Below are positions 1 to 64,000 of a stretch of 64,000 nucleotides of DNA, piece after piece. Both the position numbers and the translations under genes were made by a program. The stretch covers positions 49,156-113,155 of the forward strand of contig CAVTWB010000015.1 in assembly GCA_963738245.1 (NCBI GenBank). Direction: 5' to 3'. Under the pieces are notes generated by a model. It had not been told where the DNA came from, did no database searches, and saw only the letters and a program-made list of their open reading frames with translations. The DNA comes from an uncultured Verrucomicrobiae bacterium. GTDB lineage: Bacteria > Verrucomicrobiota > Verrucomicrobiia > Limisphaerales > UBA11358. Every line of letters starts with the position of its first letter. Within the stretch, counting starts at the first letter, position 1.

Positions 1-1287
1 AGCTTTTGATTCTCGATGCGTTCGGCGGCTTGGAAAAGGAGCGTGACGCATTTGGCGAATCTCGTCCGCCGCCGCGCGGTTTTGGAAAATGAAAAATCCG
101 CGCTCATCGTGGATGAAAAAACCTACGCGCAGCAGCTCGACCTGCTGCGTTTTCAAGTTCAGGAAATTTCCGCCGCGCGCTTGCAGCCGGGCGAGGACAA
201 ATCCGTCGAGGAGGAATTCAACCGCGCCAGCAACGCGGCGAAGCTGCTGCAATTGAGCCAGGCCGCGCTCGACGCCTTGAGCGAAAGCGAAAATTCATTG
301 CTCACTCAGTCCGGTGCCATCGGCCGCGTGCTCGCTGAATTGCAGCGCGTGGACGCCGGCGCGGCGAATCTGACCGCGTTGCACGCGCAGGCGGGCGAGA
401 CGTTGCGCGAATTGCAGACCGAACTTTCGCGTTACGCCGACAAGGTGGACGTTGATCCCGCGCGGCTGGCGGAACTGGAGGAGCGGTTGAATCTGCTCCA
501 CTCGCTCAAACGCAAATACGGCGCGACGCTGGCGGAAGTCATCGTGTTCGGCGACGACGCGAAGCAGAAATTGCAATCGCTTGAAAGCCGCGACGCGGAA
601 CTGGCCCGGCTCAACGCGGCGCTGGAAAAACTGGACGCCGAAATTTTGAGCGCCGGGAAAAAGCTTTCCGCCGCGCGCAAGAAAGTGATTCCGCAACTCG
701 CCAAGGCCGTCAGCAACCAGCTTGAAGATTTGGGGTTCAAGCAAAGCAAGTTTGACGTGGCGATTAAATCTGATCTGGTAGCAGCCGAGGTAACGAGGCT
801 CAAATCTGATGCCAATCAGAGCCTCGTTGCGTCGGCTGCTACAATCAAGCAAACCGGTCTTGACGAAATTGAATTTCAATTCGCGCCCAATCCCGGCGAG
901 CCGGCCAAGCCGCTCCGCGCCATCGCGTCGTCCGGCGAAATGGCGCGCGTGATGCTGGCCTTGAAAACCGTGCTGGCGGCGGAAGACGAAATTCCCGTCC
1001 TGATTTTTGACGAGGTGGACGCGAACGTCGGCGGCGAGACGGCGAACGCGGTGGGCGAAAAGATGAGGCAGATCGCGGCGAAACGGCAGGTGCTGTGCAT
1101 CACGCATCTGCCGCAGGTGGCCGCGCCGGCGGACGCGCATTACGTCGTGAACAAGCAAATCCGCGATGGCCGGACGATTTCGGAAATCACCTTGCTCGAC
1201 AAAAAATCACGCGTGACGGAACTGGCGCGGATGCTGGGCGGCCAGACCGACGCCGCGCGCAAACACGCCGAGGCGTTGCTCAAGTAA
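1..1287 (+). CDS. recN: DNA repair protein RecN (5' truncated by window; apparent 1-nt indel near nt 60)
   Basis: C-terminal ABC-ATPase motifs ASSGEMARVML, LIFDEVDANVGG, QVLCITHLPQVAA after a long coiled coil; upstream frame reads LLILDAFGGLEKERDAFGE and joins LVRRR after a frameshift. Confidence 0.95.
778..842. repeat. REP-like palindromic element inside recN, in frame
   Basis: GTAGCAGCCGAGGTAACGAGGCTC...GAGCCTCGTTGCGTCGGCTGCTAC inverted repeat; related intergenic copy at 26228-26297. Confidence 0.8.
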
Positions 1288-3514
1288 TTTTTCTCCGCCA
1301 GATTTTTTGCAGAAACATCAAAGCCGTTATTACGACGCAAATCCACCCAAACCAGTCGCCGTGGCGGTTGTAAAAAGTCGGCGCGGGTTTTTCAGCCGGC
1401 AACGGCAGGTCAAACGTTATTGCGCCGACACCATAAACGCCGCCGGCGGCGTCCTTGAAAACCTGCCGCACTTGGCCGTGCAAATCTATCCAGCAGGTGA
1501 CGCCGTTGTTGCAGCAGCGCACGAGCGGCACTCCGTTTTCCACCGCGCGGAAAACGGCGGCGGCGGCCTGCTGCCATTGCTCCGCGCCTTCGCCGAACCA
1601 GCCGTCGTTGGTCAGGTTCACCAGAAAATCCGTGTCGCCACGGACGGACTGGCGCGCGGTCTGCGGAAACATGTCTTCAAAACAAATCAGCGGCGCGGCG
1701 GTGATAGGAGCGCCGGCCTCCGGCCCGGCATTCAGGGAAATCGAATTAATTTCGAGCCGGACCGGAGTTCGGCGCTCCAATTGAAACGTCACCGGCTGGT
1801 CGCCCGCCGCGTAGCCGCCGGTGATGGGCGTGAACCATTTCAGGAACGGCAGCCAGCGCACGAGCGGAATGTATTCGCCGAAGATGACGAGCTTTCGTTT
1901 GTGATAAATCGCCGCCAGCTTTCCGTCCGGGTCAAACAGAAACGCCGCGTTGAAATCGTCGTAGTCGGTCTGGCTTTTGGCGTTTGCGCGCCACACGGTG
2001 TCGTCGGCGTTGAAAATCATCCAGACATGGTGCGTGCGGACGAGATTGGTGATGGCGACGTAGCTCGCGTCGTCAAAATCCGGCAGCGCCGATTCCGGCC
2101 AGATGAGCAGATCGGTCTGGTTCGTGAGCGCGCGGTCCGTGAGCGCGAGCAATTGCTTGAAAGCGGTTGGAATTTGCGGTCGTGTCCCAAATCAGATTTT
2201 GCGGCACGCTCGGTTGAATCAAAGTGACGCGCAGAGAATGCGAATTTGCATTCGGCGGCGTCCGCATTTGGAAACTGCCGAAGGCGAAACAGAATCGCGA
2301 CGACCAGCAGCGGCAGAAAAACTTCCGGCTGCCACGCAAAGCGCGACTCCGGTTTGGAAAAAATCATCCGGATCGGCGGAAAAAAGCGACAGCGAAGCCC
2401 AAACCACGAGAAACGAAACGCCATAAACGCCCGTGACGGACGCGATTTGAATCAGCGGCGTGAGATGGTATTGCGACGTGCCAAGCAAATTCCATGGAAA
2501 GCCGCCGAGGAAATACGCGCGGAAAATTTCGAGCGCGACCCACGCCGCCGCGCCGGCGAGCGACCAAAGATTTCGCTGCGTCCAACTGCCGGCGCCGGTT
2601 TTTCCGGCGAGCAGCCACGTCCAGATGCCAAAATAAACCGCCATGAACGCGCTTAACGCGAACCAGCCGAGAATTGGAAAACCGGCGACGGGAATCAGCA
2701 GCAGCCAATAAATTGAAGCGAGCCAGAAGGAAATTCCGGCGGAATAGCCGGCGCGAAAAGCATCACCGCCGGTTTTGCCGCGCGCGGCAAATAAAATCAG
2801 CGCCGGCGCAACCCACGCGAAACCGGCGATGCCGAATTTGGGAAACGCCGCCGCCAGCAACAGTCCGGCCGCGATGGCGAGCAAATAACCGCTGCGAATG
2901 AAAAGTTCGTTCAGAACGCTTTTGAGAATTGCAAACGGCGAATAGCCGTCGGTGAATGTCGGGCCAAGCTTCGCGCATTCGCCGGCGGTTTTCAAAACGG
3001 CCCGGCTGGCGTTGACGACGATGGCTTCACGCGCGCCGCGCCAGACGGCAAAGTCGGCGGCGGAATTTCCGGCGTAATCAAATCCGCGCGCGCCGAATTT
3101 TTCCGTGAGCGCTCTTGAGTTTGTTTTCACTGCGCAGGTTGGTTTTGCCGTCGCTGCCAAGCACTTCGTCAAAAAGTCCGACGTGATTGGCGACCGGCAG
3201 GGCCATTTGCAAATCGGACGCGGTGGCGAGAACGAGTTTGCGTCCGGCGGTTTTTTGTTCGCGCAGAAAGCCAGAAATTTTTCGTTGATAGGGCAGGGTG
3301 GCGGGATCAATTTTGACGCGCGCGGGCGAGTTCTTGTTTCAATAAAGCACGACCGCGCGACCACCAAAACAGACACTTGAAAAATCGCGAACGGATTCCG
3401 GCGCAGCAGCCGCGCGAGCGATTCCCAGAGCAAATCCGTGCGGATGAGCGTGCCGTCCAAATCCACGGCGAGCGGGATTTGGTTTGTTGGCGGCGCGTCG
3501 GGCGTTGGCGGCAT
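1280..3514 (-). CDS. lnt: Apolipoprotein N-acyltransferase with N-terminal HAD-like domain (several frameshifts)
   Basis: N-term LAVDLDGTLIRTD; TM region with GGFPWNLLG; C-term nitrilase-fold motifs WPES, YHKRKLVIFGEYIP, ICFED, NLTNDGWF, RAVENG; split over ORFs 2219-3514, 2073-2339 and 1280-2152. Confidence 0.88.
1707..1778. repeat. Palindromic element inside lnt, in frame (72 bp)
   Basis: GGAGCGCCGGCCTCCGGCCCGGC...GCCGGACCGGAGTTCGGCGCTCC; same family as 47068-47130 in hrpB. Confidence 0.8.
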
Positions 3515-3523
3515 GGCTTTGAA

Positions 3524-4108
3524 TTAGCCGTTGAGCGCGCGTTGGAGCAAGGCTTTTTCGCGCTCGCCGTAATTTAATTTCAGCGCCTCGGCGCGCGCGG
3601 CTTCGGTCATCTTGGCCCAGGATTTTTGGAGCGCGTTGATCATTTTGTCGTCGTCGCTTTTGGCGGCGAGGGCGGCGAATTGAAATTCGAGGAACACGAG
3701 GCAGAGCGCGTCTTCGAGCGTGCGGGTTTCGGCATCGGCGGGGAAATTTTTCTTAAGGTTCAAATCCTGCACGCGGCGGATGGTCTCGTCGTCGTAGCCG
3801 ACTTCGCGGAGAATCGCGCCGGATTTTTCGGCATGAAATTTTTTCAGGTCGGCGCGCCATTTCAGATAACCGGCGCGGGTCATCGGATAATTTTCGCGCG
3901 GGCTTTCCCAGCGGCAGATGTGCTGGCAGCGCGCGGCGAGGCGCAAGGCTTCCGAAGCGTCCGGCGCGAGCCGCAAAACCCAGTTTGTCAGTCGCTGCGC
4001 GTAAAGCAGTTCGCGCGGATGGGAAATGCCGCCAACAATTTCGTGATTTGGATCACGGGAATTTTCCTCGTCGAAGCGTCGAATGGCGGCTGCAAACTTT
4101 TCATTCAC
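3524..4108 (-). CDS. DUF4202 family protein
   Basis: Motifs DPN, PRELLYAQR, ARCQHICRWESPRENYP..RAGYLKWR, LEDALCLVFLE, KSWAKM; GTG start inferred. Confidence 0.8.
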   Translation of the reverse strand: MNEKFAAAIRRFDEENSRDPNHEIVGGISHPRELLYAQRLTNWVLRLAPDASEALRLAARCQHICRWESPRENYPMTRAGYLKWRADLKKFHAEKSGAILREVGYDDETIRRVQDLNLKKNFPADAETRTLEDALCLVFLEFQFAALAAKSDDDKMINALQKSWAKMTEAARAEALKLNYGEREKALLQRALNG

Positions 4109-4211
4109 GCGGCGAGTCTTTCCCAAGCGGCGAAAAATGCAAGCGAGTTCAGCCGGCAACCAAAAACGTGCCGCATAATTTTTCGCGGCGCGTTGAGATG
4201 GATTGCAATTC

Positions 4212-4616
4212 TCAGTGTTCGTGGTGGCAGCCGCAGCCGTGGCCGCAGGAGCCTTCTTCCAGATCGGCGGCAACCGGGATGCGGCCCAGTTCAATCGTCT
4301 TGGCGACGGTTTTTTGGACGGAATGCTGGAGGTCGTGCATCTCCTCCTGCGCGTCGAGGAAGCCGGTCGCGACGGGATTTTTCAGCAGCGCGTCGCGGTC
4401 CTTTTCAAACGCGGCGATTTCCGCCGGGTCGAGCGGCTGGCCGTGGTGCTGTTTTTCCTGGAGCGCCTGGCCCTTGCTCATCAGGGTTTCATACGCGCCG
4501 CGCGCCGAGGTGTCGGCTAGAAAGGTGTCAATGCGCTGGCGGACGCCGTTCGTCTGGAGCTGTTCGAGAATGGCTTCGCAAAGTTCGTTCGTTTTCGTTT
4601 CAATTTTTGTTGGCAT
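4212..4616 (-). CDS. YlbF/YmcA-like regulator with C-terminal Cys/His tail
   Basis: Helical protein with LLKNPVATGFLDAQEEM and tail SCGHGCGCHHEH. Confidence 0.65.
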   Translation of the reverse strand: MPTKIETKTNELCEAILEQLQTNGVRQRIDTFLADTSARGAYETLMSKGQALQEKQHHGQPLDPAEIAAFEKDRDALLKNPVATGFLDAQEEMHDLQHSVQKTVAKTIELGRIPVAADLEEGSCGHGCGCHHEH

Positions 4617-4756
4617 AAATTGGCCACAGAATAAAGCATATCCGGCCGCTGAAAGCAATCGCCAAGACAGGTGTTGGGCCAAAATATATGACATGAACTT
4701 GTAGTAATCAATTTGACACGGATTGCGGAAATCGCTAAATCATCGGCACACTTTTT

Positions 4757-6694
4757 ATGGAACCCATCCATCTGCACAAAATAGACTACTCCATTCTCAT
4801 CGCCTACGTCGGTTTCGTCATCGGTATCGGCTGGATGCTGGCGCGTTACATGAAGACGTCGTCGGACTTTCTCACGTCGGCGCGCTCCATTCCGACCTGG
4901 GTGACCGGCCTGGCGTTTATCTCGGCCAATCTCGGCGCGCTCGAACTCGTCGGCATGGCGGCGAGCGGCGCGAAATACGGCATCAGCACCGCGCACTTTT
5001 ACTGGGTGGGCGCGATTCCGGCGATGATCTTTCTCGCGGTCTTCATGATGCCGTTTTATTACGGCTCCAAGGCGCGCTCCACGCCAGAATACCTCAAAAT
5101 GCGGTTTGATGAACGTGTCCGCGGGCTTAACGCCGTTGCCTTCGCGGTGATGACTATTTTCGCCTCCGGCATTTCAATGGACGCGCTCTCGAAATTGTTG
5201 AACCAGCTGCTCGGTTGGAATTACAACTTCGCCCTGTTGATCTGCTCCGGCGTGGTTTTGCTTTACGTTTTGAAAGGCGGACTGACCTCGGCGATTTACA
5301 CCGAAGTGCTGCAATTCTTCATGATCGTCCTCGGTTTTGCGCCGGTGGTTTATCTCGGTTTGAAGGATGTCGGCGGCTGGCACGCGATGAATACTGCATT
5401 GCAGAGCGTTGCGGTAAATCCCGCCACGACCTACCTCAACTCCAGCACCAATTTCGCTCCGAATGCCTGGACCAGCGCCTGGACGCCCGTGCTGGCCGGC
5501 CCGACGCACAATCCGATGGGGGTGGACTGGATCGCGATGATCTTCGGTCTCGGCTTCGTGCTGAGCTTCGGTTACTGGTGCACCAATTTCCTGGTCGTCC
5601 AGCGCGCGATGGCGGCCAAGAACATGACCGCCGCCCGCAACACGCCGCTGGTGGCCGCCGTGCCGAAAATGTTTTTTCCGTTTCTGGTCATCGTGCCCGG
5701 CATGATCGCCGTCGCGCTGACCTCGATGCCGGACAAAAATTACCGCATCCCGCCGCCGATTGTTTCCGAGGAAAATTATGCGAAGGCGATTGACGCTGTG
5801 AAAAGCGCCAATCCGGCGGATTCCGTGGCCGCCGTGAAAGCGGTCGGCGATGCGCTGGGCGAAAAGGTCGCCGCTGACAAAATCGCTTCGCTGGTCGCCG
5901 CCAATGCCGCCGGCAAATTATCCGACGCGCAGATCAAGCAGGGTCTTTACAACAGCATCGCCGAAAATTATTACAGCGGAGTCATCCTCTCGCTCATCAA
6001 AAAATACTGTCCGCCCGGTTTGCTCGGCCTCGCGCTGACCGCGTTGCTTGCCTCCTTCATGTCCGGCATGGCGGGTAACGTCACCGCGTTCAACACCGTC
6101 TTCACCTACGATCTGTATCAGGCCTACTTCGTGAAGGGCAGGAGCGACCGGCACTATTTCCTGACGGGCAAGGTCATCACCGTCGTCGGGATTATTTTAA
6201 GCATGGGCGCGGCGTATTTTGCCAAGCAGTATGACAACGCCATGGACATCATCCAGCTCGTGTTCGGCTTCGTGAACGCGCCGATCTTCGCGACGTTCCT
6301 GCTGGGCATGTTCTGGAAACGCACCACCGGCACGGGTGCGTTCCTGGGTTTGTTTGGCGGCATCGCCAGCTCGGCCCTGTTCCATTCACTCACCATTGCG
6401 CAGGGCAATCTGCCCGGCGTCAAAGGCGGCTATGTGCATGTAATGCAAATCTTCCCCAGCGAAATGGCGCAGAACTTCTGGCTCGCCTCATTCGCCTTCA
6501 CCTGCTGCTTTGTGCTGACGCTGGTGATTTCGCTGGCGACCAGCCGCACCAAGTCCGACGCCGAACTCAAGGGGCTCGTCTATTCGCTGACGCCGAAAAT
6601 CGTGGACAATAACATTCCGATTTATCAAAAGCCCGCCGTGGTCGGCGTCGTGCTGCTGGTCGTCTGCGCCATTCTCAACCTGATTTTCTGGTAA
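4757..6694 (+). CDS. Sodium:solute symporter (probable Na+/galactose)
   Basis: SSS motifs YLKMRFD, GGLTSAIYTEVLQ, YWCTNFLVVQRAMAA; ~13 TM helices; upstream of galK. Confidence 0.9.
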   Translation: MEPIHLHKIDYSILIAYVGFVIGIGWMLARYMKTSSDFLTSARSIPTWVTGLAFISANLGALELVGMAASGAKYGISTAHFYWVGAIPAMIFLAVFMMPFYYGSKARSTPEYLKMRFDERVRGLNAVAFAVMTIFASGISMDALSKLLNQLLGWNYNFALLICSGVVLLYVLKGGLTSAIYTEVLQFFMIVLGFAPVVYLGLKDVGGWHAMNTALQSVAVNPATTYLNSSTNFAPNAWTSAWTPVLAGPTHNPMGVDWIAMIFGLGFVLSFGYWCTNFLVVQRAMAAKNMTAARNTPLVAAVPKMFFPFLVIVPGMIAVALTSMPDKNYRIPPPIVSEENYAKAIDAVKSANPADSVAAVKAVGDALGEKVAADKIASLVAANAAGKLSDAQIKQGLYNSIAENYYSGVILSLIKKYCPPGLLGLALTALLASFMSGMAGNVTAFNTVFTYDLYQAYFVKGRSDRHYFLTGKVITVVGIILSMGAAYFAKQYDNAMDIIQLVFGFVNAPIFATFLLGMFWKRTTGTGAFLGLFGGIASSALFHSLTIAQGNLPGVKGGYVHVMQIFPSEMAQNFWLASFAFTCCFVLTLVISLATSRTKSDAELKGLVYSLTPKIVDNNIPIYQKPAVVGVVLLVVCAILNLIFW

Positions 6695-6721
6695 AACCAA
6701 ACCGCCAACCAAACAAAATTT

Positions 6722-6925
6722 ATGGGACTCGATATCCGCTGGCCAATCGGCCTCATGTTCACCCTCATCGGGGCGCTGCTCGTCATTTATGGCGTCGCTC
6801 TGCCCGCCGGCTCCGTCTCGCTGGGCATCAACATCAACCTCATCTGGGGCATCGTGCTGCTGGTGTTCGGCGTCCTGATGCTCGCGGGCGCAATCCGTGG
6901 CGGGAAAAATCCACCGTCTGCTTAA
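6722..6925 (+). CDS. Small two-TM membrane protein associated with SSS transporter
   Basis: MGLDIRWPIGLMF...ININLIWG, two hydrophobic segments, operonic position. Confidence 0.75.
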   Translation: MGLDIRWPIGLMFTLIGALLVIYGVALPAGSVSLGININLIWGIVLLVFGVLMLAGAIRGGKNPPSA

Positions 6926-6976
6926 ACACCAATCTTCACATGCCGGTAACTTGCGTTGCCTGCAATTTTATTTTCC

Positions 6977-8155
6977 ATGACCAGTTTGCAAAAGCTAGCC
7001 GCCGAAACCGCTCAACAATTTGTCAAAACCTACGGACGCCCGCCGCGCTGGATTGTCGCCGCGCCGGGCCGCGTCAACGTCATTGGCGAACACACCGATT
7101 ACAACGACGGCTATGTGCTGCCAATGGCCATCGAACACTATGCCGTCATGGCCGCCGACCGCGCGCCTGCTGGTGGAAATTTTTTCCAAATTCGCGACAC
7201 CAACGCCGGCGTCCAGCCGTTGCTGGTGGATTTGTCTGTGCCCGTCACGCCCGGCGAGCCGAAGTGGGGCAATTATCCGCGCGGCGTGATTGCGGGTTTT
7301 CTGGAATTGGGCATCAATCCCGGCGGGCTGGACGTGCTGCTGCATTCCACCGTTCCGCTGGGTGGCGGGTTGTCCAGCAGCGCGGCGCTGGAAGTGGCCA
7401 CCGCCACCTTGATTGAGGTGGTGACTGGTAAGAAAATTGATCCGGTCACGAAGGCCTTGCTCTGCCAGAAGGCGGAAAATGACTTTGCCGGCGTTCCCTG
7501 CGGCATCATGGACCAATTCGTTTCCGTGATGGGCCGGGCGAACCATCTGCTGCTGCTCGACTGCCGTTCGCGCAAGACCGAACTCGTGCCGATGAACGAC
7601 GCCGCCGTGTCGTTGATGATCATCAACACCAACGTCAAACACGAACTGGTCGGCGGCGGCTATGCCGAACGGCGCAGGCAGTGCGAACAGGCCGCGAAGA
7701 TTCTTGGCGTGCCGGCCCTGCGCGACGCGACGGCGGAAACTTTGGAACGTGCCAAGGACAAGATGGACGGGGTGGTTTTTCGCCGGGCCTGCCATGCCAT
7801 CAGCGAAATTGAACGCACCGTCCATGCGGCGGAAGGCGTGCGCGCCTCGAACTGGCCGACCGTCGGCCAGCTCATGTATGCGAGCCACTACTCGCTGCGC
7901 GACGATTACGAAGTCAGTTGCAAGGAGCTTGACGTGGTCGTGGAAATTGCCGAAGGCATCGGCTACAGGGGCGGCATTTACGGCTGCCGGATGACTGGCG
8001 GCGGTTTTGGCGGCTGCGCCGTCGCGCTGGTGAAAACCGAACTGGTCGAGGCCATTTCCCAAAAGATCGCCGCCGATTATAAAAAGAAAACCAAGATCGA
8101 AGCGACGATTTTTGTCTCGCGGCCGGCGGCGGGCGCGACGGTCATCAAGGGCTGA
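6977..8155 (+). CDS. galK: Galactokinase
   Basis: APGRVNVIGEHTDYNDG, PLGGGLSSSAA, CGIMDQ, RMTGGGFGGC. Confidence 0.95.
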   Translation: MTSLQKLAAETAQQFVKTYGRPPRWIVAAPGRVNVIGEHTDYNDGYVLPMAIEHYAVMAADRAPAGGNFFQIRDTNAGVQPLLVDLSVPVTPGEPKWGNYPRGVIAGFLELGINPGGLDVLLHSTVPLGGGLSSSAALEVATATLIEVVTGKKIDPVTKALLCQKAENDFAGVPCGIMDQFVSVMGRANHLLLLDCRSRKTELVPMNDAAVSLMIINTNVKHELVGGGYAERRRQCEQAAKILGVPALRDATAETLERAKDKMDGVVFRRACHAISEIERTVHAAEGVRASNWPTVGQLMYASHYSLRDDYEVSCKELDVVVEIAEGIGYRGGIYGCRMTGGGFGGCAVALVKTELVEAISQKIAADYKKKTKIEATIFVSRPAAGATVIKG

Positions 8156-8235
8156 TTTTTTCCGGCAAGCGGTCGTAGGCAAACCAGTTTGCGATTTGAC
8201 TGGTTTAATTCCCCGGTTTCTGTCCATCATTAGAA

Positions 8236-8529
8236 ATGAGGAAAACCAAGATTAAAAGGGCCGGGCCCAAAACCAAAGCGGCGTCAAAGTCCGCACCTGT
8301 GCGTCGCGCGCGCCTGCAACCGGTGGCATCGGGTCAGATTTGGCGCGTCGGCGAACAGAATCTTCAGGTCATCCTCGTCGGCAAATTGCTGGTGCATTAC
8401 AAGCTGGCGGCGCCAAAAGCCGTCCGCGTTTCCAACTCCGTGGGCAGCCTCACGGCGGTGGAAAAATATCTGAAAACCAACAAGGCCGTCCTCCTCAAAA
8501 CCGTCAAGGTGGATCCGGTGAAATACTGA
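8236..8529 (+). CDS. Hypothetical basic protein
   Basis: 97-aa ORF with host-like codon usage, Lys/Arg-rich N-term, GQIWR motif. Confidence 0.6.
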   Translation: MRKTKIKRAGPKTKAASKSAPVRRARLQPVASGQIWRVGEQNLQVILVGKLLVHYKLAAPKAVRVSNSVGSLTAVEKYLKTNKAVLLKTVKVDPVKY

Positions 8530-8570
8530 TCTTCTGACGCCGAGTTGCATTTCTTGCCCGCCGCCGGCGA

Positions 8571-9347
8571 TTATTCGCCCAGCATTTGTTTCAACTTCGG
8601 TTCCATCGCGTTCGCCCAAATCCGGTAACCGGTTTCGTTGGGATGCAGCGCGTCGGGCATGATGGATTTGGAGATGGAGCCGTTGTTCTCAATCAACAGC
8701 GGGCCGAGGTCGAGGTAGAAAATATTTTTGCCGTCGTCGAGCCGGGCGAGCGCCTCATTGACCTCCAGAATTTTTCCGCGCTGCGGGCTGAAGGTCTTGC
8801 CGCGCGGGAAAATGGCGAGCAGCAGGATTTTGGTGTCCGGCTGGCGCTCGCGGATTTGCTGCACGATGGCCGTGACGCCTTCAAGGATTTCGGCCTCGGT
8901 GTTGTCCTGGTTGTTGGAATTGTTCGTGCCGATCATGACGACGGCAACCTTCGCCTTGATGCCATCGAGCTGGCCGTTCTCAAACCGCCAGAGGACGTGC
9001 TGCGTCCGGTCGCCGCTCACGCCGAAATTGATGACCTTGCGGTTGCCGTAAAATTCCTGCCAGACATTTTTACCGGCACCTTCCCATCCCTGCGTGATGG
9101 AGTCGCCGATAAACTCAATGTCATAGTCGCCGGGCGCTTCCTTGGCGCGGCGCAAGACGAGGTCCTGGCGGTTGGTGGCATAGTGGTCGGTGCGCGGCAC
9201 GGGAATGATGGCGGTGTTCTGGTGAACTTCCGGCGCGGCCGCATTCGTGGCGTCGGCGGGCGCATTGGTTTGTGCGGGCATCGAATATTGCAGGGCGAGC
9301 ATTGCCGCCATGGCGGCGAGGACGGGTTTTAGAGCGCGGAATTTCAT
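8571..9347 (-). CDS. Secreted SGNH/GDSL esterase (PAF-acetylhydrolase-like)
   Basis: Signal peptide; FIGDSITQGW, NFGVSGDRTQH, MIGTNN, DALHPN. Confidence 0.9.
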   Translation of the reverse strand: MKFRALKPVLAAMAAMLALQYSMPAQTNAPADATNAAAPEVHQNTAIIPVPRTDHYATNRQDLVLRRAKEAPGDYDIEFIGDSITQGWEGAGKNVWQEFYGNRKVINFGVSGDRTQHVLWRFENGQLDGIKAKVAVVMIGTNNSNNQDNTEAEILEGVTAIVQQIRERQPDTKILLLAIFPRGKTFSPQRGKILEVNEALARLDDGKNIFYLDLGPLLIENNGSISKSIMPDALHPNETGYRIWANAMEPKLKQMLGE

Positions 9348-9502
9348 GCCGGGAAAATGGCAATTGCGCCATGCGCCGTCAATCTTCGTGTTGAAGTTTT
9401 TGGGTTTGGTCCGGCCATGTTTGATTCGGGCGTCAAAATAAAATCTGCTGACAACCGGTGGATATTTCGGTTAAAACTGAAGCCAACGAATCTCATAATA
9501 CC

Positions 9503-10237
9503 ATGACCAACAAACTTCAAGGCAAAGTGGCGATCATCACCGGTGCCAGCGCCGGCATCGGTCAGGCCTGCGCGCGGGCGCTGGCCGGCGAAGGCGCAAA
9601 TCTCGTCCTCACCGCCCGCCGTCAGGAACGGCTTGACCGGTTGAAACTCGAAATCAAAGCCGACGGAGACAGGGCCGTGGTTGTCATCGGCGACGCGCGC
9701 GAGGAAACAACCGCGATCCGGACGGTGAAGGCCGCGATGGATGCGTTCGGTCACGTTGACATTTTGATCAACAACACGGGCATGGGCAATTACAAGAAGC
9801 TCGTGGATACCAGCGTGGCGGAATATAACGAGATGGTGGACACGAATGTCCGCTCGACCTTCCTGTTCACGCGACAGGTGGTGCCCGTGATGGTGGCGCA
9901 AAAGTCGGGAACCATCCTGATGATCTCCTCGATGGCCGGCGTCTATGGTTTTGGCGGCGAGGCGGTGTATTGTATGACGAAGTTCGCGCAGATCGGCTTC
10001 GCGCAGGCGCTCGACCGCGAATTGCGCGAGAGCGGCATCAAGGTCGGTGCCATCTGCCCCGGCGGCGTCAAGACGGAGTTTGCGCTCGGCAAGGGCCGCA
10101 CCGAACAGTCGGTCAAGGAGTCCAACATGCTCGACCCGGAAGACGTCGCGGGCGTGGTGCTGCTGGCCTGCACGCAGTCCTCCAAGTCCCGCATCATCGA
10201 AATCCAGATGCGCACGATGGCGGAAGGGCTGGCCTAG
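9503..10237 (+). CDS. SDR family oxidoreductase
   Basis: TGASAGIG, NNTG, YCMTK catalytic YxxxK. Confidence 0.9.
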   Translation: MTNKLQGKVAIITGASAGIGQACARALAGEGANLVLTARRQERLDRLKLEIKADGDRAVVVIGDAREETTAIRTVKAAMDAFGHVDILINNTGMGNYKKLVDTSVAEYNEMVDTNVRSTFLFTRQVVPVMVAQKSGTILMISSMAGVYGFGGEAVYCMTKFAQIGFAQALDRELRESGIKVGAICPGGVKTEFALGKGRTEQSVKESNMLDPEDVAGVVLLACTQSSKSRIIEIQMRTMAEGLA

Positions 10238-10801
10238 TTTCCAATTTTTTGATTAGATAATATAAACTTGAAGTAATTTAAAAACTGGCTGTAAGTGCTT
10301 GTTTTCCAGTCTAGTGAGTTCGTGCCTGCGCCGGTAATGCTGTGGAGGAATTGAACGCTTTCAGATGTGGCCAAATGCTTTTTCCCGATCAAAAAATGGG
10401 TTTTGACAGCTTTGCCCACAGGTCGGACTTGCGTCGTTGGAGCCAACGCTCTTTTTCCGGATGGGCGTGTCAAATGGGACAGCGCCAAGGCAAACCCCGC
10501 ATCGTTCAATTTGACCAGCACCGGACAATACGCTTGGGGTATAACCAGCGCCGCCGGTTCAATTGGAGAATCTACGGGTAGCACCACCTTTCGTTACGTC
10601 AAGGCCCACCTCCCGCCGTGATTTTAGCAAGGTGGGGATGACTTTCACATCGTTCCTGAAATTTGTTTTGAAATTCAGCGAGGCAAGGCTCCACTTCTTA
10701 CAAATAGGGGCCGTTTCTCCGTCCAAACCGCTTAAATTCTCCGCCAGTTTGGCCCAGTTTCCCGACATTTAAGCCTAAATCAGAGCTGGAGGCAGGCCAG
10801 T

Positions 10802-11053
10802 CCATCACTTTGCCGCGCAGCAAAGCCATCACGCTTTGGAACAAGGCGACGATGTCGCGCGGCATGATGATTTTGCTCCCAAGCTGAGCGTTTTTAATCC
10901 ACGGCATGACGATGATGTCGGGCGGCAAAACCATTTTGCCCCGCAGCAACATCGCATTACCGCGCGGTCTGATGGTTATGCTCCGGAGGAGGGGAACCAT
11001 GCCGCGAAGCCGGCTGGCGATGTCGCCCGGCTTGACGGGTTTGCCGTGCAGCA
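10802..11053. repeat. Degenerate 21-bp tandem array A (12 units)
   Basis: Units on an exact 21-bp grid, e.g. ccatcactTTGCCGCGCAGCA, aggcgacgATGTCGCGCGGCA, aaaccattTTGCCCCGCAGCA, tgacgggtTTGCCGTGCAGCA; ~8 variable nt plus ~13 semi-conserved nt. Confidence 0.85.
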
Positions 11054-11202
11054 AAATTACTTTTTAATACAAGTCCAGCTTCAATCGTTCCCAAAAGGCA
11101 TCTGACGAGGGTTTTTGGACTGAAACATGCGGCAATTCCGGCAGGTAACAATGCCGTTTTTATGCGGTTGTGGTCAACCGCGGCGGTTGCAGGAGAAAAA
11201 TT

Positions 11203-11817
11203 ATGAGTGTTCAACGTGTCAGTTTGAAATTCCGGCGCAAATCGGACGACGATTTGTTTACCTTTGGCAAGGCGATCATCACCGGCTTGACCAATAATCC
11301 CGCCTTTCCAGATCCACCGGTTTCCATGGCTGAATTGACGGCTTTGAACGAGGCTTTCGGACAGGCCAACAGCGATGTTTTGCTCGGCGGGAAGGTGGCC
11401 ACTGCCCGTAAAATCAAGGCCAGGCAGGCTTTGCTGGTGGCCTTGCGCATCCTGGCGCGTTACGTGGAAACCGAGGGTGGCGACGACCCCGCGAAGATGA
11501 TTACCACGAATTTTTCGCTGATGAGCAAGAACCAGACGCCCGCCGAACTGGGCGTGCCGGGAATCCCGACCGTCAAATATGGTCCCACCACGAAGCTGCT
11601 GCTGACTTTCAATGGCGTGCGCAATGCGCGGGGCTATGAGGTTGAAGTGAGTTTGGACGGGATAACCTGGATCTACGCGGTCTTCACCACCCGGACACGC
11701 GGGGTGGTGGTGGGCAATCTCACACCGGGAAAAGTTTACTACTTCCGCGTGCGGGCGATGGGCGGTAAAAACAATCACGGCGCCTGGACCAGCCCGGTCC
11801 AGTGCATGGCGGTGTGA
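11203..11817 (+). CDS. Helical N-domain plus C-terminal fibronectin type III-like protein
   Basis: AGGAG RBS before ATG 11203; C-term GYEVEVS..W...GNLTPGKVYYFRVRAMG...GAWTSPV is an FN3 signature; no signal peptide. Confidence 0.8.
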   Translation: MSVQRVSLKFRRKSDDDLFTFGKAIITGLTNNPAFPDPPVSMAELTALNEAFGQANSDVLLGGKVATARKIKARQALLVALRILARYVETEGGDDPAKMITTNFSLMSKNQTPAELGVPGIPTVKYGPTTKLLLTFNGVRNARGYEVEVSLDGITWIYAVFTTRTRGVVVGNLTPGKVYYFRVRAMGGKNNHGAWTSPVQCMAV

Positions 11818-12053
11818 ACAAAGCCGCTTATGTTACTTGGCTCAAGTTGGTTGGGAATTCTTTTTAACGCATAATTGGAAAAGCGCTGGCTGAGAATTTC
11901 GCCAGTCAATTTATCACCGCTTTACGATTTCCATCGGCGTGTAAATGATTGACAGCAATACAGTAAAAATCGGCAAAAAATGCTTGACATAAATCCCATT
12001 TTATACTACAAATTTAACGTGTCAGTTTAGGCGCATTAAACCAATAATTTCCA

Positions 12054-12752
12054 ATGAAAAAAACAGCAATTCTTCAGCCGATGGACGGCTTAATGCCAAT
12101 AATGGCGTTGGCATTGTTGTTGACATGCCTGAATGCCAGCGCTGCAAGTTTGATTTTGAACTTTGGCCCCACCGATGGATCCTCCATTCAATTCAATGGG
12201 ACCCAAAATACATTTCAATTCAACAATGGCTACAATGGATACCAATGGGATATCACCAGTGAGACCGGCGGAAGCAGCGCCGTGGGTTTGAACGGTTCGG
12301 TTCTAAACGGGCCATTTCATTACGGTCCAATAACTATTTCGGGGTCGGGGATTACCCAGATTCAATCTGCCACGGTTTTGGGTCCACTGGGAACTTTGGA
12401 CATCAATTCCGGGCCGCTTGTCGATCTTACCGGCACAGTCAACTGGATTAATATTGCGACCTATTTTGGTGTTGGTGGACTGAACGCGTATGTAAATGTT
12501 AATTTGAGTAACGTCAGTTATTCAGGATCGAATGCGGATTTGCAGACACTCCAAGCGAATCAGCCTGGTATTTTGGATGTCAGCTTCCAGTTTGCTCCGG
12601 GCGAAACGTTGACCCAGCTTTCAACCGGAACGGGGCCGTATTCGACCTCTTTTTCCGGGAGCGTTACAACGGCCGTTCCGGAACCCACCACTTTGGCAAT
12701 GGCGGGCTTGGGCGGGTTGACATTGTTGTTGTTTCGCCGCCAGCGGAAGTAA
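12054..12752 (+). CDS. PEP-CTERM sorted surface protein
   Basis: Signal peptide; G/S/T/N-rich body; C-term AVPEPTTLAMAGLGGLTLLLFRRQRK. Confidence 0.93.
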   Translation: MKKTAILQPMDGLMPIMALALLLTCLNASAASLILNFGPTDGSSIQFNGTQNTFQFNNGYNGYQWDITSETGGSSAVGLNGSVLNGPFHYGPITISGSGITQIQSATVLGPLGTLDINSGPLVDLTGTVNWINIATYFGVGGLNAYVNVNLSNVSYSGSNADLQTLQANQPGILDVSFQFAPGETLTQLSTGTGPYSTSFSGSVTTAVPEPTTLAMAGLGGLTLLLFRRQRK

Positions 12753-12769
12753 ACGAAGTTCTTTTCAAT

Positions 12770-12802
12770 ACCCCGCGTCGTCTCACTTGGCGCGGGGTTT
12801 TT
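12770..12802 (+). terminator. Rho-independent terminator
   Basis: ACCCCGCGTCG-loop-TGGCGCGGGGT followed by T-tract. Confidence 0.75.
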
Positions 12803-12900
12803 GTTTCAGCAACGTAACTTGAATGTTGCAATTTATTGGTTGAAAGAAATTCGGCGTGAAGAAAGCCTTGATGGCGAGAGAACGGTAAATCGGAACACAA

Positions 12901-14384
12901 ATGAAAACTACCGATCTGAAACATCTCGCATGTGTCCTTGCGCTTGGCCTGACGGTTGTGCCACCCGCGCACAAACCGGCTGGATCAATTTTTATTCCCC
13001 GGCTGGCTTGGGTGCGCTTGCCAACGCCATCGCCGTGGACGGCAGCGGCAATGTTTTCGTCACAGGGAGTGAATATAGCAACAACTTGGGCATTAGTTTC
13101 TACGGCTACGCGACCATCAAATATTCCAATGCGGGAGCGCCTTTATGGACCAACCTCTATACCGGGGTTGACGGCCTTGCCTACGGTTCCGCCATGGCTG
13201 TGGATGGCAGCGGGAATGCAATTGTGACAGGGTATACATATGACGCATCCTTCAAAATAGATTTCGCGACCATTAAATATTCCAATACGGGCGTGCCCTT
13301 GTGGACCAATCTCTATAATGGCGCCGGTCATGCAGAGGCCAGGGCCATTTCTGCGGATGGCAGCGGCAACGTGTTTGTGACAGGGTTTTCTTCGGACGGG
13401 ACAAACGAGAGTTGTGCGACCCTGAAATATTCAAATGCGGGCGTGCCCTTGTGGACCAACCTTTATGCCGGCCCTTACGGTCAATCCAGCATTGGCAAAC
13501 TGAATTCCACCGATGTCAGTGGCAATGTGCTCGTCACGGCTCATTTGACAAACACGAACGGTGTTGGGAGCTACTACGATGCAATCATCAAATATTCGAA
13601 CGCGGGAGCTGCGTTGTGGACCAACTTCTACACCGGTGCCGGCGGCTACGCGCAAATCTCCGGCATCGCGGTGGACACCAACGGCAACGCATTTGTGGCG
13701 GGATTAACTTATAACGGAACAAATATCTATTATTCTGACCCGACAAACTGGTATGTCACGACCATCAAATATTCGAACACGGGCGCGCCCTTATGGACCA
13801 ACCTTTACACTGACGCCAGCGGTGATGCCGGATCAGCCGCCATCGCTGTTGATGCCAACGGCAATGTGCTGATGACGGAACAAACAGCGACGGTCAAGTA
13901 TTCGAATGGGGGCACGCCTATGTGGACAAATTCAAACGGCGGCACGGTTATCGCCGTGGACACGTCTGGCGACGGAATCGTATCGGGACAAACGTATGAC
14001 GGGACAAATTACTTTGCCGCGACCTTGAAGTATTCGAGTGCGGGAACGCCCTTGTGGACCAACCTCTACACCTCGGCTGCAGGATCAGCCGGGCCAACTG
14101 CCATTGCCGTGGATGAGAACGGCAATGCGTTTATCACCGGGGCGGCGTTTGACGGGATACTTAACCAATATTTTACAATCGAGTATCCCGCTGCAACAAT
14201 ACAGCCAGTCATTCTTCAAGGGCAATGGTTAAACCAGCACATGGTGTTGAGTTGGACAAATTTCGGCTTCAACCTGCAATCCGCGCCAGCCATTACCAGC
14301 ACTTTCACCAACGTTCCTGGCGCGACCAGTCCCTACACGAATGCCTCCGCCCTCGCGCAGCAGTTCTTCCGACTAAAGCAATGA
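12901..14384 (+). CDS. Secreted beta-propeller (SBBP-like) repeat protein; frameshift near 12960
   Basis: Repeats IAVDxxGNVFVTG...ATIKYSNxGxPLWTNLY (~7-8 copies); signal peptide MKTTDLKHLACVLALGL in a different frame; C-term QQFFRLK. Confidence 0.82.
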
Positions 14385-14579
14385 ACCCGCAAACACTGCT
14401 CCTTCACTCTGAAAAAAACTAGGTGAAAATATCAAATTACGCGCAGACATCAGTTTCACTGGTTAATACGCACTATGTTTTTTGCACAAACACAATGCAG
14501 CCAACGCATTTCGGCCCCCGATGGGATTCATCTGGAGTGTGACGGTTGGGAAACTTTTGAGATTTGCAAATAATTCAGA

Positions 14580-14608
14580 TTGACTTTTAAGGTTTTATGC
14601 TCTATTTT
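14580..14608 (+). promoter_or_regulatory. Putative sigma70 promoter
   Basis: TTGACT-17 bp-TATTTT upstream of the 14675 CDS. Confidence 0.5.
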
Positions 14609-14674
14609 AGCACTACATTTGTCTCAAAGTGGGACAATTTTGAAGTTGGTCGTATTTTTTAATTATATTGTCGC

Positions 14675-16039
14675 ATGAATACCTGTTTTTTGAGTATTTC
14701 TCGCTGGCGATTACCTCAATTGTATAAAGTTTTATCGTTGACGGCCATTGCTTTGTTCTTCATTCAGTTTTCTTGGGGACAAGATCAGTTGACGTATTCT
14801 TCGGGCCTGCAACCTCAAGAAACTCAATGGATTCCAGGCCCCGGAAAAACAAGTTTGGGTGCTGTTGCAGATCTTCAAATACCGGTCGGGTATCGTTTTA
14901 CGGACGCCGACGGTGCGCGCAGTCTCCTGAAAGGAATGAACAATCCCGTTCCGGCGGGTTTAGTCGGGGTTCTAGCTCCAAATTCTGGTGAATGGTTGGC
15001 TGTCGTTGAATTCAACGAAATTGGCCACGTTGATGATGCCAGTAAAGACGGAATGAATTCCGAAGCCATTTTGAAGGCCATTCAAGACCGGAGCGCAGCA
15101 CAGAACAACGTCACAGCGATTGAAGGTGGCGTGGTAACGGGCTCCGTGGCCTGGGAGAGCCAGCCCGTTTATGATGAAAAGAATCATTCATTGGAGTGGG
15201 CCATCCGGGCGGAAACCCCATCTGGCAAGGTCATCAATCACACTTTGGTGCTGTTGGGACGCCGGGGCGTTTTAGATATAACCGCGATAAAAGCGTTTCA
15301 GGGTTCGTCCAATCTGTTGCCCTTGAAACAACTGATAAAAAACATCAGCTTCAAAAACGGACAGTCCTACGCAGACTTTCAGAAGGGTGATAAAACGACC
15401 GGTGTTAGTCTGGCCAACTTGGTTGTGGACGACGAGCATCCTGCGGCGAGTGAGGCTGGCCAGAATTTAACTGTCCGCACCGCTTCGGATCCGTTCGCGT
15501 GGATTTATTCTTTCTATTATCTTTTGGGGGGAGGCGTCGTGGTGCTCTTGGTTCTGCTTTCTATAATGAAACTTTCGAAACGAAAGAAAAATAGAAGAAT
15601 TCATCATGGCGAGCAATCATTGGCTGCCACGTCGGGATTATCAACAAACGGCAATGGATTGAACGGGGTGAAGCTAAATGGTTCAAACGGTCACATTGTT
15701 CGTCGAAAAAGGGCGTCGAACTTTGGGAAATTTTACACCAGCATGATACTTGAGCTGTCCTCAAATGAATGCAATTGGCCTTTGGTGCAAAATGGGAATT
15801 CGGGCGCGCACACGGCAAAGATGCCTTCTCCATTAAATGGATCCGAATTGGATCCGGCCATTGTCAATGCCAATTTGCAATTAATCACCATTCAGAAGAA
15901 TTTGATTGAGGAGCAGAGGCGTTTCATGCAGCAGCAATCCAAGCTCATTGACGAAAAAAGCCAGTTGATTGAAGAGCAAAGCCGGCTGCTTGAACGACAA
16001 TCCGATGTGATCGAAAATCAATTCTCCCTGAAACTCTAA
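14675..16039 (+). CDS. DUF2167-domain membrane protein with C-terminal coiled coil
   Basis: Signal peptide; GP..LGAVADLQIPVGYRF, GHVDD, YDEKNHSLEWA, LGRRGVL, YADF..GDK; TM ~aa 275-298; Q/E-rich heptads at the end. Confidence 0.75.
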   Translation: MNTCFLSISRWRLPQLYKVLSLTAIALFFIQFSWGQDQLTYSSGLQPQETQWIPGPGKTSLGAVADLQIPVGYRFTDADGARSLLKGMNNPVPAGLVGVLAPNSGEWLAVVEFNEIGHVDDASKDGMNSEAILKAIQDRSAAQNNVTAIEGGVVTGSVAWESQPVYDEKNHSLEWAIRAETPSGKVINHTLVLLGRRGVLDITAIKAFQGSSNLLPLKQLIKNISFKNGQSYADFQKGDKTTGVSLANLVVDDEHPAASEAGQNLTVRTASDPFAWIYSFYYLLGGGVVVLLVLLSIMKLSKRKKNRRIHHGEQSLAATSGLSTNGNGLNGVKLNGSNGHIVRRKRASNFGKFYTSMILELSSNECNWPLVQNGNSGAHTAKMPSPLNGSELDPAIVNANLQLITIQKNLIEEQRRFMQQQSKLIDEKSQLIEEQSRLLERQSDVIENQFSLKL

Positions 16040-16096
16040 TGACTGATGGCAGGACCGGCAAGTTGAGTCAAAGGATTGTTGTTATGTCAACAATTT

Positions 16097-16258
16097 ATGG
16101 TTTTAATAGCATATAAAAATGCTGCCGTTTTTATCTTGGTCGGTTATTTTTTGATTCTTACAATTTGCGCATCGCATGGCATTTCATTCACCTTTCCAAA
16201 TACCAATTCCATAACCATCAACGAGAGCGGTAGTCCGCCAACCATATCCTCGCCGTAA
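16097..16258 (+). pseudogene. 5' remnant of a secreted protein gene
   Basis: Hydrophobic signal followed by FTFPNTNSITINESGSPPT, then a stop just before the IS remnant. Confidence 0.35.
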
Positions 16259-16362
16259 ACTTGTCGTTACCGCGTTTATGTCTTGAGTCTGCGGTTGTTA
16301 ATCTTTACAGGTTAGGCGTTGCTGCGCGCGTTCAATTCAATCACTCCTCAATGAAGGATATC

Positions 16363-16756
16363 GTAAGCGTCACGCCAAGCACCTATTGACAGAGCAACGG
16401 CGAGGGCCGTAAGTGTCAAAAATATTATGCTACGACGTTGATGATGCGAGCCGTTGCACCGGCAGTTGCCTTTTATTCCAAGCTTGGGGCATGACATCGG
16501 GGTTTGGCGGTTGGTCATGTGCGGCAAACGGGTGAGGACAGCACGAAGATATTTGATCCCCACCACTTCCGCAAACTTCTGCCCCTGTAAGCCGCTGCGT
16601 TCGAACTCATTGAGCAACTGCTCGCGCCGTGCTGCCGGCGTCTTTGCTCGACCCAGCAAATCCGTTTTCAACCCCTGTTCACCTGCCTTTGTCGTATTTG
16701 TCATACAACCATGCTATTTCCATGACGATGTGAAGAAAACCGAAATTGCCGCGACG
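16363..16756 (-). mobile_element. Internally deleted IS66-family element
   Basis: End GTAAGCGTCACGCCAA and degenerate inverted partner TTGCCGCGACG; ORF joins TnpA-like LKTDLLGRAKTPAARREQLLNEFERSGL..KFAEVVGIKY to TnpC C-term-like YLRAVLTRLPHMTNRQ. Confidence 0.75.
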
Positions 16757-16998
16757 TAAAAAAAGTCGCCTGAGCCAATTCTTTTTGACGCATTTCTCTC
16801 CTCTTCCGCCGTTTAATCCACGAGCCGGCATTGGCTCAGTTTCTTTCTTTTATTGCTTCAGGCAAATTTTCTTTTCTTCAACCGGTTTACCGTTATCCTG
16901 CTGCGTTCGGATTCGTTGCATCTTGAATCGCGAACCGTTGCATCGGTAATCCGAATCAACGATTTGACCATGTTACGAAACACCGGTTTAACGCATAA

Positions 16999-18789
<1,791 letters not shown>

Positions 18790-18794
18790 ATGCA

Positions 18795-18870
18795 GACACG
18801 AATTGCACAAATTAACACGAAAGGCTTGTTTTTTCCGCCCCAGTTTGTGCAAATTCATGAAATTCGTGTC
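18795..18870. repeat. Inverted short-repeat hairpin between lepA and lepB
   Basis: GACACGAATTGCACAAATT...GTTTGTGCAAATTCATGAAATTCGTGTC. Confidence 0.65.
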
Positions 18871-18888
18871 GAAGCCCTTTAACAACTT

Positions 18889-20170
18889 ATGATTCTACGC
18901 TGGTTCCTATCGCAGGAAGTCCGCAATGCTGCCGCGATGCGCAAGCATGTCCGCCGGATGCTGGCCGCGCAGCGCGACATCCTCGCGCCGCCGGCCATCG
19001 AGAATGTCCAGCGCGCGCTGGCGGATTTGACCGGCGCGCTGAATGCCGGCGCGAAGGGCGAGGCGTTGAAAAAGGAAATGGGCAAACTGGAGGAAGCCGC
19101 GAACAAATGGCTCAGGCCGTATCCCAACGCCGGCATCCGCGAAAATGTGGAAGTGCTGCTCGTCGCGCTCGCGGTGGCAATGGCCATCCGCACCTTCTTT
19201 TTGCAGCCGTTCAAGATTCCCACCGGCTCGATGCAGCCGACGCTGTTCGGCGTCACGTCGGTGCCGGATTTCACCAAAATTAATTTTTGGAAAGGCGACC
19301 GGAACGAAGTTTTAGGCGAAGTTGAACAGCAGGTAAAATTACGCAATGCAATCACCTTCCCCACCGGCTGGGAGCGTGTCAAGGAATGGTTCGAGGGAAT
19401 TTCCTATGTTCACGTCGTCGCCCAGGCGGATGGCAAGGTTGACCAGATCAGCCCGATGCGGCGCTTCCTGATTTTCAACCTCAAGCAGTCCATCTGGATT
19501 GGCGGCGTGGAGCATGTGCTGTGGTTTCCGCCGGATTTTGGCGAGGCAGCCGATTGATAAACGCGCCGGCCTTTTTTTGGATCCGGAGCATGTTTATCAC
19601 AAGGGCGATGAAGTCATCAAAATGAAGGTCTGCGCCGGCGACCATTTGTTCGTGAACCGGCTGACCTACAATTTCCGCAAGCCGATGCGTGGCGAAATTC
19701 TGGTTTTTGAAACCAGAGGCATCAATAATCCCGATGAATTCGGGGTGAACAAAATGCCGCAGGATGAATTTTACATCAAACGCATGGTGGTGCTGCCCGG
19801 CGAGCGCGTGTCCATTGGCGACGACCGCCACGTCGTCGTCAACGGCCAGCGGCTGGACGCCTCGACGCCGCATTTTGAAAACGTCTATGGCTTCGATCCG
19901 AAAATGCCACCGCACGAAAGCCAATACTCCGGCCACGTCAACGGCACGGTCGCGCAAAAGTTCGGCCTTTATCCCAACCTCGCGCCGCTTTTCCCCGACG
20001 CGCAGACGGTTTTCACCAACGGCGACGATTCCTACATGGTTTTTGGCGACAATACCTGCAACAGCTCCGACTCGCGCACTTGGGGATCGTTTCCAGCCGG
20101 GAATATCATCGGCAAATCCTTCTTCATTTACTGGCCAATCACTTCGCGCTTCGGCTGGGGCAACCAGTAA
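18889..20170 (+). CDS. lepB: Signal peptidase I (frameshift near 19550)
   Basis: PFKIPTGSMQPTL (catalytic Ser), GDHLFVNR, YIKRMV (Lys), GDNTCNSSDSRTWG; lepA-lepB order. Confidence 0.9.
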
Positions 20171-20179
20171 AATTTTCGC

Positions 20180-20983
20180 ATGAGGATGCCAGCCGAAACG
20201 ATTTTGATCACCGGCGCCTCGTCGGGAATCGGGCTGGAACTGGCCCGGTGTTTTGCCTGTGAACAGTTCGCTAACGACGGCGCCCGGATCATTTTGCTGG
20301 CGCGAAACACGCCCGCGCTCGAATCGCTGGCCGCAGAATTGCGCCGTGACTGGAAGGTGGAAGTGATGGTTCTTACCGCCGACCTTTCCCTGCCCGAAAC
20401 ACCGAAGCGCATCTTTGCGGAATTGTCCGCGCAAAAAATTTCCGTGGATGTGCTGGTCAACAACGCCGGCTTTGGCGCGCTCGGACCTTTTGCGGAATTA
20501 TCGTTGCCGCGTCAGCTCGAAATGCTTCAGGTCAACATCACCGCGCTGACGGAACTCACCGGATTGTTTTTGCCAGGAATGATTCAGCGCAAGCGCGGCG
20601 GGATTCTCAACGTCGCCTCGGTGGCCGGGTTTCAGCCCGGTCCCGGCATGGCGGTTTATTACGCGACCAAGGCGTTCGTGCTATCGTTCACCGAAGCTCT
20701 GGCGGAGGAGCTTTCCGGCACCAGTTTGACCTTCTCGGTTTTGTGTCCCGGTCCGACGGAGACGAATTTCAGCCAGGTTGCCCGCGCGCAAAAAGCACGC
20801 CTGTTCAAGGCCCGCAAAATGTCCGCCGCCGCCGTCGCCCGCGCCGGGCACCGCGCTTTCCGCAAAGGAAAGGTGATTGCGGTTCCCGGCTGGTCAAACA
20901 AGCTGCTGGTTTTTTCCGGCCGGCTGGCGCCGCGCGGGGTGGTCCGCAAAATCGCGAAGCTTTACAACCGCACGGAAGATTAG
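20180..20983 (+). CDS. SDR family oxidoreductase
   Basis: TGASSGIG, NNAG, YYATK. Confidence 0.9.
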   Translation: MRMPAETILITGASSGIGLELARCFACEQFANDGARIILLARNTPALESLAAELRRDWKVEVMVLTADLSLPETPKRIFAELSAQKISVDVLVNNAGFGALGPFAELSLPRQLEMLQVNITALTELTGLFLPGMIQRKRGGILNVASVAGFQPGPGMAVYYATKAFVLSFTEALAEELSGTSLTFSVLCPGPTETNFSQVARAQKARLFKARKMSAAAVARAGHRAFRKGKVIAVPGWSNKLLVFSGRLAPRGVVRKIAKLYNRTED

Positions 20984-21086
20984 GCCGGCCTGTCGGTTTT
21001 CCGCTTCAGTGTGCATTGACAGGCCGCGCCGTTCAGAGCATTCTGCGGAGACAAAGACTTAAGCGGGGTTAACGAAAGGCAAAACC

Positions 21087-21737
21087 ATGAGCACGCCCAT
21101 TCCCAGGAATGAAACCAAACGCATCAAGGTTCTCTGGCAATACGACATTCTCGACACCGTGCCGGAGGAGGTCTTCGACGAGCTGGCGGATCTGGCGGCG
21201 CACATTTGCGGCGCGCCCATCGCGCTGATCACGCTCGTGGATGAAAACCGCCAGTGGTTCAAGTCGAAGGTCGGCGTGAGTGTCAACGAAACCGGGCGTG
21301 ATGTTTCGCTGTGCGCGCACGCGATTTTGCAGAATGATTTGTTCATCATTCCCGACACGACGCTGGACGAGCGGTTCAAGGATAATCCGCTGGTGACCAT
21401 GAGTCCGAAAATTCGTTTCTACGCCGGCGCGCCGCTGGTCACGCCCGGCGGTTATTCGCTCGGCACGCTGTGCGTCCTCGACAAGGTGCCGCGCGAATTG
21501 ACGGCGGATCAAAAACAGGCGCTGAAAATTCTGGCCCGGCACGTCATGACCCAGCTTGAACTCCGCCGCCACGCGCGGGAACTGGACAAGGCCCGTTCCG
21601 ACTGCGAGAAAATAAAGGCCGACCTCGTGAAGGCGCAGGCGGAAATCGCCCGGCTGCACAAAAAAATAAAGGCAATGGTTCCGGTTAAAAAGCGCAAGCC
21701 CGCCTCGAAGCGGCGCGTCAAACCATCGTGGCGCTGA
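21087..21737 (+). CDS. Stand-alone GAF domain protein with coiled-coil/basic tail
   Basis: [42 protein letters not shown]. Confidence 0.88.
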
Positions 21738-21798
21738 TGGCGGAAAGATTTTACCTGCCTGACACGGATTTGACACCCGCCTCTGGGAATTTTAGGTT

Positions 21799-22557
21799 GT
21801 GAACGCAATGCTTGAATCCGTTCGATTGATTGTCAACGCGCCCGCGCATTACGCCGCACGGCTGGCAGGCGACGCGGAGGAAATCCGCGCCGCACAGGTG
21901 TTGCGTTTCGAAGTCTTCAATCTTGAACTGAACGAAGGGCTGGCCGAGTCCTACGCCAGCGGCCTGGACCAGGATCCGTTCGATGCCGTGTGCGATCATC
22001 TCATCGTCGAGCATCTGCCGTCGCGACAGATTGTTGGGACGTATCGCCTGCAGACCGGCGTGAATGCCGCTGCGAAGCTCGGCTATTACAGCGCGCAGGA
22101 ATTTGATTTTCAACCTTACGAAACGTTTCGCGCGGAAATCATCGAAGTGGGCCGCGCATGCGTTCATCTGCAGCATCGCAATTTGATCGTGCTCGGCCTG
22201 TTGTGGAAGGGCATTGCGGATTACACGCAGCGACACAACGCCCGCCACCTGCTGGGTTGCAGCTCCCTCACGTCGCAGGACCCGGCGGTCGGCGCCTCGG
22301 CTTACACGGCGTTGTGCCGGAAAAACCTGGCTTCACCGAATTGGCGCACCCGGCCGCATCCGGAATATGCCTGTGCGCTTAACCGTCTGTCCGAGGAACC
22401 GGTCAAAATTCCGAAGCTGCTCCGCGCCTACTTGAGCATCGGCGCAAAAATCTGCGGGCCGCCGGCGCTGGACCGCAGCTTCAAGACGATTGATTTTCTC
22501 ACGCTGCTGGACTTGGCGACCCTGCCACCGGCAGTTCGCCAGCGATTTATAGTTTGA
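21799..22557 (+). CDS. GNAT N-acyltransferase (OlsB/hemolysin-like)
   Basis: LRFEVF, DPFDAVCDHL, VGTYRL, EVGRACVH, PKLLRAYL..GAKICGPPA.D..F. Confidence 0.85.
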   Translation: MNAMLESVRLIVNAPAHYAARLAGDAEEIRAAQVLRFEVFNLELNEGLAESYASGLDQDPFDAVCDHLIVEHLPSRQIVGTYRLQTGVNAAAKLGYYSAQEFDFQPYETFRAEIIEVGRACVHLQHRNLIVLGLLWKGIADYTQRHNARHLLGCSSLTSQDPAVGASAYTALCRKNLASPNWRTRPHPEYACALNRLSEEPVKIPKLLRAYLSIGAKICGPPALDRSFKTIDFLTLLDLATLPPAVRQRFIV

Positions 22558-22588
22558 CCGCCGCGGTCGCCGCGTCTGAAACTGGCGC

Positions 22589-23345
22589 ATGAAAGGATTG
22601 CGCCAGCACCCGCTCCGCGTCGCCGGCCGGCTCATTTGGTTTGGCGGTGAAGTGCTGCTCTCGCTGTTCGATTTTTTATTTCGCTGCGTGTTTTGCCCGA
22701 AGGATTCCCGGCGGCGGGCGCGGGCCTTGTGGCTTCACCGCATCTGCCGCCGGGTCGTTCGGATTTTCCGGCTGGAGATTCAATCCGCCGGGACGATTCC
22801 CGCAGATGGCCTGCTCGTCACCAATCATGTGAGCTATGTGGACATCCTCGTGCTGTCGTCGCTTGCGCCCGCCGTGTTCGTCTCCAAGCGCGAGGTCAAA
22901 TCGTGGCCGGTCATGGGCTGGATGGCGCAACTCGGCCGGAACGCTTTTCATTGACCGCGAACGGCGCACGCACGTCGGTGAAGTGAACGATGAAATCCAG
23001 AACGCGCTTGCCGACGGCGCGCTCGTGGTCGTTTTTCCCGAAGGCACCAGCTCGGACGGCAAAACGATTCTGCCGTTCAAGTCGTCCCTGCTCGAACCAG
23101 CCACGCAGCCGGAGCAACCGCTCGCGGTCGGCTTCATTCAATATTCGCTCGACGACGGCGATCCGGGCCAGGAGGTTTGTTACTGGGGCGACGCAATTTT
23201 TTTGCAGCATCTGCTGAATCTTTTGAGCAAGCACAGCGTCCGTGCCTCCGTCCGGTTCAGCCCGGTTCAAAATCGCCGCACCAACCGGAAGGAACTGGCG
23301 CAACAGTTGCAAGTGGAAGTCTCCGGCCTGGCGCGCGCCGGTTGA
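22589..23345 (+). CDS. Lysophospholipid acyltransferase (OlsA/PlsC-like; frameshift near 22940)
   Basis: NHVSYVDI, GTLFIDR, FPEGT. Confidence 0.85.
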
Positions 23346-23411
23346 TTCCACGACTGGCTGCGGCAAAAACCTTGAACTGCGGCAGATTTTTGTTATCATG
23401 TTTTCAGCACC

Positions 23412-24083
23412 ATGAAAATGAAACATGGCAACATCAAGGTTGAAGTCACCAAGGACGGCCCGTATCTCGTCAGCGGCGGTCCGCCTTTGAGCGAGCAGTG
23501 GATTGTCACCAATGCCGATGGCGACTCCTTGGAATATCGCGAGGGGAAAAAATATCCGGCGCAGGCGCAATATGCCCTTTGCCGCTGCGGACAGTCCGCC
23601 AACAAACCGTTCTGCGACGGCACCCACGCCAAAGTCCGCTTCGACGGCACGGAAACCGCCAGCCATCAGCCCTACTTGGAACAGGCCGAAACCATTGAAG
23701 GTCCGACGATGCGGCTCACCGATCAGGAAAACCTGTGCGCGTTCGCCCGCTTTTGCGACCCGAAGGGCAGGATTTGGAATCTGGTAAAACAGGACAATCC
23801 CGAGGCGCGGGAAATTGTCAAACACGAGGCCGGACATTGTCCCGCCGGACGATTGGTGATTTGGGATAAAAAGACCGGCAAAGCCATCGAACCGGAGTTC
23901 GAACCGTCGCTCGGCCTGATTGAGGACACGGAGAAAAAGGTCGGCGGCCCCATCTGGGTGCGCGGCGGGATACCGGTCGTTTCCGCCGACGGGAAGACCT
24001 ATGAAATTCGGAACCGGCTGACCTTGTGCCGCTGCGGCAGTTCAGCCAACAAACCCTTCTGCGACGGGTCGCACGCAGCCTGA
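23412..24083 (+). CDS. CDGSH iron-sulfur domain protein (two CDGSH plus a divergent 4Fe-4S domain)
   Basis: LCRCGQSANKPFCDGTH, LCAFARFC...CPAGRL, LCRCGSSANKPFCDGSH. Confidence 0.92.
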   Translation: MKMKHGNIKVEVTKDGPYLVSGGPPLSEQWIVTNADGDSLEYREGKKYPAQAQYALCRCGQSANKPFCDGTHAKVRFDGTETASHQPYLEQAETIEGPTMRLTDQENLCAFARFCDPKGRIWNLVKQDNPEAREIVKHEAGHCPAGRLVIWDKKTGKAIEPEFEPSLGLIEDTEKKVGGPIWVRGGIPVVSADGKTYEIRNRLTLCRCGSSANKPFCDGSHAA

Positions 24084-24183
24084 CCTTGATGCGCCCACCG
24101 AAGTTAATACACGCTTCAGCCAGATGGCAACCTTGCAGGGCAAATCGCTTTACACCACCACGCCAATCTTCAAGAAATGATTG

Positions 24184-24300
24184 ATGAAGCGCTACGAGTG
24201 GCTCCAGTTCGATGCCGACGACACACTTTTTGACTATGACCGGGCAGGGAACTTGGCGCTCAAGGAAGTATTTCAATTTCCCGGCATAGCTTTTCAAGCA
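24184..24300 (+). pseudogene. 5' remnant of YjjG-like HAD nucleotidase
   Basis: MKRYEWLQFDADDTLFDYD HAD motif I; the rest of the long ORF is antisense to the MFS gene. Confidence 0.6.
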
Positions 24301-24309
24301 GCGCCTGAT

Positions 24310-25542
24310 TCAGCGCGACAGCTGGTTGGCGTCTTTTTCCTCGACAAAGCGCAGGCCGTGGATATGGCGTCTGCCGATGAGCAAAATTCCAAAGCCGATC
24401 CACGAGGTCGCGGCCAGCACGAGCGTCACCGGCAGCATCGTGTGCGAGTCAAAGATGCCGATGCTCGCGGTCGCGAGGCCGGACACGCCGATCTGCAGAA
24501 AGCCCAGCATGGCGGAGGCGCTGCCGATGTTGCGGTCGAACGGCACCAGCGCCAGCGCCGCCGCGTTCGGAAAGGCCAGGCCGAGACTGGACAGCGCGAT
24601 GAACAGCAGCACGAGCGTGCCGGTCAGACCAAACCATCCGCATATCGTTCCCACCAGGAACAGAAGCGCCACGGGACATTCCACCAGCAGCGTGGCGCGA
24701 AAGATTTGTTCGCTGGAAAATTTTCGCAGCAGCAGGATATTGATCTGGTTGCTGCCGATGAAGCCGACGGCCAGGCCGGCGAAGATGGCGCCAAACTTTT
24801 GCGGGCTGACGTGAAACACCTCCATGAAGATGATGGGCGAACTCGCCACATAAACCAGCAGGCCGGAGAAGGCGAACGCGCCGGAGAGCGCGTAGGTGGC
24901 GAACTGTGGTTCCTTCAGGACGGCGGCGTAGTTGTGGAAGATGGGCCGGAGCCGCAGCGAGACGGTGGAATCTGGTTGGTGACCTTGCGGCAATCGCAGC
25001 CAGCAGACGGCCAGCATCAGGGCCACGAACGCGGCCAGGACGATGAACACCCATTGCCAGCCAAGATTGACAGCCACAAACACTCCGACGCTGGGCGCGA
25101 ACAGCGGAGAGACGCTTAAGATCAGGATCAGCAGCGAGATGATCTTGGCAGTTTCCTTCGCGGGAAAGAAGTCCCGCACCATCGCCATGCCCGCCACCTG
25201 CGCGGCGCAACCGCCCAGCGCCTGCACGAACCGCATGGCGATGAGCCATTCCACCGTGCGCGAGCACAGGCAGGAGACGGAGGCGGCGATGAACAGAATC
25301 ATGCCGGCATACAACGGCAGTTTGCGTCCGAACCGGTCGAGCAGCGGGCCGTAGAAAAGCTGCCCGGCGGCCAGTCCGGCAAAGTAGCTGGCAATGGAAA
25401 GGGAAATCCGGGCGGTGGACGTGTGCAGCGCGTCGGCGATTTGTGGAAACGCCGGCAGATACATGTCAATGGCGAACGGGCTGATGGTGGAAAGCGCGCC
25501 GAGGATGACGATGATCAAATACCGGTTGTGGGATTGAGGCAT
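24310..25542 (-). CDS. Bcr/CflA family MFS multidrug efflux transporter
   Basis: PFAIDMYLPAFP, GQLFYGPLLDRFGRK, RFVQALGG; 12 TM. Confidence 0.93.
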   Translation of the reverse strand: MPQSHNRYLIIVILGALSTISPFAIDMYLPAFPQIADALHTSTARISLSIASYFAGLAAGQLFYGPLLDRFGRKLPLYAGMILFIAASVSCLCSRTVEWLIAMRFVQALGGCAAQVAGMAMVRDFFPAKETAKIISLLILILSVSPLFAPSVGVFVAVNLGWQWVFIVLAAFVALMLAVCWLRLPQGHQPDSTVSLRLRPIFHNYAAVLKEPQFATYALSGAFAFSGLLVYVASSPIIFMEVFHVSPQKFGAIFAGLAVGFIGSNQINILLLRKFSSEQIFRATLLVECPVALLFLVGTICGWFGLTGTLVLLFIALSSLGLAFPNAAALALVPFDRNIGSASAMLGFLQIGVSGLATASIGIFDSHTMLPVTLVLAATSWIGFGILLIGRRHIHGLRFVEEKDANQLSR

Positions 25543-25841
25543 AAACTGGTTTTAAGCAAAAGAATCGGTGGCAGGCCTAAACCGCCGGGGTAAATTGAAC
25601 GACATCCATGTTGACACGATGACGGTTTCCAACGTTCCGGGTCAAGATGCAAATCGCGTTTGAACCGCCGGTCCCGTTCACGCGATTGCCATCACGGCGC
25701 GGCGGGCGCAGCCTGTATGGAAATCGCCAGTCCCAGAACAAACAATGATTGCCAGAAACAATTCTGAAACTTCTCGATTTCCTTCGAAAACGGGCGTATT
25801 CAGGGACACGCCTGACGATTGTCAATCGCCGGCCTTTTTTT

Positions 25842-26069
25842 ATGATTCAAACGGGACATGCTAAAAACAAGTTGCGGACGCAGGTCGTCCACCTCACCGT
25901 TTTGTGCCCCTTCGACCTGACGAATCCCTGCACCTGTCCCCTGCATGAGATCCGGAAAAAATCCTCCATCGAAAGGCTGGACTGGGTGGATTCATTGACC
26001 GACGCGGAGGTTGCAGACATTCTTTCAAACCATCAGGAATGCCTGACCACGAAACTGGCCGGCCAATAA
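25842..26069 (+). CDS. Small Cys/His hypothetical protein
   Basis: CPFDLTNPCTCPLHEIR...HQEC; 75 aa. Confidence 0.6.
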   Translation: MIQTGHAKNKLRTQVVHLTVLCPFDLTNPCTCPLHEIRKKSSIERLDWVDSLTDAEVADILSNHQECLTTKLAGQ

Positions 26070-26099
26070 AAACCCAGCGCGGCCTCTGAAACGGAGACT

Positions 26100-26217
26100 C
26101 CAAGGTTTCGAATGGTTTGACCGCGGCCAGGTGGAGGACACGCGGCTGTTCCTGACGGAGCACCAGACCGGCGGTGTCCGTTCCGACGGCAGCCGCGTCT
26201 ATTTGCAGTTTCAATGA
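26100..26217 (+). pseudogene. 3' fragment of an unidentified gene
   Basis: Start-less GC3-rich frame QGFEWFDRGQVEDTRLFLTEHQTGGVRSDGSRVYLQFQ*. Confidence 0.3.
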
Positions 26218-26227
26218 TACTTTCCTC

Positions 26228-26297
26228 GTGGCAGCCGACCTGAGTCGGCTCTAACTTCCAACCGGAAATAAATGAGCGGACTCACGTCCGCTGCTAC
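26228..26297. repeat. REP-like palindromic doublet
   Basis: GTGGCAGCCGACCTGAGTCGGCTC...GAGCGGACTCACGTCCGCTGCTAC. Confidence 0.75.
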
Positions 26298-26433
26298 TTG
26301 TATTACGGCACGGAGCGGATGCGCCGGAAATGGCTTGGGACGGAGTGGCTGTTTTTTCACAGGCAGCGAATTTAACCCATCTTTTACGACGGGCCACTGC
26401 CTTCTCATCTAATCTAGTTAGGCCACATGGCTC

Positions 26434-26790
26434 TCATTCAATCTTCCTGTGTATCTCGGCGTCAACTACCAAGTTGGTGCTGGCAAGCTGCTCAATCTTG
26501 GCGCGCAAACTCAACCTCTCATCGTTCGTGCCAGCATGAAGCGCATAAACACGATAATATGTTCCTATCGGCTTGGAAAGCCACTGAACTGCTTTTTGTG
26601 TGTCGCCGGATTCAACTAATGGAATGGCTCGCATGGCGATAATCGCAGCCGCAGTGTCATCCGCAGTCATGGCCAGCATCTCTCGATGGGCATCTCGGTT
26701 GGCTTTGGCAATCGGCCTCGTGTATCCGAAATACCAGCCGATTCCGGCACCAACTAACAAGCCAATCAGTAAAATGATGATAGTTTTCAT
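26434..26790 (-). CDS. Hypothetical membrane-anchored protein (lower GC)
   Basis: N-term TM MKTIIILLIGLLVGAGIGWYFGY; 118 aa. Confidence 0.7.
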   Translation of the reverse strand: MKTIIILLIGLLVGAGIGWYFGYTRPIAKANRDAHREMLAMTADDTAAAIIAMRAIPLVESGDTQKAVQWLSKPIGTYYRVYALHAGTNDERLSLRAKIEQLASTNLVVDAEIHRKIE

Positions 26791-26966
26791 GGGCGTGTAA
26801 TGTTTTCTAACTATAAGATATTCAGCCTCGGCGCATGCACAACCCCATGCACGGTTGTTTTCGTCCTGGCCTTTGGTGGCATGGTTTTAAGAAAGCACAT
26901 TTGTAAATTTCCCTCAAGGATTATCAGCGCCACAAAACCTCAAAAGCCGGCCCCGTTTTAGCGCCG

Positions 26967-27893
26967 TCACGGCACGACGATCTGCACGGTGTCGCTCGGT
27001 GCGGCCTGGCCGGCGTCGTTGGCGGCGACGACATATATCTTCAACAGCTTGCCGCTGGGCTGGCCGGTCAGCGTGGCGTCGCACTCGGTCACGGTGGTGA
27101 TGTTGACCGGGATGGGGTCCACGCCGTCAATCTGTTTATACACGCGGAAGCGCGTGGCGCGGGACGGATTGCTCCAGTGGATCAGCACCGTGCCCGCCGG
27201 CCCGGCCACCAGCACCAGACCGTCCACCGAATCCGGCAGGTTGGTCGCGCCGGGTTCGTTCAGGCCAAACGCCAGCCACAACGGGTCCGTGGCGTCCAGC
27301 AACTGGCCAAGTTCGTTGATGAGTCCCATCATGCGCTCGCGCAATGTCTCTTCGGCGGCGTCGCGCAGGATCCGCTTTTTGGCGGCGTCCGCGTTGCCGT
27401 CCGCCGCCGCCACGCGCGCGGTGGAAAGCGCGGTGAAGAGCGTGCCGGACAGCACGGCGGTGACGGTGATTTTGGTGGTGCTGACCTCCATGTCGGGGTT
27501 GAGGATAAAAAAGTTCTTGAGCGAGAGCAGCAATGCCTGCCGTTTGGACTGCGTGGCCGGCACGGCGGTGGACAGGTCGGGAAAGCCGGTGGCCGTCCAG
27601 GACTGGTTCCAGCTTTCGCCCAGATTGGCCACCAGCACGCGGCGCGCGGAGCCGATGAAGGCCTTGCCGTTGGAATCGGCCACCGTCACGGCGGTGCTGA
27701 AGCCGGTTTTGGCGCTCGACGCCGTCTTGAAGACGCCTTGCGCGAGGATGGTGGCGTCCAGATCGGCGCGCACGTCCACTTCCAGATTTTGTTTGAGTTC
27801 GATGGCCTCCTCGTGGTTGTGGCAGCCGTCGGCCATGTCTTCGCCGAGGGTGAACAGGTCGTCGAGAGGATCGGGGAGTCTGTTTGAGGCCAT
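26967..27893 (-). CDS. Long helical N-domain plus C-terminal FN3-like protein
   Basis: Host-like GC3; C-term VLIHWS..RATRFRVYK...LTGQPSGKLLKIYVVAANDAGQAAPS is FN3-like; no signal peptide. Confidence 0.8.
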   Translation of the reverse strand: MASNRLPDPLDDLFTLGEDMADGCHNHEEAIELKQNLEVDVRADLDATILAQGVFKTASSAKTGFSTAVTVADSNGKAFIGSARRVLVANLGESWNQSWTATGFPDLSTAVPATQSKRQALLLSLKNFFILNPDMEVSTTKITVTAVLSGTLFTALSTARVAAADGNADAAKKRILRDAAEETLRERMMGLINELGQLLDATDPLWLAFGLNEPGATNLPDSVDGLVLVAGPAGTVLIHWSNPSRATRFRVYKQIDGVDPIPVNITTVTECDATLTGQPSGKLLKIYVVAANDAGQAAPSDTVQIVVP

Positions 27894-27934
27894 AATGTTA
27901 TGGGAGCAGTGAGTTATAGTTGAGGTTTAGGAGT

Positions 27935-28475
27935 AAATTGGGCGTGGCTGGTGAAAACGACGGTCGTTTCGTCATGTTTCCGCAGTTTCCAGGTGAAAAT
28001 GATGTTCGCGGCACTTGATTCCCACCGTTTTGGGTCAAAAATTCTGTCGTTTGACCCTGCTCCCGCCGTGGCTGGGCAAAAAAACCGGATTTCCTGCCCT
28101 CCCACGGCCGTGGCAGTGCGATTTGATTGGGCAAAACGGCCAACCACGGCGTGAACAGGGGTTTTGACCGGTCGTTGGACCCTCCCACGGCCATGGCACG
28201 GTGATTTGATTGGACAAAATGGCCGTTCACGGCGTGAACAGGCAATTTGGCCGGTCGTTTGGCCCTCCCACCGCCGTGACCGGGTGGAAAAAGCCAGTTT
28301 TTGGGTGTGCTCCCGCCGTGGATGGGTGAAAAATCCGGATTTTTCACCGTGCCACCGCCGTGGCCGGGTGGCAAAAGCAAACGTTGGGGATGGCCACTGC
28401 GGCGGGCGGGTAAAACAGCCGTCATGCCGGATGGAAATTGGCGTGGCTGTGAAGATGGTTGGTGAAACGTCGGGA
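27935..28475. repeat. Degenerate 41-42-bp tandem array B (~13 units)
   Basis: CCGCCGTGG-like core recurs with its CGTG at 27943, 28026, 28067, 28109, 28150, 28192, 28233, 28275, 28317, 28359, ~28401, 28442; 83-bp duplication 28101-28183/28184-28266. Confidence 0.85.
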
Positions 28476-28787
28476 CTCTTACTTCTGACTTGTTTAGCAC
28501 TGCGATAATTAAATCATCTCCGAAGTGGCGGGGCGGCGCTCAACATCCCTTGGCAATCTTCGGCTGTTTTTTGTGATGTCGCACGAAACGCGCCGGAAAT
28601 GCCGCCGGAAATAACAAAAGGGCAGAGAATCAACCTTGCGCCCGCGAAAATCGTATCTCGTGTCCCAACCGGGACAATGTGAAAACAGCCCGGCATTTGA
28701 ACGCCGGGAACCCCGTAGCACGGGGCGGCCACCAGCGAGTCCCGGAGGCCCGACACCACAAATAAATTGAGACCGCAGCAAAAGGAA

Positions 28788-28870
28788 CGTGGCGGCTTTC
28801 GGCAGAAAGCCGGATTTCATCTGTTTTACGTCGCAGAAGATTTGCGGCGCTCTGCCGGGACGCCGCTGCG
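28788..28870. repeat. REP-like palindromic doublet
   Basis: CGTGGCGGCTTTCGGCAGAAAGCCG...GCGGCGCTCTGCCGGGACGCCGCTGCG; copies at 42372-42448 and ~46470-46544. Confidence 0.8.
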
Positions 28871-29032
28871 GCACGGCGCGGCTGTCTGGTGAAGTCAAGC
28901 GGTGTTTGCCGTGCGGTGGCGGCCGGATTCAACCGGCTTTGCGGCTGGTTTGGGGGCGTCAACCATATCTCCGGCCAATTAGTCTTGCCAAATTCAACGG
29001 CTTTCTTACATTGTCCGGCCTATTTTCAATTT

Positions 29033-29386
29033 ATGCACTTAAACACATTCCTGGCGCAGGCCGCCGCGCCCGCCGCCGCCCCTGCCGCCGGTCAAACCGC
29101 CCAGCCCCAGCAGTCCCCATTGTTCGGTTTTCTCCCGATGATCCTGCTGGTCGTCGTTTTTTACTTTATCCTGATCCGTCCGCAGCAGAAGCGCGCCAAG
29201 GCATTGGCGGCGCTGGTGAGCAGCATCAAGACGGGCGACAAGGTCGTGACCGCCGCCGGCATCATCGGCACGGTCATCACGGTCAAGGACAAATCCGTCA
29301 CGCTCCGGTCCGCCGACACCAAGATGGAAGTCACGAAATCTTCCGTCACGGAAATCCTGGAAGGCAGCGCCGCGACCGAAGCCTAA
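29033..29386 (+). CDS. yajC: Preprotein translocase subunit YajC
   Basis: FYFILIRPQQKR, GDKVVTAAGIIGTV; upstream of secDF. Confidence 0.95.
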   Translation: MHLNTFLAQAAAPAAAPAAGQTAQPQQSPLFGFLPMILLVVVFYFILIRPQQKRAKALAALVSSIKTGDKVVTAAGIIGTVITVKDKSVTLRSADTKMEVTKSSVTEILEGSAATEA

Positions 29387-29392
29387 TTCATC

Positions 29393-31954
29393 ATGAAGCA
29401 AAACAACCGCTGGAGATTCATTCTCGTCATTCTCATCGTCGTCTGGTCGCTTTTCGAAATTTACCCGCCGTCCTCGCGCAACCTGGTGTCGGAGTTCGCG
29501 TCGCGCGCGGAGAACACGGACGCGGCGTTCACGAACATCCTGACGCGGCTCGCGCCGCTGGAAGCTGCCCGGCCGGATCTGGCGTTCGTCAATCTGCAGG
29601 AAGCCATCGGCACGAACGACATCGAGAAATATTTCCCGTTCATCGCCGCGAACAATGAGCTGAACCCGACGACGTTCATCCTGAACCAGATTCAGCGCGA
29701 CGCCTCGGGCAAGATCAAACTCGGTCTCGATTTGCAGGGCGGCACGTCGTTCCTCGTCGAGATGGACACGAACGCGCTGGCGAATGCCGAGGAGCAGACG
29801 GGCACGAACGCCGTTTCGCGCACGCCGGACATCAGCGGGGCGTTGTCGCAGGCGGTCGAGGTGCTGCGCAAACGCGTGGACGCTTTTGGCGTGGCCGAGC
29901 CGGTCATCCAGCCGGCGGGCGGCAACCGCATTTTGATCCAGTTGCCCGGCTTGTCGCAGTCGGCCAAGGAAAGCGCAAAGAACCAGATTCAGAAGGCCGC
30001 CTATCTGGAATTCCGCATGGTGAAGGATGACAGCGAAGAAATTGTCAACAGCAAGACCGGCCAGATTTTGCAGCCGATTCCGCCGGGCTATGAATTGCTG
30101 AAGAAGATTGAGCAGCAGCCCAGCGGCCCGCCGATCGCCGAATATCTTGTGGTCAAGAAGAAGGCCGAGAATGGTCTCGCGGGCGACATCATTGAAAACG
30201 CCGGCGTGAGCCGTGACAATCTGGGCAACGCGGTGATTGAATTCAGGCTCACCAAGGACGGCGGCATGCGCTTCGGCGAGGTGACGCAGAACAACATCGG
30301 CCACCGGCTGGCGATCGTGCTGGACGGCGAGCTGTATTCCGCGCCGAACATCCAGGGCGCGATTTTAACCGGCAGCGGCGAGATCACCGGCCATTTCACG
30401 GATCAAGACGCCTTTGCGCTGGCGAACGTGCTGCAAAATCCGCTGCGCGCGCCGCTGAAGATTGTCTCTTCCGAAGACGTTGACCCGACGCTGGGCAAGG
30501 ATTCCATCCACAGCGGAATCATGGCGTCCGTCTATGCCATCATTTTCGTCTCGCTGTTCATGCTGGTTTATTACCGGTTCGCCGGACTCGCGGCCAACGT
30601 CGCGCTGGTCACGAACATCATTATTTTGATGGGCGTCATGTGCTCCATCGGCACGACGCTGACGTTGCCGGGCATCGCGGGCATCGTGCTGACCGTCGGC
30701 ATGGCGGTGGACGCGAACGTGCTGATTTACGAACGATTGCGCGAGGAAATGGCCAAGGGCAAGTCGCTGCGCGGCGCCATCGCCGCCGGCTACGCCCGCG
30801 CGTTCGGCACGATTTTCGATTCGCACGTCACGACGCTTATCTCGTCGGTCATTTTGATTTTCATGGGCACGGGGCCGATCAAGGGCTTCGGCGTGACGTT
30901 GAGCATCGGTATCGCGGCGAGCTTGTTCACCTCGCTGGTGGTGACGCGGCTGATCTTCAACTTCCTGCTCGACCGGAACTGGATCACTTCGCTCTCAATG
31001 TTGCACCTCATCAAGAGCGCGAAGGTCAACTTCATGAAAATCGCCACGCCGCTCTTTGTGCTGACGTGGACTTTTGTCGTCATCTCGCTCGCCTTCGGGA
31101 TTTTTGCGCGCGGCGAAAAACTGTTCGGCGTGGACTTCCGCGGCGGCGACAGCACGACCTTCACCTTTGCGCAGAAACTCGACGTGGAGCAGATCCGTTC
31201 CGCGCTCACGGCTGACGGTGAAAAGGACGCGCAAATCCAATATCAAAAAGACGTGGCCGCCGGCACGGAAACCCTGCGTGTGACGACGGCCATCGGCACG
31301 TCGCAAAAAGTCCAGCAGTTGCTGGAGGATAAATTTGCCGACGCCAAGCTGAAGCCGTTGAGCGAACAGAACGTCGGCGCCGTCGTCGGCCAGGAGATCC
31401 AGCGCTCGGCCATCATCGCGTCGCTGCTCTCGCTGTTCGGCATTCTGGTTTACGTCGCGTTACGCTACGAATTTTCCTTCGCCGTGGCCGCCGTCGTCGC
31501 GGTGATTCACGACGTGCTGCTGACCATCGGCTGCTATTGCATCGCCAACGCCACGTCCGGGCGCGAGTTCAACGCGACCGTCGTCGCCGCCGTCCTGACC
31601 ATCATCGGCTTTTCCATCAACGACAAAATCGTCATCTTCGACCGCATCCGCGAGGACTTGAAGCTCGGCGCGCGCGGCACGTTCAAGGAAATCATCAACC
31701 AGGCGCTCAACCAGACGTTGAGCCGCACGATCATCACGTCCGGCACGGTGTTTCTGGCGACGATGTCTTTGTATGTTTTCGGCGGCGGCGTCATCAACGA
31801 CTTCGCGTTCACCTTCCTCATCGGCATCATCACCGGCACCTATTCCTCCATCTACATCGCCAGCGCGATTGTCCTGTGGTGGCACAAAGGCGAGCGCCCG
31901 AACATCGGCGGGTCGGCGGTGACGATGCAAAACGCCCCGTCGGCGAAGGTTTGA
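29393..31954 (+). CDS. secDF: Fused protein translocase SecDF
   Basis: LGLDLQGG, GMAVDANVLIYER (SecD); GVDFRGG, GFSINDKIVIFDRIRE, GTYSSIYIA (SecF). Confidence 0.97.
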   Translation: MKQNNRWRFILVILIVVWSLFEIYPPSSRNLVSEFASRAENTDAAFTNILTRLAPLEAARPDLAFVNLQEAIGTNDIEKYFPFIAANNELNPTTFILNQIQRDASGKIKLGLDLQGGTSFLVEMDTNALANAEEQTGTNAVSRTPDISGALSQAVEVLRKRVDAFGVAEPVIQPAGGNRILIQLPGLSQSAKESAKNQIQKAAYLEFRMVKDDSEEIVNSKTGQILQPIPPGYELLKKIEQQPSGPPIAEYLVVKKKAENGLAGDIIENAGVSRDNLGNAVIEFRLTKDGGMRFGEVTQNNIGHRLAIVLDGELYSAPNIQGAILTGSGEITGHFTDQDAFALANVLQNPLRAPLKIVSSEDVDPTLGKDSIHSGIMASVYAIIFVSLFMLVYYRFAGLAANVALVTNIIILMGVMCSIGTTLTLPGIAGIVLTVGMAVDANVLIYERLREEMAKGKSLRGAIAAGYARAFGTIFDSHVTTLISSVILIFMGTGPIKGFGVTLSIGIAASLFTSLVVTRLIFNFLLDRNWITSLSMLHLIKSAKVNFMKIATPLFVLTWTFVVISLAFGIFARGEKLFGVDFRGGDSTTFTFAQKLDVEQIRSALTADGEKDAQIQYQKDVAAGTETLRVTTAIGTSQKVQQLLEDKFADAKLKPLSEQNVGAVVGQEIQRSAIIASLLSLFGILVYVALRYEFSFAVAAVVAVIHDVLLTIGCYCIANATSGREFNATVVAAVLTIIGFSINDKIVIFDRIREDLKLGARGTFKEIINQALNQTLSRTIITSGTVFLATMSLYVFGGGVINDFAFTFLIGIITGTYSSIYIASAIVLWWHKGERPNIGGSAVTMQNAPSAKV

Positions 31955-31956
31955 AA

Positions 31957-32031
31957 ATTTACGATTTGCGATTCGCGATTTACGATTGGATTTGCAGTCG
32001 GCGCGTAAATCGTAAATCGTAAATCGTAAAT
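31957..32031. repeat. Inverted heptamer tandem repeats (ATTTACG)n...(CGTAAAT)4
   Basis: Seen directly; the last unit overlaps the ATG of the TerC gene. Confidence 0.85.
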
Positions 32032-33016
32032 GAATCCGATTCCAATCACACCGTGGCACTGGGCGGGATTCATTCTTTGCATCCTTTTTTTCCTTGCGCT
32101 GGACCTGGGACTGTTTCATCGCGGACCGCGCGTTGTCAAATTTGCGGAAGCCCTCGCGTGGAGCATCCTCTGGTTCGCGCTCGCCATGCTGTTCGCCGGC
32201 GCCCTGGCGTGTGCGCGCGGACACGAGGCGGCGGCGCAATTCACCGCCGGCTATCTCATCGAGCTGTCGCTTTCCCTCGACAACCTCATGGTGATCGCGC
32301 TCATTTTTTCCGCCTTCCGCGTGCCGGCGCAATTCCAGCATCGCGTCTTGTTTTGGGGCATCCTCGGCGCGCTCGTGATGCGCGGTGCGATGATCGCCGC
32401 CGGCGTGGCGCTCATTCGCGAATTTGACTGGGTGCTGTATGTGTTCGGCGTGTTCCTCGTTTTCACCGGCATCAAAATGCTTTTTGCCGGCGAGCAAACG
32501 GTCGAGCCGGAGAAAAACATCGTGCTGCGGTTCGTGAAAAAATTGTTTCCCGTCGCGCCGCAATTTGAAGGCGAAAAATTCTTCTCGCGGCTGAACCATC
32601 GTTTCGCGCTCACGCCGCTCGCGCTCGTGCTGGTGCTCGTCGAGACGACCGATCTGGTTTTCGCGGTGGATTCCGTGCCGGCGGTTTTTTCCATCACCAA
32701 GAACGCGTTCATCGTTTTCACCTCGAACGTCTTCGCCATTCTCGGCCTGCGCTCGATGTATTTCCTGCTGGCGGGCGCGCTCGGCTCATTCCGCTACCTG
32801 AAGATCGGCCTGTCCGTCGTGCTGGTTTTCGTCGGCGTGAAAATGCTGATTGATCCGCACGGCCAGCCCGAGAAATGGTTCCAGCTTGAAATTCCCACGA
32901 ACGTCTCGCTGATGGTCGTCGCGGCGGTCGTTTTGATTGCCATCGTCTTGTCCACGATGGTCGCCGAACGCGAAAAACGCACCGGGCAGTCCGGGCCAAA
33001 CCGCAACTCGAAATGA
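32030..33016 (+). CDS. TerC/Alx family membrane protein
   Basis: YLIELSLSLDN, QHRVLFWGILGALVMR, ETTDLVFAVDSVPA, SNVFAILGLRSMYF. Confidence 0.93.
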   Translation: MNPIPITPWHWAGFILCILFFLALDLGLFHRGPRVVKFAEALAWSILWFALAMLFAGALACARGHEAAAQFTAGYLIELSLSLDNLMVIALIFSAFRVPAQFQHRVLFWGILGALVMRGAMIAAGVALIREFDWVLYVFGVFLVFTGIKMLFAGEQTVEPEKNIVLRFVKKLFPVAPQFEGEKFFSRLNHRFALTPLALVLVLVETTDLVFAVDSVPAVFSITKNAFIVFTSNVFAILGLRSMYFLLAGALGSFRYLKIGLSVVLVFVGVKMLIDPHGQPEKWFQLEIPTNVSLMVVAAVVLIAIVLSTMVAEREKRTGQSGPNRNSK

Positions 33017-34755
33017 AATTCCGCTGGACGCTTGCGCCGCCGCAACCGCTGCTGGCCGGTCCGCTCGCCGCGGCGCTCAAAATTTCGCCGCTGCTCGCGC
33101 AATGCCTCCTCAACCGCGGCTTCAGCGAACCGCAAGTCATCGAAAATTTTCTCCAGCCGCGATTGAAAAATCTTGCCGACCCTTTTCTGCTGCCGAACAT
33201 GGCCGCCGCCGTCGAACGATTGCTCCGCGCCCGCGAACAAAACGAGCCGCTCGTCATTTTTGGCGATTACGACGTGGACGGCGTGACTTCCACCGCGCTG
33301 CTCACCGAGGTTTTGCGCGCGCTCGGCTGGCAGGTGGAATTTTATCTGCCGAACCGGATGGACGAGGGCTATGGCTTGAGCGCCGACGGTGTGGAAAACT
33401 GCCTGAACAAATTTCCGGTCAAATTGCTGCTCGCCGTGGATTGCGGTTCAACTGCGGTTGAAACAATTGCCTCGCTTCGCGTTCGCGGCATTGACGTGAT
33501 TGTTTTGGATCACCATCAAGTTTCGTCGCCCGCGCCAAATGCAGTTGCCTTGGTCAATCCACAGCTTGTCTTTACGCCGGAAATCGGAAATCGGAAATCG
33601 GAAATCGGAAATTTTCAGGAGCTTTGTTCCGCCGGCATCGCCTTCAAGCTCGCGCACGCGCTGGTGAAACGCGGACGCGAAATAAATTTGCCCGGCGCAG
33701 CGGATTTTGATTTGCGCCCGCTGCTGGATCTGGTCGCGCTCGGCACGATTGCGGATCTGGTTCCGCTCACCGGCGAAAACCGGATTCTGGCCACCGCCGG
33801 ACTTGAAAAACTGAACACAACCAAACGCGCCGGAATTCTTGCGTTGAAACAGGTCGCGCAATCGCCGGAAAAACTGGGCACGCACGACGTCGGCTTCCAG
33901 CTTGCGCCGCGCTTGAACGCCGCCGGCCGTCTGGAAACGGCGGAAGAATCACTATATTTGCTACTGGCTAAAAATTTCGAAGAAGCGCTGCCGCTGGCGC
34001 AAAATCTGGATTTGAGGAATCGCGAGCGGCAGAAAATTGAAAAGACGATTGTCGAGGAAGTCACGGGCGTGGTGCGCTCAAAGTTCGACGCGCAGAAAGA
34101 TTTTGTCATCGTCGAGGGCCAATTGCTCTGGCACATCGGCGTGGTCGGCATCGTGGCGTCGCGCGTGTTGTCGGAATTTTACCGGCCGACCATCATTATC
34201 GGCGGCGAAAACGGCCAGATGCGCGGTTCGGGCCGCAGCATCGCCGGCTTCGACCTGGCCGGTGCGTTGGGTGAATGCGACGACTTGCTCGTGCGTCACG
34301 GTGGTCACGCAATGGCGGCGGGCTTGAGCATTTTGCCGGAGAAAATTGATCTGCTGCGGCAGCGGTTGAATGAACTGGCGCGGCGCAAACTCAAGCCGGA
34401 AGATTTGCTGCCGCCGCTGCGCCTGGACGCGGAAGTCGAATTGGACGAAATCAATTTTGAGTCGCTCGCCGAACTGGAGAAATTGAAACCGACGGGGCAG
34501 GGAAATCCCGGCGTGCAGTTCTGCGCCCGAAATTTGTTGCACGCAAAACCGATTCAACGCATGGGCGCGAACAAGCAGCACGTCAAACTTTGGGTGAAGG
34601 ATCAAAACGGAACCGCGCTCGAGGCGGTCTGGTGGAACGGCGGCAACAAATCGCTGCCGGTCGGCCAGTTCGATCTGGCGTTCGCACCAAGCATCAATGA
34701 ATTTAACGGCCGGCGCACGGTGCAGTTGAAGGTTTTGGACTGGGCGCCCGCTTGA
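33013..34755 (+). CDS. recJ: ssDNA exonuclease RecJ
   Basis: GDYDVDG, VDCG, LDHH, GTIAD, PRLNAAGR, GSGRS, GGHAMAAG. Confidence 0.97.
   Translation: MKFRWTLAPPQPLLAGPLAAALKISPLLAQCLLNRGFSEPQVIENFLQPRLKNLADPFLLPNMAAAVERLLRAREQNEPLVIFGDYDVDGVTSTALLTEVLRALGWQVEFYLPNRMDEGYGLSADGVENCLNKFPVKLLLAVDCGSTAVETIASLRVRGIDVIVLDHHQVSSPAPNAVALVNPQLVFTPEIGNRKSEIGNFQELCSAGIAFKLAHALVKRGREINLPGAADFDLRPLLDLVALGTIADLVPLTGENRILATAGLEKLNTTKRAGILALKQVAQSPEKLGTHDVGFQLAPRLNAAGRLETAEESLYLLLAKNFEEALPLAQNLDLRNRERQKIEKTIVEEVTGVVRSKFDAQKDFVIVEGQLLWHIGVVGIVASRVLSEFYRPTIIIGGENGQMRGSGRSIAGFDLAGALGECDDLLVRHGGHAMAAGLSILPEKIDLLRQRLNELARRKLKPEDLLPPLRLDAEVELDEINFESLAELEKLKPTGQGNPGVQFCARNLLHAKPIQRMGANKQHVKLWVKDQNGTALEAVWWNGGNKSLPVGQFDLAFAPSINEFNGRRTVQLKVLDWAPA
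33578..33612 (+). repeat. (CGGAAAT)5 heptamer tract inside recJ
   Basis: Five perfect copies encoding PEIGNRKSEIGN between VNP and ELCSAG. Confidence 0.9.
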
Positions 34756-34940
34756 GACGGAGGGTCGAAAATGGGCTTGCAATTTTTTCCGGGCGGGCTA
34801 GAGTCGAAATGTCTGTTGGATAAGCTGGCTTATTCAGGTCATGGTAAATCTTCAGGTGAACGTGGTTCGGTGATGATTTGAAACCCGGTAGTCGGGAACA
34901 GTCCGAGAAAAGCGGTTGGTCTTGAACAGCGAGACATAAA

Positions 34941-35297
34941 ATGAGCACTAAACTGTTTGTGGGAAATCTTTCCTTCAACACCACTGAAAACGAGATTCAC
35001 GAGGCGTTTGCCGCGCACGGCACGGTCGTCGAAGCGAATCTGATGATGGACCGGATGAGCGGCCGCTCGCGCGGTTTTGCGTTCGTAACCATGTCCACGC
35101 CCGAAGAAGCCCAGAAGGCGATTGAAGCCATGAACGGTGCCAACCTTGGCGACCGCGCATTGACGGTTAACATTGCCCGTCCGAAAGAAGAACGTCCGCG
35201 CAGCGATCGCGGTCCGCGCCGTGAATACGGCGGCGGCGGCGGTGGTTCCCGTGGTGGCGGCGGCGGCGGCGGTGGCGGCGGTCGCGACCGTTACTGA
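34941..35297 (+). CDS. RRM RNA-binding protein with Gly-rich tail
   Basis: RNP2 LFVGNL, RNP1 RGFAFVTM, Gly-rich C-term. Confidence 0.95.
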   Translation: MSTKLFVGNLSFNTTENEIHEAFAAHGTVVEANLMMDRMSGRSRGFAFVTMSTPEEAQKAIEAMNGANLGDRALTVNIARPKEERPRSDRGPRREYGGGGGGSRGGGGGGGGGGRDRY

Positions 35298-35313
35298 AGT
35301 TTTAAATTTACTT

Positions 35314-35358
35314 TGACCGGGGCGGCGTTCCCAGCGAGCGTCGCCCCTGTCATTTTTT
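35314..35358 (+). terminator. Rho-independent terminator
   Basis: TGACCGGGGCGGCGTT...AGCGTCGCCCCTGTCA plus TTTTTT. Confidence 0.75.
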
Positions 35359-35400
35359 GTTCGCTTTTAGGTGACAGTATTTGTTAGCTTGTTTTAATTC

Positions 35401-35613
35401 ATGGAAGAACACATCGAAGTCGAAGGGCGTATTCAAACCGTGCTGGCCGGGACGATGTTTCGTGTCGAACTGGACAACAAGCACCAGGTGCTCGCGACCA
35501 TTTCCGGCAAGATGCGCAAACGCTTCGTCCGCCTCACCGTCGGCGACCGAGTGAAAATGGAGATGTCGCAATACGATCTGAACAAGGCGCGCATCGTCTG
35601 GCGGATTGGCTGA
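35401..35613 (+). CDS. infA: Translation initiation factor IF-1
   Basis: [41 protein letters not shown]. Confidence 0.97.
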
Positions 35614-35644
35614 ATTAAATAACCGCCGCGGCAATTTTCTTCGA

Positions 35645-36337
35645 ATGAACGCTGCCATCCTCGTCGCCGCCGGCAAAGGTGTCCGCATGGGCACCGATAA
35701 ATTGTGGCTCGAAATCGCCGGCCGTCCTGTCATTGCCCACACCTGGCAGAAATTCAACGACGCGAAATGCGTGGACGAAATCGTTCTCGTCGTGCGTGAT
35801 GGAATGCAAAAATCCTTCGCAGAACTGGCGGCAAAATTTCATTTTCAAAAGCCGTTTCGCATCATTGTCGGCGGCGCGGAGCGGCAGGATTCGGTTTGGA
35901 ACGGTTTGGAGGCGCTCTCGCCGCAAGCGGAAATCGTGGCGATTCAAGATGCCGCACGGCCTTGCACGACTGAAGCTTTGATCGCGGCAACGATCGAAGC
36001 TGCGGGCGAAACTGGAGCCGCCGTGGCCGCGCAGGCCGTGACGGACACCGTCAAGGAATCCGGCGACGGCAAAACCATTTTGCGCACGCTCGACCGCGCC
36101 AGACTTTGGTCGGTGCAGACGCCGCAGACTTTTCGCGTCGAGGTCATCCGCCGCGCGATTTCCGCCGCGCGGCAGAAAAATCTGATTTTGACCGACGACA
36201 CGGCGGCATGTGAATTGATCGGCCAGCCGGTCCGGCTGGTTCCCAGCGCGACGCCGAATCCCAAAGTCACCGTGCCGGGCGATTTGCCGTTCATCGAAAT
36301 GCTGCTGCGAGAACATTCAACATCCAAGGTTGGATAG
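35645..36337 (+). CDS. ispD: 2-C-methyl-D-erythritol 4-phosphate cytidylyltransferase
   Basis: AAGKGVRMG, GGAERQDSV, QDAARP, QTPQTF, TDD, NPKVT. Confidence 0.95.
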   Translation: MNAAILVAAGKGVRMGTDKLWLEIAGRPVIAHTWQKFNDAKCVDEIVLVVRDGMQKSFAELAAKFHFQKPFRIIVGGAERQDSVWNGLEALSPQAEIVAIQDAARPCTTEALIAATIEAAGETGAAVAAQAVTDTVKESGDGKTILRTLDRARLWSVQTPQTFRVEVIRRAISAARQKNLILTDDTAACELIGQPVRLVPSATPNPKVTVPGDLPFIEMLLREHSTSKVG

Positions 36338-36446
36338 CGGGAGCCGTTGGATGTCGGGCGTTAAATGTTTGATGTTTGGTGTTGGCAAATTCAAATTTCT
36401 CAAAAACTTTGTGCCTTCGCATCTTTGTGGTAAGTTTTTCCCGATT

Positions 36447-37757
36447 ATGAAACGACGTTTGATTTTCGGTCTGGTCACGCTGGTGCTGGCTTTGAATCTC
36501 ATCCTTGGCGCGCGGATTTATTTCAGTTCGGCGCACGCCGCGGACGAGAAGGATTCGCCGGACGCGAACCTGGAGCGGTTCGCCGACGTGCTGGAAAAAG
36601 TCAAGTCGAGCTATGTGGACGGCACGAACCTGACGTATCACGATTTGGTTTATTCCGCGCTGAAAGGCATGGTCGGTTCGCTCGATCCGCACAGTGAATT
36701 CATGGACCCGGACGATTACCAGCAATTGCAGGATGATACGGAAGGGCAGTTTGGCGGACTCGGCCTCGTCGTCGCGATGAAGGATGGTTTCGTGACCGTC
36801 GTGTCGCCGATGGACGACACGCCGGGTTTCCGCGCGGGCATTTTATCCGGCGACCGCATCATCAAGGTGGAGGGCCAGAGCGTGGAAAAAATTCCGCTGA
36901 CCGACGTGGTGGATGAGCTTCGCGGCAAACCCGGCACGAAGGTGACCATCACGATTGAGCGTCCGCCGTCGGGTGTGGTGAAAAATTACACCCTGACTCG
37001 CGCGGTCATCAGCATGGACATGGTCAAGGACATCAACGGCAAAAAGGAATTTCCGCTGGGCGCCGATAAAATCGGCTACGTTCGCATCACGCAGTTCGGC
37101 GATCAGACCGGCGATGAACTGGAAGCCGCGCTCCAAAAATTGAAAAAGCAGGGCATGCAGGCGTTGATCATTGATTTGCGCTGGAATCCCGGCGGCCTGC
37201 TGGATGAGGCGGTGAACGTGTGTGAGAAATTCCTGCCGCGCGGCCAGCTTATCGTCACCACCGAGGGCCGCGATCCCAAGGAAAATTCCGTCTGCCGCGC
37301 CGACGGCCGCGGCGACGAATTGAAGGGGATGCCCATTGTCGTGCTGGTGAATCTCGGCAGCGCGAGCGCGGCGGAGATTGTCACCGGCTGTTTGCAGGAT
37401 TTGCACCGCGCGTTCATTCTCGGCGAAAAAACTTTCGGCAAGGGTTCCGTGCAAAGCATTTTTCCGCTCGATGACGGTTCGGCCCTCAAGCTCACCGTCG
37501 CCAAATACTACACGCCGAGCCACAAGGTCATCCACGAACACGGCATCACGCCCGACAGCTACGTGCCCATGAGCGATGCGGAGGAGGCGGACCTGCTCAT
37601 CAAACGCTCGCCCGGCGGACTGGAATCGTTGAGTGAAAAAGACCGCGCTCGCGTGGAGGCGTCCCGCGACATCCAGCTCGACCGCGCCGAGGATCTGCTC
37701 AAAGGCGTGTTGCTTTACAGCGAGCTTTCCCAGCCGGAGAAAGTTGCGGCGAAATAA
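36447..37757 (+). CDS. ctpA: S41 carboxyl-terminal processing protease
   Basis: LDPHS, PDZ domain, DLRWNPGG, SASAAEI, GEKTFGKGSVQ. Confidence 0.93.
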   Translation: MKRRLIFGLVTLVLALNLILGARIYFSSAHAADEKDSPDANLERFADVLEKVKSSYVDGTNLTYHDLVYSALKGMVGSLDPHSEFMDPDDYQQLQDDTEGQFGGLGLVVAMKDGFVTVVSPMDDTPGFRAGILSGDRIIKVEGQSVEKIPLTDVVDELRGKPGTKVTITIERPPSGVVKNYTLTRAVISMDMVKDINGKKEFPLGADKIGYVRITQFGDQTGDELEAALQKLKKQGMQALIIDLRWNPGGLLDEAVNVCEKFLPRGQLIVTTEGRDPKENSVCRADGRGDELKGMPIVVLVNLGSASAAEIVTGCLQDLHRAFILGEKTFGKGSVQSIFPLDDGSALKLTVAKYYTPSHKVIHEHGITPDSYVPMSDAEEADLLIKRSPGGLESLSEKDRARVEASRDIQLDRAEDLLKGVLLYSELSQPEKVAAK

Positions 37758-37812
37758 AATTCGCTAAACAGTTAAATCGTTCAATCGGTTTCGCAATTAA
37801 ACAATTCAACGA

Positions 37813-38835
37813 ATGACGATTTTAGCAATTGAAACTTCCTGCGACGAAACCAGCGCGGCGGTGATTTGTGACGGCGCGGTTTTGTCGGGCATCGTTTCCT
37901 CGCAAATTAAATTGCACGCGGAATACGGCGGCGTCGTGCCGGAACTCGCCGCGCGAGAACACCTGCGAAATTTAATTCCCGTTGTGCAGTCGGCATTGAG
38001 TGCAGCGGGAATTTCGGTCGGGCAACTGGACGCCGTCGCCGCCACGCAAGGGCCGGGTTTGCCGAACGCGCTGCTCGTCGGCTTCAAGGCGGCGGAGGCA
38101 GTTGCCTTTGCGCTGAACAAACCTTTCATCGGCATCAATCATCACGAGGCGCATTTATATTCGCCGTGGATTTCCGGCACGCCGCCCGTCGCCGACTTTT
38201 CAAAATTCCAGCCGAACGTCTCGCTCATCGTCAGCGGCGGACACACGATGCTGGTGCTGGTGGAATCGGAATTGAAACACCGCGTGCTCGGCGGGACGAT
38301 TGACGACGCCGCCGGCGAATGTTTTGACAAGACCGGCAAGCTCATGGGCCTGCCGTATCCCGCCGGGCCGCTGATTGACCAACTGGCGGAGCAGGGGAAC
38401 CCCGCCGCCCACGATTTTCCCCGTCCGCTGCTGCACGACGCCAGCGACGACTTCAGTTTCAGCGGCCTGAAGACTTCCGTCCGCTATTTCATCCGCGACC
38501 ATCCGTTGCTCGATGACCGGCAGGCCATTTGCGACCTCTGTGCCAGCGTGCAGGCGGCCATTGTCGAAGTGCTCGTGAAGAAAACCATCCGCGCCGCGAA
38601 TCGTAATGGCGTCCGCTGCGTAACCGCGTCCGGCGGCGTGACCTGCAACCGCTCGTTGCGCAATGAACTCGCCCGCGCCTGTCAAAAAAACGGCCTTGCC
38701 CTCCGTCTCGCCGACAAATCCCTCTGCACGGACAACGCCGCGATGATCGGAATTCTGGCCGAAAGAAAATTACTCGCCAACATGCCGCTGCCGCCGCTCG
38801 ACGAGGAAATCAAACCCGGCTGGGTTCTGGCCTGA
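37813..38835 (+). CDS. tsaD: tRNA N6-adenosine threonylcarbamoyltransferase
   Basis: IETSCDET, GGVVPELAAREH, HHEAH, VSGGHT, FSFSGLKT, CTDNAAMI. Confidence 0.97.
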   Translation: MTILAIETSCDETSAAVICDGAVLSGIVSSQIKLHAEYGGVVPELAAREHLRNLIPVVQSALSAAGISVGQLDAVAATQGPGLPNALLVGFKAAEAVAFALNKPFIGINHHEAHLYSPWISGTPPVADFSKFQPNVSLIVSGGHTMLVLVESELKHRVLGGTIDDAAGECFDKTGKLMGLPYPAGPLIDQLAEQGNPAAHDFPRPLLHDASDDFSFSGLKTSVRYFIRDHPLLDDRQAICDLCASVQAAIVEVLVKKTIRAANRNGVRCVTASGGVTCNRSLRNELARACQKNGLALRLADKSLCTDNAAMIGILAERKLLANMPLPPLDEEIKPGWVLA

Positions 38836-38837
38836 AA

Positions 38838-39383
38838 TCACTTCGCCGCCAGCGCGGCTTCAATGGCGGCAGTGACTTCCGGCGAGTCGGGCTTGGTTTT
38901 CGAGTCGAACCGTTTCAGGATCGTGCCGTCTTTGCCGATGAGGAACTTGGTGAAGTTCCAGCCGATGTTGCCGGGGTAGGGGGAGGTGTCCCCCGCAAGC
39001 TGCACATAGAGCGGATGCCGGCCCTCGCCGTTCACTTCGATCTTGTCGAACATCGGGAAGGTGACGGCGAACTTGCTGGTGCAAAATTGTTTGATCTCCG
39101 CGTCGCTGCCCGGCTCCTGCCCGCCGAACTGGTTGCACGGGAAGCCGAGGATCACAAAGCCCTGGTCGCTGTATTTCTTGTAGGTCGCCTCGAGCGCCGT
39201 GTATTGCGGCGTGAACCCGCAGCGCGAGGCGACGTTCACGATGAGCAGCACCTTGCCCTTGTAGGCGCCCAGCGTGGTCGGCTTGCCGTCAATGTCCTTC
39301 ACCGGGATGTCGTAAATGGACGCGGCACGGACGGCGAGGTTTGTAATAAGCGAAAGGGCTAAGGCCAGCGCAAAGGTTTTCAT
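38838..39383 (-). CDS. Glutathione peroxidase (Cys type, signal peptide)
   Basis: NVASRCGFTPQY, GFPCNQFGGQEPG, WNFTKFL. Confidence 0.95.
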   Translation of the reverse strand: MKTFALALALSLITNLAVRAASIYDIPVKDIDGKPTTLGAYKGKVLLIVNVASRCGFTPQYTALEATYKKYSDQGFVILGFPCNQFGGQEPGSDAEIKQFCTSKFAVTFPMFDKIEVNGEGRHPLYVQLAGDTSPYPGNIGWNFTKFLIGKDGTILKRFDSKTKPDSPEVTAAIEAALAAK

Positions 39384-39476
39384 GCGCGTAAAAATAACCC
39401 GAACCCTCGTCTTGTCAAATGGTCAGCCGTTGTGGCGGAATTCGGCCTGAATACCTTAACCACCGCCGGGATGCCG

Positions 39477-41183
39477 CTATGATTTGCCCGGCTCGCCGAG
39501 CAGCACGCTGGGGCCGTGGTAATCCGGGGCCGCATAGAATGGCGGAAAATTGGCCGTCGCCACCGCCACCGAGGGCTTCTTCGGATCCAAAATCGCAACG
39601 CCAAAGCTGCAATTCGGCGGACACACATGCTCGGCCACCACCACGAGATCCTGTTCCAGCTCCGACCCGGTTTCGCCCGTGATCAGCAGCCCGATGATGT
39701 AGCTGGTCTCACCGGATTTTGGCGGGGGCGACTGGCGGAACAGCCAAGCCGCCCGCGCGAGCGGCTTGCCTCGCAGAAATTCAAACAGCGGCTGGATGAA
39801 ATCCGTCGGGTAATCCGCCGCGTCCACGATCTCCGACGGGCGCCGCACCTTTTCCACCGGGGGCAGCAGCTTGAAGACGGAGCCGTCCCACAATTCGCGC
39901 ACCCGGTCCTGGTTCAGCACCATCCCGCCCGGCACGCAGCCGGGATTGATCACCACCTTGTAATCATGGGTGTGCCCGGTCAGGCAATGGAACAGCTCCA
40001 GCCCTTTCATTTCGACGACCGTATGCGGCATGGCCCACCGCTTGGTGACTTTAAGCGCCTGCTCCGCCCGCTCCAGCGAGGTGAAAATTGGAATGTGGTC
40101 TTCCTGCCCGTTGGTCCAGACATCGAAAAGCATCCGGTCGCCGTTCCCCACCTTCATCATGCCCACCATCTCCGGATGGTAGGGTGCCAGAAATACCAAA
40201 ACAGATTCCCTCAACTGCCGGAACAGCTCCCGGCTGGCCGGCGTCCATTTGGCCGCAGCGAAGTAGGCCCGTTCCAAATCATTGACCGGTTCCCATTCGC
40301 TGCCTTCGGGTGCGTCGGCCTCCGGCGCGGGTTCGGCGTCGGCATCGACGGGTGGTCCCGGCGTCACGTTGCATCGGACAAAGCCCGGCGCGGCATAAAA
40401 CTCCGGATATTCGCCCATGATGTCGATCAGCGCGGCATCGGTCGGATCCATGATCCAAAGGCGGCAGCGTTGCGGCGGCTGAAATGTTTCGTTGGCGACC
40501 CGCTCGATCTCCGTTTCCAGTTCCTTGGTGAAACTTTTCGTCACCAGCAGCCCCAGAACATAATCCGCATCGTCCGTGTCATATTCCGGCTCGTTCGGAT
40601 CGGGTTTTGCCTGGTCGCGGAACAGCCAGGCGGCGCGCACTTCGGGATGGGCCGCCAGCAGGGGCGGCATGGCCTTGACCAGTTCCGGGGGGAAATGCAT
40701 GGAACCGAACATGATCAGCTTGCCCAACGCAATTGCACCTGGAGTGGGCGGCACGATGATGGAGCCATCGGCCAGACCCTCCAGGTGTTCCTCCTTTAAT
40801 TCGAGCGCGCCCGAGCTGCACGCGGGATTGACGATGACGTTGAGCTTGTTTTTTTGCTGCGCCAACGACTCAAACAACACCTTGCCGTCAACTTGCTGAT
40901 ATTCCAGCTCCTCGCGCTTCTGCCGGAGCGTCTTGATCGCCTCGTTTGCGCGTGCGGCGCAGGAAAACACCGGGATGAACTGCCTGCCCCCGTTGTTCCA
41001 GGTGGTCAATGTGAGGTGGTTTTCATCGTCGGATTTCAGGCGCGGCACCAGCTCCTTCGGACGCGGCTTCAAGATCGTCAATTTGGACTTCAGCAGTTGT
41101 TTGAAGAAGGGGATGTTCTCCTCCCCGTGTCCCGTGGCGCGGGCGATGGCCCGCTCCAGATCATTTTGAGGTGCCGAGGTCAT
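39477..41183 (-). CDS. Tandemly duplicated SseB/SseB_C-like protein
   Basis: Two repeats of NDLERA...IPV/IFS/T..RA...VINPxC...AAWLFR...YV/ILGLL...FYAAP; start at MTSAPQNDLERA. Confidence 0.7.
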   Translation of the reverse strand: MTSAPQNDLERAIARATGHGEENIPFFKQLLKSKLTILKPRPKELVPRLKSDDENHLTLTTWNNGGRQFIPVFSCAARANEAIKTLRQKREELEYQQVDGKVLFESLAQQKNKLNVIVNPACSSGALELKEEHLEGLADGSIIVPPTPGAIALGKLIMFGSMHFPPELVKAMPPLLAAHPEVRAAWLFRDQAKPDPNEPEYDTDDADYVLGLLVTKSFTKELETEIERVANETFQPPQRCRLWIMDPTDAALIDIMGEYPEFYAAPGFVRCNVTPGPPVDADAEPAPEADAPEGSEWEPVNDLERAYFAAAKWTPASRELFRQLRESVLVFLAPYHPEMVGMMKVGNGDRMLFDVWTNGQEDHIPIFTSLERAEQALKVTKRWAMPHTVVEMKGLELFHCLTGHTHDYKVVINPGCVPGGMVLNQDRVRELWDGSVFKLLPPVEKVRRPSEIVDAADYPTDFIQPLFEFLRGKPLARAAWLFRQSPPPKSGETSYIIGLLITGETGSELEQDLVVVAEHVCPPNCSFGVAILDPKKPSVAVATANFPPFYAAPDYHGPSVLLGEPGKS

Positions 41184-41188
41184 GGGTT

Positions 41189-41905
41189 CTACGGCGTTTT
41201 GGCCGGGGTCGCCGTCGGGGCGGGCGCGGGTGGCGGTGTGCTGGTGGAAGGCGTGTAGGTGGTGGGAACGGTGCTGCGGATCATGTCGCCTTCCGCCGTG
41301 CCGACGGGGAAAATCCGCGTGGCGTCCGCATACCACGCCACGTTCACGGCTTCGAGGCCGCTGCACATTTGATCGAGCTTGGCGGACTGCTCGTGGCTGG
41401 CCGAATCCGCGTTGGTGAACGTCGTCTGCAAATCCTCCGCGCACTGTTTGCGGAGCGTTTTCAACGCCGCCAGCGTGTTGGCCGGGGTGGGGCTCCACGT
41501 GGGGGCCAGTTGGTTCCACGCCGATTCCCAGGCCAGCGCTTCGGTGAGGATTTTCTCGGTGGTCTTGCCGGTGGCGCGGAGGCCGGCCAGCACCGCGAGG
41601 CTGGCGGGGTCGTTGCGGAATTTGTTTTTCGCCATGTTCAGCCCCTGCACCGTGAACTGGTGCAAGGCGTTCAACTGCGCCCGCCAGGTGCCGTAAGCGC
41701 CGTCGCGAGTGCGATGGGCCTGGTCGGCGATTTCCTCCTGTCCGACCACCGGCGGGGTGCTGCTGCTGTTGCCGGTGATGGTTTCCAACTGCGTTTGCAT
41801 CTGGTCGGGGGTCGCATCCGGCCACGACCACTTGGTGTCCACCTGTCGCGCCGCACTGATGGTCTTTATGGCGCGGTCAACGCTGAACTGGTTGTCCGTT
41901 TTCAT
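41189..41905 (-). CDS. Hypothetical helical protein with Pro/Thr-rich tail
   Basis: AAAGGA RBS; host-like codon usage; 5 bp upstream of the SseB-like gene. Confidence 0.8.
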   Translation of the reverse strand: MKTDNQFSVDRAIKTISAARQVDTKWSWPDATPDQMQTQLETITGNSSSTPPVVGQEEIADQAHRTRDGAYGTWRAQLNALHQFTVQGLNMAKNKFRNDPASLAVLAGLRATGKTTEKILTEALAWESAWNQLAPTWSPTPANTLAALKTLRKQCAEDLQTTFTNADSASHEQSAKLDQMCSGLEAVNVAWYADATRIFPVGTAEGDMIRSTVPTTYTPSTSTPPPAPAPTATPAKTP

Positions 41906-41949
41906 GATTTTCCTTTGGTTGCTGCGCTGGTTTATCCGCAGCCACTACC

Positions 41950-42035
41950 TCTTTACTTCAAAGGGCGCGTCCAGTCAATAGTTAAATTTAATAAATAACA
42001 GATAAAACATATATAAACTAATAATAATCATAATG
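41950..42035 (-). promoter_or_regulatory. AT-rich UP-like tract and putative promoter
   Basis: ~60 bp almost pure A/T, then TTGACT-17 bp-TAAAGA on the minus strand. Confidence 0.45.
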
Positions 42036-42109
42036 GAAGTGAATGCGGGCGCATCGCCGCCGCAACTGGTGGGCATGGGCAACCGCAAAAAGCGCGTGCG
42101 GATGGGAAG

Positions 42110-42361
42110 AATCGGCAAACGGCGATGGCCGGAACACGAACAGCCGGATTCCCAATACGAACAGCCGCGCCGCCAATACAAACGGTCGTAACCGGAACCC
42201 AAACGGCGCGGCCCGGAATACGAACGGGGCAGGGCGGAACACCAACGGCGCTGGCCGGAATACGAACGGATAGACCTGGAATACAAACGGAGTAGGGCGA
42301 AATACAAACGGCGGCAGCCGGAATAGGAACAGACCCGCCGGGAACACAAGCCGTCGCCGCC
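42110..42361. repeat. Degenerate 21-bp tandem array C (12 units)
   Basis: Core GGAAYACRAACRG at 42131, 42152, 42173, 42194, 42215, 42236, 42257, 42278, 42299, 42320, 42341, each followed by 8 variable nt. Confidence 0.92.
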
Positions 42362-42371
42362 GGAACGCGTT

Positions 42372-42448
42372 CGTAGCGGCTTTCGGCAGAAAGCCGCATT
42401 TCATCGGGCCAATTTGAGAATGCGGCGCTCTGCCGGGTTGCCGCCACG
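42372..42448. repeat. REP-like palindromic doublet
   Basis: CGTAGCGGCTTTCGGCAGAAAGCCGC...GCGGCGCTCTGCCGGGTTGCCGCCACG. Confidence 0.8.
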
Positions 42449-42449
42449 T

Positions 42450-43406
42450 TCACTCCGGTTTGTCCCGCAGCTCGCGCTCCAGTTGTTCAAAGGCCAGCCG
42501 CTCGGCCGGGGGCACCAGTCCCAGGCAAAGTTCGCGCAGTTCGCCCTCGTTCCATTCGCGCAAGGTCGCCTTCATGGCCGGTCGGGAATCGTAGATGCCC
42601 GGATGGCGGCGTTCATGCTCGGCGCAACGGATCATGTTGTGGGCGGTCTCGCGGGCATTGGCGAGCCAGCTCGCCTCAATGAACTTGTCCCACTCCGCAT
42701 CGAGCTGCCGCCAGCGGTCGAGGAAGTCCGCCTCCGGTTCATCGGCGAGCGACTGTAGTTGGTGCAGCAGATTGTCGAGCCGCCTTTCGCAGCCAACCTT
42801 CGTGCCGATATTTTTCGCAAGCTGACGCCGGCGCAGGCGGACGGCCCTGAGGATTGTGGCGCGCGACATGGGTTTGGCGTTTGGGTCGGGCGTGACTTGA
42901 ACCAGCAACGAGGCGATTTTGCCGGCGAGAGGGTCGTCGGGAATCTTCTCCGGGTCGTTCATGGCGTCCGCCTGTTTGGCCTGCGCCAAGGCGATCTCCA
43001 AAAACTTCCGGGCGGCGTCGGGCGCGGGTTTGCGGATGAGGCGCAGCCCGAATTCGTAGTTGCATTCCGCCTCCAGGTGGACGGTGGCCCACGAATGATT
43101 GTCGGCCGCAGACGGCGTCTTGTCCCGCCTGGATCTGATGGCGTTCAGTGCGTGGCAGAACGAGCCACTGGCATCTTCGTCATCGTCCTGGTGCAGGCCG
43201 AGGGCGTGCCAGCTCGCGGCTTCCTGCACGTCCCACTGGACGGCATGCATGATTTGCTGATAGAAGTTGTCAACCATCGCCAGGCGCTGTTGCTCGGACT
43301 GAAGCCCCCTCCGGCATTCGTCCATGTAAATCAGAAACGCCTTCGTCAGTTTGATGAGCAGGCGGCGGAGCTGCTGTTCTTTAGGTTGTTCTGGGGCGGC
43401 GTGCAT
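42450..43406 (-). CDS. Hypothetical all-alpha protein (possible TPR-like helices)
   Basis: 318-aa ORF, charged helical composition, host-like GC3. Confidence 0.7.
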   Translation of the reverse strand: MHAAPEQPKEQQLRRLLIKLTKAFLIYMDECRRGLQSEQQRLAMVDNFYQQIMHAVQWDVQEAASWHALGLHQDDDEDASGSFCHALNAIRSRRDKTPSAADNHSWATVHLEAECNYEFGLRLIRKPAPDAARKFLEIALAQAKQADAMNDPEKIPDDPLAGKIASLLVQVTPDPNAKPMSRATILRAVRLRRRQLAKNIGTKVGCERRLDNLLHQLQSLADEPEADFLDRWRQLDAEWDKFIEASWLANARETAHNMIRCAEHERRHPGIYDSRPAMKATLREWNEGELRELCLGLVPPAERLAFEQLERELRDKPE

Positions 43407-43448
43407 AAATTTTAATGATTGTCTTTTATCGGGCGGGGCGGGGCCGGG

Positions 43449-45808
43449 TCATGGCCCGCGCAACGTCTGGGTGCGGCCGGAGTCCGGCAGGGTGAGATGC
43501 ACGATGGAATTAAACGTCTCGCCGTTCAGCCGGTGGCCGTGGTCATCCACCAGGTTCCAGAGGACGTTGAACTCGCCGTTCGTGGTGCTGCCGGAGAGCG
43601 TCTTGAGATGCACGCCGTTGGTGGTGATGCATTCGATGGAAAAATTTCCGTTCGGCTCCGGCAGCCGGGCATGAAAGGTCGCGCCCAATTCAACGTCATA
43701 GGTCGAGGAGTCGAGACTGAACTGGCAGAGGTTGCTGGTCGTAACGGCAATGGCGGGGCCGCAGCCCAGGTAATATCCGCCCCGTTCATTTGTCCATAGC
43801 AGCCGGGCCTGGACGGCGTGCGTGCGGGGCGGGTCGAAGATCGTGTGCCAGACGAGCAGAAATCGCCGTTGGTGGCGCGGTCGCAATCCTGCACTTTGGC
43901 TCCGCTGTCTGGCTCGTCCACGTTTCCCGGACTTGCATCCACCATCAGGGTCAATCCGCCCCGGTTGGTGACGACATCGTAGCTGACGGGAAATTCAAAG
44001 GTGAGGTCTTCCGGTTCCTGCGCCGGTGATAATTTGCCGGGGCGTCAGCAGTTCGCCGAGCGAAAGCTGGTTGGTGCCGGCGGTGCCGGCGTTCCGAATG
44101 GCGTCATTGACCGGCCGGCCTTGATAGGACATGCCGCTCGCGTCCGGCGACCATTTCATTGACAAAATCTTTGCGACGCGGGCCTGGCGCAAGGGAGATT
44201 GTTTCCAATCCTCTACGGATTCCTGCTGCATCTCTCGATAATTGCGTGATTGCTCGGCGCGCTCTTCCTGCTGCTTCAAATCTTGGATGGAAGTTTTGCT
44301 GGCCGGCAGCGGCCAGACGATGTCGGCTTGTGGCGGTGCTTCATAAAGTGTGCCGCCGCCGCGAAGTTTGGTCTCCCATTCGTGTGATGGCAGTATCCCG
44401 CCGTCATCCACGCCATCCAGCCCGATGGAATAAAGAAGAAAATGTCCATCATTTGTCGAGCCGGTAGCGCAGCGGCTGGCCGTCCATGAAGTCCGGCAGC
44501 GGCGTCTTGAGAAATTCCGGCGTGAGTGCGGCGAGCGTTGCCGGATAGGCGCCAAATTTTTCGCGATACCTTTCGAGCGCGAGGGCGGTGATGATGATTC
44601 GCCGTCGCGCTTCGGCCTCGGCAGCACGCCCAAGGAAGCTGGAATTGAATTTCATGAAGGCCGTGTTCATTTCGTGCAAGTTCATCATGGCCTGATATGG
44701 GCGACGAATACTTTGACCGGAAGAAAATCCGGTTGGTCACGCCGGGCAGCGAGCGCATCTGTGACCAATTGGTGGCTTGAATGGCGTTGCGGAGTTCCAC
44801 CTCGCGGTCGTGATAGAACAGCAGCAGCGCCTGCTGATCGTCAAGGCTGCCATGCTGGCGGTAGGCGAGCTGGTTCCAGTTGTAATTGAGCTTCCACCAG
44901 ATTTGCATGGGATTTTGAAGCGCCGCCTTGCAAAATTCAATGAAAGTAAAGTTGTCATTCATAGAACGCTGGCGCTCGGATTCGCACATCGCCACGGCAC
45001 TGGCGCGCTGGAAGGCGGCCGTCTCCGGCAGATTCGTGAAAAAATTCGCGGACTCCCATTCCTGCTGCAGCCGCGCGAGCTGGTCGTCGGTCCAGCCGTT
45101 GGTCTGAAGCGCCTGCCACGTGATATTGAAGGCGAGAGTCATGTCGTTCAAGCGGACGAGGTGCGAAATCTCCACCGGTTCCGGCTCATACGCGGTGACC
45201 AGCCGGGTCGCCGCCAGAAGATTGGTCCACGCGCCGGATGGATTGCCGTCATGCAGGGCCAGCACGGTGCGGTCGCCAAACGTCTGGGTGAGATTTTTCA
45301 TCACCGCGAGATGCGGCAGCAACATGGCGCTGCCACGACTGGCATCGAGGTTGAACTGGATGGGGCCGGACAGGATGGCCGCACAGGCGGAGTCGAAGAG
45401 CGATTGTTTCTGGTTGATCGCGTTACGAAATTCGTCCCAAGAGAGCTGGTCGTTGTCGTCATAGCTTGAGCGGTTTCTCCCTGGCAATGAAGCCAGCTTC
45501 CAAACCACCATCGCGGAGTCGTTCCCGACAGGTGGCAGGAGATTAAGATTCACGGGAAATGAGCGAGAGAAGCTGTTGGTGGCGGTATTTTTCAAAACAG
45601 CTTCGCGCGTGCGCAACTCCGGCGTGGTGGAGAGGTCAAAGTCGGCGAGATCCGTCTTGAAGCCCTGCTCCCGCAACGATTGCCGGGTCTCCGCCAACGC
45701 GCGGGAGGCGGCACCATTGGAGGGCGGCAGGCGTAACAACATCAGCCAGCCCGCCAGCAGCAGAATTGCGAGCAGAACCCAAAGCAAATTTCCCGGACGA
45801 TGTTTCAT
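43449..45808 (-). CDS. Large membrane-anchored hypothetical protein (multiple frameshifts)
   Basis: N-term TM; pieces in ORFs 44276-46249, 44449-44688, 43995-44633 and 43449-43886 read as one protein, incl. ALERYR..GAYPATLAALTPEFL..PDFMDGQPLRYR and FLLYSIGLDGVDDGG (pseudopilin GspG C-term-like). Confidence 0.6.
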
Positions 45809-45923
45809 CGGGCACTTTTTCCGTTGTGATAAGCCCAAGGTTTGCGCCTCCATTGAAATATTGGCAAGCTTTATTATAAACTTTGCTTTGCATTGCCGGC
45901 CGGAAAGTCTATGAATGGTAATC

Positions 45924-46448
45924 ATGAATGGCGGCATTCGCAATGGTGGTCTGCGGTGGCTGATATTTTTGGCCGCGCTGCTGCCGGGCGGTTCCTTGAG
46001 AGCCGACCCGATTGTTGATTTCGGTGTAAGTTCCAGATCCCAGTTCGGAATTATATTCACCATCACGATTGCAATATTGGTCGAGGCGGTTTGCATCCTC
46101 CTCCTGCTGCGTCGCCGGCGCACGCCGCGCCTGTTTTTTCTCTGGCTGATGGCCATGCATCTGCTGACGTATCCCATCTTTCTGGGACTGGTCTGGTTTT
46201 CCGCTGGCGCGCGCCCCGGACTCGCCGCAGGCATCTGCGAGGGGATCATCGTGTTGATCGAAGGGAGTTTGATCTATTTGCTGTGCCGTTTTGCGCCCTC
46301 CGCCAAGATGGCATTGCCATCGCCATCAGTCGGCAAGGCGTTGTTCGCGTCGTTGATTGGAAATATTTGTTCGGCGGCGGCATTTCCATTGCTGACACTG
46401 CTGAATGCGCTGCTGGCGCATGCCATCGGCGGTTCGGGCATGGAGTGA
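45924..46448 (+). CDS. Hypothetical integral membrane protein
   Basis: Signal peptide plus ~4 hydrophobic helices. Confidence 0.7.
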   Translation: MNGGIRNGGLRWLIFLAALLPGGSLRADPIVDFGVSSRSQFGIIFTITIAILVEAVCILLLLRRRRTPRLFFLWLMAMHLLTYPIFLGLVWFSAGARPGLAAGICEGIIVLIEGSLIYLLCRFAPSAKMALPSPSVGKALFASLIGNICSAAAFPLLTLLNALLAHAIGGSGME

Positions 46449-46469
46449 ACCCGGCGCAATCTGCGCCAA

Positions 46470-46544
46470 GCAGCGGCTTCTAGGTAGAGAGCCGCACTTC
46501 TCACCGTGAAATAAAAATGCGGCGCTCCGCCGGGTCGCCGCTAC
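46470..46544. repeat. Degenerate REP-like doublet
   Basis: GCAGCGGCTTCTAGGTAGAGAGCCGC...GCGGCGCTCCGCCGGGTCGCCGCTAC. Confidence 0.7.
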
Positions 46545-46555
46545 AATGAGGCTTC

Positions 46556-49153
46556 ATGGCCGAACGACTGCCCATCTACGAAATCGAATCCGAAATCATC
46601 GCGCGCCTGCAACGCGACAAGCGGCTCATACTGTCCGCGCCCACCGGTTCCGGCAAATCCACGCAGGTGCCGCAGATGCTGCTCAAACACGGATTGCTCG
46701 GCAATGGACAGGTTGTTGTTTTGCAGCCGCGCCGGCTGGCCGCGCGTCTGCTCGCGGCGCGCGTGGCGCAGGAATTAGGCGTCAAACTCGGCGACGAAGT
46801 CGGTTACCAGATCCGCTTTGAGAATTGCACGTCGGCCAAAACCAAAATCCGCTTTGTGACCGAAGGTGTTTTGTTGCGGCAAATGATTGACGACCCGCAA
46901 CTGCGCGGCGTGTCGGCGATCCTGTTCGATGAATTTCATGAACGGCATCTTTACGGCGACATCACGCTTGCCCAAACGCTCGACCAGCAGGAAAAACACC
47001 GCCCCGACCTCATGCTGGCCGTGATGTCTGCCACGCTGAACGCGGCCGAACTGGAAAAATATCTGTCGGAGCGCCGGTCTCCGATCCGGCGAGTTGAAGC
47101 ATCCCCCGTCGGGACCGAGGCCGGCGCTCCACGCTGCTCCGTGCTCGCCTCCGAAGGCCGCACGTTTCCGGTCGAAGTCGAATATCTGCCGCACCGTGCC
47201 GGCGCGAACGGGCCGCCGGTGTGGGGACTGGCGGCGGAAGAGTTCTCGCGCTACGTCAATGGCGGCGGCGAGGGCGACGTGCTCGTTTTCATGCCGGGCG
47301 GTTTTGAAATTTCCCAGACCATCGAGGCCATCCGCAATACGCGCGAGGCCAAAGGTTTCATCGTGCTGCCTTTGCACGGCGAATTGCAGCCGAAGGATCA
47401 GGATGCCGCCGTCGCGCGCTACCAGCAGCGAAAGGTCGTCGTCGCCACGAACGTCGCGGAGACGAGCATCACGATAGACGGCGTGCGTCTGGTGATTGAT
47501 TCCGGCCTCGCGCGCATCGCCCGTTACGATTCGAACCGCGGCATCAACACGTTGCTCGTCGAAAAAATCTCGCAGGCGAATGCCGACCAAAGAACTGGCC
47601 GCGCGGGTCGCACCGCGCCGGGCACGTGCGTCCGGTTGTGGTCGCGCCCCGAGCACGACGAGCGTGCGCCGCACGAGATGCCGGAAATCCGCCGGCTCGA
47701 TTTGTCGGAAGTCGTGCTGACATTGAAGGCGGCGGGCGTGGAGGATTTGCGGAAGTTCCGCTGGCTGGAAAAGCCAGACGAAATTTCCCTCACCCACGCG
47801 GAGGAATTGTTGGCGGATCTCGGCGCGATTCACGACGCGAAAATTACTCCGGTTGGCCGCAAGATGCTGGCGTTTCCGCTGCACCCGCGTTACGCGCGGA
47901 TGCTGCTGGCGGCGCAAAAATACGGCTGCGTGTATCAGGCGTGTCTCGTCGCGGCGCTGACGCAAGGGCGCGACCTGATCATTCGCAACGCCGGCAAGGA
48001 TGTGGAAACGGCACGGGAAGATTTGCTCGGCGAGAAGGCGTCGTCGGACTTTTGGATTCTCATGCGCGCGTGGAGTTTTGCGTTCAATAATCAGTTCCGC
48101 ATGGACGCCTGCCGCAAGCTGGGCATTCACGCCGTCACCGCGCGGCAAGTCGGGCCGTTGTTTGAACAATTTCTCCGCATCGCCAAGGACGAGGGTCTCG
48201 ACACGAAGCCGAAAGAGATTAAAGACGAGGCGTTGCAGAAATGTATTTTGATCGGTTTCAGCGACCGCGTGGCGCGGCGGATGGATCAGGGCACTTTGCG
48301 CTGCGAACTCGTCCACGGCCGTCGCGGTGTGCTGGCGCGGGAAAGCAAGGTTCAGCACAGTCCGCTCTTTGTCGTGGCGGAAATCCGCGAGATCGGCGGA
48401 CGCGACCGCGAAGTGAACACGATTCTTTCGCTGGCCACGACGATTGAGACAGACTGGCTGCGCGAACTGTTTCCCGACGACATCAAATCCGATTTGCACG
48501 TCCAGTTCGACGCGCAACAGAAGCGCGTGCTCGCCGCCGAGTTGTTGCGCTTTCGCGATCTGGCGCTCGCGGCGAAACGCATTGACCCACCACCGACGGA
48601 TGCGGCGGCGCGATTGCTCGCGGATGAAATTCTCGCCGGACGATTGCTGCTGCCGAACTGGGATCATCACGTTGAGCAATGGCTGGCGCGGTTGAACCTG
48701 CTTTGCCAGCAGTGCGCGGAATTGCAGTTGCCGGCGATCACGGGCGAGGACAAGAAGCACATCATCGAGCAGTTGTGCCATGGAGCGGTCAGCTATAAAG
48801 ATGTCAAGGAGCGCGAAGTGAAACCCGTCGTGATGTCATGGCTCTCGCAATCGCAGCGCGAATTGCTGGACAAACATGCGCCGGAGCGGCTGACGCTGCC
48901 GAACGGGCGGACGCCCAAGGTGAATTACGAGCCGGGCAGGCCGCCGTTCATCTCGCTGCGCATCCAGGAACTTTACGACGTGAACCAGACGCCGAAGATC
49001 GCGCTGGGCCGCGTGCCGGTGACGGTGCATATTTTGACGCCCGGAATGAAACCGGTCCAGGTGACGCAGGATTTGGCGGGTTTCTGGCGCGAACATTATC
49101 CGAAGATCAAAACCGAGCTGGCGCGGAAGTATCCGAAACATTTCTGGCGATGA
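46556..49153 (+). CDS. hrpB: ATP-dependent DEAH RNA helicase HrpB
   Basis: APTGSGKST, DEFHER, MSATL, ATNVAETSITI, QRTGRAGR, C-term QVTQDLAGFW..YPKHFW. Confidence 0.95.
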   Translation: MAERLPIYEIESEIIARLQRDKRLILSAPTGSGKSTQVPQMLLKHGLLGNGQVVVLQPRRLAARLLAARVAQELGVKLGDEVGYQIRFENCTSAKTKIRFVTEGVLLRQMIDDPQLRGVSAILFDEFHERHLYGDITLAQTLDQQEKHRPDLMLAVMSATLNAAELEKYLSERRSPIRRVEASPVGTEAGAPRCSVLASEGRTFPVEVEYLPHRAGANGPPVWGLAAEEFSRYVNGGGEGDVLVFMPGGFEISQTIEAIRNTREAKGFIVLPLHGELQPKDQDAAVARYQQRKVVVATNVAETSITIDGVRLVIDSGLARIARYDSNRGINTLLVEKISQANADQRTGRAGRTAPGTCVRLWSRPEHDERAPHEMPEIRRLDLSEVVLTLKAAGVEDLRKFRWLEKPDEISLTHAEELLADLGAIHDAKITPVGRKMLAFPLHPRYARMLLAAQKYGCVYQACLVAALTQGRDLIIRNAGKDVETAREDLLGEKASSDFWILMRAWSFAFNNQFRMDACRKLGIHAVTARQVGPLFEQFLRIAKDEGLDTKPKEIKDEALQKCILIGFSDRVARRMDQGTLRCELVHGRRGVLARESKVQHSPLFVVAEIREIGGRDREVNTILSLATTIETDWLRELFPDDIKSDLHVQFDAQQKRVLAAELLRFRDLALAAKRIDPPPTDAAARLLADEILAGRLLLPNWDHHVEQWLARLNLLCQQCAELQLPAITGEDKKHIIEQLCHGAVSYKDVKEREVKPVVMSWLSQSQRELLDKHAPERLTLPNGRTPKVNYEPGRPPFISLRIQELYDVNQTPKIALGRVPVTVHILTPGMKPVQVTQDLAGFWREHYPKIKTELARKYPKHFWR
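47068..47130. repeat. Palindromic element inside hrpB, in frame (63 bp)
   Basis: GGAGCGCCGGTCTCCGATCCGGC...GTCGGGACCGAGGCCGGCGCTCC. Confidence 0.8.
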
Positions 49154-49656
49154 ACAGTGTGGAACAACTTTGTCCGAACTGCGGCTTGTGCTGCGACAGC
49201 ACGCTGTTTGCGGACGTGGAACTGCGCGCGGGCGACGACGCGAAGCGGCTGAAACAACTCGGGTTGACGATCGAGAAGAAAACGCAAACCAAGCTGGCGT
49301 TCGCGCAGCCTTGCGCGTGCTTCGACGGCAGGCTCTGCGGCATTTACGCTGACCGGCCGAAGTGCTGCCGGACTTTTGAGTGTGGTTTGCTGAAAAAAGT
49401 GGAAGCGAACGAGCTGACGGCGGGCGCGGCATTGGCGAAAATTTCCGAAGCGAAAACGCACGCGGAAAAAGTGCGCGGCCTGCTTCGCCAGCTCGGACAG
49501 ATTGACGAAGACCTCGCAATGACGAAGCGTTACACGGAGACCATGAGCGCACCCATGGATTTGTCCGATCATGAGAGCAATGCGCAACGGCGCGGCGAAC
49601 TGATGCTGGCGGTGGACGAATTGATGCGGCAGCTCCAGCGGGATTTTCTTAAATAG
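49150..49656 (+). CDS. YkgJ family cysteine cluster protein
   Basis: CPNCGLCC, PCACF..LCGIYADRPKCCRTFEC. Confidence 0.88.
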   Translation: MNSVEQLCPNCGLCCDSTLFADVELRAGDDAKRLKQLGLTIEKKTQTKLAFAQPCACFDGRLCGIYADRPKCCRTFECGLLKKVEANELTAGAALAKISEAKTHAEKVRGLLRQLGQIDEDLAMTKRYTETMSAPMDLSDHESNAQRRGELMLAVDELMRQLQRDFLK

Positions 49657-49666
49657 TCCCGGCTGA

Positions 49667-49990
49667 TTACGCTTCGACGGGTTGAACCTGCTCCTTTTTT
49701 TCTTCCTCCGGCTTGCGGGCCGTCTGCTCGTTGCGTAACTCATCGAGCGGGCGGAAACGGTCAGCACGAAAGCCGCGCTCCAGTCCCGCCTTGGAATCAG
49801 CCTTGGGATTGACCAGACCGATCAGCAGCACTGACACGTCGCCTTCCATGGTCAGGTTGATGCCCAACCGGATGTCGCGCACGACATAGGTCGTGTCCTT
49901 CACCGGCAGGGCGTCATAAAGCTTGCTGATGTCTGGCGGGAATTTGTCATCCACGCACACCACTTTGTCGCCGATTCCGTAATTGAGCAT
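49667..49990 (-). CDS. Hypothetical protein (SH3-like beta pattern)
   Basis: IGDKVVCVDD...YVVRDI...ERGFRADRFRPL. Confidence 0.7.
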   Translation of the reverse strand: MLNYGIGDKVVCVDDKFPPDISKLYDALPVKDTTYVVRDIRLGINLTMEGDVSVLLIGLVNPKADSKAGLERGFRADRFRPLDELRNEQTARKPEEEKKEQVQPVEA

Positions 49991-50257
49991 GGCATACTTT
50001 TATCCACCGACGTGATGCTTTCCAATCTTTTTTGCCGGTTACGGCCGGATAAAAACTTGATCGCTCGTCAATACGCGGCGCGTCAAACTTTTGCCTGATG
50101 CGCCAGCTTGCAAAAGTTCGGGGGGTTTAGCCGGTGGTCAGCGTGGAAATGTGCTCGTTCTTTGCACCGAATTGTTTGGATTTCACCTTAGCGGAATTGG
50201 AAGCGATCGGTTCGCCCGCAAAAATCCGTGCCGGAGCAGAATGTTCAATAGATTGAT

Positions 50258-51164
50258 TCACTTCGCCGGATTCGCGCCCTTGACGTTCATGCGAATCGAA
50301 TAAAGCGAGGTGCTGGCGGTGATGAACAGCGTCTTGCGGTCCGGCCCGCCGAAGCAGACGTTGGCCGACCATTGTTCCGGCACGTCAATGTGGTCAATCA
50401 ATTTACCCGCCGGATTGAAGATGGAAACGCCGTTGGTCCGGCCGGTCGCGCACATCACCAAATCGTCCATTTTCATCAATCGTCATTCCGTCCGAGCCTT
50501 TCATAACGGCCAGAGTTTTATTCGTCAGCGAGCCGTCGGGCAAAATGTCGTAGCGCCACGTCCGGTCGCCCTGAATGTCGGCGATGAAAAGAGTTTTGCC
50601 GTCCGGCGTGCCGGTGATGCCGTTGGGCTTTTTCAAATCGTTGGCGACGGGAAAAAGTTTTTGACGGTCGGGCGAGAGATAAAATACCGGCTGGTTCGTG
50701 AGCGCCATCTTTGTGTGATCCCACCATTTGCGGCGGTAAAACGGGTCGGTCAAATACATGCCGCCGTTCGGCGCAATCCAGACATCGTTCGGCCCGTTGA
50801 GATATTTGCCGTCGTAATTGGTGACGAGAACCGTGACCGTTTTGTCCGGCGCGATGGACCAAAGCTGGTTGTGCTCGTCGGCGCAGGCAATCAAATTTCC
50901 GTTCGCGTCGAACATCATGCCGTTCGCGTGGCCGGACGGCTGCATGAACGTCGAAAGTTTCCCGTCCACGCTCCATTCCATGATGCGGTCGTTCGGCTGG
51001 TCCACGAAAAAGACATTTCCGTTTTTGTCGCACGTCGCGCCTTCGGTGAACGCGAAATCGCCGGCGAGCTTTTCCAGTTTTGCGCCGGGCGCGACGACGC
51101 CTTGGGAAAAGATCGCAGTGGCGGGAACCGTCATCGCCAGGGCCAGCAGAAAAAAGGTTTTCAT
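50258..51164 (-). CDS. SMP-30/gluconolactonase family protein (frameshift near 50460)
   Basis: FTEGA, NGPND, YLTDP, PNGI, DGMTIDENG, ANVCFGGPDRKTLFITA. Confidence 0.9.
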
Positions 51165-51277
51165 GTGTGGCGGACAAGTTGCAACGATGGACTTCCTGAA
51201 TCCACAAAAATCACACCTTGTTTTTCCAGCCGCGCTGGCGCAATTTGAGATGCGCCGTTCAACGGCGTGTTTTTGTC

Positions 51278-51734
51278 ATGCAAGCCGAAACCAAAAAAGT
51301 TTTGCAATTTTTCAAGAGCTGGCTCATCAGCACCTTCGCGGTGCTGGTGGCGGTGCAGGTCGTGCATGGCATTCATTTCCGCGACCCGGGCCTGCTCGCG
51401 CCGGTGCTGACCGCGCTGGTGCTGGGCATCCTCAACGCGTTCATCCGGCCGATTCTGGTGATCTTCGCGCTGCCGCTGCTGATTTTGACGCTGGGGCTGT
51501 TCATGCTCGTCATCAACGCGCTGATGCTGTGCTTCGTGAGCTGGCTGATGCAGCCGTATTTTCAAGTGGACACGTTCGGCGCGGCAATTTGGGGTGCGCT
51601 GGTCATTAGTCTCATCTCCGGCGCGCTAAATCTCCTCACTGGCAATTCGAACGCGCGCGTCACGTTTCAACGCCGCCCGCCGCCCGATAAAAAATCTGGA
51701 CAACGACGGCAACGGCCCGGTGATTGATGTGTGA
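51278..51734 (+). CDS. Phage-holin superfamily IV (4-TM, YvlD-like) membrane protein; probable 3' frameshift
   Basis: LGILNAFIRPIL..LP..ILTLGLF.LVINALML; alternative frame ends DGNGPVIDV*. Confidence 0.85.
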
Positions 51735-51740
51735 ACTATT

Positions 51741-51797
51741 GGTAGGGCAAAGCTGCCGCTTTGCCCATTTCAGGCGACGGCGCACCGCCGCCCTACC
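51741..51797. repeat. GTAG-type REP-like doublet between convergent genes
   Basis: GGTAGGGCAAAGCTGCCGCTTTGCCC...GGCGACGGCGCACCGCCGCCCTACC. Confidence 0.7.
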
Positions 51798-51800
51798 GGC

Positions 51801-52409
51801 TTACCGGCTTAATTGATAGGCCGCCCGCAGAGTCGGAATTCCCTTCGCATTAAAATCCCGCTCGAAGTCCGTCAGCACTTCCGCCAGTTCAGCGGGCGTT
51901 TCGACTTTTTGAAATTCCTTGCTCGCGGCAAACACCTCGGTCATCTGCTGGAAATAATCCGCGTCGTCCGTCCGCAAATAAACCACGCCACCGGGCGCGA
52001 GCGCGGCGCGGGCCAGCGCGGGGAAGCTTTCGTTGATGAGCCGGTGCCGGCGATGTTTCTTTTTCGGCCACGGGTCGGGAAAATAAATGTGCAGCGCCGA
52101 GGCCGCGTGCGGCGGCAAAAGATATTGCAGAAAATACGCAGACTCGATGCGGACACCGCGCAGGTTGGTCAGCCCGGCACGCCGGCCTTTGCGGTCGAGT
52201 TTTTGGATGCGGCCGAGCAGCCGCTCGACGCCGATGAAATTCCGTTCGGGATTTCGCCGGGCATATTCCGCAAGAAACGAAGCGTCGCCGCAGCCAAGCT
52301 CGACTTCGAGCGGTTGCGGTTTTGGAAACAGTTGCGCCAATGGCATTCGCTCCACGATGGAATGTAATTCCACGATCAAGTTGGCAGAAGTAGCAAAAGA
52401 ATTTTCCAT
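51801..52409 (-). CDS. trmB: tRNA (guanine-N7)-methyltransferase
   Basis: EVELGCG, NFIGVE, YFPDPWPKKKHRRHRL, LRTD, TDFE. Confidence 0.93.
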   Translation of the reverse strand: MENSFATSANLIVELHSIVERMPLAQLFPKPQPLEVELGCGDASFLAEYARRNPERNFIGVERLLGRIQKLDRKGRRAGLTNLRGVRIESAYFLQYLLPPHAASALHIYFPDPWPKKKHRRHRLINESFPALARAALAPGGVVYLRTDDADYFQQMTEVFAASKEFQKVETPAELAEVLTDFERDFNAKGIPTLRAAYQLSR

Positions 52410-52432
52410 TGAAGTTTTTCAGCGGCGTCCGG

Positions 52433-55769
<3,337 letters not shown>

Positions 55770-55772
55770 GAA

Positions 55773-56618
55773 CTACTTCTGGTTTTGCGCGAGCAGTTCG
55801 ACGATCTCGGTCAGGATTTCGTCGCGATTTTTTCCGGCCAGCGCCAGGGCAAGCTGCGCCGTCAGCAGGCCGTAACGTTCGCCGATGTCGTGGCGGCGGC
55901 CGAGCAGTTCGCTGGCAAGATAGCGTTCGCGCCGGGCGAGTTCCGCCAGCGCGGTGGAAAGCTGCACGCGGTCGTTGTGCGGCGGCCCGGCCAGCAACCG
56001 GCCCAGAATTTCCATCGCCGTCGGCGTCAAAACATGCATGCCAAAAAAACAAAGATAATGTCCCGCGCGCAAGCCCGGCACCACGAGCGTTTGTTCCGCT
56101 TCGGTGGGCGTAGGTTTTTCAGAAACAGATTCGATTTCGTAAAGCCGCTGGCGGCCCGCCACCAGCCGTCCGCCAATTGCGCCGTAATACGGCAGCTTGC
56201 TTTCGTGCGTCGCCTGCACGGCGGACACGGAACAGTTTTCAGCCTGCGCCGTTTCGACGAGCTGCCGGGCGCAGGAATTCACGGCGTTGCTCAAATAAAG
56301 ATGATCGCCGACGAGCAGCAAAAATGGTTCTGCGCCGGTATATTTCGCGGCGCAATGAACGGCGTGGCCATAACCCAACGGCGCGGGTTGTTCGATGAAT
56401 TGCACCCGCCGCGCGTGAGCACCGGCCGCCACCGCATAAGCCGGGCCGGCCCCGGGGCTGATGACCACGGCGATTTCCTCGATGCCCGCGCTGGTGACTT
56501 CCTCGATCAGGATGGCGAGCGCGGATTTGGAAATGCCATCGCGGTCCACCAGAGTTTGGAGCGGGAGCGTTTGCTGGTTCTTGCCAGCGGCGGTAATGAC
56601 GGCCTTGCGAATACTCAC
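55773..56618 (-). CDS. Sugar-phosphate nucleotidyltransferase (GalU-like)
   Basis: [37 protein letters not shown]. Confidence 0.85.
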
Positions 56619-56763
56619 ATTTACACCTTTGATTAAGCGAAGATAGCGTGATGGGGGAACGTTTCGTTTTTTTTCATCATGCCTTTCCAACGGGCCATAC
56701 GCAAACTTTTTGACATTTGAAATCTGTTCGGAAACCACGAACCTCTTGAGAAGGTGTTATAAA

Positions 56764-56840
56764 TGGTCGGGGCGGTGAGATTCGAACTCACGACCTCTTG
56801 TACCCGAAACAAGCGCGCTACCAGGCTACGCTACGCCCCG
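56764..56840 (-). tRNA. tRNA-Pro (anticodon CGG)
   Basis: CGGGGCGTAGCGTAGCCTGGTAGCGCGCTTGTTTCGGGTACAAGAGGTCGTGAGTTCGAATCTCACCGCCCCGACCA; cloverleaf with encoded CCA. Confidence 0.97.
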
Positions 56841-57178
56841 AACCAATAAAATCATCACATGTGATGGCTTCCGTGTCTCAACGAAAATTCGATGCTGACG
56901 CCGTAAATGCGATAAACGATATTTTGGAGAAGAAATCCGTCTAGCAGAAAACGCCCGACATCAATCCGCTCCACACGAATCGTTAAAAGTTTATTTTGAC
57001 TGATTCCGCGTGAAGGGCAAGCTCATTCGTCGAAGTAGCAGGATCAATTCGATCAGAGTTCCCAGAAAACGGCCGCTCACGTGGGTGCAAGTTTTCAATG
57101 TTTGTGTTCGAGGGTTGGCCCAGCGATTTTTCTGGAGGCATTTCGATTTTTCGACTATGCTCGGATCTATTGCTAATA

Positions 57179-58654
57179 ATGTTAAAAACTAAAATTCATT
57201 TCTTGCACTCGCATTCTTTCTTCAAATGGCTGGGAAAATTTTCTTGTTTATCCGGTTTGTCCGCACTGACGATGTTGATTCCCCGTCTCGCTGCGGCGGA
57301 AATTCAAACGGTGGCTGTCACGGTGGCAGACGATGGCAACGGTGCCATTCTTCCGCCCCGCTTTTTGGGACTTAGTTACGAGATGTCAATGCTGCTGCCC
57401 AAGGATGGGCGATATTATTTTGATCCCAAAGACCAGGCGCTGGTCACTACCTTCAAGACCCTCGGCATCACGAGCCTGCGCGTCGGCGCAAACGCAGTGG
57501 ATGATCCACGCATACCGATTCCGCAGGAAGGGGACATTGATGTGCTTTTTAATTTTGCCCGGGCTGCCGGCGTAAAGGTGATTTATTCGTTCCGTTTGAA
57601 AAATGGCGATCCGGCTGAATCAGCGCGCCTCGCCAGCTACATTGCGAATCACGATGCGGACGCTCTCGATTGTTATTCGATTGGCAACGAGCCGAATTTC
57701 TATCTCAAAACCTATGAGGCATTCCTGGAGCAATGGAAACCCCATTATGACGCCATTTTGAAAGCCGTGCCCGGGGCGATGTTTGACGGGCCGAGCGCCA
57801 ACGGGAGTTATGCGCTCGACCTGGCCAGGGACTTGTCTGCCGGGGGGCATCTGGCGATGGCCAGTGATCACTATTATTTTCTGGGATCGGGCCGGGCGGG
57901 CGAAAAGGATCCAAGCGCCACCCGGAGCCGTTTCCTTTCCAACAATCTTCACGGCGAATACGAGCGGGACTATGCCCGCGTCGGCGCAGTGCTGGCCGGG
58001 CAAGGAGTGCCTTACCGGATTGATGAGATGAACAGTTGTTACAATGGAGGATCCAAGGATTCAAGCGACACCTATGCTTCAACCTTATGGGCGCTGGACT
58101 GCACCCATTGGTGGGCGGCACATCACATTTTGGGCGTGAATTATCACACCGGGGAATCTGTGGGACGCGATGGAACTTTCGGCCCTCCGAATTATGCCGC
58201 TTTTGTTCATCAGGCGGAAGGCGAGGGATTTAACATGCGGCCCCAAGCCTATGCACTTTTGGCTTTCAGCCAGGGCGCGCACGGTCGGCCACTCGGAGTG
58301 AAGATCCAGGCGGCGTCCACGTTTAACTTCGATGCCTACGCGTATCGGGACAAGGATGGTTCCATTGATGTAACCTTGATCAATAAGAGCTATGGCGACG
58401 CGGCGCAAACGGCGGACGTTTCGCTTCAATTGCCCCAAGGCGTTGTATTGGGGAAGTGGCAGCGGATGGATTTGCGGCAGCAAGATCAGGACATCGCCGC
58501 CAAAGCGGGCGTGATGCTGGGCGGCGTTTCCATCAACCCTCAAGGAGTCTGGGCGGGCCGATGGGAAAATGTCAAAAGCAGTCATCTGACCGACATCACC
58601 ATTCAGGTGGCACCCGCCTCCGCGACGATTTTGCGCTTTTCGGCCGCAAAGTGA
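57179..58654 (+). CDS. Secreted clan GH-A glycoside hydrolase (GH79 beta-glucuronidase-like)
   Basis: FLGLSYE, LRVGAN, IGNEPN (acid/base), RIDEMNSCYNGG..SDTYASTLWALD (nucleophile). Confidence 0.8.
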   Translation: MLKTKIHFLHSHSFFKWLGKFSCLSGLSALTMLIPRLAAAEIQTVAVTVADDGNGAILPPRFLGLSYEMSMLLPKDGRYYFDPKDQALVTTFKTLGITSLRVGANAVDDPRIPIPQEGDIDVLFNFARAAGVKVIYSFRLKNGDPAESARLASYIANHDADALDCYSIGNEPNFYLKTYEAFLEQWKPHYDAILKAVPGAMFDGPSANGSYALDLARDLSAGGHLAMASDHYYFLGSGRAGEKDPSATRSRFLSNNLHGEYERDYARVGAVLAGQGVPYRIDEMNSCYNGGSKDSSDTYASTLWALDCTHWWAAHHILGVNYHTGESVGRDGTFGPPNYAAFVHQAEGEGFNMRPQAYALLAFSQGAHGRPLGVKIQAASTFNFDAYAYRDKDGSIDVTLINKSYGDAAQTADVSLQLPQGVVLGKWQRMDLRQQDQDIAAKAGVMLGGVSINPQGVWAGRWENVKSSHLTDITIQVAPASATILRFSAAK

Positions 58655-58833
58655 TTTGATAAAAGCTCCCATTCAGTTTGTAGTTGAACGGTTTCAACGA
58701 CGCAGCAATCCGTGAAATTTACTTGGCGGCACTTTCATAGCTACGGCGTTTTCTGAATGAGATCGCCTGATATGTTATCAATCGGGAACGAGTTGCATCC
58801 AACCTGCCTTGCCCGGCGGTGCGGCCCCGAAAA

Positions 58834-59413
58834 TCACGGTTTCATCAGCTTCCGCAACTCAACCGCAGCACTGGCATATTCTCCATAATTTTCCTGCTTC
58901 GTCGCGATGCACTTCCCAAATAAATCAACGGCTCCCGGCTTGTCTCCGGCGAGCAGATGTTTCATTCCGGCGCAGTAAAAAGCTTCGCATTGCTGGCCAT
59001 CCACATCGGTTGAACGAACGGCTGTTTCCTTGGCCTGGGTCAGCAAATTGGTTTCCACCAGATCGCCAACAAGAAAACGGGCGATGCACAACTGCCATTC
59101 GTGCCCTTCCTCACCCTCACGCAGCTTGATATTTGCGGTCAGTTCCGCATTGGCCTCATTCCTTGATAGCCGTGGTATAGTTGCTGGATGTGAGCTGAAT
59201 GGCCCCTCGGAGAAGGTAAGCCTTAACAAAATTTGGGTTTTAAGCTACCGCACCGAATAATTCATCCAGCGCACCGGGGCGATCTCCAGCGTTAAATTTT
59301 TTCATCGCCTCATTGTAATGCAAATCTGCGAGTTTTTTGTGCACATCACAGGAGCAAAGCGCGACCAGGAAAAGGGGAATAATCCACGAGAACCATCTGA
59401 AGTTGGTCTTCAT
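58834..59413 (-). pseudogene. Interrupted TPR lipoprotein gene
   Basis: 5' part with lipobox (LCSC) and start of a TPR; 3' part QQCEAFYCAGMKHLLAGDKPGAVDLFGKC; middle missing. Confidence 0.6.
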
Positions 59414-59656
59414 ACTGCCGAAATATAGGTTCCGGACATCCTTCGCAATTGTAATGTGACGACTTCTCGGGACTTGATTCAGGAATCTCCCAGGCTGGAA
59501 ACTGGAACATGCTTGATTTTCACGGAAACAGAACCGCCAGCGGCGGCAGACGGCCATCGAACGGCCCGCCGATTTTCGCCGCTTGATTATTTACGGGTCA
59601 TGACGCACCTTTTTGCAAACCCGATTATTTGTTAGGCCATCAAATTTGTAATCCGC

Positions 59657-60013
59657 ATGACCAACGAAAACAGACAGCGCGAAATCCTCCGTCACATCCG
59701 CTTTTTGAGCCTGACCGGACTGGGACTGCTCGCCTTCGCCCTGCTGGCTCCGAATATCGGCGAGCGTCAGGGTTCGTTTTTCAGCGTTGCCATGCAATGC
59801 ACCTGGCGGGATCTTTGGGAATTGCCGGCGGCGTGGTGCAGCGTGAAAATCATCCTGTTGAGCACCGGCCTGTTTTTGCTCATCGAATCCACGGGAACCG
59901 TCCTGGCGATAAAGAAAATAAAATCGCTGGTGCTGCCGGTGTCTTTAATGCAGGCGGTCCCTTGTCTGGGGTTTTTCTTCGGCGGTTATTATTTGATCAA
60001 ATCGCTGTTGTGA
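59657..60013 (+). CDS. Hypothetical 3-TM membrane protein
   Basis: 118 aa, three hydrophobic segments. Confidence 0.6.
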   Translation: MTNENRQREILRHIRFLSLTGLGLLAFALLAPNIGERQGSFFSVAMQCTWRDLWELPAAWCSVKIILLSTGLFLLIESTGTVLAIKKIKSLVLPVSLMQAVPCLGFFFGGYYLIKSLL

Positions 60014-60160
60014 TGACAGTTTGTTGACAGTAATCCCACATTTAAGCAGGATCTCAGCCCGCTTTCCCCGTGTCATTCCTAACCACTTTTCTTTCAACGA
60101 AAAAACGGCATTGCAATTTTGTTTTAGATTCGCATAATGTCGTCTCCAAAAAATAAATCT

Positions 60161-60991
60161 ATGAAAGCCATTTTATTGACAGCAATCTTTTCCGCAGGTT
60201 TGGTCGCGCCGCTGCTGGCCGACGACACAAATGTTTTGAGCGACGAGAAGTCGAGGGCGAGTTATGCCATCGGCATGACGCTGGGCCACAACTGGCAGCA
60301 GCAGGGCATTGACGTGGATCTGGACCTGGTTTTGCGCGGGTTGAAGGACGAGCAGTCCGGCGGCGCGACGCTGCTTTCGCAACAGGAAATGCAGGCCACG
60401 TTGAAGGCCTTTCAACAAAGTCTCATGGCCAAGCAGATGGAAAAGCGCAAGGAACAGGCGGCCAAGAACAAGGCGGACGGCGAGGCTTTTCTGGCCGCGA
60501 ACAAAAATAATCCCGGCGTCATTGCGTTGCCGGACGGATTGCAATATCTGGTCATCACCAACGGCACCGGCGCGATGCCCGCGGCCAGCGACATAGTGAC
60601 GGTGAATTATCGCGGCACGCTGCTGGACGGCACGGAATTCGACAGCTCCTACAAGCGCGGCCAGCCGGCTTCGTTCCCGGTCGGCGGCGTCATTCCCGGC
60701 TGGACGGAGGCGTTGCAAAAAATGACGGTCGGCGCGAAATGGAAAATATTCATCCCGTCTGAACTGGCTTACAAAGAGCAGGGAACCCGCGGCATTGCGC
60801 CGAATTCGACGCTGATTTTTGAAGTGGAACTGCTCGACACGAAAGCCTCGGTGGCGCCGCCGGCCGCCCAGCCGCTTACCAGCGACATCATCAAGGTGCC
60901 GTCCGCCGAGGAAATGAAAAAGGGCGCGAAGATTGAGACGATCAAGGCGGAGGACGTGGCGAAAATGCAGACGAATTCGGCGGCCCAGTAA
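60161..60991 (+). CDS. FKBP-type peptidyl-prolyl isomerase (FkpA/Mip-like)
   Basis: Signal peptide, SYAIG, GLQY, VNYRGTLLDGTEFDSS, VIPGWTEAL, LIFEVEL. Confidence 0.95.
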   Translation: MKAILLTAIFSAGLVAPLLADDTNVLSDEKSRASYAIGMTLGHNWQQQGIDVDLDLVLRGLKDEQSGGATLLSQQEMQATLKAFQQSLMAKQMEKRKEQAAKNKADGEAFLAANKNNPGVIALPDGLQYLVITNGTGAMPAASDIVTVNYRGTLLDGTEFDSSYKRGQPASFPVGGVIPGWTEALQKMTVGAKWKIFIPSELAYKEQGTRGIAPNSTLIFEVELLDTKASVAPPAAQPLTSDIIKVPSAEEMKKGAKIETIKAEDVAKMQTNSAAQ

Positions 60992-61042
60992 CCGCAGCAT
61001 TTGAACGTCCGCACGGTTTCGGTGTCAATTTCACCGAAGCTT

Positions 61043-62551
61043 ATGAATATGCCTTCAAGAACATTCACCCGGATTGTGTCGGCAGGCACAGGTGCGTTGC
61101 TGGTGGTTGTGGCGTTTGGCCTGACGCTGTGGGCCAAGGATTCCGCGCCGGACATCAGCGTTTCCAGCACGCCCGTCAACCGCGACTCCAAGCTCGTCAC
61201 CAGTTTCGCGCCCGTCGTCAAAAAGGCCGCGCCGAGCGTGGTGACCATTTATTCCTCGCGCACCGTCCGCGTGCAGCCGATGTTCCGGCAGTTTTTCGGC
61301 TACCAGTTTCCGCAGGACGACCAGCCGCGCTCGCGCACTGAGCATGGGCTTGGTTCAGGCTCCATCGTTTCACCCGACGGTTACATTCTGACCGCCAATC
61401 ACGTCGTGAACGGCGCGGACGAAATCAAGGTCGCCATCGCCGACGACAATAAAAAAGAATACACCGCGAAAGTCATCGGCACTGATCCGCTGACCGACGT
61501 GGCTGTTTTGAAAATTGACGCGAAGGATCTGCCGGCAATCACCCTGGCCGACAGCGACCAGTTAGAGATTGGTGACACCGTCCTCGCCATCGGCAATCCT
61601 TTTGGCCTTGGCCAGACGGTGACGATGGGCATTGTGAGCGGACTGGGCCGGCATGGTTACGGCATCAACGGCGCGCATGGCTACGAAAATTTCATCCAGA
61701 CCGACGCGGCCATCAATCCCGGCAATTCCGGCGGCGCGCTCGTGGACGCCGAAGGGCGGCTGGTAGGCATCAACACATGGATTGCTACGGAAAGCGGCGG
61801 CAATGAAGGCATTGGTTTTGCCGTGCCGGCCAACATGGCGCGCCGTTCCATGGAACGCATCCTTAAAGGTGGCAAGGTGGTTCGCGGCTATCTCGGCGTT
61901 TTGCCGGAAGACATCACGCCCGGTTTGGCGCAGGATTTTAACCTGTCCACCCAGAACGGTGCGCTGGTCGGCGATGTGGTGGCCGGCACGCCCGCTGAAA
62001 AAGCTGGAATCAAACCGGGCGATGTAATCGTCGCGTTCAACGGCATGGATGTGTCCGATGCACACGGCTTGCAACTCGCGGTTTCCCAATGCGAGCCGGG
62101 CAGCCCGGCGACGGTAAAATTAATCCGCGACGGGGCTGAACAAAACATCAGCGTCACGCTCGCGACCTTGCCGGGCCTGGGCGGTGGCAATGACAGCCAG
62201 CAGAACAGTTCCGATGCCGACAATTCAACAGCCGACGCGCTTGACGGCGTGACTGTAACCGATCTGGACCGCGATGTGCGGCAGGAATTGAAGATTCCCG
62301 ACAGCGTGCAGGGCGCCATCGTCACGGACGTAGATCAGGACTCAAGCGCCGCCAATGACGGTTTGCAGAAGGGCGACGTCATAGTGGAAATTAACCGGCA
62401 CCCCGTGAGCGACGCGGACAGCGCTGTGAAACTTTGCAAGCAGGCCAAGGGCGTCCAGATTCTCGTCAAGGTCTGGCGGCGCAACGGCGACATGGCCGGC
62501 ACCCGTTTTTTGAGCGTGGACAACACGAAAAAAGAAGCGAAGCCGAAATAA
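61043..62551 (+). CDS. DegP/DegQ serine endoprotease
   Basis: LTANHVV, TDVAVLKI, IQTDAAINPGNSGGAL, two PDZ domains. Confidence 0.95.
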   Translation: MNMPSRTFTRIVSAGTGALLVVVAFGLTLWAKDSAPDISVSSTPVNRDSKLVTSFAPVVKKAAPSVVTIYSSRTVRVQPMFRQFFGYQFPQDDQPRSRTEHGLGSGSIVSPDGYILTANHVVNGADEIKVAIADDNKKEYTAKVIGTDPLTDVAVLKIDAKDLPAITLADSDQLEIGDTVLAIGNPFGLGQTVTMGIVSGLGRHGYGINGAHGYENFIQTDAAINPGNSGGALVDAEGRLVGINTWIATESGGNEGIGFAVPANMARRSMERILKGGKVVRGYLGVLPEDITPGLAQDFNLSTQNGALVGDVVAGTPAEKAGIKPGDVIVAFNGMDVSDAHGLQLAVSQCEPGSPATVKLIRDGAEQNISVTLATLPGLGGGNDSQQNSSDADNSTADALDGVTVTDLDRDVRQELKIPDSVQGAIVTDVDQDSSAANDGLQKGDVIVEINRHPVSDADSAVKLCKQAKGVQILVKVWRRNGDMAGTRFLSVDNTKKEAKPK

Positions 62552-62653
62552 TTTTGCCGGCAAACTTTGATTCACGAAGCGCGGAGCCTGGCTTCGCGCT
62601 TCTTGCTTTTGACAAACGCCGCGAGCAGGCACATTCTTCCACGTTTAATTTTT

Positions 62654-63601
62654 ATGCCGGTTCAATACAAAGATTACTACCAGAGTCTTGGCGTGCCACG
62701 CACCGCGAGCGCGGATGAAATAAAAAAATCCTTCCGCAAGCTCGCGCGCGAATATCATCCCGACGTCGCCAAGGACAAAAAGAAGGCCGAGGAAAAATTC
62801 AAGGAGATCAACGAGGCCTACGAAGTATTGTCCGACCCGGAGAAGCGGAAAAAGTATGACGAACTGGGCGCGGACTGGAAGTCCGGCGCGGAATTTCGTC
62901 CACCGCCCGGCTACGGCGGATTCGGCGGCGGGGGTCAGCCGTTTCGCGGCGGGCGCCCGATGAGCAGCGAGGATTTTGAAACACATTTCGGCGGCACCGG
63001 CTTCAGCGATTTCTTCGAGCAACTGTTCGGTTCACGGATGCGCGGTGGTGCGAACGGTTTTGGCCGGGGCGGAAATGTTTCGCAAGAGGATTTTGCCGAA
63101 CGGAGCCGCGACATTGAAGGCGACATCATGGTCACGCTGGAGGAGGCCAAGCGCGGCTCCGTCCGCACCGTCACCATCCGGCACGAGAACCGCACCGATT
63201 CGCACCAGGTCAAAATTCCGGCGGGCATCACCGAAGGCCAGAAGCTGCGCATCGCCGGGCGCGGCGAGGCCGGCGGCGATTTGTATCTGCGCGTCCGCCT
63301 CGCCAAGCATCCCGACTTCGAAGTGGATGGGCACAACCTTATTTACGAGCTTGAACTCGCGCCGTGGGAAGCCGTGCTTGGCGCGGAAATCGCCGTGCCC
63401 ACACTCGACGGACGCTTGAACATCAAGATTCCTGCCGGCACCGCCAGCGGCCAAAAACTGCGCGTGCGCGGTCGCGGCCTGGGCAAGACCGGCGATTTGC
63501 TTGTCACAACCAAGATTGTCGTGCCGGGTAAAATTTCCGACACGCAAAGAAAATTATGGGAGCAGCTTGCACGCGAATCGAAGTTCAATCCGCGTGACTA
63601 A
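62654..63601 (+). CDS. DnaJ-class (CbpA-like) co-chaperone lacking zinc finger
   Basis: KDYY, YHPD, G/F region, GFSDFF, PWEAVLG. Confidence 0.92.
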
Positions 63602-63608
63602 AAATAGT

Positions 63609-63670
63609 CCCAGATCTCGCAGATTAACGTGGAAAAAATAAATCTGCGAAAATCTGTGTAATCTGCGGAC
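63609..63670. repeat. Inverted ~9-mer repeat hairpin
   Basis: CCCAGATCTCGCAGATT...AATCTGCGAAAATCTGTGTAATCTGCGG. Confidence 0.6.
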
Positions 63671-63676
63671 GAGGTT

Positions 63677-64000
63677 ATGCCAAAAACAATTTTAATCACC
63701 GGCGTTTCGCTCGGACTCGGACGCGCGATGGCGGAGGAATTCATCCGGCTCGGACACGTCGTCCTCGGCTGCGGACGCTCGGAAAAGGAAATCGCACAAT
63801 TGCAGAAACAATTTCCCGCGCCGAATGATTTCAGCATGGTGGACGTTTCCGACGACGAACTGGTCGCGGCCTGGTCAAAAAAAGTTTTGTCGTCGCACGC
63901 CGCGCCGGATTTGCTGCTCAACAACGCCGCGCTTATCAACCGCAACGCGCCGCTCTGGCAGGTGACCGCGCAGGAATTTTCCGACGTGATTGACGTGAAC
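63677..64000 (+). CDS. SDR family oxidoreductase (3' truncated by window)
   Basis: MPKTILITGVSLGLGRAMA...DLLLNNAA. Confidence 0.85.
   Translation, partial: MPKTILITGVSLGLGRAMAEEFIRLGHVVLGCGRSEKEIAQLQKQFPAPNDFSMVDVSDDELVAAWSKKVLSSHAAPDLLLNNAALINRNAPLWQVTAQEFSDVIDVN

What the first reader, a model, noticed from the sequence alone, without database searches (positions are those of the whole stretch)
10802..42361. Recurrent module: helically phased ~12-unit degenerate array directly upstream of a cytoplasmic helical (+/- FN3) protein, three times in 32 kb
Seen: three loci share one architecture with unrelated sequences. Array A (12x21 bp) precedes gene 11203-11817, array B (~13x41-42 bp) precedes gene 27893-26967, and array C (12x21 bp) precedes gene 41905-41189. 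Each array is 5' of its gene, has about 12 units, keeps a strict period while its sequence diverges, and alternates conserved and variable segments. Known: 21 and 42 bp are 2 and 4 turns of B-DNA. The proteins lack signal peptides although FN3 domains are normally extracellular, and their N-termini look like amphipathic helix bundles. Inference: this may be an undescribed array-plus-protein system. The protein could polymerise on or wrap its cognate phased DNA, or the array could be transcribed into repeat/spacer RNAs bound by the protein. Each locus lies in an accessory region, suggesting the module moves as a unit.
Basis: partly seen in the sequence, partly recalled or inferred. Interest (0 to 1): 0.88.

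Follow-up and report, generated by a model that had tools for sequence, protein, structure and literature searches.

The report
Phased 21-bp arrays heading small genes
This soil bacterium carries over a hundred non-coding arrays of 21-base units, many sitting directly in front of small genes of unknown function, a pairing that recurs in distant relatives and matches no described system.

Summary
The three arrays are real and lie directly 5' of the three genes. They are not a local curiosity. The 3.44-Mb genome holds 117 regions with a 21/41/42-bp period, median length 345 bp. Units have a conserved core of about 11-12 bp, often an inverted repeat, and a free spacer of about 9-10 bp.

Six small-protein families account for 69 ORF pieces, and 50 of these have an array within 900 bp upstream. 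Random placement gives 2.45. Proteins A and B belong to one family: a three-helix N-domain of unknown fold plus FN3. Protein C is unrelated to them.

In other genomes, including another class, 20 of 28 family loci have an upstream 21n-bp array. The single C homologue found also has one. Two congeners without the family show 0 arrays in 340 kb.

My best reading is that the arrays are DNA-level, helically phased multi-site protein-binding platforms belonging to single-gene accessory modules. The binder is unknown. The module's own protein is the leading but unproven candidate. Coding, phased A-tract curvature and a general RNA-structure role are not supported.

Its binding and polymerisation mechanism remains untested.

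The parts
10802..11054 (.). Array A: 12 units of 21 bp. Each has a 12-bp core TGYC-N4-GRCA (imperfect palindrome) and a 9-bp variable spacer.
   Evidence: Autocorrelation. Stacked units. The same core class occurs in the arrays of the two nearest paralogues.
11055..11202 (+). 148-bp interval between array A and the start codon. It begins with an A/T-rich stretch and holds only a weak -24/-12-like string, TGGACTGAAACATGC, at 11116-11130.
   Evidence: Read. The string has 4 mismatches to TGGCAC-N5-TTGCW and is not among the hits with 2 or fewer mismatches. It is a candidate only.
11203..11817 (+). Gene A, 204 aa: a three-helix N-domain (residues 1-110) plus a C-terminal FN3 domain. It belongs to a family with about 29-35 copies in this genome.
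26967..27893 (-). Gene B, 308 aa: a longer helical N-region plus FN3. It is a distant member of the same family as A, with two paralogues in the genome, one of which has a 41-bp-period array 18 bp upstream.
27940..28452 (.). Array B: about 11 units of 41-42 bp with an 83-84-bp super-period. Units contain CACGGCGG-type cores and short hairpin-forming palindromes. The array ends about 47 bp before gene B's ATG and lies in the divergent gap to yajC-secDF.
41189..41905 (-).
   Evidence: One homologue (48% identity) was found in 40 relatives searched.
42069..42399 (.). Array C: about 12 units of 21 bp with the core CCGTTYGTATTCCGG on the gene's strand. About 215 bp, including a very A/T-rich stretch, separates it from gene C's ATG.
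39477..41183 (-). SseB-family gene (568 aa) that starts 5 nt after gene C's stop codon. It is probably co-transcribed with C.
   Evidence: PF07179 E 7.5e-16, PF14581 E 1.5e-6.

Best explanation
The three arrays belong to a genome-wide class of non-coding, helically phased DNA arrays. The unit is 21 bp, two turns of B-DNA, and there are typically 8-20 units. Each unit has a conserved core of about 11-12 bp, often an inverted repeat, and a freely drifting spacer.

An array together with the single small gene downstream forms a 1-2 kb accessory module. The module duplicates within a genome and is patchily distributed among genomes.

I read the array as a DNA-level, multi-site binding platform. 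A sequence-specific protein, probably dimeric, occupies every second helical turn on one face of the DNA and builds a cooperative nucleoprotein complex of 200-500 bp just upstream of the module gene's promoter. That complex controls the gene. Arrays elsewhere that carry the same core could be occupied by the same binder.

Shown:
- the arrays and their unit grammar;
- their linkage to six small-gene families;
- conservation of the linkage across genomes;
- concordance of core and protein clade among close paralogues.

Inferred:
- that the cores are protein-binding sites;
- that the binder is the module's own product (my estimate 0.3; otherwise a host regulator);
- that the outcome is regulation of the downstream gene.
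For: 1. There are 117 arrays with a 21-bp base spacing (period 21: 59; 42: 49; 41: 8; 20: 1), median length 345 bp. 90 of the 117 are at most 50% covered by any ORF called by my crude gene caller.

2. Linkage: 50 of 69 ORF pieces from six families have an array between -150 and 900 bp upstream. Random placement gives a mean of 2.45 and a maximum of 7 in 200 trials. The median gap is 106 bp. In every clustered case the array is on the 5' side.

3. Conservation across genomes:
- 11 of 18 family-A loci from 12 other genomes of the order have an upstream array.
- 9 of 10 loci from two genomes found in a draw of 300 across the phylum have one; one of those genomes is of another class with 39% GC.
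- A cluster-4 gene in G012 has one.
- The only C homologue found has one.

4. Genome-level co-occurrence: 0 arrays in 179 kb plus 161 kb of two congeners that lack the family, against 3.4 per 100 kb here.

5. Selection on cores: the paralogue genes behind a99 and a111 are 79.5% identical at the DNA level. Their arrays are almost unalignable, yet both keep TGYC-N4-GRCA, as does window array A at about 35% protein identity.

6. Sister genes share cores in 5 clades. Seven paralogues in G172 have array cores that differ from one another, 4 of them clear inverted repeats.

7. Inverted-repeat arms of 4 bp or more occur in 55 of 82 consensus units, against 35.1 in shuffles.

8. A DNA-level role is favoured over an RNA one. 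13 of the 23 family-A arrays have a match of at least 17/20 to the sigma54 -24/-12 consensus between array and ATG. Outward hits number 41, against 23.5 expected and 16 inward.

9. The genome has rpoN and 9 bEBPs.

10. There is no strand skew relative to the gene: mean GC skew is -0.02 and mean AT skew is -0.02.
Against: - 72 of the 117 arrays have none of the six families downstream. They sit beside assorted genes or in convergent gaps (18 of 115 by crude calls, no fewer than the genome average). A purely promoter-linked role is therefore not general.
- Arrays about 90% identical occur at loci whose flanks are unrelated: a0/a76, a41/a88 and a55/a78. Arrays can therefore spread or persist without the gene.
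- The N-domain of family A is confidently modelled (pLDDT 93.9) but resembles no DNA-binding fold. The best Foldseek E is 1.4 and the best PDB profile E is 0.32.
- In the window itself I found no sigma70-consensus site near B or C and no sigma54 match with 2 or fewer mismatches in front of A, B or C.
- Concordance of core and protein can be explained by descent of the whole module.
- One possible discordance exists: the a83 core resembles the a103 core although the proteins lie in different clades.
- No expression data bear on the arrays.
Confidence: 0.55

Rival explanations
1. The arrays are oversized upstream activating sequences (enhancers) for sigma54 promoters. Host NtrC-type enhancer-binding proteins, not the module protein, bind the palindromic cores, oligomerise, and activate the downstream single-gene operon by DNA looping.
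For: - 13 of 23 family-A arrays are followed by a strong -24/-12 match, often after an A/T-rich stretch, at the distance typical of enhancer / bend / promoter layouts.
- rpoN and 9 bEBPs are present, and all 9 carry an HTH_8 DNA-binding domain.
- One bEBP gene (C13, about 82.3-84.1 kb) ends about 400 bp from array a87.
- PEP-CTERM genes are a published precedent for single-gene operons with long sigma54 upstream regions (PMC1569441, passages read).
Against: - Cores are very diverse. No 5-mer recurs in more than 9 of 108 arrays, and family A alone has at least 12 core classes by my reading. Nine bEBPs cannot obviously cover this.
- Solo arrays show no excess of sigma54 matches: about 14 of 72 have a hit, against about 13 expected. 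This is my own count.
- Clusters 1, 3, 4, B and C show no evident -24/-12 site.
- bEBP genes are not significantly close to arrays: 3 of 9 lie within 2 kb, against about 1.4 expected.
Confidence: 0.2
2. The arrays are selfish or neutral minisatellite-like repeats, comparable to REP/BIME clusters. They arise by in-register slippage or unequal exchange, spread by recombination, and merely accumulate in the permissive intergenic DNA of accessory islands where orphan small genes also accumulate.
For: - Some arrays are near-perfect, with identity 0.92-1.0 between units, which implies recent expansion.
- Arrays are shared between loci without shared flanks.
- The ends of the triplicated unit are ragged.
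- Many arrays are solo and some lie in convergent gaps.
Against: - A single strict 21-bp step across more than 100 arrays with unrelated sequences needs a common ruler.
- Cores are kept while spacers decay.
- The array is always 5' of the family gene. 50 of 69 family ORF pieces have one, against 2.45 expected.
- The pairing survives across classes and across 39% versus 57% GC.
- Array-free intergenic DNA is plentiful: 532 gaps were sampled.
Confidence: 0.15
3. The arrays are transcribed and act as RNA. They would be either repeat/spacer transcripts processed into unit RNAs bound by the adjacent protein, or multi-hairpin sponge RNAs.
For: - Array B folds better than shuffles (z -4.87, 0 of 100 shuffles as stable). 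Array A does so weakly (z -2.56).
- Palindromic cores could form hairpins.
Against: - Array C has no excess structure (z +1.66).
- Where a promoter can be recognised, it lies downstream of the array.
- There is no strand asymmetry relative to the gene.
- 9-bp 'spacers' are too short for guide function.
- Rfam gives only a tRNA in the window.
Confidence: 0.06
4. The arrays encode proteins with 7-residue repeats, since 21 bp equals 7 codons.
For: - Open frames run through arrays A (minus strand, 118 aa, LLRGKxV-like heptads), B (200 aa) and C (three frames open).
- One 21-bp periodic signal in the window, 15848-16049, really is a coding coiled coil.
Against: - The strand of the open frame is inconsistent relative to the gene (A opposite, B and C same).
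- Other arrays have stops in all frames; no ORF spans the array in L007.
- The coding scores of these ORFs are at the caller's floor (8-17, against 40-300 for real genes).
- None of the three ORFs matches Pfam.
- 41-bp periods occur in 8 arrays.
Confidence: 0.03

Closest known systems
Iterons with their Rep gene (theta-replicating plasmids such as pPS10, R6K, F, P1). Recalled from general knowledge; not tested by a call.
   Same: Direct repeats of about 17-22 bp are spaced at about 21-22 bp, so that all sites face one side of the helix. They lie immediately upstream of the gene for the protein that binds them. Repeat and protein co-diverge into incompatible pairs.
   Different: There are over 100 arrays per chromosome rather than one per replicon. 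The proteins match no winged-helix Rep family. Arrays here are longer (8-20 units). No replication module lies beside them.
Partition centromeres parC/ParR, tubC/TubR, and omega-protein heptad arrays. Recalled; not tested by a call.
   Same: Tandem short repeats upstream of the operon are bound cooperatively by a small dimeric adaptor. The result is a continuous nucleoprotein filament that also autoregulates the promoter.
   Different: No partner NTPase gene (ParM, ParA or TubZ) is present, and the neighbours are not conserved at all. No RHH or wHTH fold is detected in families A, B or C. There are dozens of copies on one chromosome.
Sigma54 enhancers and PEP-CTERM-type single-gene operons (Haft et al. 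2006, PMC1569441; passages read).
   Same: Single-gene operons are preceded by unusually long non-coding regions that end in a -24/-12 promoter about 70 nt before the start codon. A sequence-specific upstream site is present.
   Different: The published motif is a single shared site bound by one regulator (PrsR). Here there are 8-20 phased sites per gene, and the core sequence differs from module to module. The genes are cytoplasmic-looking helical/FN3 proteins, not PEP-CTERM proteins.
REP/BIME clusters with RAYT genes. Recalled; not tested by a call.
   Same: Short palindrome-containing units are clustered in intergenic DNA. Some clusters flank a cognate gene and further copies are dispersed.
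   Different: REPs of one class share one sequence genome-wide and lack a strict helical period. Here the period is fixed and the sequence varies. I did not look for a HUH transposase.

Membership tests
Fibronectin type III domain (PF00041) | Sequence match at or above Pfam's gathering score | tested here: not met
   A scores 22.3 bits and B 17.9 bits, against a cut-off of 25. C has no match.
Fibronectin type III domain (PF00041) | Seven-strand beta-sandwich fold superposable on solved FN3 domains | tested here: met
   The AF2 model of A has pLDDT 85.7. Residues about 120-204 match FN3 structures with Foldseek E 1.8e-6, probability 1.0 and TM (target) 0.73. The family profile also hits multi-FN3 proteins massively.
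Iteron/Rep replication origin | Direct repeats at a pitch of about 21-22 bp directly upstream of the gene | tested here: met
Iteron/Rep replication origin | Adjacent gene encodes a winged-helix Rep initiator | tested here: not met
   No Pfam, NCBIfam or PDB match of that kind was found.
Iteron/Rep replication origin | One, or a few, per replicon | tested here: not met
   117 arrays in 3.44 Mb.
Type II/III partition locus (parC-parMR, tubC-tubRZ) | Centromere-like repeat array upstream of the operon | tested here: met
Type II/III partition locus (parC-parMR, tubC-tubRZ) | Adjacent filament-forming NTPase gene | tested here: not met
   The 35 family genes have no conserved neighbour. Most are followed by unrelated or convergent genes.
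Sigma54 enhancer-dependent promoter | A -24 GG / -12 GC promoter between the upstream sites and the gene | tested here: inconclusive
   Met for 13 of 23 family-A arrays at a score of at least 17/20. Not met at 2 or fewer mismatches in front of window genes A, B or C.
Sigma54 enhancer-dependent promoter | rpoN and DNA-binding bEBPs are present in the genome | tested here: met
   One rpoN and 9 Sigma54_activat genes, all with HTH_8.
Sigma54 enhancer-dependent promoter | A cognate bEBP binds the upstream sites | not testable with these tools
   Needs DAP-seq, ChIP or EMSA.
CRISPR array | Near-identical repeats of 23-55 bp separated by unique spacers of similar length | tested here: not met
   The conserved core is 11-12 bp and the spacer 9-10 bp, giving a 21-bp period. 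Separate arrays with a 68-69-bp period exist elsewhere in the genome.
REP/BIME-RAYT | One palindromic unit sequence shared by all copies of a class genome-wide | tested here: not met
   No 5-mer recurs in more than 9 of 108 arrays. Core classes hold 2-6 arrays each.

The most novel reading that the evidence does not exclude
Each module is an orthogonal protein-DNA pair. The small helical protein, with or without FN3, uses a previously unrecognised DNA-binding N-domain to read the core of its own array and polymerises along it at one dimer per two helical turns. FN3 or helical contacts bridge neighbouring dimers, building a 200-500-bp nucleoprotein filament. Dozens of mutually non-cross-reacting pairs coexist in one chromosome, diversify like incompatibility groups, spread as 1-2 kb selfish units, and seed solo arrays. 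This would be a new class of chromosomal array-plus-binder element.
Probability: 0.25. Interest if true: 0.9.

Novelty: new variant of a known kind. Interest (0 to 1): 0.8.

Why it matters
If the arrays are protein-binding platforms, this genome holds over a hundred natural, sequence-diverse, strictly phased multi-operator arrays. Many are paired with a small gene of unknown fold, and the pairing is conserved from a 57%-GC lineage to a 39%-GC lineage of the phylum.

That would reveal one of two things. It could be a new family of sequence-specific DNA binders with a built-in set of orthogonal protein/operator pairs, useful for synthetic biology and for understanding how specificity diversifies. 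Or it could be an unusual enhancer architecture for sigma54 and other promoters in a poorly studied soil phylum.

It also shows that the feature is systematic and easy to detect: a simple lag-21 autocorrelation scan found the arrays, whereas TRF missed array A. The hypothesis is therefore directly testable by DAP-seq or EMSA with a handful of proteins.

In the held library, four searches and passages from two papers turned up no description of such arrays. Subscription journals and supplements were not searchable.

Tried and rejected
- Phased A-tract curvature: only 8% of arrays have at least 0.6 tracts per unit in phase. Rejected as a general property.

- A universal core motif or single host factor: none found.

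- Consistent strand skew relative to the gene: none.

- Fold or sequence relatives of the N-domain: none in PDB.

- Family libraries: NCBIfam, PHROGs and PADLOC gave nothing beyond FN3-type tail-fibre hits. The ESM Atlas gave only 'hypothetical protein' clusters.

- The search of protein representatives with the full-length profile was swamped by giant multi-FN3 proteins and told me nothing about the N-domain.

- The search for homologous proteins found 8 proteins, none with a functional name.

- Homodimer prediction of protein A returned no verdict (score 0.00). I do not use it either way.

- Public reads: RNA contigs from two runs cover only 12044-12340, in the PEP-CTERM gene. No RNA contig lies on array A or gene A. 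These are contigs with small shares, so absence means nothing. DNA contigs of two runs hold near-identical pieces, including part of array A.

- Sigma70-consensus scan near B and C: 0 sites.

- N-terminal hypervariability among the seven G172 paralogues: the first 60 columns are slightly less conserved (0.40-0.44) than columns 60-120 (0.51-0.59). The FN3 middle is lower still (0.35). This is not diagnostic.

- Proximity of bEBP genes to arrays is not significant.

- My gene calls come from a crude in-house codon-score caller. Counts that depend on it (intergenic fraction, neighbour orientation) are approximate.

- Arrays dropped before the counts: 13 were removed as duplicates, poly-A, or lying inside solid ORFs, and a further 22 had fewer than 5 anchored units. 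That left 82 of 117.

Full report
OBSERVATION

Identity between positions 21, 42 and 63 bp apart is 0.45, 0.47 and 0.53 for A (10802-11054). It is 0.61, 0.61 and 0.64 for C (42120-42361). For B (27950-28400) it is 0.48 at lag 42 and 0.50 at lag 83. The mean over all lags is about 0.25-0.29.

TRF reports B and C but misses A. Stacking the sequence in register shows 12 units in A, about 12 in C and about 11 units of 42 bp in B.

Each array lies on the 5' side of its gene. A is 148 bp before the ATG at 11203. B ends about 47 bp before the ATG at 27893. C lies about 215 bp before the ATG at 41905.

THE ARRAYS ARE A GENOME-WIDE CLASS

The window is contig C15:49156-113155 of an 18-contig, 3.44-Mb assembly that is 83.6% complete. 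An autocorrelation scan found 158 periodic regions. A refined scan restricted to lags 20-22 and 41-43 found 117 arrays of at least 180 bp: 59 with period 21, 49 with period 42, 8 with period 41 and 1 with period 20. The median length is 345 bp, or 3.4 arrays per 100 kb.

Anchoring on the most recurrent 12-mer shows that 21 bp is the basic spacing, even in most '42-bp' arrays, which alternate two spacer types.

By my crude gene caller, 90 of the 117 arrays are at most 50% covered by any called ORF. Of the 27 others, about 16 overlap only ORFs with floor-level coding scores, which are simply frames left open by the repeat. About 10 may be true coding repeats. One such false positive is in the window: 15848-16049 is the coiled-coil tail of a DUF2167 protein.

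UNIT GRAMMAR

Units combine a conserved core with a variable spacer. Examples are TGYC-N4-GRCA plus 9 nt in array A, and CCGTTYGTATTCCGG plus 6 nt in array C.

Cores differ from array to array. No 5-mer recurs in more than 9 of 108 non-redundant arrays. Small core classes of 2-6 arrays do exist.

Consensus units contain an inverted repeat with arms of 4 bp or more in 55 of 82 arrays, against 35.1 expected from shuffles. Some arrays are near-perfect, others much decayed.

LINKAGE TO SMALL GENES

Clustering the proteins that flank arrays gave one large family of 22 entries, including window gene A. In all 22 the array is upstream.

Profile iteration within the genome united A and B into one family of 35 members, 23 of which have a detected array within 800 bp upstream. 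Some 'array-less' members have short or weak arrays. The gene in L002, for example, has 5-6 units of the same core class as its sister.

Five further families are also headed by arrays:
- helical plus FN3-like, about 200 aa;
- ArsR-like wHTH, about 100 aa;
- two all-helical families of about 230 aa;
- the B subfamily.

Over the whole genome, 50 of 69 six-frame ORF pieces matching these six families have an array between -150 and 900 bp upstream. Random placement gives a mean of 2.45 and a maximum of 7.

Neighbouring genes are not conserved. Modules sit between housekeeping genes. One lies between purine-biosynthesis-like genes; I judged those by eye. Module B sits beside yajC-secDF.

One module of 1.8-2.0 kb occurs three times at 98.5-99.7% identity with ragged ends.

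Protein C has no paralogue in the genome and is unrelated to A and B.

CONSERVATION ELSEWHERE

A profile of the N-domain alone found 29 matches in this genome and 0-9 in 18 congeners. It also found matches in 4 of 12 other families of the order. In an even draw of 300 genomes across the phylum, only 2 had matches.

Of the 28 foreign loci fetched, 20 have an array with period 21, 41, 42, 63 or 84 bp upstream of the gene. Four of the 8 without have under 330 bp of upstream sequence in their contig. This includes 8 of 9 loci in G172, a genome of another class with 39% GC.

A cluster-4 gene in G012 also has an array directly upstream. So does the only homologue of protein C found among 40 relatives. 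It is 48% identical and has about 5 units with the core GCCGACGT about 230 bp upstream.

Two congeners that lack the family show 0 arrays in 179 kb and 161 kb. At this genome's density, about 11.6 would be expected.

CORE VERSUS PROTEIN

Sister genes share cores. This holds for C4_233421/C14_147974, C14_557134/C12_196287, the C3/C9 trio, C14_413502/C15_153853 and C4_153153/C14_183605.

The a99 and a111 genes are 79.5% identical in DNA. Their arrays give only one weak 104-bp alignment, yet both keep TGYC-N4-GRCA. Window array A keeps it too, at about 35% protein identity.

Seven G172 paralogues have cores that differ from one another. Four are clear inverted repeats: TTTCCGTACGGAAA, GGAGTACTCC, AAAGTTACAGAACTTT and TCTTTATAGAAAGA.

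This fits co-diversifying protein/site pairs. It also fits simple descent of whole modules.

PROMOTERS

In 13 of the 23 family-A arrays there is a match of at least 17/20 to TGGCAC-N5-TTGCW between array and ATG, often after an A/T-rich stretch. Outward hits number 41, against 23.5 expected and 16 inward.

The genome has rpoN and 9 bEBPs, all with HTH_8.

The window's own modules lack strong sigma54 or sigma70 consensus matches. Solo arrays show no excess of sigma54 matches (my own count). Sigma54 dependence is therefore a property of many family-A genes, not of arrays in general.

THE PROTEINS

Protein A models confidently (pLDDT 85.7) as a three-helix N-domain (helices 15-29, 42-61 and 64-92) plus FN3. 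Modelled alone, the N-domain reaches pLDDT 93.9.

Foldseek matches only FN3 for the full-length model. For the N-domain alone the best E is 1.4, and the best PDB profile E is 0.32.

Pfam, NCBIfam, PHROGs and PADLOC add nothing.

WHAT IT IS NOT

- Coding heptads: frame and strand are inconsistent, stops occur in other arrays, 41-bp periods exist, and coding scores are at the floor.
- General RNA structure: fold z-scores are -4.87 for B, -2.56 for A and +1.66 for C. There is no strand skew. Rfam reports only a tRNA in the window.
- A-tract curvature: seen in only 8% of arrays.
- CRISPR: core and spacer are far too short.

INTERPRETATION

The fixed two-turn pitch, the selective retention of short, often palindromic cores, the 5' position and the cross-phylum linkage point to a phased multi-site platform for a sequence-specific DNA-binding protein that belongs functionally to the downstream gene.

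The architecture most resembles iteron/Rep and parC/ParR-type arrays and, for family A, sigma54 enhancers. It fails the defining tests of each (see the membership table).

The identity of the binder is open. I put the module's own product at about 0.3, host bEBPs at about 0.2 and other factors at the remainder. About 0.15 goes to the arrays being selfish or neutral repeats. The many solo arrays, and the arrays shared between unrelated flanks, are the main unexplained facts.

LITERATURE

Four full-text searches returned no paper that appeared, from titles and abstract openings, to describe such arrays. Two papers came from searches, and I read only passages containing my search terms.
- Haft 2006 (PMC1569441) describes single-gene PEP-CTERM operons with long sigma54 upstream regions but no arrays.
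- A 2025 sigma54 regulon survey (PMC12316311) has no occurrence of the words 'tandem' or 'fibronectin'.

The comparisons with iterons, parC, omega and REP are recalled knowledge, not tool results.

Noticed in passing
window 15848-16049: A 21-bp periodic signal picked up by my scan is the coding heptad (coiled-coil) C-terminus of a DUF2167 protein (14675-16039). It is a false positive for the array class and a caution for autocorrelation scans.
   Followed up: yes
window 31957-31995, 32004-32031, 33578-33612: Perfect or near-perfect heptanucleotide repeats: ATTTGCG x5.9, CGTAAAT x4 and CGGAAAT x5. The first two lie in the short gap after secDF and the third inside the ORF 33013-34755. They are possible slippage-prone tracts. 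Note that 7 x 3 = 21.
   Followed up: no
window 12044-12340: RNA contigs from two soil metatranscriptome runs of different studies match the 5' part of the PEP-CTERM gene (12054-12752) without mismatch. The sequence is therefore present in RNA libraries.
   Followed up: partly
G000 C14:538987-540687, C15:179971-180579, C9:232597-232974, C9:326110-326382: These arrays have a 68-69-bp period and look like CRISPR arrays. The one at C9:232597 ends about 35 bp before a family-A gene (C9:232968-233612) that has no 21-bp array.
   Followed up: no
G000 C11:128640-130522, C14:265197-267278, C9:174203-176197: Three copies of one array-plus-gene module, 98.5-99.7% identical, with ragged ends. There is no transposase inside and no obvious terminal repeats.
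   Followed up: partly
G000 C3:~28780 and ~29345; C10:~313955; C12:~195540: A G+C-rich hairpin, CTCTCCCCGG(N)CGGAGAG, recurs next to several arrays of the TCTCGYGRCG class. It may be a separate small repeat element or a terminator.
   Followed up: no
L088 (G172:C8) 17987-18325: In the low-GC genome, a 21-bp array lies about 130 bp upstream of a nucleotidyltransferase/HEPN-like gene pair. I judged the pair by eye from the translations.
   Followed up: no
window 39477-41183: An SseB-family gene starts 5 nt after gene C's stop codon, so module C may be a two-gene operon, unlike the single-gene modules.
   Followed up: partly
G000 C13:81475-81924: Array a87 (core GGAGGTGCCTCC) lies between the 3' end of a bEBP gene and a 442-aa signal-peptide protein gene. 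Arrays a7 and a19 align to it at 83-88%. Arrays a18 and a102 have a similar core by eye. This is a possible bEBP regulon.
   Followed up: no

Follow-up and report, generated by a model that had tools for sequence, protein, structure and literature searches.

The array of 21-bp units at positions 42110 to 42361 belongs to the 238-aa gene encoded on the minus strand at 41189-41905, with which it forms a conserved module, and it is a member of a class of 58 long tandem arrays in the same genome, that of a verrucomicrobium from soil, whose period is 21 bp or a small multiple of it. Two facts are new: the tight and ancient linkage of a 21-bp phased array with a family of small genes, and the existence of such a 21n class, 58 arrays strong, in one genome. 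The explanation favoured here, tentatively and with slightly less than even confidence, is that the array acts as a non-coding upstream cis-regulatory platform, phased every two helical turns, carrying a motif specific to its locus and tuned by the number of its units.

Within the window (the whole 64,000-nt stretch of DNA that was analysed), the array comprises 12 units of 21 bp arranged head-to-tail. Each unit, read on the plus strand, consists of the core GGAAYACRAACGG, a contiguous block of 13 nt, followed by eight variable bases. The first-pass annotation had described the cores as lying on an exact 21-bp grid without indels, and this was borne out: eleven cores are placed at 42131, 42152 and so on up to 42341, all on the plus strand and with zero indels, a half-unit at 42110 lying ahead of them. 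The ten different 8-nt spacers that had been enumerated were likewise all found in the sequence as listed. When up to two mismatches were permitted, GGAAYACRAACRG was matched 22 times in the 64-kb window, 11 of these matches being the grid positions of the array, compared with a mean of 9.5 (sd 2.95, maximum 18) in shuffled windows. A period of 21 bp was also assigned to the array by TRF (6.3 to 7.2 copies), together with higher-order periods of 42 and 63 bp. A two-core pattern occurred seven times in the whole 3.44-Mb assembly, every time inside the array, and its reversed control gave no match. Comparison of the array DNA with that of relatives (41 genomes searched) returned nothing except one 28-nt match, and a terminator scan placed one terminator-like site inside the array, with no excess over shuffles.

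Table 1. Features at and around the array, with positions counted from the first nucleotide of the window (a full stop denotes an unassigned strand).
Feature	Positions	Strand	Description
SseB-like gene	39477..41180	-	PF07179 and PF14581; follows the 238-aa gene, as it does in several related loci
238-aa gene	41189..41905	-	Array-linked gene; all-helical product with a Pro/Thr-rich tail, without known family
Candidate promoter	41950..41978	-	TTGACT (41973-41978), 17-nt spacer, TAAAGA (41950-41955)
A+T-rich tract	41975..42035	.	Between the array and the 238-aa gene
Pre-array segment	42036..42109	.	Blocks GGCATGGG..CAAAAGCCC.TGCGGA.GG.AAAAATC kept in the four closest relatives (alignment)
76-aa ORF (heptad RNTNGxx)	42043..42273	+	Non-conserved; TAG at 42271-42273 inside unit 7
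Array	42110..42361	.	Grid, TRF and core pattern; unit-by-unit ortholog in L052
REP-like doublet	42372..42448	.	Repeat dispersed in the genus; adjoins the 3' end of the upstream gene
318-aa ORF	42450..43406	-	Upstream gene, ends at the REP

The array sits between two minus-strand genes (Table 1), and the start of the 238-aa ORF lies 205 bp beyond it. In the order of the gene strand (minus), the REP at the 3' end of the upstream gene is followed by the array, the A+T-rich tract, a possible promoter with a 5' UTR, the 238-aa gene and, often, the SseB-like gene. The REP doublet does adjoin the array, as had been stated; its window is present in 19 copies in the source genome and in 20 of the 41 genomes searched, and a stable hairpin with a 9-bp stem lies within it at 42377-42398. 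On the other flank, the tract that had been called an almost pure A/T tract does lie between the array and its gene, but at about 87-90% A+T (0.90 in the best 40-bp window) that wording was slightly generous. This tract may act on the minus-strand gene in the manner of an UP element. Across the family, only 17 of 33 loci have a tract with 75% A+T or more between gene and array. A CNTAAT box at the distal edge of the tract described here is kept among the four closest relatives. Directly gene-proximal to the tract, the arrangement TTGACT-N17-TAAAGA is predicted as a possible, albeit weak, promoter, the GTCAATAG of which is kept in the source genome, L052 and L053, the TTGAC[AT] motif occurring at only 7 of 33 family loci. 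A scan for sigma-70 consensus promoters on both strands of the locus found none. The wider window is ordinary chromosome, encoding YajC, SecDF, TerC, RecJ, IspD, a tail-specific protease, TsaD and HrpB.

Homologues of the 238-aa gene were found in 10 of 101 genomes of the genus, the source genome included, at 16 places. At all 15 genus loci with enough upstream DNA (L038, the upstream DNA of which is cut short, being left out of this count), the strongest upstream self-similarity falls at a lag of 21 or 42 bp. Two collection scans, of metagenome and genome collections, added 9 and 29 loci, a 7-row alignment being used in the scan of genome contigs. After de-duplication, an upstream periodic array of 21, 42 or 63 bp, defined by a best lag at one of these values and a score of at least 0.5, was present at 32 of 35 homologous loci as against 31 of 598 control upstream regions (5.2%) in the source genome, and it is on this ground that the array is assigned to the 238-aa gene. 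The three loci lacking a qualifying array are L060, where foreign DNA with an ORF stands in its place, L048, which has a weak one (0.47), and L062, which falls just below the threshold (0.496). The linkage spans homologues down to approximately 31% protein identity. Unit numbers in the arrays of the family range from 4 to 15, with a median of 8, and distances to the start region from 30 to 319 bp, with a median of 203 bp; in L040, L049 and L071 the array ends 30-50 bp from that region, so that the array could be transcribed in some loci.

The core sequence differs between clades and also between paralogs within one genome, such that the motif found here is replaced by AATACGAACA in L028, by YACGCCGGA in L029, L037 and L056, by CGTAGGCG in L031-33, by CCAAGSCCGTTG in L034/35/41 and by CTTCGGAGC..CGCCG in L039. 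A conserved contiguous block beside freely varying positions is the layout of nearly all family arrays, and the presence of an array with a homogeneous core is maintained across the whole 238-aa family. The conserved core block, the persistence of the array despite turnover of its motif and the paralog-specific motifs fit a platform of phased binding sites. The earlier proposal of iteron-like phased sites is compatible with the two-turn period, the core and the 32 of 35 loci; the sites themselves are predicted ones, and the proposal survives as an analogy.

That the array is simply a coding repeat, specifying either a heptad protein (RNTNGxx) on the plus strand divergent from the 238-aa gene or a product of an open minus frame, is barely credible, even though part of what had been named in advance as the mark of such a repeat was indeed encountered. 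Variation does lean to the third positions of one plus frame: in the frame of 42043-42273 the variable core positions are synonymous (AAY for Asn, ACN for Thr, GGN for Gly), and the information content per unit is lowered at most third positions. This N-T frame also runs across the arrays of L027 and L028 without a stop, at least one open plus frame is found in 28 of 33 family arrays, and the frame gives a pN/pS of 0.45 between the array under study and that of L052, the lowest of six (one stop present) and beside 0.36 for the neighbouring gene. The frame is, however, interrupted by the in-frame TAG in unit 7, where L052 has TTG, and it lacks a start in that ortholog. When the L052 sequence is read by eye, a 1-bp indel is seen to part the ATG from the array frame: the ATG frame stops after 8 codons, and the array frame carries a TGA lying 12 codons ahead of unit 1, with no ATG, GTG or TTG ahead of unit 7. 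Among L026, L027 and L028 the N-terminal parts show no relation to one another; the frame gives a pN/pS of 0.81 between L028 and L054, against 0.07 for the gene; and the minus frames of the source genome and L052 give values of 0.9-1.7. Stops occur in all plus frames of 5 of 33 family arrays, in all six frames of L031 and L032 when wider bounds are taken, and in all six frames of 12 of 70 periodic regions genome-wide. The 76-aa ORF was rejected as a gene in view of its in-frame TAG and of a start and stop that are not conserved in L052, and the array is non-coding.

The closest ortholog, L052, shares 85% protein identity, and its array is collinear unit by unit with the one under study, from which it differs by point changes and two 21-bp whole-unit indels, both internal. 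Over about 900 bp, the sole difference between L057 and L058 is a single 21-bp unit, one of three identical internal units. The units of the young arrays of L041, L057 and C6:174453 of the source genome are identical over all 21 bases, and because of this identity the 8-nt "spacers" are taken to be drifted copies, the turnover of which proceeds via slippage or unequal exchange and not by polar acquisition. The comparison of unit order between relatives, which had been put forward as a means of telling polar acquisition from drift, gave the pattern of drift. Constant unit length had been held to imply selection on spacing; this does not follow, since whole units duplicate and whole-unit duplication yields constant length by itself.

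A CRISPR-like or short-guide repeat-spacer array, the latter having been raised by the first-pass annotation, can practically be dismissed on the same evidence. A CRISPR array consists of near-identical repeats of approximately 23-55 nt with unrelated spacers, to which units are added in a polar fashion and which is accompanied by cas genes. The constant period with a conserved and a variable part is shared with such an array, but the core is a degenerate block of 13 nt, the spacers of neighbouring units are related and give the 63-bp higher-order period, the young arrays of L041 and L057 have identical "spacers", and the unit changes between the source genome and L052 and between L057 and L058 are internal, without polar addition. 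The absence of a cas gene in the window, noted earlier, can be extended to Cas1 (PF01867) across the whole assembly (83.6% complete), in which no match was found, the control being positive in 7 of 14 known genomes. The short degenerate core, the related spacers, the internal indels and the Cas1 result together led to the rejection of this candidate; a short-guide array is likewise not supported, in view of the identity of young units over 21 nt and of the internal whole-unit indels and point changes by which relatives differ.

The rate at which the array changes is far from even. Divergence between the source genome and L052 amounts to 8.6% in units 1-5, 22-25% in units 6-10 and 35% in the 5' UTR region, pS of the 238-aa gene being 0.22. 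In the pair L028 and L054, 34 of 252 array positions (13.5%) are changed and the gene has a pS of 0.129; the changes fall on 13 of 120 core positions and on 21 of 132 spacer positions, with no clear difference between the two, and divergence is 4% beside the gene start and 29% in the A+T tract. Because the array diverges at about the synonymous rate in the latter pair and units 1-5 diverge more slowly in the former, parts of the array are under constraint, which is uneven and modest on short time scales.

The array is far from solitary in its genome. A TRF census of the source assembly, restricted to arrays of at least 100 bp with a period of at least 7 and in agreement with autocorrelation scans, assigned a period of 21 (n=22), 42 (n=22), 63 (n=8) or 84 bp (n=6) to 58 of 80 tandem arrays, with none at 20 or 22 bp and eight at 41 bp; the multiples of 21 and the lack of 20 and 22 fit a unit made of integral helical turns. 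Each array or small array group has a private core, only the 21-bp period being common to them. Most lie outside gene calls, which were made by a crude codon-usage caller; since this caller mis-called the strand of the 238-aa gene, orientation counts genome-wide are rough. The neighbours of the arrays include unrelated housekeeping genes, namely those for a release factor, NDH-2, MTHFR, BioB, carbonic anhydrase, CoaE, MiaA and AspRS, and some arrays are found between convergent genes or within an operon-like pair of ABC ATPase genes. Of 13 orthologous loci in relatives, only one has the array that precedes carbonic anhydrase, and of 12 such loci none has the array that precedes MTHFR; many arrays of the class are therefore young and need not be regulatory. 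In samples of 400 kb each from five relatives within the genus and from G176, of another family, 21n arrays numbered 6 in G110, 3 in G053, 2 in G046 and 0 in G017, G048 and G176, compared with about 6.7 per 400 kb in the source genome. Array counts are highest in the two sampled genomes with a relative of the 238-aa gene, though six samples cannot show a correlation.

Such a distribution invites the proposal that the array is a functionless or selfish minisatellite, whereby a mutational bias of the lineage would make and expand 21-bp intergenic duplications that persist by inheritance and turnover. It accounts readily for 58 arrays beside genes of unrelated function, convergent 3' ends included, for the lack of arrays in nearly all orthologous loci of two housekeeping genes, for a density that varies from 0 to 6 per 400 kb among relatives, for the near-neutral divergence between L028 and L054, and for whole-unit changes of copy number between near-identical sequences. 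A 21-bp period, moreover, can be inherited through unit duplication without selection, a point that counts against the platform. What the proposal does not predict is the retention of an array upstream of all but three of the 35 homologues, down to approximately 31% protein identity and against the low control rate, nor the contiguous core that stands beside free positions in nearly every array, which neutral duplication and decay would not be expected to leave. Units 1-5 of the source genome and L052 are also more conserved than synonymous sites, and arrays are enriched 5' of particular small-gene families. On balance, we regard it as unlikely for this array, albeit as a contender of some weight.

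The enrichment just mentioned concerns families other than that of the 238-aa gene. One array-associated family of the source genome comprises 11 ORFs of approximately 200-230 aa, helical towards the N-terminus and with an fn3 domain at the C-terminus, all 11 of which have a 5' array; a second comprises seven ORFs, likewise of about 200 aa, six of which do, and clustering of flanking ORFs brought together several pairs and smaller groups that likewise have a 5' array. No homology was detected by hhalign between the 238-aa family and two other array-associated families. A 1.9-kb module of array plus gene, from another family, occurs in three near-identical copies in the source genome.

The 238-aa protein itself offers few clues. 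Its family has 18 invariant columns over 15 sequences, no family was found for it in Pfam, NCBIfam or PHROGs, tblastn against a phage collection gave no match, and the family profile gave no homologue at an E of 1e-8 or better among 300 other genomes of the phylum. It is predicted (pLDDT 91) to form a long helical bundle with a disordered Pro/Thr tail. Foldseek searches of the model against PDB and BFVD found nothing at an E of 0.001 or better; the best hits by VIA-align were BAR, YscO, FliJ and LemA at Z 8-9, all generic helical bundles, and no winged-helix or ribbon-helix-helix match was found in the structure searches. In the Atlas it falls into unnamed clusters, with DUF6261 as the nearest named family (score 0.86, a lead only). 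The charge of the protein is about neutral by a hand count from the sequence. No DNA-binding domain is recognisable in the adjacent proteins.

In the platform reading, the geometry of the unit is central. Since 21 bp is the smallest whole number of base pairs equal to a whole number of 10.5-bp helical turns, and the phasing of cores two turns apart on one face of the helix is the geometry of iterons, tandem operators and repeat centromeres, units of this length span two turns of B-DNA and present all cores on the same side of the helix. The array would be read as DNA by a protein, possibly made by the module itself, that binds cooperatively along this face, and the bound array would set transcription of the downstream 238-aa gene from a promoter presumed to lie between them. 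The motif is private to each locus, drifting together with the gene, and the output would be tunable through gain or loss of whole units. Several observations run against this reading: the predicted bundle of the 238-aa protein is generic and without a DNA-binding family; divergence of the array near the synonymous rate of the gene between L028 and L054 indicates weak constraint on that time scale; the consensus promoter scan was empty, and the TTGAC[AT] motif and the A+T tract are confined to the 7 and 17 of 33 loci given above; in L040, L049 and L071 the array nearly abuts the start region; and arrays of the class are also placed between convergent genes and inside the ABC ATPase pair.

A broader and rather doubtful conjecture would unite the families described above. 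Some members of the genus may carry hitherto undescribed chromosomal "array-gene cassettes", in which unrelated small-gene families (the 238-aa helical family, the families of approximately 200 aa with helical and fn3 parts, and others) each possess a private 21-bp phased array recognised by the product of the cassette, providing an iteron-like, self-specific control that is insulated from paralogs and whose dosage depends on the number of units. Such cassettes would spread by duplication or mobility, as is hinted at by the 1.9-kb module in three near-identical copies, and if orphan arrays were left behind in the process, the approximately 58 arrays of period 21n would be accounted for. In those parts of the literature that were consulted, nothing was found on 21-bp intergenic arrays in Verrucomicrobia or on these proteins, and the word "undescribed" is to be taken in that sense.

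Phasing could also matter without any bound protein, if in-phase bends wrapped the upstream DNA round RNA polymerase irrespective of sequence. A period that is an exact multiple of 10.5 bp and cores that vary between loci would suit intrinsic curvature, and a wedge model with provisional parameters placed 31 of 61 arrays below the matched 5th percentile, i.e., more curved than random genomic DNA. The arrays do not, however, exceed random genomic 21-mers in curvature once these are repeated periodically (p = 0.5), and the array under study is predicted by the same model to be straight (d/L 0.97), so a role through curvature alone is, as far as the model goes, very unlikely.

Alternatively, the array may be transcribed and act as RNA, either as a divergent ncRNA running from about 42040 on the plus strand to the REP hairpin, or as a leader or intercistronic segment on the minus strand; its 12 motifs would then bind many copies of an RNA-binding protein, as a sponge or scaffold, or modulate the fate of an mRNA. 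The pre-array segment and the CNTAAT box kept in the four closest relatives are consistent with this, as are the stable hairpin after the array (the plus strand has a folding z-score of -3.2, that hairpin included), the little room for a promoter in L040, L049 and L071, where the arrays lie 30-50 bp from the start region, the occurrence of certain arrays of the class within an operon-like gene pair, and the GGA within the core. Set against these, an Rfam search of 41000-43500 at E up to 10 yielded nothing credible (the top-ranking model, of a plant miRNA, scored 23.7 bits where its gathering score is 85), and Rfam searches of ten other array loci returned only Acido-Lenti-1, beside an array, and none on the arrays. 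The predicted fold is not a series of repeated hairpins, the minus strand folds about as shuffles do (z -0.19), the CCG..CGG mini-stem of the unit is absent in L028, the consensus scan gave no promoter on either strand, and the cores of many other family members are without GGA. A role as RNA is thus improbable, although it deserves to be kept in mind. Among known RNAs of this kind, a Csr/Rsm-type sponge was specifically rejected for the want of an Rfam match at E up to 10, of a hairpin series and of GGA in many cores.

The likeness to iterons and centromeres raises the further question of whether the array belongs to an integrated mobile element, serving as its replication origin of the iteron type or as its partition centromere (parC/sopC-like), with the neighbouring protein as the binder. 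Phased direct repeats here adjoin an A+T-rich tract and a gene with which they co-vary, as in an iteron system, and the 1.9-kb module of another family in three near-identical copies would suit mobility. The setting is nonetheless that of chromosomal housekeeping genes (SecDF, RecJ, IspD, TsaD, HrpB), no Rep, ParA, ParM or ParB-like family is found among the neighbours, the adjacent protein has no winged-helix, ribbon-helix-helix or phage-collection match, and dozens of arrays per genome are implausible for origins or centromeres, all of which renders this proposal most unlikely.

Should the arrays prove to be binding platforms, they would represent a chromosomal, multi-locus counterpart of plasmid iterons and centromeres: long phased arrays with a motif private to each locus, long kept upstream of particular small genes and adjustable in unit number. 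The strict 21n rule, to which 58 of the 80 long tandem arrays of one genome conform, is a clean regularity that lends itself to testing and would point either to a constraint of DNA geometry or to an unknown lineage-specific process of repeat generation. Several uncharacterised families of small proteins are thereby marked as sharing what may be a common regulatory architecture in a poorly studied phylum. The null reading would also be of use, as it would be unusual for a bacterial genome to generate minisatellites with a single fixed unit length.

By analogy, the array appears most like plasmid iterons, repeat centromeres and promoter VNTRs, yet it would seem to be a member of none of them. 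Plasmid iterons (of the R6K, RK2, pSC101 and P1 types) are direct repeats of approximately 17-22 bp spaced about two turns apart, and the array resembles them in that its repeats adjoin an A+T-rich tract and a gene and that its sequence co-varies with the gene between relatives. It differs in having no recognisable Rep initiator family, plasmid context or sign of replication, in its 12 units compared with the 3-8 of iterons, and in the dozens of arrays that one chromosome holds beside several unrelated small-gene families. Partition centromeres, such as R1 parC (11 bp x10) and F sopC (43 bp x12), share with it many tandem phased units beside the operon served and a motif private to each system; the array, in contrast, has no ParA/ParM NTPase or ParR/ParB adaptor nearby, and is chromosomal and multi-copy. 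As for type III toxin-antitoxin systems, ToxI consists of a few near-identical units of 34-45 nt, with an endoribonuclease of the ToxN/AbiQ type as partner. Tandem repeats directly upstream of a small protein gene are common to both, but the array has units of 21 nt that are partly variable, and its partner is a predicted helical bundle without family; assignment to this type was rejected because the units are diverged and of 21 nt and the 238-aa protein has no ToxN/AbiQ-type family. Promoter VNTRs or contingency loci, e.g., the 7-bp repeats upstream of the Haemophilus hmw genes, are likewise found upstream of a gene and vary in unit number, as L057 and L058 do by one unit, whereas the units here are 21 bp long, helically phased and internally diverged, and it is the array that is conserved over deep divergence. 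REP/BIME elements and the mycobacterial MIRU, which are intergenic families sharing one genome-wide consensus, resemble the 21n arrays in their many intergenic copies, some inside operons, and in their variable copy number; the 21n arrays, by contrast, carry sequences of their own, singly or in small groups, and have only the 21-bp period in common.

Across the whole assembly (G000), 80 tandem arrays reach a length of 100 bp or more, and 58 of these have a period of 21, 42, 63 or 84 bp, with a core sequence that differs from array to array (examples in the table below); some of these arrays are near-perfect and comprise up to 20 identical units. Three copies of a module of ~1.9 kb, 98.5-99.6% identical to one another, each contain a 21-bp array with the core CCATATTGACCGG together with a 208-aa ORF, whose product combines a helical part with an fn3 domain; paralogs of this ORF elsewhere are likewise preceded by arrays. 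An Rfam match to the Acido-Lenti-1 RNA motif (50.6 bits, gathering score 37) was also recorded ~210 bp from another 21-bp array.

Within the family of the 238-aa gene (41189-41905, minus strand), upstream of which array C lies, the sole clear loss of an array was observed in the metagenome relative L060, where unrelated DNA bearing an ORF on the opposite strand replaces it (L060:~1600-2250). On the other side of the gene, an SseB-like gene, in one copy or duplicated, directly follows in the window and in five of the 11 related loci inspected (L044, L048, L053, L055 and L062), an arrangement suggestive of a two-gene operon. The 318-aa ORF neighbouring array C is absent from the orthologous place in L052, the closest ortholog of the locus, where the homolog of the window sequence from ~43430 onward comes immediately after the REP.

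Other short repeats were also located in the window. The CGTAAAT set is preceded, 40-70 bp upstream, by inverted ATTTACG-like heptamers, so that base pairing between the two could form a long hairpin, and the CGGAAAT repeats fall in the DHH domain region of the predicted RecJ ORF. Copies of the REP-like doublet are scattered across the genome and the genus, and the eight period-41 tandem arrays of G000 may be its relatives.

Location of the repeats and neighbouring features (C, contigs of G000; L, individual loci)
Feature	Position	Remarks
83-bp and 42-bp repeats	window 28097-28378	intergenic; built on motif CCCTCCCACGGCCRTGGCA
CGTAAAT x4	window 31957-32031	abuts ATG (32030) of TerC-family gene
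CGGAAAT x5	window 33578-33612	perfect; within predicted RecJ ORF (33013-34755)
SseB-like gene	window 39477-41180	
REP-like doublet	window 42372-42448	hairpin GCGGCTTTC-GGCA-GAAAGCCGC plus second arm
318-aa ORF	window 42450-43406	without family
~1.9 kb module, three copies	C9:174.2-176.2k, C11:128.7-130.5k, C14:265.3-267.3k	L098, L110
21n-bp array	C6:174453-174879	example
21n-bp array	C10:313928-314323	example
21n-bp array	C14:288750-289217	example
Acido-Lenti-1 match	L092:1743-1788 (-) = C6:174195-174240	Rfam
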